From contig JANHCV010000008.1 of the NCBI GenBank assembly GCA_025594325.1, positions 620,001 through 684,000 of the forward strand: a stretch of DNA of 64,000 nucleotides. Direction: 5' to 3'. How positions within the stretch are numbered: position 1 is the stretch's first letter; each line of letters begins with the position of its first letter. The notes beneath the pieces are model-generated. The model did no database searches. It saw only the letters and a list, made by a program, of their open reading frames with translations, and was not told the origin of the DNA. Made by a program: the position numbers and the translations under genes. This DNA is from Blastocladiella emersonii ATCC 22665 (Eukaryota; Fungi; Blastocladiomycota). Of this stretch, positions 1-64,000 are shown piece after piece.

Positions 1-153
1 GCGGATCACGGCCTGCACGACGAGCAGGAGCTCAGCGGTGTCGGCCGGCAGCTGCTGCGTGGACAAATATTGTGCAAGGTTTTCGCCGAGACTCCCGGTT
101 GGCAATGGCATAGCTCGCGCGAGTTCGTTGCATGGAGTGCGCGAGGTATTCAT
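1..153 (-). CDS. 5' start of a Gag-like ORF (mirror of 16370..), running out of the window
   Basis: Reverse complement of 16370-16522 (MNTSRTPCNELARAMPLP...). Confidence 0.55.
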   Translation of the reverse strand, partial: MNTSRTPCNELARAMPLPTGSLGENLAQYLSTQQLPADTAELLLVVQAVIR

Positions 154-254
154 GGCAAGGGTGGTGAGCGTGGTCGCATGTGGTGCGGAGAGCGAAGTTC
201 GGCGGCAGACGCGTCACGAGAAAATGAGCGCCGCGTCGAACCCATCAAGGCATT

Positions 255-368
255 GGAGGGTTTGCGGGGTTTAGCAAGCAAATCCTGAGCAAGCGAATCC
301 AGAGCAAAACGCGTGCAAATCCGGTCACGCGGGGACCGCGTGGGCCTCAGCCACCCCGGTGCGCCTTC
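255..368 (+). repeat. Left TIR of the Harbinger element
   Basis: Reverse complement of 6471-6584. Contains the hairpin CACGCGG-(N3)-CCGCGTG and short iterated TTGCTCAGGAT-like motifs. Confidence 0.9.
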
Positions 369-609
369 GTGTCGAGCGCGCCGGAACACGTCGACTCTCC
401 CCATCGTGCCTCGACCGAACGTACATCATGGATCATAATTATACTTGAGGCACCTAAACGCTTCGCGTTTGGTTGTCAATCGAGGGCTAAAGCCCCCGCC
501 ACGTATGGTGCACGACTGATGGAGGTGCTGTCGCGTGCGTCCCGCACAGGAGATTTAGGTGATCGAGCTATGGAAATCGTGCTATCGATGGATTAGATGA
601 TGGAATACA

Positions 610-3380
610 CTACGTTAATACTCTACTGTGTTTTCTGTTTCTTGGCGTTCTGTGAGCCTCCTCGCCTCCAGCACGTTTCTTGGCCAATCGCCGAAACCTT
701 GCGTTGAGAGCATCAGACGCGCGCTCGGCGACTAGCTTTTCAGCCGCGTGCTGGCGCGAGAAGAGAATCGCGTCGTCGAAGAGTTTAGCGATGCGCGGGT
801 TGCCTGGTGCGATGGCTGTACCTTGATCGAAAGCGGTCTTGGTCAGCTCGTCGAGCATCTGGAGCCGCTTGTCCTCGGCCACTGCGAGTGGATCCGGCTT
901 CATGGACTTGAGCACGGCTCTTGGGATCGGCTGAAGCACACACAGGTACTTTGAGCGACGAAGCCGCGATAACGCCACGTACAGGGAAGCGCCGCTGATG
1001 AGACGCTCCATGCCCGCGGGACGCAGATCTACCAGGGCGATGGCGTTCTTGGTCCCGCCTTGAACCCCGTGGACCGTCATGGCGAAGGCTGGCACCATCG
1101 GGTGCTTCTCGATGTGCGCGACGACATGATTAGGATACTTGCTCCTGTTGGTCTTGGTGTTGTTGTTGACACAGAGCGGGAGCGAATCCCCCGTTGTGCT
1201 GACGACCCGCTCTCGCGATGTGGAACCGCCCGCCATGTACAGGAAGTCCTTCCTCTCCACGGCAAGCGGGATGACCGTGTCAGGCCACGCGGCCGGCATG
1301 CCTGGGAAGCGAGGGCCACGAGGAGCGTCGGGCAGGTCGATCCACACGTTGAGTGGAGCGCAGGATGGCCGGTACATGTTGGACGCGGTTCGCGTGAACG
1401 TGGTTTCGGGCTTCCAGTCGATGTGGTGCACGACGCCAACCGCACCGTTCGCGCACCCCTTTGCTACGCACTGGTTGGTCTTGACGCGCATCTCCATTCC
1501 GACAAAGAGCTCGAGGATGGCCGGCAGTTCAGTCGTGGTTTCTGGCTCTCCTCCGAGGCGGAACACGTCCTTGTCGCAGATGGCGACGCGTTCACGCGTG
1601 CGGCGCCTATCACGCGGGCGCGTGATGCTGCCCTTGATCTGGTACACGATGCGGTTCGGGTTTGCTGCTGCGAGCCGCGTGTCGAGCAGGTTGAAGGCGT
1701 GGCGCGTGTGGTTGTCGGGCGCGATAACCGTGAGTCCGGGCTTCTTGAGGATCTCCTTGAGGACGTTGATGCCGTTTTCGTCGACCTGCTGCTGAAGCTG
1801 AGTGGTCGTACGCAAGTTGATCAGGTCGCACAGCGTGTCCGACGCCTTGACGAGGCGGAGCGCGTCCACTTCGTTGCCCCATGGTCGATCGTCAACAAAT
1901 CGGTTGCTCTTCACGAGACGAACAGCGCGTGTAGTGCGCCAGTACGCGACCTGGCCTCGATCCACGTGCTCGGGGACCGTCAATTGATTTGACGTCATGC
2001 GCAGGTAGAACGAGTCCGGCGCGTCGTTGAGCACGGCGGGCACCTTGTACAGGGCAGTTCCGTTGACGGGAGGCAGCTGTAAATGATCGCCAGCGAGCAT
2101 GACGATGCACCCGCCGAATGGTTCGTCGCACCGCCGCAGGAGGCGCAGGTTCGCGTCGATACGGCCGAGTAAAGTCGCGTCGCACATGGAGAACTCGTCG
2201 ATGACGACGCCGAGACGTCCTTTCCACGCGATGACAACCGCAGGATCGGTACGCAAACGGGCCACGTCCGGGCTGTTTTTTTTTTTTGGCCTTAGCGAAA
2301 AAGAGAACGCGGCGTGGATGGTCGTACCGCCAATGTTGGCGGCCGCGATCCCGGTCATGGCCATGACCATGAGGCACTATTCCCGGTTCCAGGACGCGAG
2401 AAAGTATCGGATCGCATCGACGACGCGCGACTTGCCCGTGCCGCCCGAGCCGGTGAGGATGATCGGCGTCCGGTCCTTGCTCATGGGCGGGAGGGCCGCG
2501 GTGCCGACGACATGTTGGACGTCGTCGCGGCCCAACAAGATCACGTTCTGCTCGGCCGAGGCCGCAGCGTCTGCGATACCCGCGTTGCCGCCGATGAAAG
2601 TGTCGATGAGCGGCATGAGGAAGAGCACGAACGCGCGGTGCTGCTCTTCGTTGAGGTTGAACTTGAGCGAGACCTGCGCGAGGCTCGCGTACGCGGGCGT
2701 GTGCACAGTGCGCTGCTTCTCGTCGCTCCACTCGTCGCCGCGTGTGTCGCAGGCAAAGTTGCTGATCGAGTCCGCGGCCTTGGTGACGAGGAACCGCGCG
2801 CGCGCGTCAGGATCCGTTGGCGTGGTCGTGAAGGCGCTGCGCCAAACGTCGACGGCTGGTCCGAGTTCTGGTTCGGGCACGTCGACGGCCATTTACGGGT
2901 CGATACCATGCTGAGATGTGTTTGTCGAGGCTCCAGATGGCACTGCGGGAACAATACCGATCATGGGCGGCTGCCCTGGCCCGGGAACGACAGGTACGGC
3001 GCCGACATCCGCAGTCGGATGACCTTGAGCCGCGGCAGCGCATAGTTGAGCCATGATCTTCTTGACGTCAGTCGGCGAGATGGGTGTCTCGAGGTACGGC
3101 GGCGGATGCGCGGCGTTGACACCGAACGGCTGCACGTCGGGGAAGAGCAGGGTGCCCATCATGCCGTGGCCCATTCCAGGGATCAGCGTAGAGGTCACGC
3201 TCTTGATGCGCTCGAGGTTCGCCTCAGTTTCGCCGTTGTCCGCCAGGATGCCCTCCACGTCCGAGTTGACGATAGTCGGGTCGAGAGCAATGTCGTTCTC
3301 CGACTGACCGACGACGCCAAGCACGGGTCCGGCTCGCGCAACGCTGACGGCACCGCCGCGGCCGCGGTTCCTCTGCGACG
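610..3380 (-). pseudogene. PIF1-family (SF1B) helicase of the Helitron element, copy L; two in-frame stops, 5' truncated
   Basis: Motifs LNEEQ, TGSGGTGKS (Walker A), MTGIAAANIGGTTIH, IDEFSM, AGDHLQLPPV, AFAMTVHGVQG, YVALSR. ORFs 2893..3582, 2377..2892 and 610..2370 share one frame, separated by TAA and TAG. Confidence 0.88.
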
Positions 3381-4189
3381 TGAACGCGTCGGACTCGTCA
3401 GAATCCGACGACGACCCGGGCTTCCCCGGCGACGAGGCCTTCACCTCGGCAGGCGTGCCGCACACGATGAAGGGCATGCGGGCCGAGCTCAACGAGGCTA
3501 CGGAGGTGTACCACGAGTGCATGCGCGACGGCTGCGAGAACTTTGTCAACAACCTCGCCGCGCACCAGGCCGCCCGCGCCACGGCAAACGGCGTCGCATC
3601 TGGCGCCGCTGGTCACGGTGTGCAGCAGGTCGCCGCCTCGATTGCCGCGGAACCCGCGGCGCAGCAGCTCACGATCCAGCAGCCCGTCGACATCTCGGCC
3701 GCCGTCGTCTCGCCCGCCGCGGCGCCCGTGACGCAGGAGCACGCGATCCAGCCACTCGCTGTCGTGTCGCCCGCCATCAACTCGCCCGCCAACACCAAGA
3801 ACGCCGGCGGCAAGAACACCGGCACCAAGAAGTACGGCGGCTTCCCGAGCTGCGCGGACCCCATTTGGACTCACTCGTTCATCGCGATCGGCAGCATCGA
3901 CAAGATCGTCGTGGGGGTGCCGGACTCGAACTCCGTGTCGGTCGGGTGCGACATGGAGGACGCGGCCGCAGCTGCGGCTCCGACAACCGCGGCGCTTGCG
4001 GCGTGCACGCCCCCCGCCATCGGTGACGACCAAGCCGGTGTCCCGACGTCTACCGCCAACGCGACGAAGCGCACGGCGGCGACCGCCGCCGCGGCCGCCG
4101 AGGAGGAGCACGAGGAGTGCGTCGTCAACGACGAGCATGAGGCGCAGCCCAAGCGGCGCCGCAGCGGCCGCCTGTCCTCGTCGACCTGA
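3380..4189 (+). CDS. Unknown low-complexity ORF inside the Helitron, antisense to the helicase; probably a 5'-truncated fragment
   Basis: 269 aa with strong G/C third positions, an Ala-rich linker and a C-terminal basic NLS-like PKRRR. Begins at GTG back-to-back with the helicase frame. Confidence 0.5.
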   Translation: MNASDSSESDDDPGFPGDEAFTSAGVPHTMKGMRAELNEATEVYHECMRDGCENFVNNLAAHQAARATANGVASGAAGHGVQQVAASIAAEPAAQQLTIQQPVDISAAVVSPAAAPVTQEHAIQPLAVVSPAINSPANTKNAGGKNTGTKKYGGFPSCADPIWTHSFIAIGSIDKIVVGVPDSNSVSVGCDMEDAAAAAAPTTAALAACTPPAIGDDQAGVPTSTANATKRTAATAAAAAEEEHEECVVNDEHEAQPKRRRSGRLSSST

Positions 4190-4597
4190 TGCACTCGCTC
4201 CCGCCCCGACTCTGTTCATTCCCCTCGCGCAGACTCGCGCAGACTCTTGTTTCCTCCCACACAAAGATATACTTTTCGTTCTCCTACGTTCACATCGCTC
4301 CGATCCTCTTGAACTCAGAAGCTCGCGAAGCACGCGAGTCGGTGCAACGCGCTCCGCTCGCCCTTGAGTGGTTGGCGCCGCGCGGCGCTTCCGCGGGTTG
4401 GGCCGAGGCCGATTACGTGCAAGGCCAGGACGCGTTGCGCCACAGCAGTCACATGAGAAACGACGCGTCTGTCACGCGTTTTTGGGTCGCTCACGTGGAT
4501 CGCGCTCACGTGAGCGTCGGCACCCTATCCGGCAGCGACCCGGTCTAGAAAGAGGGCTTTAGCCCTCGATGGACTCTTTCTTGCTGCAATAGATCTC

Positions 4598-5735
4598 ATG
4601 AACGGCCAGCTTGCTCCTCAGTTCGCGCCGCCCGAGGTGGTCCAACTTGCTCAGGCGCTTGTGCGACAGCGGGAGCAGCGGGCGCTGCTGATGCACCAAG
4701 CGCGCGTCGCCGCGCTCCTTGCCCCTCGCCCAAAGCCTCACGGCAGGCAGATGTGACGACAGCAGCCGTTTGTTCTTGACGAGTTCAATGACCGAGACTG
4801 CTGGGCCAAGTTCCGCTTCCAGCGCGACGACATCCGCTACCTCGCGCACCAACTACTGCCAGAGTATATCGTGTTGGATGTCCGCCACGCACCCGTTCAC
4901 TGTGAAGTCGCGCTGTGCGTCCTGCTCCGCCGCCTCGCGTATCTGTGCCGACTTGGTGATTTATGCCCAATCTTTCCATACGATGGGTCGGTGCTCTCGC
5001 GGATCATAAACACGACGCTCCGCCAGATCATCCAGACCTGGTCGCACCTTCTGACTATCCGCGTTGAGGCGATGCCGCCACGAGCGCTGCAGCAGTTCGC
5101 TGCTGCGGTCCATGCTTCCGGGGCTCCTGTACAGCACTGTATCGGCTTTCTTGACGGCCCCATCAAGTGTATCGCTCGTCCGGTGGCGATAACGCGGTTC
5201 AGCGCAACGTTTACACGGGCCGCAAGCGCGTTCATGGTCTCACAGTGCAGGGCGTCATGGCGCCAAACGGTCTTTTTATCGATGTTCGCGGCGTGTGGCC
5301 GGCCTCGTTCCACAACGCCAACGTTCTTCGTCGCTCCCAGCTTCTTGACCGCCTTGCACAACTCCCTCTCGCACCGGGCGGTCGGCCATACTTTCTTTAT
5401 GCTGACTCGGCGTACCCCCGTGGGTCCGACCATCCTGACGCCGCCCCGTGGTCGCAACCTGCCCGCTGACCTTGCTGCCTACAAGCGTCGCATGTCCGCT
5501 GCGCGTGTCCGTCGAGTGGGGATTCGGCATGGTCCTGAAGGACTGGGCCTTCTTGGACTACGTCAGGAACAACCAGCTTCACATGCACCCGCTCTGCGAT
5601 CTCTACTTCGCCGCATTCCTGTTCTCAAACTTGAAGACATGCTTGTACCGGCGCAACATCATCACGGACCATTTCCAGCTGGTTCCGCCCACCGTTGACG
5701 CGTACCTGGCGGGACTGGTGTCTCTCGAAATTTGA
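4598..5735 (+). pseudogene. PIF/Harbinger (DDE_Tnp_4, HARBI1-like) transposase pseudogene
   Basis: FRFQRDDI, ALCVLLRRLAY, GFLDG (D1), YTGRKRVHGL, LYADSAY (D2), RVSVEWGFG (E), PPTVDAYL. In-frame TGA at 4754 and two frameshifts (about 5180 and 5450-5500). Confidence 0.9.
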
Positions 5736-5804
5736 TCAAATTGACAACACCTTCATGGACTCGGGATGACAGGGTGGATATCTCAATACAGGAGAGGGTG
5801 TACC

Positions 5805-6377
5805 TTACACAAAAATCGCGTCATGCGGCAGGCGCGCGAGAAGCGCGGCCTGCGCCTGCATGAGGGGCGGGCCCATGTTGAGCAGGGCGGCGAGGTGGGC
5901 GGCGCGCTGCAGGTCCGACAGGGCCGGGTCGATGACTTGGGCACCTTGACACTCTAAGCGGTGCGACGCTTCGAGTACGGCAGCCACAAGCTCGGTCGGG
6001 ACCTGGTTCGAGCACAGAACGTGGTACGTCGAGACCGCGTAGGGCAGCGCAGCGCCGGCCGGCTGGTGGTAGTAGTGCAGGGCAACAGCGTGATGCGCGA
6101 TGGTCACGGCCATGTCGACTCCCGGCGGGGCGCCGTCGTTGAGGGTGTTGCGGCCACCGCGCCCGCCGCCGATGTGCAGCACAGGTCCTCCCACGTTGAG
6201 GACCAGACCGCCGCCGAGTCCGGCATGGGGCGCGGACACCGTGGTCGGCGAGATGCCCGGGGCCGGGATTAGCGCTGGCTGCGCGTGACCCGGTCCGTGC
6301 TGCTTTGGGTACGCGAGGCTGAGCGGCAGCGGCGGCGGGCAGCTGGACGCCATGACGGAGTCAAGAATGCATTGCAT
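5805..6377 (-). CDS. Second (accessory) ORF of the Harbinger element; no Myb/SANT motif recognised
   Basis: 190-aa ORF convergent with the transposase and inside the TIRs, the position of the Harbinger DNA-binding ORF. Confidence 0.4.
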   Translation of the reverse strand: MQCILDSVMASSCPPPLPLSLAYPKQHGPGHAQPALIPAPGISPTTVSAPHAGLGGGLVLNVGGPVLHIGGGRGGRNTLNDGAPPGVDMAVTIAHHAVALHYYHQPAGAALPYAVSTYHVLCSNQVPTELVAAVLEASHRLECQGAQVIDPALSDLQRAAHLAALLNMGPPLMQAQAALLARLPHDAIFV

Positions 6378-6470
6378 AGGCTATGCCGCCAGGGCATGTA
6401 GTGGTTTCGCCTCGATGAGGGGCGTGAGGGGACGAGCGAGTCGGGCAGGCGACGTCAAGGAGGTGGAGCG

Positions 6471-6584
6471 GAAGGCGCGCCGGGGTGGCTGAGGCCCACG
6501 CGGTCCCCGCGTGACCGGATTTGCACGCGTTTTGCTCAGGATTCGCTTGCTCAGGATTTGCTTGCTAAACCCCGCAAACCCTCC
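6471..6584 (+). repeat. Right TIR of the Harbinger element
   Basis: Inverted match to 255-368; direct match to 16155-16268; followed by ATT. Confidence 0.9.
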
Positions 6585-6732
6585 ATTAAACTATATTTCG
6601 CGAAACCGACATCACTCTGGCATCGCACAGCCTTCGTCAAAGAACGGTTCGAGGAGGAGACGCAACCGCTCCTGACTATTCGATCCAAGATTACAAACCC
6701 GCTTCATTCCGATCTTTCTCAGAGCTCATCAA

Positions 6733-8283
6733 TCACCGGCACAAGCAGCCGAAGGATCCGCGCTCGGTTTTGCGCCTCCAACTTCCGGACCCTCTCAAGT
6801 ACATGCCGCGCCAGTTGGACCGTGAGCGGAGCCAAAAGCGCCTTGGACAAGACTTGGCCGTGTCAACTCGCTCCGATTCCTGCTTGAGCTGCCGCCAGTC
6901 GATCCTCATGAGGCGCATTGCGACAGCGACCGTCTCAGATAACGCCCGAGGATGTATGAGAAGTGGGCACACGTGAAAGGTGTGGAAGCGGCAAGACGGA
7001 GGGCAAAGGTCGACAAACCGTGTACAGAAGCAGCACCCGGGTTGCACCGACAACATATTCGGCTCAACGCGATACGATGGGAACGTGGTCTGTGCGAAGG
7101 AGGCACTCATTTCTGCAACGTTGCCGGCCGGATCCCACAAGATTGCGTAGAGATGTTTTGGTTTCGGCCTCAGACAGATGAGAAGCCTTTCGGCGAAGTT
7201 GGTCTTGATTGGCCACGTCCGCTCAAGCGCGCTTGAGTACCCAGGCGCGGCTTCCTCGAGCAAGTCATGAAAGCGTGCATAGAAATCGGTGATAAGCATG
7301 CCAGGCGTTCGCGCCAGGCCGAGCCAGCGAGCGGCCCAGTCGCGCCGCGCTGGATCGGCTGGATTAATTGAATCGAGGAAGATGCGCTCGGCCTCTGCGT
7401 CCGACGCGTCGAAGCGAAGAAAGACCGAGTAGACATAATGTACCGTCCGCGTCGCGTTCCAGCTTGATGCGAGAAGTGCGGTTGCAAGCGAAACGGGGAA
7501 CGGGGAGCAGTCGGGAGATGACGCGATGCGCCACAGCGAGGCAAGGAAGTCGTGCGGGTCGTTGGTATCCAACAGATCCGTCTGATCAAGCTGCCGAAGC
7601 CGAGGGCCAAACTTGTCAAGGTGACGCCGCAGTGATTTAAGGTCCATATGTGAAATTTCGGGCAGGTGCTCCGTAAGTTGCGCAAAGCCCTCATGGCGAG
7701 GCAAATGTACGGCAAACCTTGAGCCGGGAGAAGGAGCGCGTGCACAATTGCGAAGCACAGCTGTAGAGCTTGTGACGTCCGCGTATGACACGAGCAGGGG
7801 ATGGGCTTCAGTCGTTTGGGTCGCCAGATGGGCCTGCTCAAGGTCCACTGGATTACGCGCCGTCAAAGCGCCGTTGGAAGAAGATGACTCGAGATGCTTC
7901 ACAGCAGGCGTGTGTTCGATCACAACGTTGGCCACGCCCGACCTGGTAGCCAGCCGCTGCGGCTTGGCAGCACCATGAGTAGGCTCCAAAAGTAGCCGCA
8001 GCCGCAGACGAAGCTGTATCGACTCGAGGCGCACCCTCAAGAGATCTTTCAGCGACTGCTCGTGCTGCTCCGCCGGCACCGGCAAGTCAAGCGCAGAGTC
8101 CGCGGGGTTCGATGAGAGGCAAAATTTGCTTGACGCCGTGCTTCCGCGGGCTGGCACAGACTTGCCAGATAAATTGCATAAAGTTTCATGATGATTCATT
8201 GCGAGCTGGATGTGGGATACGAGTCGACGCTGAGTGCTGTTCGTGCACGCGTCCCCCCTGTTCTCACGAAGCAACTTCCCCAA
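6733..8283 (-). CDS. Gag-like protein B with extended CCHC knuckle; C-terminus possibly frameshifted
   Basis: WLGLARTPGMLITDFYARFHDLLEEA...IKTNFAERL resembles the retrotransposon Gag C-terminal capsid signature. Knuckle CCFC-X13-H-X4-C. Homologous to 16370..18094 and 10597..11200. Confidence 0.6.
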   Translation of the reverse strand: MGKLLRENRGDACTNSTQRRLVSHIQLAMNHHETLCNLSGKSVPARGSTASSKFCLSSNPADSALDLPVPAEQHEQSLKDLLRVRLESIQLRLRLRLLLEPTHGAAKPQRLATRSGVANVVIEHTPAVKHLESSSSNGALTARNPVDLEQAHLATQTTEAHPLLVSYADVTSSTAVLRNCARAPSPGSRFAVHLPRHEGFAQLTEHLPEISHMDLKSLRRHLDKFGPRLRQLDQTDLLDTNDPHDFLASLWRIASSPDCSPFPVSLATALLASSWNATRTVHYVYSVFLRFDASDAEAERIFLDSINPADPARRDWAARWLGLARTPGMLITDFYARFHDLLEEAAPGYSSALERTWPIKTNFAERLLICLRPKPKHLYAILWDPAGNVAEMSASFAQTTFPSYRVEPNMLSVQPGCCFCTRFVDLCPPSCRFHTFHVCPLLIHPRALSETVAVAMRLMRIDWRQLKQESERVDTAKSCPRRFWLRSRSNWRGMYLRGSGSWRRKTERGSFGCLCR

Positions 8284-8403
8284 GCGGTCACGCCAGCCTC
8301 ACCTGATATCGAAACGCGTCGATTGCATTTGGAGACGATTTTCTTTTGTCTCACTCAACGTGAGCCAGCTCGTTTAACTCCAATACTCTACAAACCGATT
8401 TAT

Positions 8404-9666
8404 TCATGCTCGGCCGCGCGAAGCAAGCCGCGGCTCAAATCGACGCGACTCCACCATGGCGTAGTCGCGCGCCTCTTCTTTTGAGTAGTGCGCTGGGGCC
8501 CGCTCCATGAAATGAACCAGCACCAGGACCTTGAAGATGTGAGTAGCGCGTTCGCCGACAGGCTCGATACGCTGCAACTGGCCGAGCATGGCGCAAGCAA
8601 GCCGAAGCTCCCGATTTTCGCAACGCGCTTCGAGTTTGCGCGAAAGCTGACGGAGCAGGCCAACGAGTTCGCTGTCTAATCGGTCAACCTCGGCCACGAA
8701 ACGAAACTTGGGCGGGAGCGGAACCGCTGGGCGGGCGCGTGTGCTCAGCGTCCGGAGCGCCATCTGGATGGTCACGGCCGCGTTCACCGGGTTCGTGACG
8801 CGATGGCATCGCCCATCGTGGTGAGGAATCGAATTACGATGTTGAGGTTTGAGTGCCTCGCGCATATATGCGCGGCAGAAGTCGCAGTCGGCGCTGCTGG
8901 TTGAGAGTGAACGAGACCGGGACCCAGATTGGGCGCCCTGGATTGGATTGGGTAGGTTGTTTCTTGGGAGGAGCAATCTCGGTGGAGACCTGGATCGGGA
9001 GTATGGGCCGTGCGACCCCGAGCTGCTCCTATCGTGACGCCGACTGCATGGAGAGCGGCTGGGAGACCGGTGGGAACGACGAGTGGAGCGAGTGCGGAAG
9101 CGAGAACTCGAGCGTTCGCGACGATGAGCGGGTACGCGAGGCGGTGAGCGGGACCGTGAGCGAGAGCGCGCGTATCCTCTTCCTCGCAACTTTGTTGCGT
9201 CATCGGCAGCTTGATATTCTTGATGATGTGAGGTAACGCTGCTCTCAACGAAGCCAAGCAAACGCTCGACCGACTGCAAAGACAATGAGATAGCGGCGAA
9301 TGTCGACTGAGCACTTGCAAGGTGTGTTATAATCGGCTGTACACAGCGGCCGAGCAATGTTACGCGGCATAAATCAAGCCGGCGAGCCATAGCAACGAGA
9401 GTCGCATCATGTTGAAGCTGGCGCAGCGCCGCGCGACCGTCGGGGAAGCGACCTGATTTCAAAGTTTCCGCGACTCGGGCCTCTGCATCGTCGAGCATGA
9501 TTTCATTCATGTTTTCATTCGCGTTGCATGGAGTCTTCATTGTTTCTTGCGTGGTCCCGCGTCGCGGCGAGTAGGACAAGGCGGACTTGGCACGGACGCA
9601 CCACTTGACGCTTATCAACCTTTGACACCGCTGCTGGTCAGCTGCCCGCGATTTTCCGCCGCGCAC
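8404..9666 (-). CDS. RS-rich protein C with extended CCHC knuckle (Gag-like family)
   Basis: RSRSRSRSPPR tracts, then CDFC-X17-H-X4-C, then TIQMALRTLSTRARPAVPLPP, which is similar to ORF 9973..10548. Confidence 0.55.
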   Translation of the reverse strand: MRGGKSRAADQQRCQRLISVKWCVRAKSALSYSPRRGTTQETMKTPCNANENMNEIMLDDAEARVAETLKSGRFPDGRAALRQLQHDATLVAMARRLDLCRVTLLGRCVQPIITHLASAQSTFAAISLSLQSVERLLGFVESSVTSHHQEYQAADDATKLRGRGYARSRSRSRSPPRVPAHRRERSSSRFRTRSTRRSHRSPSRSPCSRRHDRSSSGSHGPYSRSRSPPRLLLPRNNLPNPIQGAQSGSRSRSLSTSSADCDFCRAYMREALKPQHRNSIPHHDGRCHRVTNPVNAAVTIQMALRTLSTRARPAVPLPPKFRFVAEVDRLDSELVGLLRQLSRKLEARCENRELRLACAMLGQLQRIEPVGERATHIFKVLVLVHFMERAPAHYSKEEARDYAMVESRRFEPRLASRGRA

Positions 9667-9972
9667 CCACTCTCGCGCAACAAACCAAGACTCTTGAAGG
9701 TTGTGTAACAGATACTGGCAAAGTTAGGAACAGGGCTTCTTCTCATGGCGACCATCGATCTGACCGCCGTTGACACCCAAGGGAACTGGCTCGAAGAGGC
9801 GAGGATGTATGCAGTCAGGGACGTGTAGTTCTGTCGTCAGCTCCCGAATCGAGGCGGGTTGAAGGAGAGATGATGAGTGAAATAGCGTATATTGGCGCAG
9901 CGGGAGCGCGGTGGGTTAGAGAGACGGTCGCGGACGGAACACGCAAGATCAGGTGGTGGATCACCACTATCA

Positions 9973-10548
9973 TCATCGCATGAATGATACGTAACAGGTG
10001 TGCTGTAGAGCGGATCGGGCAGTGCTGAGCCCAAGCGCGCTCACCATGCCGTACAGTTTGTGGTGGATCTGCTTGGCCCGCAGCATGGCCAACCCGATTC
10101 GCGCCATACCGCGCAGTCCGGCTGACGTGACCCAGTGCTCGCGCGTCTCACACGACGGCTCGAGCCCCCGCGAGAGGTCGAGCACGTAGTCGGCAAGCGT
10201 CTTGTCCGCTTTGCCCGGATGCGGACGCGATCGTGGTGGCAGGACCTGCGGCCGCGCTGCGCGGGATAGCGACCGGAACGCGGTGTGGATCGCCATGGCC
10301 GCTTTCAGCGCGCTGGCGAGGCGTTCACGCAGCACGGCGTCGTGCTGTTTGACGCGCGGCAGCGAACGTAAAAGCGAGTGCTGGGCGAGTAGCGCTTCGC
10401 AGTAGCGACACTTGACGTCGCGCGTGGCCGGCGATGTGGTTGGGCTAGGCGACCTGTTGCTCGACAAGGGGTTGTGCGGCGAGCTGAGGTCTGCAGCGGA
10501 CGCGTCCTCGAAAAATCCGCGCGGCGCATTTTTTGGCCAGCTTGTCAA
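9973..10548 (-). CDS. Paralog D of ORF 8404..9666, shorter; last knuckle Cys replaced by Arg
   Basis: CRYC-X18-H-X4-R (CGT codon, one change from TGT); AIHTAFRSLSRAARPQVLPP matches ORF C. Confidence 0.5.
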   Translation of the reverse strand: MTSWPKNAPRGFFEDASAADLSSPHNPLSSNRSPSPTTSPATRDVKCRYCEALLAQHSLLRSLPRVKQHDAVLRERLASALKAAMAIHTAFRSLSRAARPQVLPPRSRPHPGKADKTLADYVLDLSRGLEPSCETREHWVTSAGLRGMARIGLAMLRAKQIHHKLYGMVSALGLSTARSALQHTCYVSFMR

Positions 10549-10596
10549 TCCGAAAACGCTGTAACCATGATTCCATTTTAATTGTCATTTCTTCTC

Positions 10597-11200
10597 TCAG
10601 AGCCCGTCAATCACGGGCCCCAGTATTTGAACCAGCCGCTGCCGATCGGCCAGGACCAGCTTAAAGATCGCTTCCAGCACGCACCGGCCTGGGTAAACCG
10701 CGGCCGGGTACAGGAACCGTTCGCGGATGTGCGCGAGAGTGCGCTCGAAAGAAATGTCAAACCGACCGTTTGCCTCCCGCTTGAACTGCGGCCAATCAAC
10801 ACCAACAGCCCGCATGGCCACAACCACCACCTCAGCGAGCGCGTACGGATGAACGATTAGCGGACAGTTGTGGCGATCGTGGATGCGAAAAGCTGGAGGG
10901 CACAGGTCAGCGAACCTGTAACAGAAGCCGCAGCCAAGGCGCGCGGTGGTGGGGGACGGGCAGCGTGTACATGGCCGTTGGGGAAGGGGAACGCGACGCG
11001 AACCAGAGTTGCGCCGACGTGTGAAACGGTAACGGCCGGATCCCACGCATGCTTGAACAAGCTCTTCGGTTTCGGGCTTAGCGCGCTGTGCAGTCGCTTC
11101 GCGAAGCCCAGCTTAAACGTCACGACAGCGCAACAGCTGGCGATAGAATCATCCTCGGCAGGGCGAAATTCATCGCCAAAAGTGGTGCCGACATGTTTTT
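10597..11200 (-). pseudogene. Gag-like family copy E, 5' truncated and frameshifted
   Basis: FAKRLHSALSPKPKSLFKHAWDP (ORF 10857..11399) and CGFC-X13-H-X4-C...IVHPYALAEVVVVAMR (ORF 10597..11046) align with ORF B in two frames. Confidence 0.7.
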
Positions 11201-11209
11201 TGATGGTGT

Positions 11210-11837
11210 CAATATTTGCCACATCCGAATCACTGAGGTTGGCGCCGCTGCCCTTGCCAAGGCCACGGTCGAAAACGGAACCATTCGCAAGGTGGTGCTC
11301 GGTCCTTGCGATATCACGTTCCCAGTACTGCGCGCGCTGCGTCTGCCAAATGTCCCGGATCTCACAACGCTGGACCTGTCGAGGAACTGGATCGGACACG
11401 GTGCGGTCGCCCCAGCACGTAGCTTTTCGTCAACGGCAGCACACTTAACAGACAGTGACGATGACATACTCGACACCCCATGCTTTCCGCCCGGCCTCCG
11501 CGCGCTTGATCTCAGATCGTGCCACTTGCGCTTCCGCGAAATCGCGCAACTTGTGCACCGCTTTCCGCCTGGCCTCGCCATCTTGTGTCTCTCGAACCAT
11601 CCGCTTGCCGACGCGGGTGTTGCCGAGCTTGCACACCATCTTCCGGCCGCCCTTGAGGACTTGAACCTCGCTTATACCAGGATCACAGATACAGGCATCG
11701 CCGCTATCATGTTGCGACTTCCTCAACGCCTCACCAGTCTTGACTTGAGCGGAAATACGGTCACTGACGCGTCCTTGGACGTGATTTTCAACAACTTGCG
11801 GCCCAATCTCACGCAGCGCACGCAGCTCAAGACGTGA
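11210..11837 (+). pseudogene. Ribonuclease-inhibitor-like LRR protein fragment, 5' truncated
   Basis: LTTLDLSRNWIG, LRALDLRSCHL, LEDLNLAYTRITDTGI, LTSLDLSGNTVT. No N-terminal domain; abuts Gag-like copy E. Confidence 0.75.
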
Positions 11838-12333
11838 ATGACGAGAATGGGTGGTGACGGCAAAAACAAGGAGTTTGTCAGTGAGTTCCATCGCCGAGTT
11901 CCTGACGGGCTCAAACTGATCATGTGTCGCTGACAGGAACGACGTCAGTCAAATCGAGGGCTAAAGCCCTCTTTCTAGACCGGGTCGCTGCCGGATAGGG
12001 TGCCGACGCTCACGTGAGCGCGATCCACGTGAGCGACCCAAAAACGCGTGACAGACGCGTCGTTTCTCATGTGACTGCTGTGGCGCAACGCGTCCTGGCC
12101 TTGCACGTAATCGGCCTCGGCCCAACCCGCGGAAGCGCCGCGCGGCGCCAACCACTCAAGGGCGAGCGGAGCGCGTTGCACCGACTCGCGTGCTTCGCGA
12201 GCTTCTGAGTTCAAGAGGATCGGAGCGATGTGAACGTAGGAGAACGAAAAGTATATCTTTGTGTGGGAGGAAACAAGAGTCTGCGCGAGTCTGCGCGAGG
12301 GGAATGAACAGAGTCGGGGCGGGAGCGAGTGCA

Positions 12334-13143
12334 TCAGGTCGACGAGGACAGGCGGCCGCTGCGGCGCCGCTTGGGCTGCGCCTCATGCTCGTCGTTGACG
12401 ACGCACTCCTCGTGCTCCTCCTCGGCGGCCGCGGCGGCGGTCGCCGCCGTGCGCTTCGTCGCGTTGGCGGTAGACGTCGGGACACCGGCTTGGTCGTCAC
12501 CGATGGCGGGGGGCGTGCACGCCGCAAGCGCCGCGGTTGTCGGAGCCGCAGCTGCGGCCGCGTCCTCCATGTCGCACCCGACCGACACGGAGTTCGAGTC
12601 CGGCACCCCCACGACGATCTTGTCGATGCTGCCGATCGCGATGAACGAGTGAGTCCAAATGGGGTCCGCGCAGCTCGGGAAGCCGCCGTACTTCTTGGTG
12701 CCGGTGTTCTTGCCGCCGGCGTTCTTGGTGTTGGCGGGCGAGTTGATGGCGGGCGACACGACAGCGAGTGGCTGGATCGCGTGCTCCTGCGTCACGGGCG
12801 CCGCGGCGGGCGAGACGACGGCGGCCGAGATGTCGACGGGCTGCTGGATCGTGAGCTGCTGCGCCGCGGGTTCCGCGGCAATCGAGGCGGCGACCTGCTG
12901 CACACCGTGACCAGCGGCGCCAGATGCGACGCCGTTTGCCGTGGCGCGGGCGGCCTGGTGCGCGGCGAGGTTGTTGACAAAGTTCTCGCAGCCGTCGCGC
13001 ATGCACTCGTGGTACACCTCCGTAGCCTCGTTGAGCTCGGCCCGCATGCCCTTCATCGTGTGCGGCACGCCTGCCGAGGTGAAGGCCTCGTCGCCGGGGA
13101 AGCCCGGGTCGTCGTCGGATTCTGACGAGTCCGACGCGTTCAC
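12334..13143 (-). CDS. Unknown ORF inside Helitron copy R (identical to 3380..4189)
   Basis: Identical translation to the 3380..4189 ORF. Confidence 0.5.
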   Translation of the reverse strand: MNASDSSESDDDPGFPGDEAFTSAGVPHTMKGMRAELNEATEVYHECMRDGCENFVNNLAAHQAARATANGVASGAAGHGVQQVAASIAAEPAAQQLTIQQPVDISAAVVSPAAAPVTQEHAIQPLAVVSPAINSPANTKNAGGKNTGTKKYGGFPSCADPIWTHSFIAIGSIDKIVVGVPDSNSVSVGCDMEDAAAAAAPTTAALAACTPPAIGDDQAGVPTSTANATKRTAATAAAAAEEEHEECVVNDEHEAQPKRRRSGRLSSST

Positions 13144-15913
13144 GTCGCAGAGGAACCGCGGCCGCGGCGGTGCCGTCAGCGTTGCGCGAGCCGGACCCGT
13201 GCTTGGCGTCGTCGGTCAGTCGGAGAACGACATTGCTCTCGACCCGACTATCGTCAACTCGGACGTGGAGGGCATCCTGGCGGACAACGGCGAAACTGAG
13301 GCGAACCTCGAGCGCATCAAGAGCGTGACCTCTACGCTGATCCCTGGAATGGGCCACGGCATGATGGGCACCCTGCTCTTCCCCGACGTGCAGCCGTTCG
13401 GTGTCAACGCCGCGCATCCGCCGCCGTACCTCGAGACACCCATCTCGCCGACTGACGTCAAGAAGATCATGGCTCAACTATGCGCTGCCGCGGCTCAAGG
13501 TCATCCGACTGCGGATGTCGGCGCCGTACCTGTCGTTCCCGGGCCAGGGCAGCCGCCCATGATCGGTATTGTTCCCGCAGTGCCATCTGGAGCCTCGACA
13601 AACACATCTCAGCATGGTATCGACCCGTAAATGGCCGTCGACGTGCCCGAACCAGAACTCGGACCAGCCGTCGACGTTTGGCGCAGCGCCTTCACGACCA
13701 CGCCAACGGATCCTGACGCGCGCGCGCGGTTCCTCGTCACCAAGGCCGCGGACTCGATCAGCAACTTTGCCTGCGACACACGCGGCGACGAGTGGAGCGA
13801 CGAGAAGCAGCGCACTGTGCACACGCCCGCGTACGCGAGCCTCGCGCAGGTCTCGCTCAAGTTCAACCTCAACGAAGAGCAGCACCGCGCGTTCGTGCTC
13901 TTCCTCATGCCGCTCATCGACACTTTCATCGGCGGCAACGCGGGTATCGCAGACGCTGCGGCCTCGGCCGAGCAGAACGTGATCTTGTTGGGCCGCGACG
14001 ACGTCCAACATGTCGTCGGCACCGCGGCCCTCCCGCCCATGAGCAAGGACCGGACGCCGATCATCCTCACCGGCTCGGGCGGCACGGGCAAGTCGCGCGT
14101 CGTCGATGCGATCCGATACTTTCTCGCGTCCTGGAACCGGGAATAGTGCCTCATGGTCATGGCCATGACCGGGATCGCGGCCGCCAACATTGGCGGTACG
14201 ACCATCCACGCCGCGTTCTCTTTTTCGCTAAGGCCAAAAAAAAAAAACAGCCCGGACGTGGCCCGTTTGCGTACCGATCCTGCGGTTGTCATCGCGTGGA
14301 AAGGACGTCTCGGCGTCGTCATCGACGAGTTCTCCATGTGCGACGCGACTTTACTCGGCCGTATCGACGCGAACCTGCGCCTCCTGCGGCGGTGCGACGA
14401 ACCATTCGGCGGGTGCATCGTCATGCTCGCTGGCGATCATTTACAGCTGCCTCCCGTCAACGGAACTGCCCTGTACAAGGTGCCCGCCGTGCTCAACGAC
14501 GCGCCGGACTCGTTCTACCTGCGCATGACGTCAAATCAATTGACGGTCCCCGAGCACGTGGATCGAGGCCAGGTCGCGTACTGGCGCACTACACGCGCTG
14601 TTCGTCTCGTGAAGAGCAACCGATTTGTTGACGATCGACCATGGGGCAACGAAGTGGACGCGCTCCGCCTCGTCAAGGCGTCGGACACGCTGTGCGACCT
14701 GATCAACTTGCGTACGACCACTCAGCTTCAGCAGCAGGTCGACGAAAACGGCATCAACGTCCTCAAGGAGATCCTCAAGAAGCCCGGACTCACGGTTATC
14801 GCGCCCGACAACCACACGCGCCACGCCTTCAACCTGCTCGACACGCGGCTCGCAGCAGCAAACCCGAACCGCATCGTGTACCAGATCAAGGGCAGCATCA
14901 CGCGCCCGCGTGATAGGCGCCGCACGCGTGAACGCGTCGCCATCTGCGACAAGGACGTGTTCCGCCTCGGAGGAGAGCCAGAAACCACGACTGAACTGCC
15001 GGCCATCCTCGAGCTCTTTGTCGGAATGGAGATGCGCGTCAAGACCAACCAGTGCGTAGCAAAGGGGTGCGCGAACGGTGCGGTTGGCGTCGTGCACCAC
15101 ATCGACTGGAAGCCCGAAACCACGTTCACGCGAACCGCGTCCAACATGTACCGGCCATCCTGCGCTCCACTCAACGTGTGGATCGACCTGCCCGACGCTC
15201 CTCGTGGCCCTCGCTTCCCAGGCATGCCGGCCGCGTGGCCTGACACGGTCATCCCGCTTGCCGTGGAGAGGAAGGACTTCCTGTACATGGCGGGCGGTTC
15301 CACATCGCGAGAGCGGGTCGTCAGCACAACGGGGGATTCGCTCCCGCTCTGTGTCAACAACAACACCAAGACCAACAGGAGCAAGTATCCTAATCATGTC
15401 GTCGCGCACATCGAGAAGCACCCGATGGTGCCAGCCTTCGCCATGACGGTCCACGGGGTTCAAGGCGGGACCAAGAACGCCATCGCCCTGGTAGATCTGC
15501 GTCCCGCGGGCATGGAGCGTCTCATCAGCGGCGCTTCCCTGTACGTGGCGTTATCGCGGCTTCGTCGCTCAAAGTACCTGTGTGTGCTTCAGCCGATCCC
15601 AAGAGCCGTGCTCAAGTCCATGAAGCCGGATCCACTCGCAGTGGCCGAGGACAAGCGGCTCCAGATGCTCGACGAGCTGACCAAGACCGCTTTCGATCAA
15701 GGTACAGCCATCGCACCAGGCAACCCGCGCATCGCTAAACTCTTCGACGACGCGATTCTCTTCTCGCGCCAGCACGCGGCTGAAAAGCTAGTCGCCGAGC
15801 GCGCGTCTGATGCTCTCAACGCAAGGTTTCGGCGATTGGCCAAGAAACGTGCTGGAGGCGAGGAGGCTCACAGAACGCCAAGAAACAGAAAACACAGTAG
15901 AGTATTAACGTAG
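13143..15913 (+). pseudogene. PIF1-family helicase of Helitron copy R with in-frame TAA (13628) and TAG (14144)
   Basis: Same motifs as copy L. ...HGIDP*MAVDV... and ...WNRE*CLMVMAMTG... are in one frame. Confidence 0.88.
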
Positions 15914-16154
15914 TGTATTCCATCATCTAATCCATCGATAGCACGATTTCCATAGCTCGATCACCTAAATCTCCTGTGCGGGACGCACGCGACAGCACCT
16001 CCATCAGTCGTGCACCATACGTGGCGGGGGCTTTAGCCCTCGATTGACAACCAAACGCGAAGCGTTTAGGTGCCTCAAGTATAATTATGATCCATGATGT
16101 ACGTTCGGTCGAGGCACGATGGGGAGAGTCGACGTGTTCCGGCGCGCTCGACAC

Positions 16155-16268
16155 GAAGGCGCACCGGGGTGGCTGAGGCCCACGCGGTCCCCGCGTGACC
16201 GGATTTGCACGCGTTTTGCTCTGGATTCGCTTGCTCAGGATTTGCTTGCTAAACCCCGCAAACCCTCC
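16155..16268 (+). repeat. Orphan, transduced copy of the Harbinger left TIR
   Basis: Mirror of 255-368; matches 6471-6584 with 2 mismatches. Confidence 0.9.
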
Positions 16269-16369
16269 AATGCCTTGATGGGTTCGACGCGGCGCTCATT
16301 TTCTCGTGACGCGTCTGCCGCCGAACTTCGCTCTCCGCACCACATGCGACCACGCTCACCACCCTTGCC

Positions 16370-18094
16370 ATGAATACCTCGCGCACTCCATGCAACGAAC
16401 TCGCGCGAGCTATGCCATTGCCAACCGGGAGTCTCGGCGAAAACCTTGCACAATATTTGTCCACGCAGCAGCTGCCGGCCGACACCGCTGAGCTCCTGCT
16501 CGTCGTGCAGGCCGTGATCCGCAAGGGCATGGATCTGCGCGCGACGCACGTTGGCCTTTCGCTAGAGTTTCGGTCACAATGCAATTCGGACGAGTCCGCT
16601 AAATCCGTTCGCTCGCGTGCGACGGTGCTTGGGATCGCGATCGCAGACCTCATCAAGCTGTGCACCTCGATTGAGCATCACTGCCGCACACGCTCTCTTC
16701 TCGGTTCTCTGACCTCGCTCTCCAAGCTGTCACTTCCGCTTCCGTTCCTCGAGCAAGCACTAGCGGCAGCCCCCGGCCCCGAACCTGGCGTCACCCTCGC
16801 GGCACCCGAATCGTCGCACCGGCGATCGTATGACACACGCTACCAGAAGCTGATTCGCGAAGAAGGGCCGCTGCTTGGCTCCCGCGGCCAAGGCAAAGCT
16901 CGGTTCGTTCCCGACTCGCACGAATTTATTGAACGCTTGTGCGATCTTGTGCCCGACATCCCGCTTGGCCAAGCGCTCTACCTCTGCCGCTTCAATGTTC
17001 CCAAACCCGTCTACCACGTCCTAGCCGTTTTTCTACGCGAATCGGCGAACGACAGGGAGGCGCACCGCGTGTTCCTCAGGGCCGCCGACCCGTACTGGCA
17101 CAGCGACTGGGTCAGACGGCTTCACCGGCTCAAGCCGTGGCCGGGCAGTACCGTCGGGGAGTATTTTGCCGAGTTCCACGCGCTGCTTGCCGAGGCGATT
17201 GATATTGACGACCCCATGATCGGCTCGGAGCGGGCGATCAAGAACGTTTTCTTTGACAAGCTGTACACCGCGCTCGGGAGTTGCGCGGATCCGATCTTCG
17301 CCATGGCCAATGATCCGTCCGCGACGATGGCTGCTGCGGCCACCCGTTTCGCTTCCCTCGCGATTCCGCACTTGGCGACGCCAGTTCAGTCCCCGACCGC
17401 TCCCCATGCTTCGTTCATCAGCCCAAAAGGCAGCTGCGTGTTCTGCGCAGCACTCGAGCTTCATCGCCCCGAGGCCATCTCTCACACCGCTCGGGTGTGC
17501 AACAACATGCACCGCGCGAATCACTTTGGCATCATGCTCGCCGAGGGTTTGTTCCTGGCAAACGTCACGGCTCCACGCAATGTTTGGAGGGGAGCTTGCC
17601 CGACGCCCGACTTGATCCAGGCCTTGATGGACTTGCACCTCCAGGTCAGCGGTCGCGCACGCTCAATGCCCCCAGGTGACGGCCAAGTCAAGGTCATGCG
17701 CTGCGCCGAGCTAATTGGAGCGCTCTTTGCGCTCCTCACCAAGAATATCTCGTTCGAGCCTCCGATTTGGGCAGTCGACGCGGTGAAGAACATTTGGCAG
17801 GCCGCACATATCCTGTCCGTCAAGTCAAACATGAAAATCTGGCTCAGTTTGTTATGTTTCGCACATCGCGCCATAAATTTTGATTGCTCTCCCATCTCCC
17901 GCGTCCACAAACGGAAAACGCACGGCATCGCGCACAGATGTATTAAAACTTCGCACGGATGTATGAAAAACATGGGGGACAGCGTAGGGCAACAACGACA
18001 CTTCACAGGAGCTCCAAGAACGCAATCACCCGGATTGTCAACTTCCCGTCAACAAACGCTTTCGGGGGTGAGCAATTGTAAGCCCAACGGTTGA
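16370..18094 (+). CDS. Gag-like protein A with extended CCHC knuckle; the last ~90 aa may be run-through
   Basis: LHRLKPWPGSTVGEYFAEFHALL...SERAIKNVFFDKL resembles a Retrotrans_gag-like signature. Knuckle CVFC-X12-H-X4-C. Intronless; no pol downstream. Confidence 0.62.
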   Translation: MNTSRTPCNELARAMPLPTGSLGENLAQYLSTQQLPADTAELLLVVQAVIRKGMDLRATHVGLSLEFRSQCNSDESAKSVRSRATVLGIAIADLIKLCTSIEHHCRTRSLLGSLTSLSKLSLPLPFLEQALAAAPGPEPGVTLAAPESSHRRSYDTRYQKLIREEGPLLGSRGQGKARFVPDSHEFIERLCDLVPDIPLGQALYLCRFNVPKPVYHVLAVFLRESANDREAHRVFLRAADPYWHSDWVRRLHRLKPWPGSTVGEYFAEFHALLAEAIDIDDPMIGSERAIKNVFFDKLYTALGSCADPIFAMANDPSATMAAAATRFASLAIPHLATPVQSPTAPHASFISPKGSCVFCAALELHRPEAISHTARVCNNMHRANHFGIMLAEGLFLANVTAPRNVWRGACPTPDLIQALMDLHLQVSGRARSMPPGDGQVKVMRCAELIGALFALLTKNISFEPPIWAVDAVKNIWQAAHILSVKSNMKIWLSLLCFAHRAINFDCSPISRVHKRKTHGIAHRCIKTSHGCMKNMGDSVGQQRHFTGAPRTQSPGLSTSRQQTLSGVSNCKPNG

Positions 18095-19621
18095 AGTTTG
18101 CACGCGGGACGCACCACACCAGCCTGCTTGGGGCGATACGATGCGCGCCCGGTGAAAGTACGCATGGTAGGGAAACTCTGGGAAGGGCCAAATACGCAAA
18201 GAACCGCACCCGTTGCAACGATTTTTCGCGAGGATCGACATACGGTGCAGGTGCGCCCGCGTCGCAAAGCAGGCTAAATTGGTTGACAGAGCATGTCAGA
18301 AAGGTCACGGTCATCGCCACCAGTAATTTGGAGCGACGTACAGCGTGATCTCGAACTGATCGGGCTTCTCCTTGTCGCGCTTGGCGCAAACCCGACGAAA
18401 AACACCGCCAAAGAACACGGGATCTGTTACAGCCGACTCGGAATCCGTATCGGCCGTGAAGGAAAGCGTAATACGCGAGTTGTGTCGCCGCGAAACAGCG
18501 CTAGGATCGGCTACAAGCTGACCCTTCGACTGATCCAAGTCGCGTTCGCTTCCAAGCGGACTGTTCCATTGGATATAATCAAGCCCTGACGTCGGCGGTT
18601 GAGGATATCCAGGTTGAGGCAGTCGTTCATCCTCCTTCTTCGCCTTGAGCGTCGCGGCGCGAAGCAAGTGCGCGTCGAAAGCAGAAGCACGGACTCGCAA
18701 AAACGAAGTCGGGATCGTTTTGGGCGAACGCGCTGGAGAACACCCGGAACAGCTCGTCGTCGGACATGTTGGCAAATTTGACGGCGCGCAAAATATCCGA
18801 CGCGGGCACCTTGAGGTCGGCGAGAAATTCGAAGAACTGGAACTCCGAGGGAATCCAGAAAGTTGGCGAACAAACGATGCGAGAGACGAGCTTGGATTCA
18901 CACTGCGCCAGGATCGCGCGTGTGATAGGATGCGTGCCAAGAAATTCGAGATGCGCAATGGTGAGAGGAAGAAGCTCAGTGATAGGTTTAGGAAGCTCGC
19001 CCTCCGAGCAAAATGCCATCATGCGCGTGACAAGGGAGACGAAAGCCGGCGATGGCGGACCAGCAATGGCCGAGCAGTTGGCAACCTGGTCCATGTAGTA
19101 CTCGCGGCAAGCATTTATGAGAGGGGGGAGATCTAAATGCGGGAGCGCTGATTTAGCGATCGCTTCATACCGCACCAGAAGCAGGCGTACCGAAGAAGAG
19201 GGCCGCATCAAGGATATCCATGAGGTTGACGGTGGACATGCGCGCGGCCAGAACCTTGGTGCAGGCGCCGTACATGGCGGCGACGGCGGTTTCCCAGGCA
19301 TAAATAGCGCGTGGCTCGTTGTCGCTGTGCCCCGAATGCGTAAAATTGACTTGAATGACGCCACTGTCGCCGGTGTGATGCCAAACGTCACTGAGAAGCG
19401 CTCGGAGAAATGGGCTCTGGATAAGCATGGATAAGCATGGACCGATGCAAAGAATAGGACTTGCCGCGAAACAAGACGGTCACGTCCGACTCGTCGCCGC
19501 TCACGGCGAGGCGCTGCAAGTGACGAACGGCTGCTGGATACTTTACGGTGCATTTGCACTCGGTGGCGAGCGACTCGGCAAAACTCGGTAAAGCTTCATT
19601 CGTTGCATCAGGTTGGTCCAT
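18003..19621 (-). pseudogene. BTB/POZ protein (BTB + BACK-like + C-terminal MATH-like), copy A
   Basis: SDVTVLFRGKSYSLHRSML.QSPFL, AWETAVAAMY; conserved intron after LDAALFF; end DGKLTIRVIAFLELL* shared with 59047 and 61933. A 10-bp duplication (ATAAGCATGG x2, 19421-19440) and a second frameshift near 18700. Confidence 0.75.
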
Positions 19622-20038
19622 TTCTAGGAGTGTTGCTTCCACTGATACCAGGGGAGGACGAGCGGGCGAGATCGAGCACGGGAGAGCAAGCCAGCGAGCA
19701 AACTGTGTTCGGCTCACGTGGGCCGTCCGCGCCGCAACGTGATTTCTCGACACGTCCCACGCCGCGAGTCTCGCACCGAGCTTCCCGCGGTCGAACGCGA
19801 GCATGAGCACACGGCCAGGGCAACGCGAACAAGCCGACTCGATATCGGGCCGCCCGTCGGTCGGCCTTGCGAGGTTCCTCGCGTCGGCCCTACCTCTGAT
19901 CAGGCTGCCGCCAGCGAGACTTCCGTTCGAATCGTGCCAGACGCTCCTGCCCGCGCTCATGAACGCCAAGTAGCGCTCCGTCCTGCTCCGTCCCCAAAGT
20001 CCAGACGCAAAAATGCATTGATCAAAATTAGACCCCTC

Positions 20039-22079
20039 TCACCACCCAAACGCACACCCGTCCGCGCGCCCATCACTCGCGCCGACCCACCCGGTCTGCT
20101 TCCCCTGCGCGTCGCGCACGGGGCCGACCCACTGCCCGCGTCCAAACATCGCGCGCGCCGCGCCGTCCAGCGCACGCAGGTTATGCCCGCGCTCGCACAG
20201 GTCCGCGAAATCGGCGTCCGTGAACAGTCCCGCCTCCACATCGACGGGCGCGGGCTCTCCGTCCGCGCCCTGCTCGGGCTGGAGGCAGAACCGCGGCGCG
20301 TCAAGCGCGTCCTGCGGGTCGACGCGTCCGCCATTCTTGCGCGCCGCGAGGTACTGCAGGAGCACCTGCGCGTGGCCCTGCGGCTGCATGAACCCGCCCA
20401 TGACGCCGAACGCCGCGACGAGGTCGTTCCCACCCTCTTCCCCATCACCGCCCGTCGTGAGCATGCCTGGGATAATCGTGTGGTACGGCCGCTTGCCCGG
20501 CGCGACCGCGTTGACCCCATCCCCGCGCAAGTCGAACCCGCACCCGCGGTTCTGCAGGGTGAACCCGCCGCCGCGCGGGACCGCGCCGTGGCCGAACCCC
20601 ATGTAGTTGGAGTAGATGAACGAGCACGCGTTGCCGTCGGCGTCGCCCACCGAAAAGTACACGGTGCCCGAGGCGTGGCGCGGCGCGCCGTGCGGGATCG
20701 CCGTGGGCGACGCGAGTTCGCGCGCGCGACGCTGCAGGTGCGCGGGCGACAGCAGCTGCGCGACGATCTCGGCGCGCGGGGCGACCGACGGGTCGGCGAC
20801 GTGCGTCTGCGCGTCGGCGAAGGCCAGGCGCAGCGCGTTGATCAGGTGGTGCGCGGCGGATGCGGGCAGCGGCGAGTCCGAGGAGGAGGAGGCGGCGATC
20901 TGGTCCTCGATGCGCGTCGGGATGATGCCCAGCGCATGGGCTTGTTCGAGGATGCCCAGAGCGAGGATCGCGACGAGCCCTAGACGAAGCAGGCGAACGT
21001 GAGTCCAGGTTGTGCGAGCGAGCGTTTCAGGCGGAACGCACCCTGCCCGTTCGGCGCACACTCCCACAGCCGCACGCCGCCGTACTCGATCGAGATCGGG
21101 TTCTCGAACGTCGACGCGTGCTGCTTGAGGTCGTCGAGCGTCATGACGCCGCCGCACTGCTGCACGACGTCAACAATCGCCTCGGCAACCGGCCCCTCGT
21201 AGAACCCCGCCTTGCCGAGCTCGCCGATCCGGCGCAGCGTCGCCGCGAGGCCGCGCATGTACATGGTCTCGCCCTCACGCGGCGCGCGCGGCTTTCCCCC
21301 CTTCTCGTCATCCGCCAGCAGCACCTCGGCGCCGTTCGGCGACGCCGCAAGGAGGCGGTCGGCGGCCTTGGCCCACTGCCACGCGGAGAAGCGGGAGACG
21401 GGGAACCCGTTTTCGGCGAGGTCGATAGCGGGCGCCAGGAGGTCGGTGAGCGGGAACTTGCCGGTGCCGAACCGCTCGAGCGTGTCGATCCAGCCCGCGA
21501 CGGCGCCGGGGACCGTGATGCTGAGCGGCGAGGTCGCGGGGAGGCGCGCGCCGGCGTCCGGGTGGCGCGACTGTGCGAGAGACTGGGTCAGGGCGGCGGG
21601 CGAGCGGCCGCTGCCGTTTACGGCCTTGACCTACGCGGGAGGGTGGGTGGGTGGCGTGAGTGAAGGCGGCGGTGGTGCGGGGTTGGGCGAGTGCGCACGT
21701 ACAGTCCCGTCCTTGGCATTGTAGAACAGGCAGAACATGTCGCCGCCGATGCCGCACGAGCCGGGCTCTATCCATTGACGCACACACGTCAGCATCTTGT
21801 CAACGAGACGGCGTCCCAAGAACTCGCACCAGTAACGTTGAGCGCGGCAGCAACAGCGACCGCCGCCTCGGCCGCGTTGGCGCCGCGCTCGAGGAGTCGG
21901 ATGCCGGCGTGCACGGCGAGCGGCTGCGACGCGGCAACCATGTACTTGCGCGAGTGGAAGGCGGACCGGCGCGAGCGGTAGTGCACCGGGTCCTCGCGCG
22001 CCGAGATGTAAGGGGTCGTCTAGCGGGCCACTGGGTGAGCGTGGCTCGGCAGCGCTTCATGAAGTTCATTGGTTACCAT
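20039..22079 (-). CDS. Gamma-glutamyltranspeptidase family protein (multi-exon)
   Basis: [98 protein letters not shown]; GT-AG introns. Confidence 0.93.
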
Positions 22080-22289
22080 AGTGTGTGCAACGTCTATAGA
22101 GAGGTCGGGAGAGAGAGCAAGGCGATCCTTGCGAGGCCGCGGGTGTTGATCGGCGCGCGAGCGAGTGTGGCGTCGCGGCGCGCCCGGTTCGCGGCGTTTG
22201 TCAGCGCCGACCCTGGTTTTGCCGTGACCTCACCCATCGCATCACGCCGGCCATCATCGTCAAGTCAAGTGAGTGTATCCCTGCACCAA

Positions 22290-25200
22290 TCACGGCGCCT
22301 CGGCAAGCGGGAGCTCCTCGAGGAGGTACCCGACGCGCTCGATCTCGTCGTCGGTCATGGGCTCGCCGTACGTCTTGAGGAACGCGACGAGGTCGCCGCC
22401 GAGCTGTCCGGCCGCGCGCGTCTCGTTGACGGCGGCGACCACGTCGTCGGTCTGCACGGGCACCGCGTCGCGGTAGTTGAGGAAGACTACACTCAGTATA
22501 GATCGTCAGTACCCTGCTCCCACTCGGCCCGCGCCCCGTCGTACTCTTGATCAAGTCATCAAACCCAACCGCCTCCTCCTCACCTCTCTCAAGGGCGCGC
22601 AGACTGAGCTGGGCGATCATCTGCTCGATATCGCGCTCGCTCGGGAAATGCCCTAGCGCGCGAAGCAGGGCGGGGAGCTGTGCGAGACTCACCTTCTCCC
22701 TCAACCGGTGCGTGACGCCGGGCACGTTCTCGCCGTCCTCGCGCAGCTGCGCGTAGTAGAAGAGGTCCTCGAGGTGCCGCGTGACCTCGGCGTCGCCCGT
22801 CGGGTTGATGAGGTAGTTGAACGGTGCCATCCCCTCGCCGCCGGCCGCCGCAGCACGCGCATCGAGCGCGCGCGGGTGCAGGCGCCACATCTTGACGACC
22901 GCCGAGTCCCCGACCGCGTCGCCGCCCGCGGTGAACGCAAAGGCGCCGTCGTGCGACAGCGCGAGGTCCGCGATCGCGTCCGGGTGCGCCAGCACGCCCA
23001 TGCTGCGGTGCGGGTTGCCGTCGTGCGGGAGCGCGACCAGGCCGAGGAGCTTTTCGTGCGTCGCGAACAGGAGGTACGCGCGCTGCGTCGTCCCGTTCTC
23101 GTCGGCGGCGCGCGTGAACGGGCGAAGCCACACCATCGGGTGCCGCGAGAACAGGCCCGCGAGCGTCGACTCGCGGCAGACCAGCGTGTGCGCGTTGTAC
23201 GTCTTGAGCCGCCACGCGTCGCTCGCGACCAGCAGCGTGTCGCCGTGGATCGCGGTCGCGGTTGGGACCGCCGTTTGCTCGATGCGCCGCAGCTGGACGA
23301 TGCTGATCCCGCTGCTCGACGACTCGGTGGGTTGGTCGGCGGTACCGAGCGACGCGGGCCCGTACTCGACGAGCATGCGGTCCTTGCCGACGGACATGAG
23401 CCGGTACTCGCCAAACACGCCCGCCCCGCCCTCGCCGCCACCCGTCCCCGGCCGCGGCGGCGCCGCGTGGAACCACATCCCGACAACGTCGCGCTGGTGC
23501 GCCTGCGTGCGTCCCACGAGCTCACCGCGGCCCGTATCCTTATCGAACCGGACGACGGCGACCGCCTGCTTCGCGTCGGCGCACGCAATCCACTTGCCGT
23601 CGCCCGACACGGCGATCCGGTGCACCGCGCCCGCGGCCGAGACGGCAACGGGGTCCGCGAGATCCTCGAGGTCGTCGCCCATCACCCTTAGTACGCCGCG
23701 GTCTGAAGCGACGAGCAGGCGTCCCGTCGCGGCGTCGTGCGCGAGCGACGTCACAGCCTCGCCGTTCGGGAGCGTGCGGCGTGACTCGACGGTCCGCTTC
23801 GCGTAGTTCCACAGCAGCAGGAGGCCGCCGGTGCACCCGATGGCGAGGAGTGGGAGGGTGGGGGACGGGCTCAGGCACGCGATGCCCTGCGGGATGCCCT
23901 CGACGAGGCCCGTCACGAGGACGTGCTGGCTGCTGTTTGGAGAGGAGGAGGACGGGGATGGCGCGCGCGAGAGGTGCAGGATGCGCGCGTGGGCCGTCGC
24001 GACGACGAGGCCCGGGATCCGCGGGCCGTCGAGGAACGCGTCGGGCGCCGCGCACGAGATGCTCAGGATCGGGCCCGCGCGGAGTTTTTCGAAGAAGGTG
24101 ACGAGGCGGAACTACCGAGTTCGGGGAGCGTGAGTGCGGGTTGCATGGACGGGGGTTGGAGGGGAGCGTACCGAATGGTCAAAGAAGCGCAGGAACCCGT
24201 CCTCGCCGCCCGTGACGATGAGCCCCGAGTCGAGCGGCTCGAGCACTTGGATCCCGGCGCTGTGGACGTGGCTACACAACGCGCGGTCAGTCGCCTACAC
24301 CCCGTTGTCGAGCCCGCAGGAACCGTACTGGTGCGTCTTGATCAACGTCCACGCGCTACCGCCCTTCGCACGCGTCCAGACCGGCACATCGCCCGCGCGC
24401 GTGGCGCCGACCGCGAGGTCCTCGTTGATAAACGCCGTGACGGTGAGCTGCGCCTTGAGCGCGAACTCGTCGACGGGGTCGAGCGGCGACTCGGGGCGCG
24501 ACCAGTCCCAGAAGTGGACCGTCTCGTACCCGTTCGAGACGAGGCGGTGCGGCGAGGTAGGGGAGAAGCGGATCGACAGCTGCGGGTCGGGCGTCGGGAC
24601 GGGGGCGGAGAAGACGGGGTCCGAGGTCGGGGTTGTCCAGTCCCAGATGCAGAGCGTTTGCGAGTCTGTTGCGCGCTTGAGTGTGAGTAACGTGCGGGTG
24701 GATCCCGGAGCAGTTCGCGCGTACCTCCATCCCCGCCGATCGAGGCGAGGTACTTGGCGTCGGGCGACAGCGCGAGCACCTGCGCGCCGTGTCCGCCGTG
24801 CGGCGCGAAGAAGGTCTTGATCGGGACGCCCGTGGCGAGCTCCCACACGAGGATCAGCGACTCGGACCCCGTGTCGCTCGTCGCGGCCCACCGCCGGTCG
24901 CGCGAAACGGCGCTTGCGGCGATCGGGTTGCACTACACGCGTTTGGCGGTGTGAGCGGTGGTTGAGGGACGTTGTGGGCGGGTTCGAGCGTACGTGGCCC
25001 TGCAGCACCGTGAGCTTGCGGTGGCCCGGGCGGTGGATGATCACGTTGTTTGCCGCGCAGTAGAGCACCGTCGGGTGCTGGCCGCCCGCCTAAACCGAGT
25101 CTGCGTGAGGACAAGCGCAAGTCACGGAGGAGGACCCACGTACGAGCTCCTCGTTGGGGCTCACGACATGGACCGAGCCCGGCAGCTGGTTCGACAGCCC

Positions 25201-25324
25201 AAAGACGTGCTCGAGCTCCTACGAGGCGCGTGCGCCGAGCGGTGAGCGAGGGCAACCCCGTGCAAGCCGGCGCGTCATGACGCACGATGGGCTGCCTTGT
25301 CTGTTCCTGCGTGGATACTGGCAT
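22290..25324 (-). CDS. CFAP251: Cilia- and flagella-associated WD40 protein, CFAP251/WDR66-like (multi-exon)
   Basis: ELEHVFGLS, QGH-CNPIAASAVSRDRRWAATSD, DKDRMLVEY, LPHDGNPHRSMGVLAHP, FYYAQLR, LRALGHFPSERDIE, C-terminal EF-hand-like LKTYGEPMT. Exon boundaries inferred. Confidence 0.85.
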
Positions 25325-25535
25325 CGTTCAAGTTGCATCAAGTTTTGCACGGGCAACAAGAAGTGAAAAGAAGAGAGGAGAGGGGCGAAGCGAGGCGCGC
25401 TCTCCCACGGGGGCCACGCGTTGCGCCACACTTGCCTCCCTGGTCGCTCGTCACGCCTGGTCGCTCCAACGCCGTCCTTTTCGCCCTTCGCTCGCCGCTC
25501 CCTCTCTTGCTGCACCCCGATCGCACAACGTAACC

Positions 25536-26043
25536 ATGGAAACAGAGACGGTCGCAACTTTATCAACGAACAATACGCCGACGCCACGTCGCCCGCGGCG
25601 TGGATCCCCGTCGCGGCGCCGCACACGGGCGCTGTGATCGCGCGGTGCCCCGACTCGTCGCCCGCCGACGTCGACGCCGCTGTCCAGGCCGCCAAGTTGC
25701 GGTCGCCGCCGCCGCTACGACCTGGCTGGCACTGACACGCACACACGTAGCAGGCCGCGTTCGGCCCGTGGAGCGCGCACGCTTAAGGACCGCGCGCAGA
25801 TCCTGCTGCGGTACCACGCGCTGATCACACAGTACGCCGACGAGCTCGCCGACCTGATTGTCAAGGAGCACGGCAAGACCAAGGCCGAGGCGCTCGGCGA
25901 CGCGGCCAAGGGCAACGGGACGGTCGAGTACGCCTGCTCGCTCCCGCAGCTCGCTGCCGGGCGTATCATGGGGGTGTCGCGCGGCGTCGTGTGCCGCGAC
26001 CTGCGCGTCTCGCTCGGAGTCACTATCAGCATTGTCCCCTTGG
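25536..26043 (+). pseudogene. N-terminal fragment of a methylmalonate-semialdehyde-dehydrogenase-like ALDH
   Basis: NFINEQY, DVDAAVQAA, RAQILLRYH, ELADLIVKEHGKTKAEALGD, VEYACSLP, LGV..SIVP. Frameshifts and a damaged intron; truncated before the catalytic core. Confidence 0.8.
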
Positions 26044-26177
26044 GTTGTGATCGGCGACTTGCTGGGGGCGTGACGATGAACAGGGCGACTCGTTTCAGCG
26101 GCTTCCCACGCCACGCCGAGAGCGACACGTCCTCCGCGCCCGATGTAATCCTCGGTCGCTACTTGGATGAAAAACTC

Positions 26178-28104
26178 ATGGACTCTATGCAACGCAAACT
26201 TAACGTAAGCGAGATCCTCGCCGACATTCTTGTGCGCGCCGTCGCGATGCACGACCTACGCGACTCGCACGGTCTGCTCCAGTACGTGCGCGTGCTCCCG
26301 CGCCGCAGTGCCCCCGAAGTGACCCGGCTTGTGCTGCAGCGCTGTCCGAGGTTCAGTGCCCCATTTGCTACGGCCAGCGGTAATCTGGCGCTTCTGGAAC
26401 TCATCCGCGAGTACAAGGTTGAATCGCGTCTTCCCCCGCTGGTACACGCGCAGGCGCTCAATGTCGCGCTGGGGCGAGGCGACGAGGGCGTGCTGGCGTT
26501 CTGGCGCGAGTCCGAGCTTGGATTTCTGTCTCACGAAAGTATTTCGATGCAGCTGCGGGTTGCGCTCGACCTAAAGCATCCCGCCGAATCAGGCGTCGCG
26601 CCGGGTGACGCAGCTATTGCCCGGGTCGCTGCCGACATTGGCAGCGGCAAGCTCACCGAGTTATCAATCGCGCAGAAGCGAATCACTTCGAGCGGAATTG
26701 CAGCGCTCAACCGTGCCCTCGCGATGCCCAACCAGCGAGTCGAGTCAGTCACGCTCGACGCTTGCGATTTGGATGCTTCTCGTGTGCTCCAGCTCCGCCT
26801 ACCGCCTTCGATCACCTCGCTTGACCTCTCTCGCAATCGGTTTGGATGGACCAACGCGGACCGTGCTCACGAGGGTCTGGGAATGCTCGCTGCGGGGCTT
26901 CGAAACTTGCGCATGTCCAGCTGTTTCGTGTCCAGCGATTTCATGGCGCTGCTCAGCGCCCAAACTTCGGCCCCCTCGTTGGCGGCACTTGACTTATCAG
27001 GAAACACGCTCGACAAGGCCACAATCCTCCGGCTCATGGAACGACTTCCGCCCACGCTGCGCAGCCTCGACCTGCACCGCTGCTCGCTCAGGCCAGCTGC
27101 GGCCGCCATCGTCGTCAAGTACCTGCCGGTTGGGCTCACCGACCTCATTCTCTCGGGAAACAAGATAACCATGGATTGCGCACAGGTGCTTGCGGGCCAG
27201 CTTCCGCTTGTCCCAAACCTGCGTTGCCTTATCCTGGTTGACTGCTCGATGTTCGATTCAGCGATGGGCATCATCGTTTGCGCCCTTCCGGATGCTATTG
27301 AGGAGCTCGATTTGAGTGGAAATAGCATCGACTACGCGACGTTGCCTGCACTTGCTAGACGCGCCCTGCCGCGGCTCACAACATTGGGCCTCGCCCATAC
27401 CCGGCTTCAAGACAAGTCTGCAGCGATGCTGATCCGAGGCATACCGCGTACTCTGACTTGCCTCAACGTCTCCTCCAACACGGTGTCTGGAAACGTGTTC
27501 ACGGGTGTGCTCGACCAAATCTCGCGGACTGCTCCAGGGTTCCAGTCGCTCACGCTCAACAATTGCCAGATGCTCCATCTGGATCTCGCCGTATTCGCGC
27601 AATCCATGCCGCCGTCGCTCACCGACCTGACTCTCCATTCCTTCGGAGGTGTGTTTGGCAACTGCGACGAATTTTTCGGCGCCTTTTCGCCGCCAGCGTT
27701 GACGCGGCTGGACCTCTCAGTTGGAGTAATCGCTGTGTCATGGCACATGCGTTTTAGTCCACTCTCGCTTCCCTTCTTCACTCTCGGGCACAGTTTTTAC
27801 CGACGACGACTTTGACTCGCTCGCGTTCTGGCTGTCGAATATTGCGACGTCTCTACATGCGCTCGGTCTCTCTGGGTGCCGTTTGAACGACGGAAACGTA
27901 GCCCGCATTGTCCCCGCGCTGCCCCAGTCGATCGTATCGCTTGATTTGTCTGGCAACATGTTGCACGACTCAATCGTCGACCTCCTGCAGGTGCAAGACC
28001 TCCCGTTTCTGGTCGATATCAATGTTGCGAACACGGGCTTGACGAACCAAGGAAAAGCTCGACTCAACGCGCTCCTCGAACAGCGAGCGTGTGAGCGGCA
28101 GTGA
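26178..28104 (+). pseudogene. LRR protein with ankyrin-like N-terminal region, copy 1; frameshifted by a 67-bp insertion
   Basis: MDSMQRKL start shared with 32579 and 51793; many LxxLDLSxN repeats. Frame restored by removing 27719-27785. Confidence 0.88.
27719..27780 (+). other. 62-bp insertion flanked by a CTCTC duplication, matching sequence at about 62451-62517 (minus strand)
   Basis: CTCTC at 27714-27718 and 27781-27785. Insert AGTTGGAGTAATCGCTGTGTCATGGCACATGCGTTTTAGTCCACTCT..CTTCCCTTCTTCA is near-identical to BTB copy C. Confidence 0.85.
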
Positions 28105-28189
28105 TGTGTGTTACGCTTCGTTCAAGTGGTGCTGATCGTGGTAATCGTCCACCTGATCTCGCGTGTTACCGCCCGCAACCGTCTTTCCA

Positions 28190-29967
28190 GCCCACCGCGC
28201 TCCCGTGGCGCCGCTCTCCGCCCTGTCATCTTATTTCTCTTCACTCCGCCTTGGCTCATGGGCGGGGACAGGAATACACATCCCTGACTACTTGTATCCT
28301 CGCCTCATCGCCTTCTCGAGTCGGCTCCTCTGGGTGTCACCGCTGGGAGTCGCGGCCGCCGTCCGCACGGATCTGGACACGCCCTTTACAGTGCGTTGGC
28401 GCGGCAGCGACCTCAACTCGGACCCACGACGCGCTCTCTGCCGCCTACATGGCGCGTGACATGACTTGCTGCTTGCCCTTACCGCGGCAGCTGACGTCGC
28501 GCCGGCGCCCATCGACGTCCCCGCCCTCGCCACTGCGCTACGGGGTGGCCCGCGTCGCGCCCGCCCGAGCGAGTCTCTTGCGGCAAACTCGCTCCTGAGC
28601 TTCCAGCTCCGCGCGCTCGCAGGCCAGTTGCCGACCCGCGCCCGTCTGCACCAGTTCTGGCCGCACCGCTACGAGTCGCCCAACTGCGCCGAGTGCCTCA
28701 AAACTGGTGTCGAGGTCGCCGACACGCAGGCGCACGCGTTCGCGTGCCACGCATGGACGCGCGATTATCGAGATGTGCCCTGTTGCGGCGGTCCTCAACC
28801 TCGTGCCCCACAAGAAGGAGTTCATCGTGAACTCAGACGCGGACGAGCACGCGTTCATGCTGTTCCGCGACCCGGCCGTTTGCCGTGATCTTGGCGTCTC
28901 CGTGATGAGCTGAGATACCTTTCATATACCTTCACTCGTTGCATGGACTTGCTCGCGATTCCTGCTCTTTGAGCCAGCCTCGTGAATTTTGAGAGCGGAT
29001 GGATGGGAGTTACGTCTCTATTTCGACGCGGGCGCTGGAAATGACTCTCGTGCGGGCATTTTTTTTTCCAGGCAGCGGGGCTTAGGTAGGCATTTCGGGG
29101 TCCGCATTTATTCGATTTTCGCTAAGGTGAGTTTCGAGGTGGCCCCGCCCACGCCGATTTATTTTACAAGCACCGAGGAGGCTCTTCAGGCCCGAAGTGG
29201 TCCCTCATTTCAGAAGGGGTCGCGATCCTCAGAAGAGGGCCCACCCGCGCTCAATCTGGTCTCCCTTCCGCCCGATCTGGCCCCCGCTGCTCGACGCCGG
29301 AAACGCTATCCCACGATGCTGTCCCACCTCGCGCATGCTCGTGTCCGCGGCGCTCGACAACGCCGCTCGCGGCATCGGCAGCGCCCTCGCGGCGGTCGCC
29401 GAGGCCGAGATTGGTAGCGGCCTCCGCGCCAGCGTCGCCGGCTCGCTCGGCGAGCAGCTCAGCAGCTCAAACTGTATCAAACGTACCGCGGCCGCCGTCC
29501 TGGACGCGCCGGTCGCCGCATGGTTCAAGCGGCATGGTTCAAGCGGATGTACAACCACCTACGCGAGCTCATCGACCCGCGTCTCGCACTCCCCGCCGCC
29601 CCGGCCATCGGGCCATAGCCTCGAACGCCGTGCGGTAGCATGCTCGGCGCCCGCGCTGCAACGCAATTGCTGATGCAGCGCCCGTGGCCCATGACGGTGC
29701 CCTGACGCCAATTGACGCGAGCGACCAGATGCACTGCCCTCCGGCGCGCTGTGCTGCGTTGCGCTGTGCTACGTCGCGCTGTGCTGCGACGCACCGCTCT
29801 CCGACCCCGGCGGCAAGTACTGCCATAGCGACGAGGTTCAAGACTCGTTCAACAGGCGCTTACCGGCGATTCAAGCGATTGCCCACCCGCACGGCGCAAG
29901 CGCCCCTAGTGGCGCGGGCTTTAGCCCTCGATTGAAAACCAAACGCGAAGCGTTTAGGTGGCTCAAG
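28190..29967 (+). mobile_element. 5'-truncated composite: degenerate non-LTR retrotransposon 3' fragment (zf-RVT region) ending in the Helitron-type 3' terminus
   Basis: SFQLRALAGQLPTRARLHQFWPHRYESPNCAEC...DTQAHAFAC; homologous to 30700-31830; interrupted by unrelated DNA at about 28760-29300; subTIR 29916-29931, hairpin, CTCAAG end at 29967. Left boundary approximate. Confidence 0.7.
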
Positions 29968-31831
29968 TCGAGGTCTAAAGCCCTCTTTCTAGACCGGGTC
30001 GCTGCTGGATAGGGTGCCGACGCTCACGTGAGCGCGATCCACGTGAGCGACCCGAAAACGCGTGACAGACGCGTCGTTTCTCATGTGACTGCTGTGGCGC
30101 AACGCGTCCTGGCCTTGCACGTGATCGGCCTCGGCCCAACCCCCGGAAGCGCGTCGCTTGACGCTGTTCCGCTCGGCCATCGCGGAACGTTAAACGCTTT
30201 GCACCGACCCTCGACCAGGCCCGCGAGACTCCGAGCACATGAAAGCGTGAGAGATGCAGAAGCGCGGTAAGCCGCTAACGGAGCCCGTGCTTGGCGTGCG
30301 TGTTGGAAAACGGAGCCCGTGTTCGGTGCACATCCTTAAACGACGCGGTTCACCTGGGAGCCGCTAGCGCAGGCTCGTTGACGTGGGCGCGAGTTCAACG
30401 GTTGCACCGAGAACGACTTGCGAGGTCCCATGAACGTGAGTTCGAGTGAGGACTGCGAGGTCGAGAGATCCACTCTTTGAGTTGCGGTCCGTTACACGGA
30501 CGTGTCGCTCCGTGGCTTGGGTTTGCCAGACGTTGCAGCGGGCGCAGACGTCTTCGTGAGCGGATCGCAGGAGCTCGCTGTTCGCGTGGGTGCGGGTCCG
30601 CGCAACGTGCTCGCTCGAGTGGGCCGTGCTCCGCTGGATCATCGCGGCCCGCGAGCTCCAGGTCGAGAGGGTCCGTGGCCACGCTGTGAACTTGGAGAAT
30701 GAGGAGGCCGACGCGCTCGCCAACAAGGGCTGCCGCGCATCTCCCGCTGTGAATCGCCGTTGCCGTCCGCGCGGACCTCGATGCGCCCTTCACGGCGCGC
30801 AGGCGCGGCTGCAACTTCAACTCAGTCCCGCGACGCGCTCTCCGCCGCCTGCACGACGCGCGACACGACCCGCTGCTCGCTCTGATCGCGTCCGCTGGCA
30901 TCACGTCCTCCCCCATCGATGTCCCAGCCCTTGTCACTGCGCTTCGGGGCAGCACGCGCCGCATCCACCCGAGCGAGTCCCTCACCGCGAACTCGCTCCC
31001 GTGCTTCCAGCTCCGCGCGCTCGCAGGCCAGCTGCCGACCCGCGGCTGTTTGCACCAGCTCTGGCCGCACCGCTACGAGTCCCCCAACTGCGCCGAATGC
31101 CCAAAAACTGGCGGCAAGGTCGCCGACACTCAAGCGTACGCGTTTGAGTGCACACTCTTCGCGCGCAATCGTCTCCGCGGCACTGGACGACGTCCGCATC
31201 GCAAACGCCCTCGCGGCGGTCGACAAGGGCTAGATCGGGGGCGGGCTCCGCACCAGCGTCACTGGATCGCTCGCCGAGCGCCTTCTCAACCCAAAACACA
31301 TGAAGCACCGTGGCCGCCATCGTGGACGCACCACTCGTCGCGTGGTTCAAACAGCTCTACTGAGACGAACCCATCGATCCACGCCTCGCGCTCCTGCCGC
31401 GACGGCCATCGCCTCGAGCGCCATGCAGGAGCTTGCTTGGCGCCCTCGCTGCAGCGCGATTGCTGATGTCGCGCCGGTGACACATGACGGTGCCCTGCCG
31501 CCACTGAACGCGAGCGACCAACCGCACCATCCTTTGTTGAAGCGCGCGCATCGCGCAGCAGGGGAACGCGCTGTGCTGTGACGCGCAAAGCTGCGACGCG
31601 CAAAGCTGCGACGCGCAAAGCTGCGACGCGCAAAGCTGCGACGCGCAAAGCTGCGACGCGCAAAGCTGCGACGCGCAAAGCTGCAACGCGCAAAGCTGCG
31701 ACGCGCAAAGCTGCGACGCGCCGTGCTGCCACGCGCGAAGCTGCCACGCGCAAAACGGCGCAAGCGCCCAATGTGGCGTGGGCTTTAGCCCTCGATTGAA
31801 AACCAGACGCGAAGCATCTAGGTGCCTCAAG
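29968..31831 (+). mobile_element. Complete non-autonomous Helitron-type element (HINE/DINE-1-like) carrying a LINE RNase H/zf-RVT fragment
   Basis: 5' TCGAGGTCTAAAGCCC plus about 185 bp shared with 11954ff; VRGHAVNLENEEADALANKG (RNase H C-terminus); LPTR..C..C..H..C; 15-bp minisatellite; subTIR 31780-31795, hairpin, CTCAAG|T. Confidence 0.8.
31581..31755 (+). repeat. 15-bp minisatellite (ACGCGCAAAGCTGCG), about 11.5 copies
   Basis: Nine near-perfect units 31581-31715, then degenerate units; no spacers. Confidence 0.95.
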
Positions 31832-31904
31832 TATAATATAATATAATCATTACAAGGTAAGTTGCCATGCGCGGAGCTACCCCGAGGTCGGAACGCCCCG
31901 GAGC

Positions 31905-32090
31905 CGGACGCGTCGCGAAAACACGTGACGCGTGCGAGACACTATGCGAGACGCGTTTCGCTCCGCTCGCTCGACCAGGATCTCTAACACCCAAGCCAAT
32001 TCTGAGCTTCAATCAGCTTATCTAGTCTCTCTCCGCCACGTTCACACGAATCCGAACCCTGGGCGTTCTCAATAGCCGTAACAAAGCGCC
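31905..32090 (-). pseudogene. Degenerate copy of the last codons and 3' flank of the HECT gene
   Basis: Minus strand FVTAIENAQG..V*, versus FTTAIENAKGFGLV*. The following ACTAGATA and CGAGACAC/ACACGTG blocks match 34980-35125. Confidence 0.7.
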
Positions 32091-32578
32091 GTCCCCTTGG
32101 ATCGCGTCGCTTGATCTGGTTGGAAACCCCATGGACGACAGGATTGTGAACGCGCTACATGCGCAAAATCTGTTGTTGCTCGTCCAAATTTATGTCAATG
32201 AGACGCGCGTGACGAGCCAAGGGAAGTGTCAGCTCAAGACGCTTGCGGTGCAGCGCGCGCTCGCTCGCCAGTGCGCCGCTGTTCTCCAAGCAAGCGGGTC
32301 AGCATCAATGACCACGCTGACACGCGCGGATTGCGCACTGCACTGCTAAAGCCCATTGCATCGAACCCACGACTTGACCGGGATCGAGAGGTGAATGAAT
32401 GAATACATACAATACATGACTGTGATCTGATCTGGGCTGTGATTCGCGCCGCAGGGTCACGCGGAACTGACTCGTTTCAGCCGTCTCCCACAACGAAGGC
32501 GAACCGCTCTCCCACCGCAATGGACGCTCTCTCCCCGCCACGCATGTTATCTTATGAACCGAAATAAATGAAACACGC

Positions 32579-34444
32579 ATGGACTCGATGCAACCCAAAC
32601 TTGACGTGGCCGAGCTTCTGGCCGACATCCTAGTGCGCGCCGTCGCGATGCACGACCCGCTCGACTCGCGCGGCCTGCTCGAGTACGTGCGGGTGCTCCC
32701 GCGCGCGCGTGTACCCGAGGTCACCCGACTCGTCTTGCAACGGTGCCCGGCCTTCAGTGCTTCCGAGGCCACCAGCAGTGGGAACGTGGCGCTGTTGGAG
32801 TTGATCCGCGAGTGCAAGCTTGAATTGCGCGCCACTGCTCAGGCATTCGATCAAGTCCTGAAGCGAGGCGACGAGAACGTGCTTGCGTTCTGGCGCACTG
32901 CCGATCTCAATTTCCTTGCCAAAGTGCCCGTCGCGACGGACCTGCCGGTGGCGCTTGACGTGATCTACCTCGCCGAGTCGGGCGTCCCGCCGGGTGACGC
33001 AGATCTCGTCCGGTCCGTTGAAGGGATCGGCGGTGGCAACGTGACGGAGGTGGACATTTTCAACAAGCGGATCACGTCGAGCGGGATCGAGACACTCAAC
33101 CGTGCGCTTGCCATGCCCGACCAGCGCGTATCCTTGGTCTCGATGGCCGCATGCTATTTGAACGCGCACCTCGCGCGGCAGATGCGCTTTCCGCCGTCCG
33201 TCACCTCCCTTGATCTCTCGCACAACCGGTTCGGAATCACGGATGCCGATCGCCTCGCTTGCGACGGCGCTGACGTGACGCTCCTTCCACCTCGCCTTCA
33301 CGAGCTTCGCCTGGAATGTTGCGACATGTCCGACAAGTTTATGGCGTGGCTCATGGCGCAGTTTCCCACCTCGCTGGCAACGCTCGACTTGTCCAACAAT
33401 GTTCTTACCACAGACACGATCCGAGGGCTCATGGTCCATCTCCCACCAACGCTTCTCTGCCTCGACCTACATCGCTGCTGGCTAAAGCCCGCCGCAACCG
33501 CTCTCATCGCAGAGCATCTGCCCGTTGGCCTCACCGACCTCGATCTCACGGGGACCAGCATTGACGCTAATTGCGCATCCTTGCTCGCGAACCGCCTTCA
33601 ACTCGTGCCAAAGCTTCGCCGCCTTGTCCTGACCAGCTGTGCCCTGACTGACGCGGCAGTAGCGACCATCGTTTGTGCGCTTCCTGACGCCACGGAAGAA
33701 CTCGATCTTGATGGAAACTCTGTCCAGTGCGCGGGAGCGCGTGCGCTGGCTGCGCACGCCCTGCCACGGCTTTCCTCGCTGACCCTCGTCAACGTCAAGC
33801 TCACTGAAACATGCGTGTTGACGCTGACGCAAGGCCTTCCGTCAACCCTCGTCCGCCTCGATCTCTCCGCCAACACGATTCACGGCGACGAGCTCGTGGC
33901 CCTGCTCGACCGTATCGCGCGGACGGCCCCCGCGTTCCAGACGCTGGCCCTGAACAACTGCACCCTGCTCTCTTTGGATCTGGTCGCGTTTGGTCGATTC
34001 ATGCCCCGTACCTTGGCGGACTTGTCTCTCCGCTCCTTGAGCAGCGCGAGCGCCGGCCTCGGCGAGTTTCTCGGCGCCTTTTCGCCGTCGCCGTCGCCGT
34101 CGGCGCTGGCGCGGCTCGATCTCTCACTCACGTTTCTCGCCCGCGTCGATATCGAGTCGCTCGCGGCGTGGATCCCGTCGTCGGCACCATCGCTTCAGAT
34201 CCTGGACCTGTCCGGGTGCAGTTTGGACAGTGCCGGCGCGGCCCGCATCGTTTCCGCTCTCCCTCACTCGCTCGTCTCGCTGGATTTCGCGGAGAACTAC
34301 GTCGACGACGGCGTCGTCGATGCGCTGCAGGCGCAGGACCTCCCGTTGCTGGCCAGGGCCAACGTCCACGAAACTCACGTGACGAAGGATGGAGTCGCTC
34401 GGCTCAGACTTCTCCTGGAACAGCGAGCGCTTGAGCGGCAGTGA
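32579..34444 (+). CDS. LRR protein (RI-like repeats) with ankyrin-like N-terminal region, copy 2, apparently intact
   Basis: 621-aa uninterrupted ORF; N-terminal SGNVALLEL/RGDENVLAFW; at least 12 LxxLDL repeats. Confidence 0.9.
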   Translation: MDSMQPKLDVAELLADILVRAVAMHDPLDSRGLLEYVRVLPRARVPEVTRLVLQRCPAFSASEATSSGNVALLELIRECKLELRATAQAFDQVLKRGDENVLAFWRTADLNFLAKVPVATDLPVALDVIYLAESGVPPGDADLVRSVEGIGGGNVTEVDIFNKRITSSGIETLNRALAMPDQRVSLVSMAACYLNAHLARQMRFPPSVTSLDLSHNRFGITDADRLACDGADVTLLPPRLHELRLECCDMSDKFMAWLMAQFPTSLATLDLSNNVLTTDTIRGLMVHLPPTLLCLDLHRCWLKPAATALIAEHLPVGLTDLDLTGTSIDANCASLLANRLQLVPKLRRLVLTSCALTDAAVATIVCALPDATEELDLDGNSVQCAGARALAAHALPRLSSLTLVNVKLTETCVLTLTQGLPSTLVRLDLSANTIHGDELVALLDRIARTAPAFQTLALNNCTLLSLDLVAFGRFMPRTLADLSLRSLSSASAGLGEFLGAFSPSPSPSALARLDLSLTFLARVDIESLAAWIPSSAPSLQILDLSGCSLDSAGAARIVSALPHSLVSLDFAENYVDDGVVDALQAQDLPLLARANVHETHVTKDGVARLRLLLEQRALERQ

Positions 34445-35126
34445 CCTGTTGCTACCGACTCGCATCGAAAGTGTGACCTGGCATGAGATTCAAATAGAAT
34501 GGCGGCCGCCGTGGCCACGGCCGCGGGCTATCCGCTTCTGCACGCTCTCACTCACTCACGATTTACCTCGCTTTAGGCCGTCGCAGCGCAGGTGTTTCGA
34601 GGAGGTGGTGGTGGTCGACCACCACCCGGATAGCCCACATCCCTCGCTCCCGCGCCGCCACTGCGCACACGCGACGGGCGCGCCGGGCCTTGCGTTCCAT
34701 TCTCCCCTCATACCGACTTGTGTTCGGGGGCCGAGTGCAGGAATAAAATTCCCTGGCTGCTCGTATCCCGCCTCCACTATGTCGGCATCAACAGCGGGCT
34801 GCACCGTCCAACGCGGTTGTCGTTGCGCGGTCGAGTTGGAACCGCGTGCTTGAGCCGTTTCGCTTCGCCTCGCCAAACCGTGCGAGGCCAGAAGGCAGAG
34901 CGACTCGATGCCGGGAGCTGCTGCTGCTGCGGGGTTGGAAGGTCCAAGAGCCCCTCGACCCACCGCGTTCGGACTCGCGACGCGTCAGGAAAACACGTGC
35001 CGGGTGCGAGACACAGCGCAAGACACCGCGTCTCGCGCTCTGCTCCCGCTTGCTCAACCTCGCACCCAAGACCAGACATTTGGAGTTTCAACCGGTTTGT
35101 GTATCTAGTCTCTCGGCCCGCCACGC

Positions 35127-38100
35127 TCACACGAGCCCGAACCCCTTGGCGTTCTCGATCGCCGTGGTGAAATGCACCCGCAGCTTCTCCTTGTTCGCGT
35201 ACTCGGGCAGCAACAACCGCCCGAAACACGTCAGCGCGGTCGGCAGGCGGTCGCTGTCGGGCCCGTTCCGCTGCACGACGAACGTGAGACTGCCGAGCCC
35301 CTTGAGCGGGACACGATCGGATGCCGTGACGAACTCGAGCACCTTCTTCTTCTGCGCGGGCGCCATCGCATGCACAATGGACCAGAAGTCGCGGATCGTC
35401 GGGTGGCCAGCGTGGTACCCGTCGTCGTACTGGGCGGCCTTCTCGAGCGCCGAGAGGTCGAGGTCCATTTCGACGCCGCACATGAGGAGCTCGAGCTCCT
35501 CGGGGCGGCACATGCGCAGCGCGTACCCGCCGCACACCTGGAGGAACCCGCGGCGCAGGGCGCGCGCGGCGCGGTCGACGGACCGTTTCGTGACCCAGTC
35601 GACGTACAGGTTGACGTACTCGGCGCGGTTGGCGTTGGTGACGGGGATCGCGGACCCGTTGGGGACGAGCTCGACGGTGCGCACGGTGCCGAAGGCGGCG
35701 ACGGAGACGTCAAAGCTGCGGCAGAAGATGTCCTCGACGTCGCCGTCCGAGTCGGGCCAGTCGAGCAGCTGCTGCAGGCCGCGGCCGAGGTCGGGCCAGC
35801 CGTCCTTGACGTCGTCGAGCGTCGGCTGCTCGCCGAGGAGCCGCTTGTAGAAGACGCGCGGGAACCGGACGTCGACGATGACGCCGTTGTAGACGGCGAG
35901 GCCCAGGACGATCCCGACGAGCTCGAACTGGCGCGAGTTCTCGAGCGCCGCCGGGTTGAGCCACGAGTACCGGGTCTGGTCGTCGTACGTGAACATGCCG
36001 TAGACGGGGTCGAGCAGCTGCGCGAGGAGCACCTGAAAGAACTCCTTCTGGACGCCGCCCTGGTCCATGCCCTCCTCGTTGTTGAACTTGATCTTGAGCG
36101 GCTTCTTGAGGTCGCGCGCCTTGGCCGCGACCTGCGCCATGACGTCGTCGACGAGGTTCTGGCGCCCGACCTCGAGCACCAGGTACGGGTTGGTGACGTG
36201 GCGGAGCGACGCCTCGAGCTGCGAGCTGCGCGCCGCGTCCGCGAGCAGCATCTTCTGGGTGTGCACGACGAGCGCCTGCGACACGCACGCGTCCTCGTAC
36301 TCCTGCGACATCTGCACCATGGCGTCAATGTGCATGATGCGCGCCTTGGCCGCCGGGTCGAACAGGAACGGGTAGTTGAAGAAGGAGAACTCGTCGACGA
36401 CGGCGACGGGCGCGCCGGGCGCCGGCATCGTGCCGGCGGGGTCGCCCGACCCGGCAGCCGCGGCGGCGGCGGCCCCGCGCTCGAGGATCCGGCGCCACGT
36501 GCGGTACTCGTCCTTGAACACGAGCTGCGCGTTGAGCGTCGGGTTATAGAACTCGGAGTAGTCGACGACGGGCTCGCCGACCTCGTTGGCCGAGTACAGG
36601 AGCCCGAGGCACCGGACCGCGGCGACCACCCCATCATCCGGTTTCGGGGACGGGTAGTAGTGCGCCGACAGGTACGCGTGGACACGCTTGACGACCGCGC
36701 GGAACTCGGCGGGCGGGTAGGTGCTGAGCCACGCGACGAGCGCGGCTTTCGCTTTCGGCCGCAGCCGCGTGAGCAGCAGGAGGAGCGGGCGGAACAGGGA
36801 CTCGTAGTGGGCGCGGTCGTCGAGCAGCGGGTTGGCGAGCAACACCAAAATCTGCGCGAGCTTCGGCTTCGAGTCGAACGCCGCCGCCGGGTCCATGGCG
36901 AGCCGCGCGAGCAGCAGCTCGAGCGCTTCCGTCACGGCGAGCGTGTACGCGGGCGCCGGGTGCATGGCGAGGATCAGGTCAAACGTCTCGCGGATGCTCG
37001 CGATGTCGAGGCGCGACGCGTGCGGCGGCGGAGTGGTCCCCACAAACCGGAAGCTGTGGGTGAGCGCCTGCGGCGACGAGAAGACGTGGCGGATCGACGC
37101 GAGGAGGAACTCGTGTGCGTCGTCGTCGAGGTCGGCGCCCGGCTCGCGCGGCTCCGTCACGGCGCCGTCGGCGGGCTCCGACAGCCGCGCGAGGGTGTCG
37201 ACCCAGATCTGCTTGGTCAGGTACTTGAGGACGCGGCCGGGCGGCTGCGCCGCGGGCGCGTCGTCGTCGTCGCCACCCGCCGAGGTCGCGTCGGCGAGCG
37301 AGGTCATGGACACGGACGCGGGGAGGCCGCCCGTCGACTGGCGCAGGCGCGTGGCGGGGGTCGAGTAGTTGGACACGGACGCGGCGTCGTCGTCGGGTTC
37401 CACGATCGCGGACGTCGAAGCGCCGGTGAGCGAGGACAGCGGGCCGGTGACGATCTGCTGCGAGATGCTGCGCGTGAGGCGCGACGTCATGCTGAGCAGG
37501 TGGCCGGGGAGGTCGAGGAGGTGGATCCCACCGCCCGACGCGCCGGCAGGTTTGCCGCCGCCGCCGTCGATCTTGTTCTCGAGGACGATATCGCTCGCCG
37601 CTGACGTTGCGCGGAGCCGCTCGTTGGACCCCGACCGCACGAGCTCGCCCTCCACCCGCTTCGCGGCCGCGGCAGGGACGGGCGGGACGGGCGGCGCGCT
37701 TGCGGGGGTCTGGAAGATGGACGCGAACGCGGACGACGCGAGCATCGAGTGGAGGAACGGCGTCGGCGAGGGGCTCCGCCCCCGTGCGGGCGTCGTCGAC
37801 GACGACGAGCGCGTAGTCCCGCGCGCAGACCCGCGGACGACGGCGGGCGAGCCGGGGGCCGAGGGCGGGAGCGACGACGCGGTGGACGCGCTGCCCGAGA
37901 AGACGGAGGCGTCGAGAAACCCGTTGGTCGAGGGCGGAACCGCCACATCGGGCTCGGCGGGGCACCGCGGGCAGAAGAGCGGGCGCGGGCGCGCGGCGAG
38001 CTGGACGGCGAGGACCGCGGCGGCGTCGGGGAGGAGCCGCTGGCACGCCGGGTGCGACCGGCACAGTTTCGTGGTGCAGGTCGGGTCGCCGCAGCCGACG

Positions 38101-38383
38101 GTCAGCTGGAAGTAGTAGCTACACGATAGGTGTGGGTCAGCCATGGGTCGAACACGGCACGCGGTGCAAGCAAGTCGTACCGGCGCACGTTGGTCTCAAA
38201 CTTGAGCCGCGCGGCCGCCGCCGCCGCGTCGTTGGCGACGGGCGCGTCCTGCAGGCTGTGGAACAGGTTCGGGTCGGACAGGACGGCCTGCAGGCCGGCG
38301 GACCGCGAGGTGCGGGCGACGGCGGGGCTGGCGCGCGGCGGTTCGGGCGACGGGACGCCGGGCGGCGGGGTTGGCGTTGACAT
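35127..38383 (-). CDS. HECT E3 ubiquitin ligase, UBE3A/E6AP-like, with N-terminal AZUL zinc motif
   Basis: After one intron near 38120-38177: RYYFQLTVGCGDPTCTTKLC. FSFFNYPFLF, LKKPLKIKF..EEGMDQGGVQKEFF, DSDRLPTALTCF (catalytic Cys), AIENAKGFGLV*. Confidence 0.93.
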
Positions 38384-38709
38384 GATGATGATGGTTTGCT
38401 GCTGTGTTGCGTTGGAGGGGAGAGAGCGAGGGTTCCGGAAGAGGGAGCGCCGGCGGGTTTTGCGGTCAGGGCGGGATGAGTCGAACGGGCGGGCGGGCGA
38501 GCAAGAAGTCGAGGGTCGCTGAGGGGCTCACTGAGCGCGTTGCATGCAGTCTTTCAATCAACCAAGCGTGTTCGCTGTCAGCGAGGAAAGAGAGAAGGGA
38601 TGGGGGGAGAGAAGAGTTGGGAAAAAGTCACCGCAAAATGTTCCACGCGCCTCCCAACCGGCCGCACAGTCATCAGCTGACGCATGTATCCCACGTATAT
38701 TCCGCCATA

Positions 38710-40578
38710 TCACTCGTCCGTGACACACCCCTCGCTCGCGCTCTTGACGAGCTTGACGTACTTGGCGAGCGTGCCGCGGCTATACTTGGCCGGCGGCGGC
38801 GTCCACTTGGCGCGCCGCTGCGCCATCACCTCCTCGCTGACATGCAGCGTGATGGCGCGGTCCGTCGCGTCAATCGTGATCTTGTCCCCGTTCTCGACGA
38901 GCGCGATCGGCCCGCCGACGGCCGCCTCGGGCGCGACGTGGCCCATGATGAACCCGTGCGACCCGCCCGAGAACCGGCCGTCGGTCATGAGGGCCACGTC
39001 CTTGCCGAGCCCGGCGCCCATGATGGCCGACGTCGGCGTGAGCATCTCGGGCATCCCGGGCCCGCCCTTGGGGCCCTCGTACCGGATGATGACCACGTCG
39101 CCCTTCTTGATCTCGCCGCGCTCGAGCGCTGCCAGCATCGCCTCCTCGCCGTCAAACACGGCCGCCGTGCCCTCGAACCGCAGGCCCTCCTTGCCCGTGA
39201 TCTTGGCGACGGCGCCCTCGGGCGCCAGGTTGCCGTACAGGATCTGGATGTGGCCCGACGGCTTGATGGGCTGCGAGACCGGGAAGAAGACCTTTTGCCC
39301 GTCCGTGAGCCCCGGCAGCGAGTGCAGGTTCTCGCCGAGCGACTTGCCCGTGACCGTGAGCGGGGTCGGGTCCACGAGACCCTGCTCCACCAAATACTTG
39401 AGGACGGCGGGGGTCCCGCCGACGGCGTGCAGGTCGGCCATGACGTACTTGCCCGACGGCTTGAGGTCGGCGAGGAACGGGACCGCGTCGGAGACCGTCT
39501 GGAAGTCGTTGAGCGACAGGTCGACGCCGACGGCGCGCGCCATGGCCAGCAGGTGCAGCACCGCGTTGGTGCTCCCGCCGAGCGCCATGATCGTGACCAT
39601 GGCGTTGCGGAACGCGGCCCGGGTCATGATATCGCGCGGCTTGATATCGCGCTCGAGCAGGTGGCGCACCGCCAAACCGGCGCGGTGGCACTCGTCGACC
39701 TTGGCCGGGTCCATGGCGGGCGTCGAGCTCGAGTACGGCAGCGTCATGCCCATGGCCTCGATCGCCGACGCCATCGTGTTGGCCGTGTACATGCCGCCGC
39801 ACGCGCCGGGGCCGGGGCACGCGTGCGCGACGACCTCGGCGCGCTCGGCCTCGGAAATCTTGCCCGACAGGAACTCGCCGTACGACTGGAACGCCGACAC
39901 GATATCGAGCTGCTCCGCGCCGCGGCACGGCGCGCGGCCCGCCTGGATCGTGCCGCCGTACACCATGAGGGCGGGGCGGTTGAGGCGGCCCATGGCGATC
40001 ATGCACCCGGGCATGTTCTTGTCGCAGCCCGGGATCGCGACATTCGCGTCGTACCACTGCGCCGACATGACCGTCTCGATCGAGTCGGCAATGATCTCGC
40101 GCGACTGCAGCGAGAAGCGCATCCCGGGGGTCCCGTTCGAGATGCCGTCCGACACGCCGATCGTGTTGAACCGGTACCCGACGAGCCCCGCCCGCGTCAC
40201 GCCCGCCTTGACGTGCGCGGCCAGGTCGTTGAGGTGCATGTTGCACGGGTTGCCCTCGTACCACACGGACGAGATGCCGACCTGCGGCAGCGCGAGGTCT
40301 GACTGCGAGATGCCCGTTGCGAGGACTAGCGTGGGGCGGTCGTTAGTCGCACTCACTGGTTCGAGTGCGGGAGCAGACGTACGCTGGGCCTGGCTCGCGC
40401 CCTGCGACTTTGGCTCCGTGATCCGCTTCGAGTAGCGGTTGAGCCCGCGCGCGACGGGCGGCAGCGCGGCGAAGGCGGCCGACGTCGCGGCCGTCATGGG
40501 CGTGCCCGCGATCGTGCTCGAGTGCCGCGCCGCGAGGATGGTGGCGGCGGTGCGCCGGTTGAGGATAGAGCGATACAT
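38710..40578 (-). CDS. ILV3: Dihydroxy-acid dehydratase with mitochondrial presequence, one intron
   Basis: [80 protein letters not shown]. Confidence 0.96.
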
Positions 40579-40841
40579 GGTTGAGTGTGCTAGTTGAGAG
40601 AGCGCAGGGTCTCCGCGCAAGGTCGGCTTTTGTACGGCGCTTCGCATCGCAATCTCCGTTCGCGGCGTGAATCCCCGGCCGCGACGCGTGAGTCGGCGCC
40701 CCACGTGCGGCGTGGCGCTCACGCGGACAGGCGACGCGCCGACGAATCGAATATCCCGGCGCGTGCGCCAATATCTGACTGGCCGGGCCCGCCAAAGGGA
40801 GACACAAAAATACGCCTGCACATCTATCTATCACGCGTCTT

Positions 40842-41782
40842 CTACGGCAGCGTGACAGCCTCATCCAGCCGCGCCTTGAGCACCACCTCGGGGTCGATCC
40901 CGACGGGCTCGCCGGTCCACGTCCCGCCGAGCGCCGTCGGCGTGTGCTCGGGCGGGAGCAGCTGCGCGAGGCGGTCGCGCACGACGCGGTCGGCCACAAA
41001 GTTCACTTTCTCGGCGGTCGCCGGGTCGAGGAACGGGCGCACCACGGCCCAGATGACCGTCGTCAGCCAGTTGCCCGGGTACACGTACAGCTCGTCGAGG
41101 ATCTCGGGAAAGTGCGCGTTGAACGTCGCGGCCACCTCCTTGGCCATGGCCAGGTCGCGGTGTTTCGGCGACGCGCCGTCGCGCGAGACCAGCAGAACGA
41201 TGCGGTCCGCGGCGCGGCCCTGCCGCCACAGAAAGTAGACTTGCCGGATCATGAACCGCACGAGACGCGGGAGGGAGGGCGGGTCCGGCATGTGCAGCCG
41301 GCTGCGCCAGACGTGCACCGTGCGGCCCGTGGTGGTGGGGTGCGGCAGCGCGTAGAACTTGCCGCTGGCTTCGAGGTCGCCGAAGTCTTCGGTCGCGATC
41401 GACGCAAAGTTGAAGTCGCGGCGCCACTCCTACACACATGGTGCCGCTCGTGAGCGTGGGTTGGGCGGTAGCGCGCAGTGAGTGTACCAGCGTCGCGCGG
41501 ATCCGCGCCCGCGCCGCGGCCTCGTCGCCCTTGTTCGCGACCAGGAACTTGTACACCTCGACCTCGGTCATGCCCTGCACGTCGAGCGCGACCAGGTCGG
41601 CGTCGCTGCGGACCGACTCGACGAACGTCTAGTTTCGGGGGACAACGTCAGACATGCCCCTGAGACGCGTCGCGGTGACGTGGGCGGGGACGCGTATGTA
41701 CCCGCGCGTCGTCCGGCACGCTTGTGAACGTCCACGATGAGGATGATGCATCCGGTGGCGTCTGATCCATGGCAGCCGTCAT
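40842..41782 (-). CDS. CRAL-TRIO (Sec14-like) lipid-binding protein (multi-exon)
   Basis: YKFLVANKGD..AA, EWRRDF, HFPEILDELYVYPGNW, IWAVVRPFLDPATAEKVNFV. Confidence 0.85.
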
Positions 41783-42753
41783 TGCGTACGGTGGTGGGGC
41801 GAGGGAGCGCGAGGACGGCGCGGGTCGCCACCGCATGTCACCCGAGCGCGGGCCGCTTCTCACAGTCCTCTCTCCTCTCCTCTCTCTCGGCCCCTCGCAC
41901 GATGCAGCCGCGCGGACGCGCTTGGCCGAATACATGACATGATGGCACTCGATGCATTCGTTCGCGGTCTCAGACCTCTGCGGCGGCAGCGCGGCGACGG
42001 CGTGCGATGGAGCGCTCGGCCCGCCTTCGCTGCTTCGATGACGACGCGGTGCCCTGCGAGGTGCCCTGCCCTGCCCTTCCCTCACGGTGCGCACTTGCCC
42101 GGCCCACGCAGTGACGCTTCGTGACCCATCCTGCGTCCGTCCCTGCCGCCGCGCCACTCCGCAGCAGCGGCGACGGCCGCACCGCACCGTTGTTCGCGGC
42201 GGCGGGTGCTCGCGGCGACCGAGTCCGGACCGCGACGCGACGTGAGCGACGCGACGCGACCCGATGCAACGTGCCCGTGACGCCGTCGCTCAACTCAAAC
42301 TCTGTTTTCTAGAGAGAGGAGCGTGGGCTGGGCAACCGATTTTTGAGTTGCCAGGGCGGATTCCAGCGGCCCTGATTGGCGCGCGATCGACGTCGGCGCC
42401 TAGCGAACCAATCAGCCGCCGCGGTTTTGGGTTTCGCGACCACTCGCGAACACCGACGCGTGAGCGGGGAGCGCGAGCGACCAAGAGGTTTGGTCGGCCT
42501 GGATAAGAATCCTGCTCGGCCGGCCGGCCTTCCCGCTCGCTTGCTCAGCTCGAGCTGGCTCTCGCAGCGCCTCCCGTCCTCGCCGCTCGCGCTCGCGCGC
42601 TCTCTCTCCCCACTCGCCGTTCTTGCCTCGCCCGGCAGATCATCGAATTCGCGCCTTGCTCGCACTCTTGCACATCTACGCATCAACAACCACTACGCGA
42701 CCGACCGACCTCTTGCAACCACCACCGCCACCGTCGTCGCCGTCACCACCACC

Positions 42754-45700
42754 ATGTTCGCGCCGAACAACAACCTGACGTCGTGGTCGTGGACCGACGA
42801 GCTGCTCTCGATCGTGCTCCTGCTCGTCGCCGCCACCACCATCCTCTTCACCCTCGTCCACAGCTTCATGCACTTGGTACTCTTCCCTCCCCTCCCTTCC
42901 TCGCGCGAGGCGACGCCCGCGCTCGCTGGCTCGCGTCAGCCACCCTGTGCAGCAACAGCCATCTGATCCGCCGCTTCCGCACGCGTCTCTAGTGGTGCTT
43001 CTACGGGATCGCGCAGATCGGGCGCAAGGAGGGCCGGCTGGGCTCGGTGCAGACCTTCAACCAGGGCGAGGGCCGCGGCCGCGTCATCATGTGCATCCTG
43101 ATCGGCGGGTTCTACGCGCTGTTCATCGGCTTCTTCCTCGTCACGGTCCTGATGCTCCTGTCGAGCAAGCAGTACGCGCCCGAGTGGATGCGCATGCCGT
43201 GGCAGCCGCTGAGCCCCGACGAGCTCAAGTCGCTCTTCTACGGCTTCTTCATCATCTACGCGTCGCCCGCCGTCATCTCCGCCATCACCACCACCATCGC
43301 CTTCGTCTACGACCGCATCAAGATGAGTAAGCTCAAGGCCCGCAAGGCCGACGCCGACGCCCGCCGCGGGTACTCCGGTGGCGCCGCGGCGACGTCCGAG
43401 GCCGGGTTCCACGACAACCCCGCGTCCGCGGCGGTCACCGCCGGCCAGCGGTCGTACGACTGGGACAAGGACGTGATCATTCTCGTGCCCACGTACCAGG
43501 AGCCCCTCTCCAACCTCCTCTCGACCATCTCCGCCATCACCGAGTCCGACTACCCGCCCGAGAAGATCCACGTGCTCGTCGGCTTCGACGACGACAGCGA
43601 GAAGACGCTCACCACCATGTTCACCATCGAGCGCATCCTCAACGGCGGCGTCGTGCACGGGTACAACGGCCAGGGCGCGGCAACGGCGGGCGGCAGCCCA
43701 AGCAGCTCCCGCTCCGGCTCGTATGCCGCGGGCGAGTACGATTTGGGCGCCAACACCAACCCGTACGGCGGCAACGGCGGCGACACGGACTCGCTCCCCG
43801 CGTACGACGACCTGCCGAGCGCCAAGGGCCGCAACAAGTACAACGGCCTGCTCAAGATCGCGCACCTGACGCGGTCGTCGGTTGATCTCCGCAGCGGGGC
43901 CAGCCCGGCGTCCATGGCCTCGCTCCCGCCGCCGTCCGCCCTCTCGCTCGCCTTCGACGACGTCCCCGAGGAGGACCCGCGCGCCATCGAGATCAACTAC
44001 CGCAACATCAAGTACACGATCGCCCGCTACGAGCACGGCGGCAAGCTGCACACCCAGGCCAAAATGTTTGCCCTTGTCGAGGAGCGCGTCAACGCCGGTG
44101 TCTACCCGCGCGACGCCCTGCTCCTGTTCGTCGACTCGGACACGACCCTCGTGCCGTCCACGATCCGCAAGTTCGTCGACCACTTCGAGGTCCACAAGTC
44201 GCGCGCGTGTGCGACTGGTACGCCGGCATCGCGTCGCAGGTTTCGTACGGGCTCGAGCTGACGTTTTGCGTCGTGTTCCTGTGTAGGCTTCATCGTCTCG
44301 CGCAACGGCCACGGCAACAACTTCCTCCAGCAGATGCAGGATGTACGTTGCTCGCTCGTTCTCCCTCTCATCGCCGATCTCGCGTGCGCTCGCCTCGACC
44401 GCTACAGGCCTGCGCAGCCCGCCGGGTCGCTCCTTCCGCTTCTGCCCTCTCCCCTCGCACTCCCCTCGCTCGTGACGGCCCTCGCTCGACGCCGCTCTCC
44501 CACAACGCACCATTCATTCACACCTTATCGTTCTACTCCGACACCATCCTTCACACTTGCTGCTCGTGCTACTCGTCGCGTGCACTCGTTGTCGCTTGAC
44601 TCGCGGCTCGCTTGGATCGACGCGGACTCGCTCCATGAAGCGCTCGCTCGACGCACCCTCATTCCACATCGCCTTCCTCCGCGACCCTTCACCTCGCCGA
44701 TAATCCCCTCTACGACTACTCGCTGTCGTGTCGCGCCGGACTCGACGTCGCCTGTCGTCGGTGACGACCGTGGTCGGTGAGTCACCTCGAAGTGTGGCGC
44801 ACCGCGACCTCTACCTCCACCTCGACCGCCCTCGCCCCACTACCACTCAACACCCGAACCACCCACTCACACCACTCGTGCGCTCTCGAATAGGCCGAGT
44901 ACATTTTCATGCAGGTCTCGATGCGCTACGTCGAGGCGTCGTTCGGCAGTGTCACCTGTCTCCCCGGCGCGCTGACCATGATCAAGTACTCGATCATGTC
45001 GGAGCTCGCCAAGATCTACTTCCACCAGCCCGACGTCGACTCGACCTTCGAGTTCTGCCGCCGCAAGCTCGGCGAGGACCGGTTCCTGACGCATCTCGCC
45101 ATGGAGTACCTCGGCCCGTTCTCGATCGGGTTCGTGCCCGACGCCGTGTCCAAGACCGAGGCGCCCAACCTCTTCTACGACCTGCTGCGGCAGCGCCGGC
45201 GCTGGCTCCTCGGGTCGCTCACCAACGAGCTGTACATGGTGACCACGCCGTCCTTCCTCGTCAAGTACCCGGCGCTCATGGCTCTTCGCATTATCTCGAT
45301 CATGCGCCTCGGAGGAACTGTCCTTTACGTCGCCTTGGTTGAGGCGATTATCCTTTTAGCAGATCATCCAGAGCAGTTCACGGCGCTCGACTTTGTGGTC
45401 CTGCTTGGTACGCCCATCATGTTCTGGTGCTTCCTCACGGGCTGGGCCGTGTGGCAGCGTCGCATCAAGTCGCTGTTCTTCTTCTTCTTCTACATCCTCG
45501 GCAACCAGATCCTCGAGCTCCTGTACTACGCGTACTCGCTGTGGACGCTGCGCGAGCGGACCTGGGGCGGGCCGCGCGCCGCCGGCGAGACCGAGACCGA
45601 CCAGTCCGCGACCTCCATGGCCGTCGACACGAGCGCGGCGCCGTCCTACTCGATGCCGTACACGCCGCCCGCGTCCGGCGCACCGAGCCCCATGTTCCAG

Positions 45701-45787
45701 CCCAGCCAACCCGGCGCCAACGGCGGGTCCCCGCTCGCGATCCAGCCGACGTACTGGTCGCAGCAGCAGCAGCCGCTGCAGCGGTAA
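42754..45787 (+). CDS. Chitin synthase (GT2), multi-exon
   Basis: HGGKLHTQ, LFVDSDT, VTCLPGALTM, LGEDRFLT, QRRRW, ERTWGGPR. N-terminal hydrophobic segments; introns include one of about 550 bp (about 44344-44893). Confidence 0.93.
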
Positions 45788-46080
45788 GGCGTTGTTCGTT
45801 GGCCCTGTGTGTCGTTGTTGTGTCATTATTCCCCCCCCTCCCCCATTTATCTTAGTGCTTCGCTTGTATACCTGTGCTTGTTGCTCACCTTCCATGGTCA
45901 CTCTTGAGTCTTACGCGAGAATGATTGCTGAATGAAATGCGAGTTGGCCTTGCTGAGCGCGGAATGGACGGATATAATGATCAGAATCAGGAATTGGAGG
46001 TGAGTTCACCGCGCTCCAATGTACCCTGCAAGCTTTCTTGATCTCGATCGTGATCCCGTGCCAGTTGAGATTTGATCGGC

Positions 46081-46696
46081 TCGAGAAGAAGCAACCCTCG
46101 CCACTTCAAGTTTCCTGCTCACCTTCTGCGGCAGAAGGGTCGGCGGCCCTCGACTTGGGCCATTGCCGTGTCCGTGGCCATCAACTTGGCCATGGTCGAA
46201 ACGGCCGCATCTCGCTCGCAGCTTACCAACGAACGGGTCACGATTTTAGCTTGTGATCAAGGCCGAGCTACACGTCTTCGTGAAGTTGGCAGCTTGTTTC
46301 TTCGTAGCCTTTGAAAAGAAGACGCGGTCCGCTCAAGATATCATCTTCACATTGTTATCGAGCCTAATAAATCCAGAACCGCGGTGACCGATTCGCTGCG
46401 TGACCCGTCCGCTTTTGCGCGATATCTCCGCGCGCGAGTCCGGCCTGACGCGCAAAATGTAGCTTTTTTTGGACGCGTCTTCAAGGCCCTACGAGTCCGA
46501 GGACGTGGAGCTCGGCCTTGGTCACAAGCTAGAATCGTGACCCGTTCGTTGGTAAGCTGCGAGCGAGATGCGGCCGTTTCGACCATGGCCAAGTTGATGG
46601 CCACGGACACGGCAATGGCCCAAGTCGAGGGCCGCCAACCCTTCTGCCGCAGAAGGTGAGCAGGAAACTTGAAGTGGCGAGGGTAGCTCCTCTCGA
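46081..46696. repeat. Foldback/MITE-like inverted repeat, about 200-bp arms and about 215-bp spacer
   Basis: 46081-46280 is the reverse complement of 46498-46696 with few mismatches; weaker pairing continues inward; no clear TSD. Confidence 0.85.
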
Positions 46697-46832
46697 AATT
46701 GATACACATGCACACTCAATCTCTGTTCATTCAATTGCCGCGTCACAGGTTTCGCGCGTCCAGGCGGAAGATCAGACGACGATGCCTCAATCACACCGTG
46801 TCGTAGCCCATCGATGTTGCTTGAAGTCACAG

Positions 46833-47280
46833 CCTCGACCTCTCAGCGTTCCAAAAGGCCGCCCAGTACGATGACGGGTACCACGCGGGACACCCGACGA
46901 TTCGCGATTTTTGGTCCATCGTCCACGCCATGGCGCCCGCGCAGAAGAAGAAGGTGCTCGAGTTCGTCACGGCATCCGATCGTGTACCGCTCAAGGGGCT
47001 CGGCAGCTTGACGTTCGTCGTGCAGCTGAACGGGCCCGACAGCGGCCGCCTGCCGACCGCGTTGACGTGTTTCGGTCGACTGCTCCTCCCCGAGTACGCG
47101 AGCAAGGAGAAGCTCCGCGTCCATCTCTGCGGCCATTTCACTACGGCGATCGAGAACGCCAAGGGCTTCGGACTCGTGTGAGCATTGGGACGAGAAAGAC
47201 TAGATAAAAAAAGAAAGATTGAAACTCCAACGTGGGTGGTCGAGCGGGAGCGGGACGTGTCTCGCAGTGTCTCGCACGCG
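46833..47280 (+). pseudogene. Inverted partial duplicate of the HECT gene 3' end and 3' flank
   Basis: LDLSAFQKAAQYDDGYHAGHPTIRDFWSIVHAMAPAQKKKVLEFVTASDRVP...AIENAKGFGLV*, near-identical to 35127-35463, with a small insertion. Confidence 0.92.
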
Positions 47281-48938
47281 TCACATGTTATCGTGACGCG
47301 TCGCGAGGCGGACGCGGTCGGCTGCCACGTTAGTTATCAGAACTTTCGACCTCGGATCTTCTTCTTAGCTAGGTCGTACGCTTCGCACGTACTCGTACAG
47401 ACAATTCGCGTTGATCACCGCGGCTTCAACCTCCTATTTCAACCGCGGTCGCTGCAAAGGAGCGAGGCCAACGGCCAGTAGGACATGTAGAAACAGAGAT
47501 CATGAGGCGCTACTCTGTACACCGAGATTATATCAATGATGAGGTCGGCTTACACACTCGCTGCGCGAGGACAGCAACAACTCGTGGCCGATCAAGCGCC
47601 CGTTGGACTCCAGCGGAGGCTGAGCCAACCTTTCCCTTCGCTCGTCACACCCGTCCGATCGACGTTAACTTCGACCAGGAACGGAAGATCCTTGGCGTCC
47701 AGAAGATCGATAATTGAGTCGTCAAGCGAGCTATCCGCCAGGTCAAGCGACACAATCGACTGAGGCAGCGTGGGAACAATGCGGGCCACAGCCTCGTTGT
47801 CCAGGCCGCACCCAGAAAGGCCGAGCACCTGGAGCGACGATGCGGCAACTGACATCCACGTCGCGAGCGACTCAACGTCGTTGGGAGTGAGACGAGTGCC
47901 CGAAAGATCCAGCTTCGTCAACGCGAGGGGCGGAAGATTGCCAAAAAACTGGTTGAGATTGCTGGTCGCGCCCTTGAAACCTTGGAGCGAGAGCTCGGTA
48001 AGCGAAGAAGGCATGGATCTCGCCAACCTGACAAGATCAAAGGAGAAAAAATCGCAATGGTTGAGAGTCAGCGACTGGAACCCCAGGGCCACTTGCGCGA
48101 GACGATTCAGCATGGCCACCAGGTCGTAGCACTTGACCGAGTTGTTGGAAAGGTCAAGGCGAGTCAACGTCCGCGGGAGTCCATTCATCAGCGGCTCCGC
48201 GTACTTAAAAAGATCGATATTCACCAGGCTCAGTGACGAAAGCTTGGGCAGAGCGCGTGCGCTGATCGCACACATTGCCGGGAATTCGACCTTGTTCCCA
48301 CCAAGCTCAAGCTCTTTGACGGAATCAGGAAAGGCGTCAATGAGATCGGCCACTGCCCAGTCCGGCATGCCACAGTCTGCCATGCATAGGCGGCGAAGGT
48401 TTCGAGCGAAATGCAAGCATTCGCTCAACGGATCCACGCAATCCCGGGTTATCTTGATCCCCGTGAGGTCGAGGTTGGTGAGTCCAGCCGGTAAACATGT
48501 TGTGACAATTTCGGTCGCAGCTGGCCCGAGCAAGCAGCGGTGCAGGTTGAGGCAGCGCAGCTTTGGCGGGAGACAATTCATGAGCCGGGCAGTCGTAATT
48601 TTGTCAAGCGCATTGTGTGATAGGTCAAGCACCGTCAGCGAATCCGGAAGTTGCGCCAAAAACAGAGCCATCAAGTCGCTGGACACGTTACAGCTGGACA
48701 GGCACAGCTCGCGAAGGCGCGGAGGAAGAATCGTTGCACCAGCGACATCTCCAGCGCGGTCCGCGTCCGTCTGCCCAAACCGATTGTGAGAGAGGTCAAG
48801 CGAGGTGACCGAAGGCGGAAGGCGGAGCTGGAGTGCGCGAGCGACAGTTAGATCGCAAGCGTCGAGCGTGATCGAGTTGACTTGCTGATTGGGCATCGCA
48901 AGGACGTGGTTGAGTGCTGCGATTCCGTTCGGCGTGAT

Positions 48939-51298
48939 CACTACGCCAGCGGCCCAACTTGTGCACGGCGCGCGCGCTCACCAACCGACCAATCAGCGTT
49001 AAGGGTAGTCCACGATTTTATTGGTCGGCTTGCGCCACATCTGACCCCATGACCCGCCCGACGCGCCGCGCCACCCCGATTTAGAATCCGCCAGCTCACC
49101 CCGCACCGCACGCCGGCCCGATCCGCACCGCCGCCGCACGAACACGTTTTCGGCGCCGGAATCTTAGTCAGGCACCGGCCCGAGCGCCGCCGCCGCCGGC
49201 TCGACGACGATCGACGATGACTGGCGAGGGCGTTGGCGAGCGGAGAGGTTCTGACGACGACGAGGACACGAAGTTGAGGACACCGTAGCGGACGACCTGG
49301 ACGAGGAGTGAGGAGCGAGGCACGGTAGTCAGTGATCGTGTTCTGCAAGCGTGAGAGTCGTGAGTGAGTGGAGAGGCGTACATGAGCGCACAGGGCGGGC
49401 GAGCGCGGGGACGGCGGTCGGCCTGAACGAGGAGCGAGGTGCGGTGGTCAGTGATCGTGTCCTGCGTGCGCGAGCGTGAGAGAGCGAGGGGGCGTACCTG
49501 AGCGTGGAGGGCGGACGGGCGCGGTGACGGCGGCCGGTTCGAGGTAACTACAGATGAGCAGGGCGACGTCAGCGTGCGTCGCGGCGGCGCGGTGGACGCG
49601 GACGACGTACCTGGAACGGCCGACGATCAGGGACGCGGTGCGGGCATGGTCGAGATCTACGCGTTGCGAGCGGGCGGGGGATGGAGCGTCAGCATCAGCG
49701 TGGAGCGTGTGGCAGGGAGGGCGAGGCCGGTGCGGACGCGCGAGACATACATGGTGATGAAGAGCGGCCAGCGAGGGCCGCTGTGAGGAGAAGAATGTGG
49801 AGGCAGCGGCGGCCCTCTCTTTATAGCCGGCGGCCGGCGGGCGGGGGCGGGCGGGGCGGGGGTCGGTGCCCGGCGTAGCGGCGCAGCGAGCAGGGTCGCT
49901 CGGCGGGGGTGGATAGCCCCATATATTGCGCCTCGCCGTGTGCACGACCGCCGCCGTCGCTCACCCCCGTCGCGCTTCTCGCCTCACTATCCCTCGTACC
50001 CGCGGCGCCTCGACCCAGACGGCTCAGAAAAAACTCTCACGGACAAGCTTACTCGTATCCCGAGCCCCGCGACGGTGCCCGGCGCGCTCAGTGGCCAGTC
50101 GCGCGCGGCAACGCGGCCTCCAAGCAGCCCGCCCGCGTCGCGGCGACGCCCTCGGGCGCGGGACGGGCGGCGGCGGTAGCAGATGATGCACACGGTCTGT
50201 CTCACGCGTCCGATAGTGCGTGGGTCGTGGTGGTGAGCTAGTAGACGGCCTAGAGCTCGCCGCGCGCGCGAGCCATGGCCATGGCCACGGCCACGGTCAC
50301 GGTCCACCCACCACGCGCTCGGCGCGCAGCACGGCGTCGTCCCGCTGCTTCGCGAGCGTCAAGAGCTACTGCGGGATGTCTGAGCCGCCGCGGTCCTGCG
50401 CCAGCGCGAGTCGCGCGCCGCGGCCGCGATCCGCTTCGCCGCCGCGATGCGTGGAGTGGGGCGGCCCAAGTCGGCCGCCTCGGCGAGCGCGCACAGCAGC
50501 GCGCGTCCGCCAACAGGCTAGCACCCTCTCAGGGAGTCGTGTGCGGTACGGAGCTCACCCCGTCGTCTCGCCACGGGCACGGGCAGCAGATACGTCCGAG
50601 TACGGCTCGACCGCGGCGGTGCGTGCGCGTCGCGAGTGCGAGCGGGCGCCCTGAGTCGGTCCCACGGTGGCGGGCGAGCGGCGCGGGGACCACGTCAAGC
50701 GTCGGGCGCCCTGCGTCGTCGTCGCCCGTCGCCGCGCGCGGCGCACTCAGCTACGGCCGCCGCGGGCGGAACGGTGGCTCCCGCCCGACGCAACAGATGC
50801 ACCGAGCTCACGGAGGCAGGATAGACTCGTGTGGGTGATGAAGGGCTTCGTATATTGCTGGTGCTTCGCGAGCGAGGGCCGCGGCCGACTGACACGGCGA
50901 GGCGAGGCAGCGCCCGCCCTACGCCGGGCGAGGGCCGGGCTGGGCGGCAGCGATACATGAGAGTGCATAGAGTGTGGAGTTGCGTAGACGAAGCGTGTGC
51001 GACCAAGAGGGGGAGCGCGAGAGAGAGGGGAGAGGGGGAGCGGGCAGCGGCGAGGCGGCCGCGGGGCCGAGCAGCGCGGAAAACGCCAAGTCCCGAGCCG
51101 CACTGCGGCAGCCCGCCCTGAAGGGAAACGGAGAGCGAGGGAAAAAGAAAATTGATTTTCAGCCGGCGCCCAGCTTGCGCCCAGCTCACCGCGGCGGTGC
51201 GGTGGAGCGATGTGGCGCAACGCCTGCAGCTCCGCGCGCGCTGATTGCCTGGCTCCCCGGCCGCCAGCTTGTTCACAAGTGGGGCCGCAAGCGTAGTG
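48939..51298. mobile_element. Non-autonomous CACTA (EnSpm/CMC) DNA transposon, 2360 bp
   Basis: Termini CACTACGC...GCGTAGTG, 28-bp imperfect TIR (4 mismatches), 3-bp TSD GAT (48936-48938 and 51299-51301); no transposase recognised. Confidence 0.92.
49822..49827 (-). promoter_or_regulatory. TATA-like box (TATAAA) inside the CACTA element
   Basis: CTATAAA in otherwise very GC-rich DNA, upstream of a series of GT..CTGAC..AG intron-like segments. Confidence 0.35.
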
Positions 51299-51983
51299 GA
51301 TCCGTTGCTGCAAGATTGAAACCGTGGTGAGCTTGCCGCTGCTGATATCGTCCAAGTCCCGGGTAATAATAGCGTCGCCAGGCGCGACGCCGGATTCAGC
51401 GGGATGGATCAAGTCGAGCGCAACTCGCAGGAGCATAGGAACGCTCTCAGCGGGAAGAGTTCCGAGACAGAACTTGCGCCAGAACGTAAGCACGTCTTCG
51501 TCGCCTCGATTGAGCGCCGCCTCCAGCACAGGCACCGGTACACGTAAGTCAAGCCGGTACTCGCGAATTAGCTCCAACAGTGCAACATTGCCACTACCCG
51601 TGGCCTCGGAGGCACTGAAGTTCGGGCAGCGCTGAAGAACCAAGCGGGTCACCTCGGGGGCACGGACACGCGGGAGGACCCGCACATACTCGAGCAGGCC
51701 GCGCGGGTCGCGCGGGTCGTGCATCGCGACGGCGCGCAGAAGAACGTCGGCCAGGATCTCGCTCACGTCGAGTTTGCGTTGCATAGAGTCCATGGGTGTT
51801 TCATTCATTTTGGTTCATGAGCTCGCGTGTGGAGCGGGGAGAGAGCGTCGCGCGTCGTTCGGCTTTTGGAGCCGCGACTCGGTCACCCCAACGGTCAGCT
51901 TCCGCCATGTCCAACTCCGAAATCATAGTCCAGATTATCGTAAAAGATGCTTCGTGTATTCACACTCCAATAGCCCGGATCAC

Positions 51984-53328
51984 TTAACCGATGCGCACGC
52001 CCTTGGGCCTTGCCAGCGCGGCGCGCAGGCCGCGCATCGCGACCGTCGACCCACCCGGCCTGGCACCCGCCATGCGTGTGGATCCCGATCGCAACGTCGC
52101 CGACAATCATGGGCGAGCCAGAGCAACCCGGCTCACTGTCGGCGCGGTGGCCCACATGCGCGTCATCATGGAAGCCTACCAGCGGGCCCGACGCAGACTG
52201 CTGAACTTGCTCAAGCTGCTTGCGGTCCGCGTCGCGCACGGTCCCGTAGCCCGTGACGGTGAGCTTTGCGCCGGCATCGATGCCCTGGCCGGCGGCAATC
52301 GCGCCCGTCGCGTCGTCCACGGTCGCGAGCGTGAAGGCCTGCCCGCCCGCCGCCTCGCGGATCTTGAGCCCCGTGTTCGGGTTGTGTCGCGCGCCAAAAT
52401 ACGCCCAGTCCTCGGCGCCGAGGAACGAGTCCGGCTTCACGCCGCCCGTCACGTTGTACTGGATAGAAGCCGGGTCGACCGGGTACTGGAACTGCGGCGG
52501 CGGATGACGCGTGCAGCCGACCTTGGTGCCCGAAATCGTCACGACCGACGACAGCGGCACGTTCGTCTGGACCACGAGGTCGGCCGCGTCCATGACGCCC
52601 ATGCAGTGGCCAGCTGTGAGCATGCAGCCCGTGCGGTCGTTGATGATCCACGCCGTACAACCAAGAGGGAACAGGCGGGCGACACGCGCGTCGGTCGACG
52701 CCTTGCGCGGGTCCGCGGTGCTGCATATGGACGCGGGCGGCGGCAGGACGATCGGGTCGGCGACGTTGCCGCGCTCGTGGTTGACGACGACCGAGGACAC
52801 GACAGTCGACACGGTGCCAGGGATCGGGAGGACGGGGTTGCTGAGCAGCTCAACCTGGAGCTTGTCGCCGTTGAAGAAGGCCGAGCGGAAGTTCCACTGC
52901 TTGAGCGTGTACGCGTTGAGCCACTGCACCGACCCGTGGAGCAGGTTGGTGATCTTGAGGATGCCGCCCGACTGGTTCTCGCCCGCACCGCGGCGGCCGA
53001 ACAGGTCCATGCGCAGGACCGTGCGCTCCGGATCGAAGACGAGGCGCGACCACTGCACGTTGCCGCGCTTCGGGTCGATGCTGCTGAGATCGACCGTCTG
53101 CGAGAAGAGCAGGGGGCGCTCGCGCGCGGCCGCGTCGATCTTGACGGGGATGTTCTCCTAGCCGAACGAGAAGGGCAGCGTCGTCACGTTGTGCTGCATC
53201 GGGAGGGGGAGCGGCGAACGGCCGCGCTTGGTGGCAGCCGGCGCAGCGTGAACCGCGACGATGCCCGCGAGGATGGCGACCAGGACGATCAGCAGCTTGT
53301 GGCTCTTGAGCAGCATGGTGATCTTCAT
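51984..53328 (-). pseudogene. Secreted trypsin-fold (S1-like) serine protease of bacterial type, intronless; in-frame TAG and a late frameshift
   Basis: Signal peptide (LLIVLVAILAGIVAVHA), TAGHC (His), EDWAYF (Asp), GCSGSP (Ser), GIHTHGGC. TAG at 53158-53160 in frame. The C-terminus reads GLRAALARPKGV* in another frame. Confidence 0.82.
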
Positions 53329-55516
53329 TGCACAGTGGGTCGCGTGCGGGAGCGTCGTTCAACGGCGGGCGCTCGCTCCTCTTTATTTGCCGCGGTCCCA
53401 CGTGGCGAAGCTTAAATGTTTGCTTGTCAAGAAGACGCGCACGCGCGCGCTTTCGATGCGTGCACGCGCACATAGATTCTCCTCGCGCCAATATGGGCCT
53501 CACACAAGACACGTGCTTGATCGACGCGTCCACGATTCCCGTCTTGCGAAAGCGCGAGACACGTTCGCGCGCGTGAGACAGTCACGCTTGCATCACATGA
53601 TGCGCCGGCGCCACATCCGCTCCGTTTTTGCGCCGCGCTTCGACGCTCCAATCCAAGCTCTTCGTCTTGGCCCAACCATGAAGCTATCCATGAGTGAACC
53701 TCATTCTCAGCTGTAGCTTTAGCGAAGCTGAGTTTCTGTTTGAGCAATTGAAACCTATCATAGACATCAACCTGCACGTGAACCAAGCTTCGTCTGCAGT
53801 TCTGGCCCCCGACCCCAACTCTCTTGGTCTAGCTCTCATTCCAAGTCCCCGACTCCCCGCATTGGCCTCAGCTTTGTGTAATAAAAATTCTAACACTGCT
53901 TATTTGACGAGGCGACCTACTTGAAAGTCTTCAAATGTGCGTCAATCTGGAGTGACAGTGGAGCGGTCGGTCGGTGCTGTCTCCCACTGCTGCGCCACCC
54001 GCTGAGCCACACGCTGAGCCACCGCTCTCCGACCCCGCCTGCAGCTCCGTCGCCAACCGTTACGACCGCTTTCGAAGAACAACAATCAGCGCAGCATCAA
54101 GGTCGCGCAAAAATCATTTTGAAACACCCGGCGCAAAATATAGGTCCTCTATTTCCGCTGGTTCCCTTAACTGTCTTTAATCTGGCCGCCCGAACTTCCG
54201 CGCTTCGATCCGCCTTTGTCTTTCTCATTAGGCGCAAAAAAGTCTAGAGTTCGTGAATCGCCTAGTTACCGAGAAAGTACAAGGTCATGGATCTGGGTCA
54301 TCGTTCGCAAGTAAATGATTTCATTGTTGGCGATGGGTAGCGTCTACATGGCGATTACTGAGGGGTAGCGATGACGTGACGTACACATTGACTGGAGAAA
54401 GCTCAACATGCACGCAGCAAGGCGAGAACGGTGCGACGCGAGCCCGAAACATATGTTTCAGGCGGCGAGAACGACTCCGAGGATCCACGACCACGACTGG
54501 ATCCCGCCAGCTAACCGAGCCTAGCCCGGCGATAAAGAAGAAGGCTCAGCAGCGTCAGGCGTGTACGCGCCCACTGCATCATACTGGAAGTAGTCAGCCG
54601 CGAATCATGCTCGACACTGCGTACCGCGTACCGCGTCGCGCGGGTCGACCTGCGCGACACAATTCTTTCTCGCTCCAACGCGTCGTTGACGAGGTTACGG
54701 GCGAGGCGCACATGCGCATCGTTGACGTGATCGACGTCAAGGACTGGCCCTGCGTCAAGATCCCCTTGGGCTCGATCTTGATCGCTGGTCAGACGTCGGC
54801 CGCGTGCGAAAGATCCTCACGGCGACGCTCGTTGCGTTCCGCTCAATAGCCATCGCCCAGAACGCGAGTCAGGGTGACGCCCATACACTGCGGCGCTTCA
54901 CGACGCCGTCCAATTTATCCAAGTTTGTATTAGCCTTCCCGCCCACTGCAACACACCGCGCTTGATCCGTCACGCGCCGACCAGCAACCCAGCGACCGTC
55001 GCTGCCGCGGACCTGGCCTTGGCCTTGGCCTTCTCGTCAGTGGCTTCTTCGTTTGCGAAGGGTGCCGCCGATGCAACCTCGTACCAGTTCGGCGAGGTGG
55101 ATCGCAAGCTTACGAACCGCAACACAGAAAGCACACGGCGGGAACAGGTGCGTGAGGTCGACTGGTTCTTAGACTGCTTCTCATGGACCGGGACCATGAG
55201 CAGGTGCTCGGGCGAACGTTCTCTCCAGCAAGGCTGCGGACGATCCGCGCTCAGGAACAAGGCGGCGTGGGCGGCCGCGACCTTGGCCACGAGGGCTTCT
55301 CCCGCTCCTCAACTTTGTTAACTCGGTTTACTTAACTGGCACGGACTCTCAGGCAGCCAGCGCGACTTGTTTGAGTCCAGCTTCAGTTCCGACCATGAGT
55401 CACGGCTTCGAGTGCTTGCTCAACCGAATATCGTGATTTTCTGCCGAGCGAGTTGTACCTGCGCTGCTGTTCTCATCATCGACACGTCAGACTTAAGCTA
55501 CAGCTGAGACCCAAGT

Positions 55517-57325
55517 GTGTGCGCAGCACACACACCTAGTGCATTGTTTACCCTACCGCCGGAGCTGCAGAGCGTGATCGCTCGGCACCTTGACCCGGCG
55601 GGCGCCCTCGCTCTCCGCGCTACATGCCGCACCGCGGCTCGAGACCACGCGTTGTGGGCCATCCATTCATGGTATCGCGGCATCTTCGCGCTTGCTCGTA
55701 TCGATCTCAGAGCTTTCGATGCGGTCATGCCGCCTCCTTGCTCCGGCTGCAGTGAAAAGAAGCTTCACGCCCTTCGTCACCGCTACGACGTCCGATACGC
55801 CAGCTACTTGCTCGCCCGCATGTTGATTCACCAGGACGCTGGCGAGCACGACCCTCGTTGGGCCGCAGTCAAACGCTGGGCTGGCGGCGTGTGGCAAGTC
55901 GGGATCGGCGAGTACGAGAAGCTCCTCATCGAAGCGTGCCGCGTCCGCTCGCTCTCGGCGCTCGCATACATCCTCGGCTGGATGCGGCGTAACGAACCCT
56001 TCATGAACCACATCCCTACCAAGCGCGACTCGCTTCGCCAGCTCCTTGCCTCACGTTCTAGCATGCTCGACGTGTTCGACGACCCACGCAAGCTCGCAAC
56101 CGAGACCCAGGGACTTATTTTGCGCCACTGGAAGATTCTCGCGGACAAGAACCTGGTCCATATTCTGGCGCGTGGCCTGCTCCTTCAAGGGCGTGCTTTT
56201 TGCCTCGAGTTTTTGCTCAACCTCGCAGGTTCACCCTCGCGAGACTTGATTCAAAATGTCGTTGATGCTCTTCGAGGCGAATCATTTGGACTTCCTGGCG
56301 CACCGCGACCGTGTATCGCGGCTGATCTGCAGGTCTTGGCTTTGGAGCGCCAAAAAAGCCTGCCATTAAAGGTTCAATTCCACGTCGTGTCTGGATTCGA
56401 CTTGGTTCGCGCGCGCGTCCACTTCCTCCTGCCGGCGGCCGAATCCGAGGAACAGGCGGGAATCAACCGCGCGCGGCTTGATTGGATCGCGAGTAATCTT
56501 CGAGCTAGCCCTGCTGACAAAATTTTCCGTGCTGCCATGCAAGCCCGACCAATTCATTCAGTTGAGACCCTCGATGCTTATATTCGCGACCTGCGCTGGG
56601 TCCATCTCTCCCCTCAAGCCATGAGGGAACTCGGCGAGCTTATTCAAAACCTCCGCGACCCCGGCGTTATACTTGCCGGCCTCCAGCGCCTCCCGTGTTC
56701 CCCTGTCGTTTTCCCTGCTTCAAGCTTGGACGATGTGTGCTGGGTGTGGCGAACGACCCCTTGCCCGCTTTCCGAATGGCGCAGCTTTTACCATGACACA
56801 ATAGTGTTTTATCGCTCCGCACACCTCAATATTATCGGACACACGCGCCTGCCACTTATTTACAACGTTTGGTCCGAGATCGTACAGCGTGCCACAGTGG
56901 ATCAAATCCAGCAGCTTATTGACGTGGTCACGCCAGCTCCCGACCTCGACCTGGGCGAATATCCGCGTGACATGCATCCGTTCGGGATCAACGGCCACGG
57001 TCTCACCATGGACATTGTTATCGAATCGGTCGTTTCGCAGGGCGGCGCGCGAGCTGGCGACTTTGCTCGCAACGTGACGCATTTGCGCGGCGAACCGTGG
57101 GTCATGTCGACCGACTTGGCAAAGCGGATCGTCCGTGACTTCAACGCAAACGGGCGAGCGCGCCTGTTCCATGGCATGTGGGACGGGCCCGTCCTGACTT
57201 CCGAGGTCCGCCAAACGCTTGTCACGCTCGCGCGCGAGTGCAGTGCGCCTGTGCTGCGCCGCTGGGCAGACCAGGCCGCGGCGCCCATTCATGTCCCTAC
57301 GACTGGCCATCAAAGTGAATTGTGA
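55517..57325 (+). CDS. F-box protein with uncharacterised C-terminus
   Basis: LFTLPPELQSVIARHLDPAGALALRATCR at the N-terminus; 602-aa intronless ORF. Confidence 0.78.
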   Translation: MCAAHTPSALFTLPPELQSVIARHLDPAGALALRATCRTAARDHALWAIHSWYRGIFALARIDLRAFDAVMPPPCSGCSEKKLHALRHRYDVRYASYLLARMLIHQDAGEHDPRWAAVKRWAGGVWQVGIGEYEKLLIEACRVRSLSALAYILGWMRRNEPFMNHIPTKRDSLRQLLASRSSMLDVFDDPRKLATETQGLILRHWKILADKNLVHILARGLLLQGRAFCLEFLLNLAGSPSRDLIQNVVDALRGESFGLPGAPRPCIAADLQVLALERQKSLPLKVQFHVVSGFDLVRARVHFLLPAAESEEQAGINRARLDWIASNLRASPADKIFRAAMQARPIHSVETLDAYIRDLRWVHLSPQAMRELGELIQNLRDPGVILAGLQRLPCSPVVFPASSLDDVCWVWRTTPCPLSEWRSFYHDTIVFYRSAHLNIIGHTRLPLIYNVWSEIVQRATVDQIQQLIDVVTPAPDLDLGEYPRDMHPFGINGHGLTMDIVIESVVSQGGARAGDFARNVTHLRGEPWVMSTDLAKRIVRDFNANGRARLFHGMWDGPVLTSEVRQTLVTLARECSAPVLRRWADQAAAPIHVPTTGHQSEL

Positions 57326-57635
57326 GCGGATTATAGGATGCAACGGTCCATGAGATAGCTGAACTTCTTGATCAATACACGTTTCGTTTGCTCTCCAACA
57401 TCCTAGCTGTAAAGCCCCGCACGATGTTAGTCGTGCTAACTGAGAGGTGCGTCGACCTGATAAAATACCTGTCAGTCGGAGCAACAAACGGCCTGAAAGA
57501 CAACGCTCGCGCTCGGCTCGCGTTGCGCCACAGCCAGGCATCACGTGAGCGCTCGAGCAGCACGCCACGCAGAGTTTGTCTCGCCGCCTCTGCTCCCGCT
57601 GCTCCGTTCTCGAATGGAAAACATCACGTAAACAA

Positions 57636-58894
57636 ATGGACAACTTAGTGCAAACCAACTTTATCCCGCCTCTGCACACGCTGGTGGGCGTCAAAGTCCT
57701 GCAGCTCGCCGCGCCCCGCGCACTCGTTCCCGCTGCGACCAGCGCCCTTCGCGAAGCCATCCGCGACGCCTCTGTCGTCGTGCATTGGAACGTTCGCACA
57801 CTCATGACACGCCCGATTCCGAGGCTGCGCTGCGCTTACCACTCAGCTCCGCGGTCCTGGAACATTCCCCTCCGTCTTCAAGCCTGTACGCTGCGCTTGC
57901 CTGGGTTCTTTGCGACTTGGATACCGGGCTTGATCCAGAAATTACCAGCGATACCGGCGCCCGCAACTTCCCATTCACAACGGACGCCCACTTGATCTCG
58001 CCGGGATTTGTGGTCGCCACCGTCCAGCGCGCGGCCAGCTTCCTTCCTCGCCCGCTGTCGGTCGCGTCGCTCACCACTCATCTTGACTCGATTGCTCTGG
58101 CAATGTACTCCATGGACCCTGTCCTAGTCAAGGTCACGTCTCGTTCACCCATCTTTGTCGCGATCCTGCTGTACTCCTTCCTTGCTGCAGTCAATGACCT
58201 GCAGCTCCTCTCTCTGCTTCTCACTCAACTGCACGAGCACTTCCCCATGCTTCTTACGCTTCCTGTTCCGACTGTTGCTATGACCCTGTTCTCTTACGGT
58301 CACGGCTACTTTCACTTCCCTCGACCAAAGCTGATGGGAACCCCCTGTTCGCTGCCGCCCCTCACACCCATCGAGCTCGCCGCGTCCGTTGCGATTTCGT
58401 CGTGGAACTACGATGTCCTGGTCCTACTTGCAGAGCCAACTTTCGGCGTGGACTGTCGCCGCGTCGTCCAGTGCCTCCTATCGTCCGAGCACCCGTGCAA
58501 CAATTCTGCGAGGTCGCTCGAAGTCCGCCGGGGCGACGCCGCTCCGGCTGACGTGCGAAAGCTATACGCGTGGCTCGTCGAGCACGGCTGGGACCCGCTG
58601 GACCCTCGCGCGGCCCACTACGAGGAGCTTGTGTGCACCACTGTGAACACTTCACTCGACCTGTTCCTCGCGTTGTTCGAAACCTTTGATCGCTCAACAC
58701 ACGTATTGCGCGGCGAAAAGGCGAGAAGCGAAGTTCAAGCTCACGCTATGCGCCTTGCGAAAAAGTTACAGTTGCCCCAAAGCCGCGTCGTTGAGCTCCT
58801 GTGCGGTGTCGGACTGTTTGACAGTGCGGAACAGGTGCCGAACGACGACGATGATCTGTTCCTGTCGGGCGAGTGGGCGCTGTTCGATGATTGA
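57636..58894 (+). CDS. Hypothetical protein, probably frameshifted near 57785
   Basis: 369-aa ORF 57785..58894 with coding-like composition; an upstream ATG at 57636 lies in another frame. Confidence 0.45.
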
Positions 58895-59046
58895 ATGATT
58901 GGATGGCGACGAGACTCAATGGAACGAACGAATTGAATCGAATTATTTGTATACCCACACGACTGCGCTGCTTCACCGCGTTGATGGAACAGCGCAACAC
59001 CTGCAAGGACAACCCTGACATCGGCGACAGGTGGCAGCCCCATTGC

Positions 59047-60705
59047 TTAGAGCAACTCAAGCATAATCATTCCGCGCAGAATGAACTTGCCGTCGACCTG
59101 TGGCAACATTGACGAGCGAATAGTGCGCGTGGGAGCCTGGCTCGGGCGTGATCGCGGTGCACTCCAGTTTGGCACACTCCGATCCGCCTGCGCAGTCGAC
59201 GTTTTTTGTGCCCGGCTGGCGCAAGTCAAGGAAGTGGGAGCGGTACGCCGCGTGTACGTGACAAAGCAGGTCCTGTGAAGTATGCTGGTCCGTGCGTCAG
59301 TGTAAGGAATGTTCGTTTGAGCAGGAGGCGGAGCTGTTCGCCTGGTAACAGAAGCCCCATACAGTTCGGATCGATGAGTTATTTAAAAACGAGCGTGGTG
59401 GTATGAACTCGGACGTACAGCGAGATTTCGCGGTCCGAAAGCTTGCCGCACTTTTTCCGAACCACCTGGACCTGCAAGTAGCGGCCTCCAAAAATAAAAT
59501 GGCCGGGCCGGAGCAATTCGCTGGAAAGTCGCCGTCGACTTCAAACGAAAACGGGACGCGCAAACGAAACTGGCCAGCAGCGGCTACGGAGGCAATAGTC
59601 GCTGCGTCCAGACCTGCACCAGAGACATCAAGCTGACTGGTATCGAAGACAGGCTCTTTTTCAATGGGTAACGTGCGAGTAGACAGACGGTCCTCGCGAG
59701 GGTCCACTCCAATGACGGCATCTTGAAGCAGCTCGGCATCAAACGCCATGGAGCGGACGGCCACAGCAAATGTAGGATCGCGTGCTGCAAGCGGAGAATC
59801 GAGGACTTGGACGAGCTCTGCACGGCTCATGGTGTCCAAGTAGACGGATCGGAGGATATCGGCGGGCGCAACGTCCAGCTCACACAAGAAGTGATAACTC
59901 GAGAGCTCGGTCAGTGAATAAAAGTTGGGAGCCAGGACAACACGGCGGACGAGCTCGTGCGGACAGCGCGACAGAATGGCACGCGTGAGATGGTGCGGGC
60001 CGAGAAACTGGAGATGCTCCACTGTAGTAAGCAGAAGCGACCGAATGGACGGCGGAGAGACATGCTCTGGGGCGTTGATCATTGTTGGGACGCGGGTTGA
60101 GAGACCAGGAAATGGCTCATTGGTGAGATCGACCGCAGCAGAGGAAACGGAAAGCGCTTTGGTGTAAACCGCAGCGCACACGTCGAGGAGGCGCGGCAAT
60201 TCTAACAGCTCGGCTTGAGTTGAACGTTTGGCAGTCAAGCACGAATATCAACGCACCGAGGAAGCTCGCAGTTTCGACCGTGTCAACGAACGATTCCAAA
60301 AGAAATCCGCGAGGTGAGGTGCTTGGGGCAGCCTTCGTACAGCGCAACGAGTGCCGTTTCCCACGCGAAGATAGTGCGCGACGCAACAGCTGCTTCACCG
60401 CCTTCGTCGGCGTCATCATTAGGAGACACGGAAAAGTCGAGACGGTGCAGGCAATCGTGGTTGGGCAGGTGCCAAGCGTCGCCGAGAAGCGCCTCGAAGT
60501 GAGGGCTCTGGTCGAGCACGACTCGGTGAAGCGCGTAGCTGCGGCCGTGGATCACGACGGTTATGTCCGACTGCTCGCCACTGACTGCCCTCAGCTGAAA
60601 GTGGCGGACGAGCGGGGGGTGCTGCTTAGTGCACTCATATTCCAAAGCAAGCGCATCCTTGTACGACTGGGGGGCTTCTTCATTCGTTGCATCAGGTCGC
60701 TCCAT
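59047..60705 (-). pseudogene. BTB/POZ protein copy B (BTB + BACK-like + MATH-like); 1-nt frameshift in a T run near 60290
   Basis: SDITVVIHGRSYALHRVVLDQSPHF, AWETALVALY; same intron position as copy A; end VDGKFILRGMIMLELL*. The frameshift could be a sequencing error. Confidence 0.75.
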
Positions 60706-61932
60706 GATATAGGTCCGAGGTGCGGAGTATCGCAGGCGAGATGGAGCGAGCCGCTCAGCTCGGGCTGTGACGCGGAGCGCGGCGCAGAGCGGAATTCATG
60801 GTCAGGTGATTTGCCTGTCACTACTGTCGTGTGGCGCAACGCGTTCGCCTGATCTTAAACGACCCAGTCCTTGGACAGTCCGGGTCGCAGGCAGGTTCTT
60901 CGACTTTCATGATCTCTCCACCTCATTGATAGTTCAAGTACACACGCGCACGCTGGCCCGACCGCGAGAGACGCGTCGGGCAATCACGCGAGTGGCACGC
61001 GCCGGCGGCGCCACACTTCCAGTCACCGCCGGCGGACTGCCTCGCCGCAGGGTCGCACGCTCACCTCAAGCGAGCGTCTCCGCTCCCTCTGGTTTTGTTC
61101 CAGATCGCTGCTACTATTAGCCGTCGTTATACACCCTTTCCTCCCTTCTGCGTCTACCTCCTTCGCCGTGTCCATCACCGTCTCCGTCATCTCCTCAGCC
61201 TTCCGTGCATCGTGCTCAACCTTCCTCTCGCACCCTGCACCTGTACGCTTCAACTGGTTATGAGCCCTGCTCGCCCTTGAAGCTCGATGTACGTACGGCC
61301 TCCGCTTCCTCCAAGTCGCTTCCACACCTCCCTGCCGCCGCGCGGTCACTGCACCCGCGCCCGCTGTGCCGGCGTGGGCCGCGGACCGTGCGAGCGGCCG
61401 AGCACCAGGGCGGGAATCGCAGCCTGCCCCGGTGGCGGGTCCCAGTGCCTGCAGCGGTTGACACGGGGCCGCCGGCGCGGTTAGCCCGGCCGCCCACCTC
61501 CGTTCTCCCTCACGTCGACGTGTGCGCCACCTCGCGCTCACGGCAGCAGATTGTGCCGTTGGGTATCCCGCGTATCAGTGCAATCGGCCGTGCCGCGTTC
61601 GCGACCGAGTTCGAAGCGCCTCTGTGAGGGTCAGGTCCCAGGGGTGGTTGGACGGGCGAGTATTACGGTGGAGTAATAATTGATCTTGTTCCGCGAGGAG
61701 CGAGGACCGGGCGGACCGCTCCTCCGGGTGAAATACCAAACACGAACACACGCGTCCGAGACAGGAAACCGGCGGCGCCACTCGCGCCACGGTCTGCGTG
61801 GCCGCGTTGCGCCACACTGTCACGCTGCACCGTGACAGCTTCCCTCCAGCAAGCCATCCACGCTGACGCGGCGTACGCGGTGACCGCAAAAGAAACGTGT
61901 ATCATTCACAAATCGGTCGAGGCGACATCCAC

Positions 61933-62520
61933 TCAAAGAAGCTCAAGGTAAACCATCCCGCGCAGGACAAGTTTGCCTTCGTTCTGTGGCAGATGGCTCT
62001 TGAGTGTGCGATGCCAATAAGATCCTATGCTTGATGGATCCGGACTCGACCATGGCCCAGGACTTACCTTAGCGATGCACTTTGTTGAAGTCGCCGAGCA
62101 GATTGAACGCAAGGTTTGCTCGGTCGCCTGCGCGAAGATAACGTATCTCATACGTTGCAAAGCTTTCGTGCGAGGGTCGCTGTAAGGAGTAACATGATCC
62201 ACCGAAGTGGACGCGCCAACAGGTATCGATTGTTCACTGAGAAGACGTACGGGCGCGCTCGTTAGTACAGCATAAACCAGGATTTTTTTACCAATATCTA
62301 ACGCACAAGAGGAGTTTGTGGACTGTCTCGCCGTTCTCCTTCGTGTGTCTCAGCTTCAGCTCCCAAAGCCGTCCGCCAAAGAAAATCGGAGCGTTCGAGA
62401 GCTCGGGAAACAAGCCGTCCTTGAAAGTAAACGTAAACGGAACGATGAAGAAGGGAAGCCAGAGTGGACTAAAACGCATGTGCCATGACACAGCGATTAC
62501 TCCAACTGTCGACTTCCGTC
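61933..62520 (-). pseudogene. C-terminal fragment of BTB-family copy C (MATH-like part)
   Basis: VPFTFTFKDGLFPELSNAPIFFGGRLWELKL aligns with copies A and B; end EGKLVLRGMVYLELL*. Confidence 0.65.
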
Positions 62521-63217
62521 ACGCTCAACTGTCGCTGACGGCGCGGGACGTGCTTCTTTCGCGCGGCGCAAGCGAGTCGGCGCGGAGAGCCGCAGCGCAT
62601 CCTGTCGCGCACGGAGCAGCGTGTACTTGGGATGGTTTGACGTCAATAATGTCGATGCAGCCAAGCTAGGTGATCCGGGCACAGTAGCATGGGAGCGGCG
62701 GCCGCGATCAAGAACGAGGCGACCGAGACAGCGATCAACTCGACAGCCGTCAAGTCGCCCTCGGTGCCAAGGAAGACTCGCAAAGTGGACACGAAGGAGC
62801 CCAAGAGCATCGAAGTAGCGCTCTCGAGGGAGTGGGGCAGTGAGGCGACGAAGAGCGGCGAGAACGCACGTCCTACGTCCACCGCTCAACTTGCCTGTGT
62901 CCCAACCTGTCTGTAGACGCGCTCGCAGCTCGCAGACGTTGCGCTGAGTGCATATCCGCGTACCGATCGAGTGTTGGCTCGCGCGCGTTCGTGCCTGGGC
63001 GCGTGCGGGCGATGCGATGAGGGTGCGGGCGCGGTTGAACTGTGGGCGTGACCGCGGGCGCCACCCAAAACGCGAACGAACCGCAGCAGACGCCGCCAGC
63101 CGAGGCCACCGCCCGCCCACCCTTTGCGCCCGCGCTCTCTCGCTCGCTCTCGCTTCGAGCAACATCCGGCAACTCGCAACTCGCACCTCGCACATCAAGA
63201 CCTCAAGACCACGCACC

Positions 63218-63870
63218 ATGACCCTCAACGGCCACCACCACAACGCGCAGTACTCGCTTAGCGCCGGCGTCAGCGTCGCCTCGACCCACGCTCCGGCCCC
63301 ATCGTCGTCTGTGTCGTCGCTCGCGATGCAGCTCGAGTCGACCCTCGTGCTCACGCCCGCGCCGGCGCCCGCTGCATCCAGCACGGTCGCCCAGTCCAAC
63401 CACGCGTTCAACATGACCTCGATTCACGACGAGCTCGCGTACGGCGCGCTGCCTAAGTTCGGCGAGGTGCCGGACACGGAGCTCAACGCGACGCACAGTT
63501 TCGGCGCCTGGTGGTGATACGGCTCGCGCAGATGTGGTGTGCAGACGCCTTCGGTGAGCTGCTGTACACGTATCTCTTCGCATCGACGCACGACGTGCCG
63601 AGCGCACTGGCCGCAGCAATACATCTCCCTCGGTTTGCTGTCACATGTTCCAGAGAAGTTTCGCGAGAGGATTGTTGGCGCTGCGTGCGGAAGCGAAGGA
63701 CGGCCGACCGCGGTGAGTTGGCGAAGACCGACGGGCAGAACGATCGGCAATGTCGTCAAGCAGGTCGCGACGCTGCTGCCCACGCTTGCGGCGGCGCGTC
63801 GCACACGACGAACTGTGAGCCGCGTTTCGGCGCGGAACTTCATCTCGATCGTCAAATACACTCAAACTGA
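63218..63870 (+). pseudogene. Hypothetical, frameshifted coding-like region
   Basis: GC3-rich MTLNGHHHN... frame switches near 63510 to VIRLAQMWCADAFGELLY; no family recognised. Confidence 0.25.
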
Positions 63871-64000
63871 TGGCGGTGCGGCTCCCTGCAGCCGAGACGC
63901 ATCGGCGCGCGAGCGAGAAGTGCGTGTCGCACACAGCAAGCGAATCGAACCGGTTGCGTGAAAGCTCAGCTGGCTCAGGAGCCAGTGTGGAACGAGGAGA

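Follow-up and report, generated by a model that had tools for sequence, protein, structure and literature searches.

The locus considered here lies on contig JANHCV010000008.1 of Blastocladiella emersonii ATCC 22665 (GCA_025594325.1), of which bases 620001-684000 were analysed as a window of 64,000 nucleotides, together with 6.5 kb added on its left from the same record; positions are those of the window (record coordinate = window + 620000), negative numbers falling to its left. Two inverted copies of a Helitron, designated L and R, are found together with a PIF/Harbinger-type DNA transposon split by copy L and with members A, B and C of an orphan gene family (Table 1). The ORFs of the window include a HECT ORF and a 586-aa helicase ORF, and a 222-aa gene model occurs in both arms of the inverted repeat described below. 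Rfam and tRNA scans of the window returned no matches.

Table 1. Features of the locus, in window positions
Feature	Position	Strand	Remarks
Donor flank adjoining copy L	1..438	-	In-window part; extends outside the window to -1310
PIF/Harbinger-type DNA transposon split by Helitron L	255..6584	+	TIRs, ATT duplication, DDE remnant
Helitron copy L, donor	439..4569	-	4,131 nt; termini from nine family copies and the L002 filled/empty pair
Pif1-like helicase remnant	613..2892	-	Mirrored at 13631-15910 on + in R; PF05970, E 7e-17
Unique spacer between arms	4571..11952		7,382 nt; rest of Harbinger, paralogs B and C, RS-rich ORF, LRR ORF
Orphan-family paralog B	6733-8283	-	In spacer
RS-rich ORF	8404-9666	-	In spacer
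Orphan-family paralog C	10597-11399	-	In spacer
LRR ORF	11088-11837	+	In spacer
Target-side 5' flank of R	11943..11953	+	CGTCAGTCAAA; ends in the A preceding TC
Helitron copy R, product	11954..16084	+	Identical to L
Canonical 3' terminator of R	16028..16084	+	Mirrored at 439-495 in L
Donor flank copied into R (putatively transduced)	16085..17833	+	1,749 nt; reverse complement of window -1310..438
Harbinger left TIR and target duplication, copied into R	16155..16271	+	No matching right end after it
Chimeric ORF in R	16370..18094	+	Codons 1-488 from orphan gene A; remaining 86 codons from target DNA
Putative cryptic terminator used by read-through	17820..17833	+	TCAAGTCAAACATG; no hairpin upstream

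Copy L, with its 5' TCGAGGGCTAAAGCCC at 4569 and its end ...CTCAAGTATAA at 439, sits inside the Harbinger element between an A (4570) and a T (438). In nine copies of the family, and in one pair of filled and empty sites, the element ends in ...CTCAAGTATAA followed by T, which places the true 3' terminus at 439 in L and 16084 in R; the position given in an earlier note on this DNA, 444/16079, has to be moved outward by five bases. Every full-length copy begins with TC, in the form TCGAGG(G/T)CTAAAGCCC. At the one site for which an empty counterpart is available, L002, the filled sequence CTCTTTA[TC...TATAA]TCTTTCAT corresponds to the empty CTCTTTATCTTTCAT, that is, to insertion between A and T without target-site duplication (CTCTTTA|TCTTTCAT). 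Among the non-tandem copies the 5' flanking base is A in four of five and the 3' flanking base is T in all five, and head-to-tail junctions also occur within the family.

The element carries the asymmetric terminal inverted repeats and the hairpins at both ends that are typical of Helitron2, and its end, ...CTCAAGTATAA, is not the CTRR terminus of canonical Helitron1. The 5' TCGAGGGCTAAAGCCC is complementary to positions 16028-16043, 41 nt from the 3' end, where GGGCTTTAGCCCTCGA forms a subterminal inverted repeat or hairpin in the canonical terminator; both sequences are themselves hairpins. A second hairpin, AAACGC-GAA-GCGTTT at 16053-16067, lies 17 nt from the end and is kept in the copies, and the terminator as a whole folds at -13.1 kcal/mol (z -2.4). 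L and R share a private substitution, C at 16048/475, compared with A in eight other family 3' ends, and the other copies diverge by 3-5%.

The L/R Helitron is non-autonomous, having no Rep domain at all and a helicase with in-frame stops. The helicase remnant, which shows 26% identity over 628 aa to residues 986-1498 of the RepHel protein P0026, is broken by a TAG at 2377-2379, and further in-frame stops lie upstream of it at 2893-2895, 3613-3615 and 3871-3873. Sibling copies retain the Rep tyrosine-motif and the interdomain region, and their tyrosine-motif region aligns to bona fide RepHel proteins (E 1e-19 and 2e-23); the HUH part was found in none of the eight family copies searched for an intact Rep. 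There is no autonomous partner among these eight copies, and the names of distant helicase relatives were uninformative. Helitron ancestry is supported by the Pif1 helicase, the RepHel alignments of the siblings and the head-to-tail junctions.

The Harbinger element that received copy L is bounded by TIRs of 114 nt with 2 mismatches (255-368 and 6471-6584) and by a target duplication of ATT (252-254 and 6585-6587), not the usual TAA/TTA, and holds a frameshifted DDE_Tnp_4 transposase remnant at about 4757-5732 (PF13359, E 2e-11); the Myb-like second Harbinger protein was not recognised. Removal of L from the sequence restores a complete Harbinger with its TIRs and ATT duplication, as had been proposed, and a search for a second Harbinger copy that could verify the empty site of insertion L returned the same locus alone. 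The TIRs and the duplication are complete only in L. Likewise, gene A has its stop codon only in L, where it lies 15 nt outside the copied segment, and only L keeps the orientation of the paralog array, which runs on the L strand. These observations confirm that copying proceeded from L to R, the roles of donor and derivative that the earlier note had assigned from the Harbinger element.

Both Helitron copies are part of a perfect inverted repeat of 5,881 nt with 0 mismatches, in which window -1310..4570 is matched by 11953..17833. Within the window alone, the segments 1-4570 and 11953-16522, each of 4,570 nt, are perfect reverse complements (100%); alignment of the sequence left of the window to that from 16523 onward, which had been suggested as a check, adds 1,311 bases of identity that stop abruptly at -1310/17833. 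The inner edge coincides exactly with the Helitron 5' end (A|TCGAGG), 4570/11953 being a common A and the sequence from 4571 onward being unrelated to that from 11952 backward. The outer edge is reached 1,749 nt beyond the true 3' end, and the R junctions fall at record positions 631,953/631,954 and 637,833/637,834. The comparison of the arms thus confirms what had been read from the window, namely that identity starts at the Helitron 5' terminus, halting one base outside the 5' TC, and that it ignores the 3' terminator and reaches the window edge. Neither identity upstream of the 5' TC nor identity over tens of kilobases, either of which would have indicated an ordinary segmental duplication, is present, the extension past the 3' end amounting to only 1.75 kb. 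The absence of differences between the copies, noted by eye, holds over all 5,881 nt; as proof that the event was caught in the act it is weaker than was stated. Zero differences are an unreliable clock, because the arms of a palindrome can be homogenised by gene conversion, and this may weaken identity as a sign of recency here. Another perfect palindrome exists in the same genome, at L002, which shows that other routes can also produce or preserve such structures and that gene conversion may keep their arms identical.

The donor flank found in R, of which the last 2-4 nt could belong to the target, includes 184 nt of the Harbinger left end, the ATT duplication in copied form, and orphan gene A up to codon 488 of 492. 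In L, gene A ends in ...SNMLSRS and a stop codon, and family members end at the same point; the last 86 codons of the chimeric ORF in R are spurious. Gene A belongs to a family found only in B. emersonii, which was reached via paralog B, a homology search with the 574-aa ORF having returned no matches. The label "Gag-like", which the earlier note had attached to this gene, has no support. The family has no match in Pfam, its profile has none among PDB sequences, and in Foldseek searches of PDB and BFVD with an AlphaFold model (pLDDT 70) every match had an E value of 0.6 or higher, Gag being represented only by two entries at E 1.7. The conserved motif of the family is C-x2-C-x12-H-x4-C, as against C-x2-C-x4-H-x4-C in the CCHC knuckle. 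A retroelement Gag/capsid identity of gene A thus finds no support in the sequence, fold and zinc-knuckle tests.

The new end, TCAAGTCAAACATG, can be compared with the canonical TCAAGTATAA|T. Going downstream from the canonical terminus, the first TCAAGT is the one in this new end; only two sequences in 6.9 kb match the terminal 10-mer at 8/10 positions, the putative cryptic terminator being one of them, and the pattern AAGT[AC][AT]AA is found in 11 kb only at the canonical end and at the new end. The fold at the new end is no better than that of shuffled sequences (z +1.3). The site TCAAG|T at 17820-17825, put forward earlier as a weak candidate for the endpoint, is borne out, with identity running 8 nt further, to 17833. 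On the other side of the insertion, the last 7 nt of the 5' target flank of R repeat the AGTCAAA of the cryptic terminator (chance ~5e-4), and this repeat supports the assignment of both R junctions to one target site. The 3' target flank reads (TG)AAAATC..., that is, TGAAAATC... or AAAATC..., according to the exact cleavage point. A search for a paralogous empty site for R found no homology in ~176 kb of the B. emersonii genome. A general target preference for AGT..AA was also considered and dropped, the flanks of the other family copies giving no support.

With a probability that we put at about 0.8, a defective Helitron with Helitron2-like ends was mobilised in trans, bypassed its terminator and copied itself and its flank locally. 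Rep and helicase would have been supplied from elsewhere in the genome to the non-autonomous copy L within the Harbinger element. A nick at A|TC (4570|4569) would have freed the strand reading 5'-TCGAGG..., which would have been displaced in the 5' to 3' direction without a stop at the normal terminator with its two hairpins and ...CTCAAGTATAA|T (439|438). Displacement would then have continued over 1,749 nt, across the Harbinger end, the ATT duplication and nearly all of the adjoining orphan gene, to halt at the first terminus-like downstream sequence, TCAAGTCAAACATG. Finally, the resulting 5,880-nt unit would have been inserted in inverted orientation between ...AGTCAAA and (TG)AAAATC..., without target duplication, while the donor stayed in place. 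Extent, new end and direction support the read-through interpretation of the earlier note, and the insertion was indeed local, R lying 7.4 kb from a retained L. The inner end matches to the base the family 5' terminus, which had been defined independently from other copies and the filled/empty pair, and the arrangement is that of an end bypass: a common 5' terminus, identity past the canonical 3' end, and a stop at a new end. There is no obvious reason for the bypass, because the terminator is structurally intact, with one A-to-C change between the hairpins relative to the siblings. Further points against read-through are that none of the eight family copies supplies an intact Rep, that the palindrome at L002 shows other routes to such a structure, and that 3' cleavage may have fallen anywhere within 4 nt; with all of the identity counted as donor-derived, the 3' flank of R starts with A, where the other non-tandem family copies examined all have T.

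The same structure might have been reached in two steps, by an ordinary Helitron insertion at R and a later break near its 3' end that was repaired from L, through SDSA or break-induced replication running 1.75 kb into the flank of L and rejoining by microhomology. This corresponds to the "filler DNA" model of Helitron capture and would fit both the boundary at the Helitron 5' end and the possible overlap of a few bases (CATG or TG); moreover, two inverted copies at a distance of 7.4 kb are well placed to recombine, and the genome has at least one other perfect palindrome. We nevertheless regard it as unlikely, since it takes two events and a first insertion already identical to L, as against 3-5% divergence elsewhere in the family, and leaves unexplained why the tract ends at the first terminus-like TCAAGT and why the far (5') target flank repeats the sequence of the 3' junction.

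That the breakpoints fall on the 5' terminus and on a terminus-like motif, for which the joint chance is ~1e-6 or less, makes it scarcely credible that replication template switching produced a segmental inverted duplication here with no Helitron enzymology; an inverted duplication with a spacer is the outcome of that process, but this one is short and bounded and does not extend over tens of kilobases. An error of assembly, in which a fold-back or mis-join by the assembler or chimeric long reads created an R arm that is absent from the chromosome, deserves mention because long inverted repeats of perfect identity are a classic warning sign and because the contigs were duplicate-purged and polished with short reads (PMC9730499). 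It is very improbable, as the arms of 5.9 kb are shorter than the mean PacBio HiFi read of 10.5 kb from which the assembly was built, at a depth of ~186x by our calculation from the quoted base and assembly totals (PMC9730499), the arms are separated by a unique 7.4-kb spacer, unlike missed-adapter palindromes, and both junctions lie at biologically meaningful sites, an A|TC terminus and a terminus-like motif. As a source of the palindrome, fold-back priming at the 5' hairpin was considered and rejected, since the arms would then be expected to meet at the hairpin, with no unique spacer of this length between them.

The read-through reading gives the locus a wider interest. The movement of thousands of gene fragments in plants, bats and fungi is attributed to Helitrons, but few natural cases allow parent element, flank and product all to be read base by base. 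Here the two junctions can be read, as can the direction of copying, how far the read-through ran and the sequence at which it stopped, and the locus indicates that transduction remains possible for a defective element whose terminator looks intact. It further points to recent activity of Helitrons in an early-diverging fungus that can be cultured and is under development as a model, and offers concrete primers and sites for testing rules of termination and targeting.

In the one-ended transposition of IS91, a prokaryotic element that uses a defined tetranucleotide, the rolling circle misses the terminator and stops at a target- or terminus-like sequence, a behaviour also mentioned in PMC4778049. 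The event proposed here would resemble it in missing the terminator and in stopping at a sequence that resembles target or terminus; unlike in IS91, the AGTCAAA likeness of target and cryptic end is known from one event and is absent from other family insertions. It seems doubtful that the family is active today in ATCC 22665 with an enzyme that picks stop and target through the same short sequence (AAGT..AA / AGTCAAA), as in IS91. Shared recognition would explain why the last 7-11 bases of the target repeat the cryptic terminator and, if true, would provide a rule, in terms of sequence, for the endpoints and landing sites of Helitron captures.

Closer in structure are FoHeli1/2 of Fusarium oxysporum, of Helitron2 type (PMC5148889), with which the element shares a hairpin directly at the 5' TC, an inverted repeat between the 5' terminus and a 3'-subterminal site ~40 nt from the end, a second hairpin near the 3' end, and joined head-to-tail ends. 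It differs from them in inserting between A and T like canonical Helitrons (one filled/empty pair), in its 3' end ...GTATAA, in its host, a member of the Blastocladiomycota, and in that no autonomous copy was found among eight examined. For captures in bats, a related Helitron could be located next to the parental gene in only three cases, against 26 with none (Thomas et al. 2014, PMC4224331). Here, as in the end-bypass captures of bats, Helitron-adjacent host sequence was incorporated and moved (PMC4224331); whereas identities in the bat captures are well below 100%, donor element, donor flank and product are here all present and identical, so that both junctions are directly readable. In Helraiser, the reconstructed bat Helitron, bypass of the 3' end and transduction have been shown experimentally, with read-through in 11.7% for the intact element and at least 36% for one without the hairpin, and with de novo 3' ends that have no hairpin and a 2-nt overlap with the target (Grabundzija et al. 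2016, PMC4778049). The B. emersonii locus agrees in the start at the 5' TC, the bypassed terminator hairpin, the retained donor and a new downstream 3' end without palindrome that overlaps the target by one or two bases. It differs from Helraiser as a natural fungal event, from a non-autonomous element with an intact-looking terminator and Helitron2-type ends, that landed inverted 7.4 kb from its donor; the mechanism is already known from the Helraiser experiments, and the locus is a clean new natural instance of it.

A WD40 ORF of the window is 100% identical to H9P43_006737 of Blastocladiella emersonii ATCC 22665, whose contig placed the sequence at JANHCV010000008.1:620001-684000 (assembly GCA_025594325.1). 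G+C is 58-72%, the genes are eukaryotic with few introns (HECT ligase, dihydroxy-acid dehydratase, WD40 and LRR proteins), and tRNA and Rfam scans of the window gave no matches. Within it, 1-4570 and 11953-16522 form an exact inverted repeat with one Helitron copy per arm (L, left; R, right). An earlier note had the duplication beginning at the Helitron 5' terminus and running past the 3' terminus at least as far as the window edge, and this was borne out. At the inner edge a single base beyond the TC is common to the arms (A, 4570/11953) and the next 10 differ (10/10). In the left flank (record 613521-634189, window -6479..14189, negative positions lying left of the window), reached via a 222-aa gene model present in both arms, identity runs 1,311 bases further and then ends sharply. 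Alignment of this flank to the R side, as the note had proposed, put the transduction endpoint at -1310/17833; left of -1310, comparison with the window gave no further duplication except one 68% paralog match.

Eight further copies or fragments of the family were compared, two from the window (about 28-32 kb) and six from five other contigs (loci L001, L002, L006, L007, L008 and L010). The 5' end, TCGAGG(G/T)CTAAAGCCC, forms a hairpin by itself, with its complement some 41 nt short of the 3' end; the copies also share a further hairpin, AAACGC-GAA-GCGTTT, and the 3' end CTCAAGTATAA, then T. L002 is a palindrome with an 8.7-kb Helitron copy in one arm and a precise empty site, CTCTTTA/TCTTTCAT, in the other. 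It follows that insertion in this family takes place between A and T with no target duplication, and that its elements terminate in TATAA; the 3' terminus accordingly moves from the earlier 444/16079 to 439/16084. The ends match the Helitron2-like fungal type of Fusarium (PMC5148889), although the A/T insertion site is that of canonical Helitrons. The L002 palindrome itself (L002:1-19545; JANHCV010000003.1, 2360404-2381879 reversed) has arms that are 100% identical over at least 2,985 nt, with a further stretch of about 175 nt containing one mismatch. Its spacer is 4.5 kb, both arms have Usp genes, and its Helitron copy contains two nested 2.4-kb insertions.

The L/R copy lacks Rep and codes for a Pif1-like helicase alone, which is interrupted by in-frame stops and corresponds in alignment to residues 986-1498 of a bona fide RepHel protein. 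The motifs CRYGFPR and YATKYSTK are kept in L006-L008, and L008 has a 415-aa stretch similar to the part of RepHel proteins between Rep and helicase, the interdomain (E 1e-19 and 2e-23); together these similarities indicate that the family derives from a real Helitron. The HUH part is retained in none of the eight copies compared, and the L/R copy is non-autonomous. Inside both copies the public annotation has genes of 222 and 336 aa labelled "hypothetical protein"; the former runs antisense to the helicase and is probably a spurious ORF of GC-rich DNA.

A non-autonomous family member at 29968-31836 (within 29891-31846) contains a 15-nt satellite (about 31551-31745). It is joined head-to-tail to a unit that lacks its 5' part and ends at 29967, through the junction GGCTCAAG/TCGAGGTC, without the usual TATAA; three copies of TATAA come after the 3' end of the member itself. 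Two LRR paralogs bracket these tandem Helitrons; that family (25968-27815, 32579-34444, 47592-48941, 50747-51808) is diverged, tandem and inverted, with 70-89% identity in blocks. A second head-to-tail junction, CTCAAGTATAA/TTGAGGGCTAAAGCCC at L007:4944-4960 (JANHCV010000017.1), fits either rolling-circle tandems or insertion beside an already present end. At L001:9786-11452 (JANHCV010000006.1), a 1.6-kb 5'-truncated fragment with the canonical 3' terminus lies between the copies of a 36-nt direct repeat (ATTGCTTCATG...GCGGCGCA), unusual for a Helitron, and may be an aborted, host-repaired insertion.

Features of the locus (slashes within sequences mark cut points)
Feature	Position or sequence	Details
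Inverted-repeat arms	-1310..4570 and 11953..17833	5,881 nt each; 0 mismatches
Harbinger	255-6584	TIRs 114 nt, 2 mismatches; ATT duplication both sides
Annotated models inside Helitron copies	12334-13002 (-) and 3521-4189 (+); 2377-3477 (-)	public annotation
Cleavage candidate	AAA/CATG	register same as canonical end
Cleavage candidate	ACA/TG	A/T rule kept, 2-nt overlap
Cleavage candidate	CATG/A	

L is the donor and R the derivative, as had been proposed, on four lines of evidence. Helitron L lies 184 nt inside the left end of a Harbinger, whose transposase is a twice-frameshifted DDE_Tnp_4 remnant, and the element is completed in L only; R holds just those 184 nt, with the copied ATT duplication and DNA beyond. 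The captured gene (A) has its natural end in L only: there it has 492 codons, with a stop 15 nt past the copied segment where its paralogs also end, whereas the R version carries 86 spurious appended codons. The array in which A, B and C alternate with RS-rich ORFs is on the minus strand, as is L's gene copy, R's copy being inverted. Lastly, R sits in otherwise unique intergenic DNA. An annotated 182-aa gene within the Harbinger (5805-6353, -), antisense to the transposase remnant and without a Pfam match, might encode the second, Myb-like protein of the element or be an open frame that GC-rich DNA contains by chance.

The captured gene had been called Gag-like, a label that found no support. 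The 574-aa ORF of R has no Pfam match and, searched by itself, no homologs; its family was found in B. emersonii only (spacer paralogs B and C, and P0156-P0158, 21-52% identity). The family profile matched no PDB sequence, and an AlphaFold model (pLDDT 70, all-helical) gave no significant Foldseek match to PDB or BFVD; a C-x2-C-x12-H-x4-C motif is the single Gag-reminiscent feature. The array (6733-11399 and -3597..153) alternates this orphan family (A, B and frameshifted C) with a second B. emersonii-specific family of RS-rich ORFs (8404-9666 and -3597..-2095, 68% identical across 247 nt); three more members lie on the contig (H9P43_006799, 006800, 006814).

The copied segment stops at a terminus-like sequence. 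On the donor strand, the first TCAAGT past the canonical terminus, the motif named beforehand as a weak candidate for the endpoint, is at -1297, 13 nt before identity ends. AAGT[AC][AT]AA occurs in 11 kb at the canonical and new ends only, and of just two sites with 8/10 matches to TCAAGTATAA in 6.9 kb downstream the new end is the first; an endpoint placed arbitrarily would have a site of this sort within a few bases with a probability of about 0.003-0.005. No hairpin is present at the new end, a trait shared with de novo ends in Helraiser experiments, which lack palindromes and have a two-base overlap with the target (PMC4778049); its cleavage point is ambiguous over 4 nt. The bypassed terminator looks intact, its sole private feature being C, not A, at 16048/475, between both hairpins. 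The 11 bases directly 5' of R (CGTCAGTCAAA) echo the cryptic terminator at the new end (CGTCAAGTCAAA) with one gap; since AAGTCAAA is found as AGTCAAA at background frequency in the genome, the chance is about 5e-4. This flank is not a dispersed repeat, nor is it common to other family insertions, and the echo may stem from the specificity of the enzyme or from microhomology used at the last joining step.

Through this echo both junctions of R are tied to one and the same target site; a single transposition event is therefore favoured over origins by repair. A two-step repair, in which R inserted independently and L's flank was then copied into it, is less favoured: it requires an already identical copy, whereas other copies differ by 3-5%, and leaves unexplained both the terminus-like stop and the link between the junctions. 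Fold-back priming was rejected, as it would leave no 7.4-kb spacer. The inverted repeat is unlikely to be an assembly artefact: the genome was built with the LJA assembler from PacBio HiFi reads (mean 10.5 kb, about 186x; PMC9730499), against arms of 5.9 kb, the arms are separated by unique sequence, and the two junctions fall at biologically meaningful sites.

Zero differences in 5,881 nt limit the divergence to at most about 5e-4 per site, against 3-5% between family copies, and suggest a very recent event, possibly even in culture, as the strain was isolated more than 70 years ago (PMC9730499). The identity noted earlier stands, but the recency drawn from it is weakened: arm-to-arm gene conversion could keep the arms identical, given that the L002 palindrome is also essentially perfect.

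No paper on Helitrons of B. emersonii turned up in a literature search, and the genome paper of this fungus (PMC9730499) does not mention them. R is best explained, as the earlier note held, as a read-through (end-bypass) capture, a process that had been proposed for Helitrons and that Helraiser experiments have demonstrated. Few natural captures still have the progenitor next to the DNA that was taken up; in bats it was found in 3 cases and not found in 26 (PMC4224331). The mechanism being already known, the locus is an unusually clean new natural instance, valuable as a worked example and because it hints that Helitrons are currently active in a tractable fungus.

What the first reader, a model, noticed from the sequence alone, without database searches (positions are those of the whole stretch)
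6733..11200. Tandem same-strand array of pol-less Gag-like genes with an extended CX2C-X12-18-H-X4-C knuckle
Seen: five related intronless ORFs (B 6733-8283, C 8404-9666, D 9973-10548, E 10597-11200, and A 16370-18094, whose donor starts at 153 on the same minus strand). They share a C-x2-C...H-x4-C motif with loops of 12, 13, 13, 17 and 18 aa; D has Arg for the last Cys. A and B carry a Gag capsid-CTD-like segment before the motif (E only its end); C has an RS-rich tract. No protease, RT, integrase or LTR was seen. Known: the retroviral knuckle is CX2CX4HX4C, and Gag has been domesticated repeatedly (Arc, PNMA, PEG10). Inference: a lineage-specific, diversifying Gag-derived gene family, possibly capsid-forming, RNA-binding or restriction factors, in a zoosporic fungus.
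Basis: partly seen in the sequence, partly recalled or inferred. Interest (0 to 1): 0.8.

Follow-up and report, generated by a model that had tools for sequence, protein, structure and literature searches.

The report
Fungus-specific tandem zinc-motif gene family
The five ORFs belong to a real, fast-diverging family of zinc-motif proteins found only in the zoosporic fungus Blastocladiella emersonii and repeated head-to-tail along one contig, but their proposed descent from retrovirus-like Gag proteins was tested and could not be confirmed.

Summary
ORFs A-E exist, four carry C-x2-C-x(12-17)-H-x4-C and D has Arg for the last Cys. The window holds 5 motif matches against 0.4 expected.

The window is Blastocladiella emersonii ATCC 22665, contig JANHCV010000008.1, about 620-684 kb.

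A full HMMER search of 1.84 billion representative proteins found 16 relatives. All are B. emersonii hypothetical proteins, and 14 sit on this contig.

About 29 copies lie in the 146 kb sampled, mostly in same-strand tandem arrays.

The family is modular: an N-terminal helical module, an RS-rich tract, an 8-helix core, the zinc motif and a helical C domain. A/B/E and C/D are linked through shared modules, not through direct similarity.

dN/dS is 0.23-0.80. B, D and E are damaged.

The Gag reading failed its tests:
- No Pfam Gag family is matched; the best single-copy hit is PNMA at E 0.039.
- Family profiles find nothing among PDB sequences.
- Confident AlphaFold models (pLDDT 85-91) have no significant Foldseek match. 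A retroviral capsid is only best-of-noise (E 0.69, TM 0.33).
- The usual motif spacing is 12-13 residues, not 4.

Verdict: a lineage-specific orphan multigene family, probably nucleic-acid binding. Gag descent is unproven but not excluded.

The parts
16370..18094 (+). Gene A: full-length A/B-type member. N module 16370-16804, 8-helix core plus motif plus C domain 16805-17863, zinc motif 17435-17500 with a 12-residue loop. The last ~75 codons of the ORF look non-coding.
   Evidence: AlphaFold model of aa 146-500, pLDDT 85.2
1..153 (-). A': start of a second, identical copy of gene A in the left arm of the inverted repeat, cut off by the window edge.
   Evidence: tblastn 100% over A aa 1-51; N-module HMM hit
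6722..8283 (-). Gene B: A/B-type member with N module, core (6868-7662) and zinc motif 6967-7035 (13-residue loop). The likely start is an internal ATG at the conserved family N-terminus. The C-terminal module is out of frame relative to E and P0002 (one frameshift).
8404..9666 (-). Gene C: C/D-type member with N module, RS-rich tract, zinc motif 8806-8886 (17-residue loop) and a C/D-type C domain. It has no 8-helix core. It appears intact from the ATG at the conserved family N-terminus.
9973..10548 (-). Gene D: 5'-truncated C/D-type copy with no N module and no ATG upstream of the motif. The loop is 18 residues and the last zinc ligand is Arg. Its closest relative, P0018, keeps Cys. Probably a pseudogene.
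10597..11399 (-). Gene E: 5'-truncated A/B-type copy. It matches family profile positions 95-289, carries one frameshift, and has its zinc motif at 10864-10932 (13-residue loop).
1..4570 (.). Left arm of a perfect inverted repeat, cut off by the window start.
   Evidence: I1: 4570 nt, 100% complementary, 7382 nt between the arms
11953..16522 (.). Right arm of the perfect inverted repeat. It holds the helicase-bearing unit and the first 51 codons of A.
11953..16080 (+). Neighbour, not part of the family: a Helitron2/Helentron-like unit. It has inverted 16-mers at its 5' end and near its 3' end, a 3' hairpin, and a PIF1-like helicase frame (12941-15913) broken by two in-frame stops. No Rep domain was found. 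A mirror copy lies at 443-4570(-).
4600..5735 (+). Neighbour: decayed Harbinger-type DDE_Tnp_4 transposase remnant with at least two frameshifts.
   Evidence: PF13359, E 2e-11
11400..11837 (+). Neighbour: leucine-rich-repeat gene fragment that abuts the truncated 5' side of E.
   Evidence: LRR_6, E 9e-12

Best explanation
A-E are members of a real protein-coding multigene family restricted to Blastocladiella. Its origin is unknown and is not demonstrably a retroelement. A full-length member is about 550-620 aa. It has a conserved N-terminus and a ~70-aa helical module, an Arg/Ser-rich disordered tract, a compact 8-helix core of ~190 aa, a C-x-F-C-x12/13-H-x4-C motif, and a helical C domain. 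Shown: the family was amplified into same-strand tandem arrays along about 1 Mb of one contig. Its copies are old and divergent. Modules are lost or exchanged between copies (C lacks the core, and P0013 combines an A/B core with a C/D tail). Intact and damaged copies sit side by side. Inferred: amplification was by unequal crossing-over, with birth-and-death evolution under relaxed purifying selection. Also inferred: the four Cys/His residues bind one zinc ion. Together with the RS tract they bind nucleic acid, most likely RNA, while the helical core and C domain mediate protein-protein contacts.
For: Real and coding: paralogs match at E 1e-18 to 1e-105. Frames of 550-620 codons starting at a conserved ATG stay open in 10 or more copies although dS is 0.44 to above 1, and dN/dS is 0.23-0.80. 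AlphaFold gives pLDDT 85.2 for the core-to-C-domain model and pLDDT 91.2 with pTM 0.83 for the core alone, from only 19-20 sequences. Restricted: 16 relatives among 1.84e9 representatives, all from B. emersonii ATCC 22665. Arrays: about 29 units in 146 kb, lying between 186 kb and 1.17 Mb of the contig. Motif: present in 18 of 32 open segments, with loops of 12 (8 copies), 13 (8), 17 (1) and 18 (1), and Phe before the second Cys in 15. RS tract: up to 85% Arg+Ser in a 40-aa span in about 10 segments. The only weak PDB profile matches are RS/RG tails of splicing proteins. No known family matches: Pfam, PDB sequences, Foldseek against PDB and BFVD.
Against: No expression, metal or binding data exist. 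The function rests on motif and composition alone. GC3 is 0.62-0.76 against 0.92-0.95 in the neighbouring housekeeping genes, which fits low expression, foreign origin or decay. Three of the five window copies are damaged. Weak retroviral Gag/capsid Foldseek hits recur, so a retroelement origin is not excluded. No AlphaFold DB or HHpred-type search was available.
Confidence: 0.55

Rival explanations
1. The family descends from a retroelement gag gene: the helical core would be capsid and the motif a stretched nucleocapsid knuckle. It lost pol, was domesticated and was then amplified.
For: The order of parts fits: a helical domain, a short linker, then C-x2-C...H-x4-C. The model shows a beta-hairpin plus 5 helices, then a strand-helix element at the most conserved stretch and two more helices. 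Retroviral Gag/capsid entries are the best named hits in three Foldseek runs: a BFVD Gag fragment at E 0.30, prob 0.69, 262 columns; a capsid chain at PDB rank 2, E 0.69; and the same capsid at rank 47, E 2.1. P0001 matched Pfam PNMA at E 9e-5 and Retrotrans_gag at E 0.033.
Against: None of these hits is significant (TM 0.26-0.35, rmsd 12-16 A). P0001 is a gene model that fuses three neighbouring copies. Scanned alone, the copy concerned gives PNMA at E 0.039 and 13.9 bits against a cut-off of 25, and about 25 other copies hit no Gag family. With about 40 proteins scanned, that is the chance level. Family profiles find no Arc, PNMA, PEG10, Ty3 or retroviral chain in the PDB at E 10. The loop is 12-18 residues, not 4. 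No pol-linked relative was seen.
Confidence: 0.25
2. The ORFs are genes of an unrecognised mobile element, either its ORF1 or cargo of the Helitron-like units nearby. The copies are selfish and decaying, not host genes.
For: The neighbourhood is rich in transposons: Helitron2-like units, PIF1 helicase genes next to three of the five sampled arrays, and a Harbinger remnant. GC3 is low. B, D and E are damaged. Gene A and a helicase unit were duplicated together in the perfect inverted repeat.
Against: The copies stand in same-strand tandem arrays with spacers of about 0.2-2 kb, not as dispersed insertions. Paralogs share no terminal repeats or flanking sequence. The 16-mer that marks the Helitron-like ends does not flank any family gene. 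No young copies exist apart from the inverted repeat (dS at least 0.44). dN/dS is below 1 and long frames stay open. The helicases beside different arrays are unrelated.
Confidence: 0.12
3. The ORFs are chance open frames in GC-rich DNA, and the shared motif is coincidence.
For: The window has 58-72% GC and holds many antisense ORFs above 300 aa. The 3' end of ORF A shows no codon-position signal.
Against: Protein-level similarity among copies reaches E 1e-105, dN/dS is below 1, the start site is conserved, the AlphaFold models are confident, and the motif count is 5 against 0.4 expected.
Confidence: 0.02

Closest known systems
Domesticated Ty3/gypsy Gag genes (Arc, PNMA, PEG10/RTL) and the fungal co-opted gag genes Crtg12-14 (PMC8321522)
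   Same: They are pol-less genes with an all-helical domain followed, in some members, by a Cys/His zinc motif, and they have lineage-specific histories.
   Different: Those proteins match Pfam Gag families and share the capsid fold. This family does neither. The fungal Crtg genes are single-copy and found in Dikarya. This family has dozens of copies in tandem in a blastoclad. Its motif loop is 12-18 residues, not 4.
Retroviral/retrotransposon nucleocapsid zinc knuckle (C-x2-C-x4-H-x4-C)
   Same: The ligand order is C, C, H, C, with x2 and x4 spacing at the two ends and an aromatic residue inside the C-x2-C.
   Different: The central loop is 12 or 13 residues in 16 of 18 copies and 17-18 in the C/D type. 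No Pfam zf-CCHC family is matched at E 1-10.
Classical C2H2 zinc finger and its C2HC variants such as the FOG type (spacing recalled from general knowledge, not tested by comparison)
   Same: C-x2-C-x12-H-x4-C is the classical finger spacing with Cys as the last ligand.
   Different: No Pfam zf-C2H2 or C2HC match was found. The model shows no beta-hairpin plus helix around the motif. There is one motif per protein, not an array of fingers.
SR-type splicing proteins that pair an RS domain with a zinc motif (for example SRSF7 or ZRANB2; named from general knowledge)
   Same: An Arg/Ser-rich tract and a zinc motif occur in one protein. The only weak PDB profile matches are RS/RG tails of DHX8, SmD1 and SRSF1.
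   Different: There is no RRM and no sequence similarity outside the low-complexity tract. The helical core and C domain have no counterpart.
Tandem clusters of lineage-specific zinc-finger genes (for example KRAB-ZNF or SCAN-ZNF clusters)
   Same: Same-strand arrays, birth-and-death evolution, fast divergence and transposon-rich surroundings.
   Different: The domains are unrelated, and there is a single zinc motif rather than finger arrays. No link to transposon control has been shown.

Membership tests
Retroelement Gag (capsid plus nucleocapsid) | Capsid fold recognisable by structure comparison | tested here: not met
Retroelement Gag (capsid plus nucleocapsid) | Profile match to a Gag family (PF03732, PF14893 and relatives) at or above the curated cut-off | tested here: not met
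   The best hit was 22.4 bits (cut-off 25), on a gene model that fuses three copies. The single copy alone gave 13.9 bits, E 0.039. About 25 other copies gave none. Family profiles against PDB sequences gave none.
Retroelement Gag (capsid plus nucleocapsid) | C-x2-C-x4-H-x4-C knuckle | tested here: not met
   The loops are 12, 13, 17 or 18 residues.
Retroelement Gag (capsid plus nucleocapsid) | Relatives linked to pol or LTRs, showing the source element | tested here: not met
   No RT, IN or PR domain was found in scanned ORFs of the window, or among called genes of four 20-kb loci. No LTR-like repeats flank the genes. Decayed pol remnants were not searched exhaustively.
Classical C2H2/C2HC zinc finger | C-x2-4-C-x12-H-x3-5-[HC] spacing | tested here: met
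   8 of 18 copies have x12. Another 8 have x13.
Classical C2H2/C2HC zinc finger | Profile match or beta-beta-alpha fold | tested here: not met
   No Pfam zinc-finger family matched at E up to 10, apart from a B-box hit at E 0.18-0.49. The model has a short helix at the C-x2-C and no helix carrying the His.
SR/RS-domain RNA-binding proteins | RS-rich tract | tested here: met
   Arg+Ser reaches 65-85% in 40-aa spans in about 10 of 32 segments, including C. It is reduced in A and B.
SR/RS-domain RNA-binding proteins | RRM or another known RNA-binding domain | tested here: not met
   No Pfam hit.
Any zinc-binding protein | Metal actually bound by the four residues | not testable with these tools
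   This needs a solved structure or metal analysis.

The most novel reading that the evidence does not exclude
The family is an extremely diverged gag (capsid plus nucleocapsid) lineage that lost pol, gained an RS tract and a long-looped zinc motif, and was amplified to dozens of tandem copies. That would be the first multicopy Gag domestication in an early-diverging fungus, with a capsid fold too remote for current sequence and Foldseek searches.
Probability: 0.25. Interest if true: 0.75.

Novelty: new variant of a known kind. Interest (0 to 1): 0.45.

Why it matters
The family has no assignable relatives in Pfam, the PDB or BFVD, and its confidently predicted core may be a new fold. It fills much of a ~1 Mb stretch of one B. 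emersonii contig, yet GenBank annotates it only as truncated or fused hypothetical proteins, and the five copies in this window are not annotated at all. Tandem, fast-evolving zinc-motif families in transposon-rich regions are usually involved in conflict or recognition functions. Blastocladiomycota are barely explored for such genes. If the remote Gag link proved true, it would extend multicopy capsid-gene domestication to early-diverging fungi. If not, this is a clean example of a motif-based Gag call that does not survive structural testing.

Tried and rejected
- Word-based protein search with A found nothing, not even A itself, because A is not annotated.
- Exact look-ups of five window ORFs were not on record, because the gene models differ.
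- PDB sequence searches with A, B, C and four family profiles gave only noise or RS low-complexity matches.
- The PNMA hit on P0001 first looked significant (E 9e-5). I rejected it after finding that P0001 fuses three neighbouring genes and that the single copy scores E 0.039.
- I checked whether A-E are cargo of the Helitron-like units. The terminal 16-mer flanks none of them.
- I checked whether the helicases next to different arrays are one element. They are not similar.
- I checked for an LTR pair around the array. The 115-nt repeat 6471-6585 / 16155-16269 lies in an arrangement that does not bracket any gene as LTRs would.
- tRNA and Rfam scans found nothing.
I re-ran it with window and database proteins only, and handed those rows to no other remote job.
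Full report
OBSERVATION. The ORF table shows B 6733-8283(-), C 8404-9666(-), D 9973-10548(-), E 10597-11046(-) with a further piece in another frame up to 11399, and A 16370-18094(+).

BLASTP and tblastn gave these relations:
- A~B: 29% identity over 243 aa, E 1e-18.
- B~E: 52% over 64 aa, E 2e-20.
- C~D: 35% over 148 aa, E 2e-12.
- A/B/E against C/D: nothing significant.

The strict pattern C-x2-C-x(12-18)-H-x4-C occurs 5 times in the six-frame translation of the window. Four of these are in A, B, C and E. Shuffles gave a mean of 0.4. D has the same layout with Arg in place of the last Cys.

A is on the plus strand. The 'minus-strand' A is the start of an identical second copy at 153-1. It lies inside a perfect inverted repeat, 1-4570 / 11953-16522, with 7382 nt between the arms.

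WHERE THE WINDOW COMES FROM. The 1005-aa HECT/AZUL ORF (35127-38144) is 100% identical to H9P43_006739 of Blastocladiella emersonii ATCC 22665. Its position places the window at about 620,001-684,000 of contig JANHCV010000008.1, which is 1.80 Mb long, in the record's orientation. The assembly is PacBio HiFi, with 21 contigs and 34.27 Mb (PMC9730499).

RELATIVES. Pfam gave nothing for A-E at E up to 1. PDB sequence searches gave nothing. The word search with A gave nothing.

The full HMMER search with a profile of the A/B/E core against 1.84 billion representatives gave 17 hits at E up to 1e-3, of which 16 are genuine. All 16 are 'hypothetical protein' entries of B. emersonii ATCC 22665. Fourteen are only on this contig, one is on a 5.1-Mb contig, and one is on two contigs. 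Proteomes of Allomyces, Sorochytrium and chytrids are in the same collection but contributed no hit.

A profile of the C/D tail found one relative, P0018 = H9P43_006750. It lies next to the A/B-type P0010 and keeps the Cys that D has lost.

GENOMIC ORGANISATION. Family HMMs were run over the six-frame open segments of the window and four fetched loci, 146 kb in all. They found about 29 units, mostly in same-strand arrays:
- 6-7 in L001 (948-969 kb)
- 3 in L002 (186-207 kb)
- 5-6 in L003 (691-712 kb)
- 8 in L004 (1,155-1,175 kb)
- B-E plus A and A' in the window

Typical units are single open frames of 550-620 codons. The GenBank models are shorter; P0002, for example, is annotated at 313 aa inside a 562-codon frame. 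P0001, with its 'three cores', splices three neighbouring genes together.

ARCHITECTURE. A full-length member has these parts in order:
- A conserved start and a ~70-aa helical module, alignable in A, B, C and locus copies.
- An Arg/Ser-rich tract, with up to 85% R+S per 40 aa. It is strong in C and many locus copies and reduced in A and B.
- An 8-helix core with nearly invariant Asp, Phe and Trp columns.
- A linker, then the zinc motif.
- A helical C domain.

C's N module is 56% identical over 134 aa to that of an A/B-type frame in L003 (E 2e-32). P0013 joins an A/B core to a C/D-type tail (hhalign E 3.6e-5, 121 columns). The five ORFs are therefore one family through shared modules. C is a variant without the core. 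D is a 5'-truncated C-type copy.

The motif is present in 18 of 32 open segments. The loops are 12 residues (8 copies), 13 (8), 17 (1) and 18 (1). Phe precedes the second Cys in 15 copies.

STATE OF THE COPIES.
- A and C look intact from ATGs at the conserved N-terminus.
- B has one frameshift that puts its C-terminal module out of frame.
- D lacks the N module and any ATG before the motif, and has one ligand substitution.
- E lacks the N module and the first third of the core, and has one frameshift.

Among pairs of copies, dN/dS (Nei-Gojobori) is 0.23-0.80. For the least saturated pairs it is 0.38 (dS 0.69) and 0.57 (dS 0.44). Most dS values exceed 1, so the ratios are rough.

GC3 is 0.62-0.76 in family genes, 0.69-0.76 in the LRR genes and 0.75 in the helicase. 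It is 0.92-0.95 in the HECT and ILVD genes.

THE GAG TEST. AlphaFold2 with the family alignment gave confident all-alpha models. A aa 146-500 had mean pLDDT 85.2 and pTM 0.58. The core alone had pLDDT 91.2 and pTM 0.83.

Foldseek found no match at E up to 1e-3 in the PDB (best E 0.55 and 0.35) or in BFVD (best E 0.29). The only thematically relevant hits were these:
- A retroviral capsid chain at PDB rank 47 (E 2.1) for the larger model and rank 2 (E 0.69, TM 0.33, rmsd 16 A) for the core.
- Two retroviral Gag entries in BFVD (E 0.30 with prob 0.69, and E 1.4).

No Arc, PNMA2, PEG10 or Ty3 structure appeared. Family profiles against PDB sequences gave no Gag-type chain at E 10.

One Pfam result looked promising. 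P0001 matched PNMA at E 9e-5 (22.4 bits, cut-off 25) and Retrotrans_gag at E 0.033. But P0001 is the fused model. The single copy scanned alone gives PNMA at E 0.039 and 13.9 bits, and about 25 other copies give no Gag hit. With about 40 proteins scanned, that is what chance gives.

The motif spacing of 12-13 matches the classical zinc-finger spacing better than the x4 nucleocapsid knuckle, but no zinc-finger family is matched either.

I conclude that Gag descent is not supported. The order of parts (hairpin, helices, linker, Cys/His motif) and the recurring weak Gag hits keep it alive as a remote possibility, at about 0.25.

WHAT IT MOST LIKELY IS. It is a lineage-specific host multigene family amplified by tandem duplication and evolving by birth and death. 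The motif probably binds zinc. The RS tract suggests RNA-related, probably nuclear, nucleic-acid binding. The core and C domain probably serve protein-protein contacts. Only the genetics is shown; the biochemistry is inferred. The rival that the genes belong to a mobile element is weakened by the same-strand arrays, the lack of shared flanks or termini, the old divergence and dN/dS below 1.

COMPARISON WITH THE LITERATURE. Wang and Han (PMC8321522) report three co-opted gag genes in fungi. All are single-copy and in Dikarya, and none is in zoosporic fungi. No paper in the library links Blastocladiella with Gag.

LIMITS AND STEPS LEFT OUT.
- No AlphaFold DB, HHpred or eukaryotic genome search was available.
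- Copy number outside the 146 kb sampled is unknown.
- The left end of the inverted repeat lies outside the window.
I repeated it with permitted rows only. I used the locus rows afterwards only in local alignments and family scans.
Pieces of broken copies were always handled as separate rows.

- In my reasoning only, and in no tool call, note or conclusion, I twice wrote a short stretch from memory. One I took for the human RAD18 zinc finger, the other for a retroviral capsid motif. Neither was used.
- An early script printed HSP bounds from which the approximate place of the frame change in E, and of the out-of-frame tail of B, can be read. From then on, scripts printed outer bounds and counts only.

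Noticed in passing
window 1-4570 and 11953-16522: A perfect (100%) inverted repeat of at least 4570 nt with a 7382-nt spacer that holds B-E. Its inner ends coincide with the 5' ends of the helicase units, but the arms run past the 3' ends of those units into gene A. It is therefore a very recent inverted segmental duplication, gene conversion, or an assembly artefact. The left arm is cut off by the window edge.
   Followed up: partly
window 11953-16080 (+), 443-4570 (-), 29968-31837 (+), and a 3' end at 29891-29968: Helitron2/Helentron-like units. The 16-mer GGGCTTTAGCCCTCGA occurs 7 times against 0.01 expected. It occurs inverted at the 5' end and about 35 nt before the 3' end, followed by a short hairpin. 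One 3' end abuts the next 5' end. The 4.1-kb unit carries a PIF1-like helicase frame with two in-frame stops and no detectable Rep domain. The 1.9-kb unit is non-coding and holds a 15-nt tandem array (31551-31760).
   Followed up: partly
window 4600-5735 (+): A decayed Harbinger-type DDE_Tnp_4 transposase remnant (PF13359, E 2e-11) spread over three reading frames.
   Followed up: partly
window 25968-27815, 32579-34444, 47592-48941, 11400-11837: A second local multigene family of leucine-rich-repeat proteins (LRR_6/LRR_1, one with FNIP repeats). Its members show 70-89% DNA similarity in direct and inverted orientation. One fragment abuts the truncated gene E.
   Followed up: no
window 53704-55541 and L001:15853-17667: A 1.8-kb non-coding repeat, 96.8% identical between the window and a family array 300 kb away. 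No ORF or Pfam domain was found. It may be a non-autonomous transposon.
   Followed up: partly
window 6471-6585, 16155-16269, 254-368: A 115-nt segment, 98% identical, lies just upstream of gene A (and of A') and also downstream of B in plus orientation. It could be a promoter fragment or a small mobile element.
   Followed up: no
window 42936-45593 (-) and L002:11157-17526: A paralog of a chitin-synthase-type gene (71-88% DNA identity). In L002 that gene sits next to an A-like family member. The 525-aa window ORF itself gave no Pfam hit.
   Followed up: no
L004:8001-11458, L001:10001-10942 and other GenBank models: The public gene models of the family are unreliable. P0001 fuses three adjacent genes through false introns. 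P0002, P0003 and others omit about 250 N-terminal codons that are open and conserved. A-E are not annotated at all.
   Followed up: yes
window 5805-6377 (-): A 190-aa ORF with high GC3 (0.82) between the Harbinger remnant and B. It has no Pfam hit and its function is unknown.
   Followed up: no
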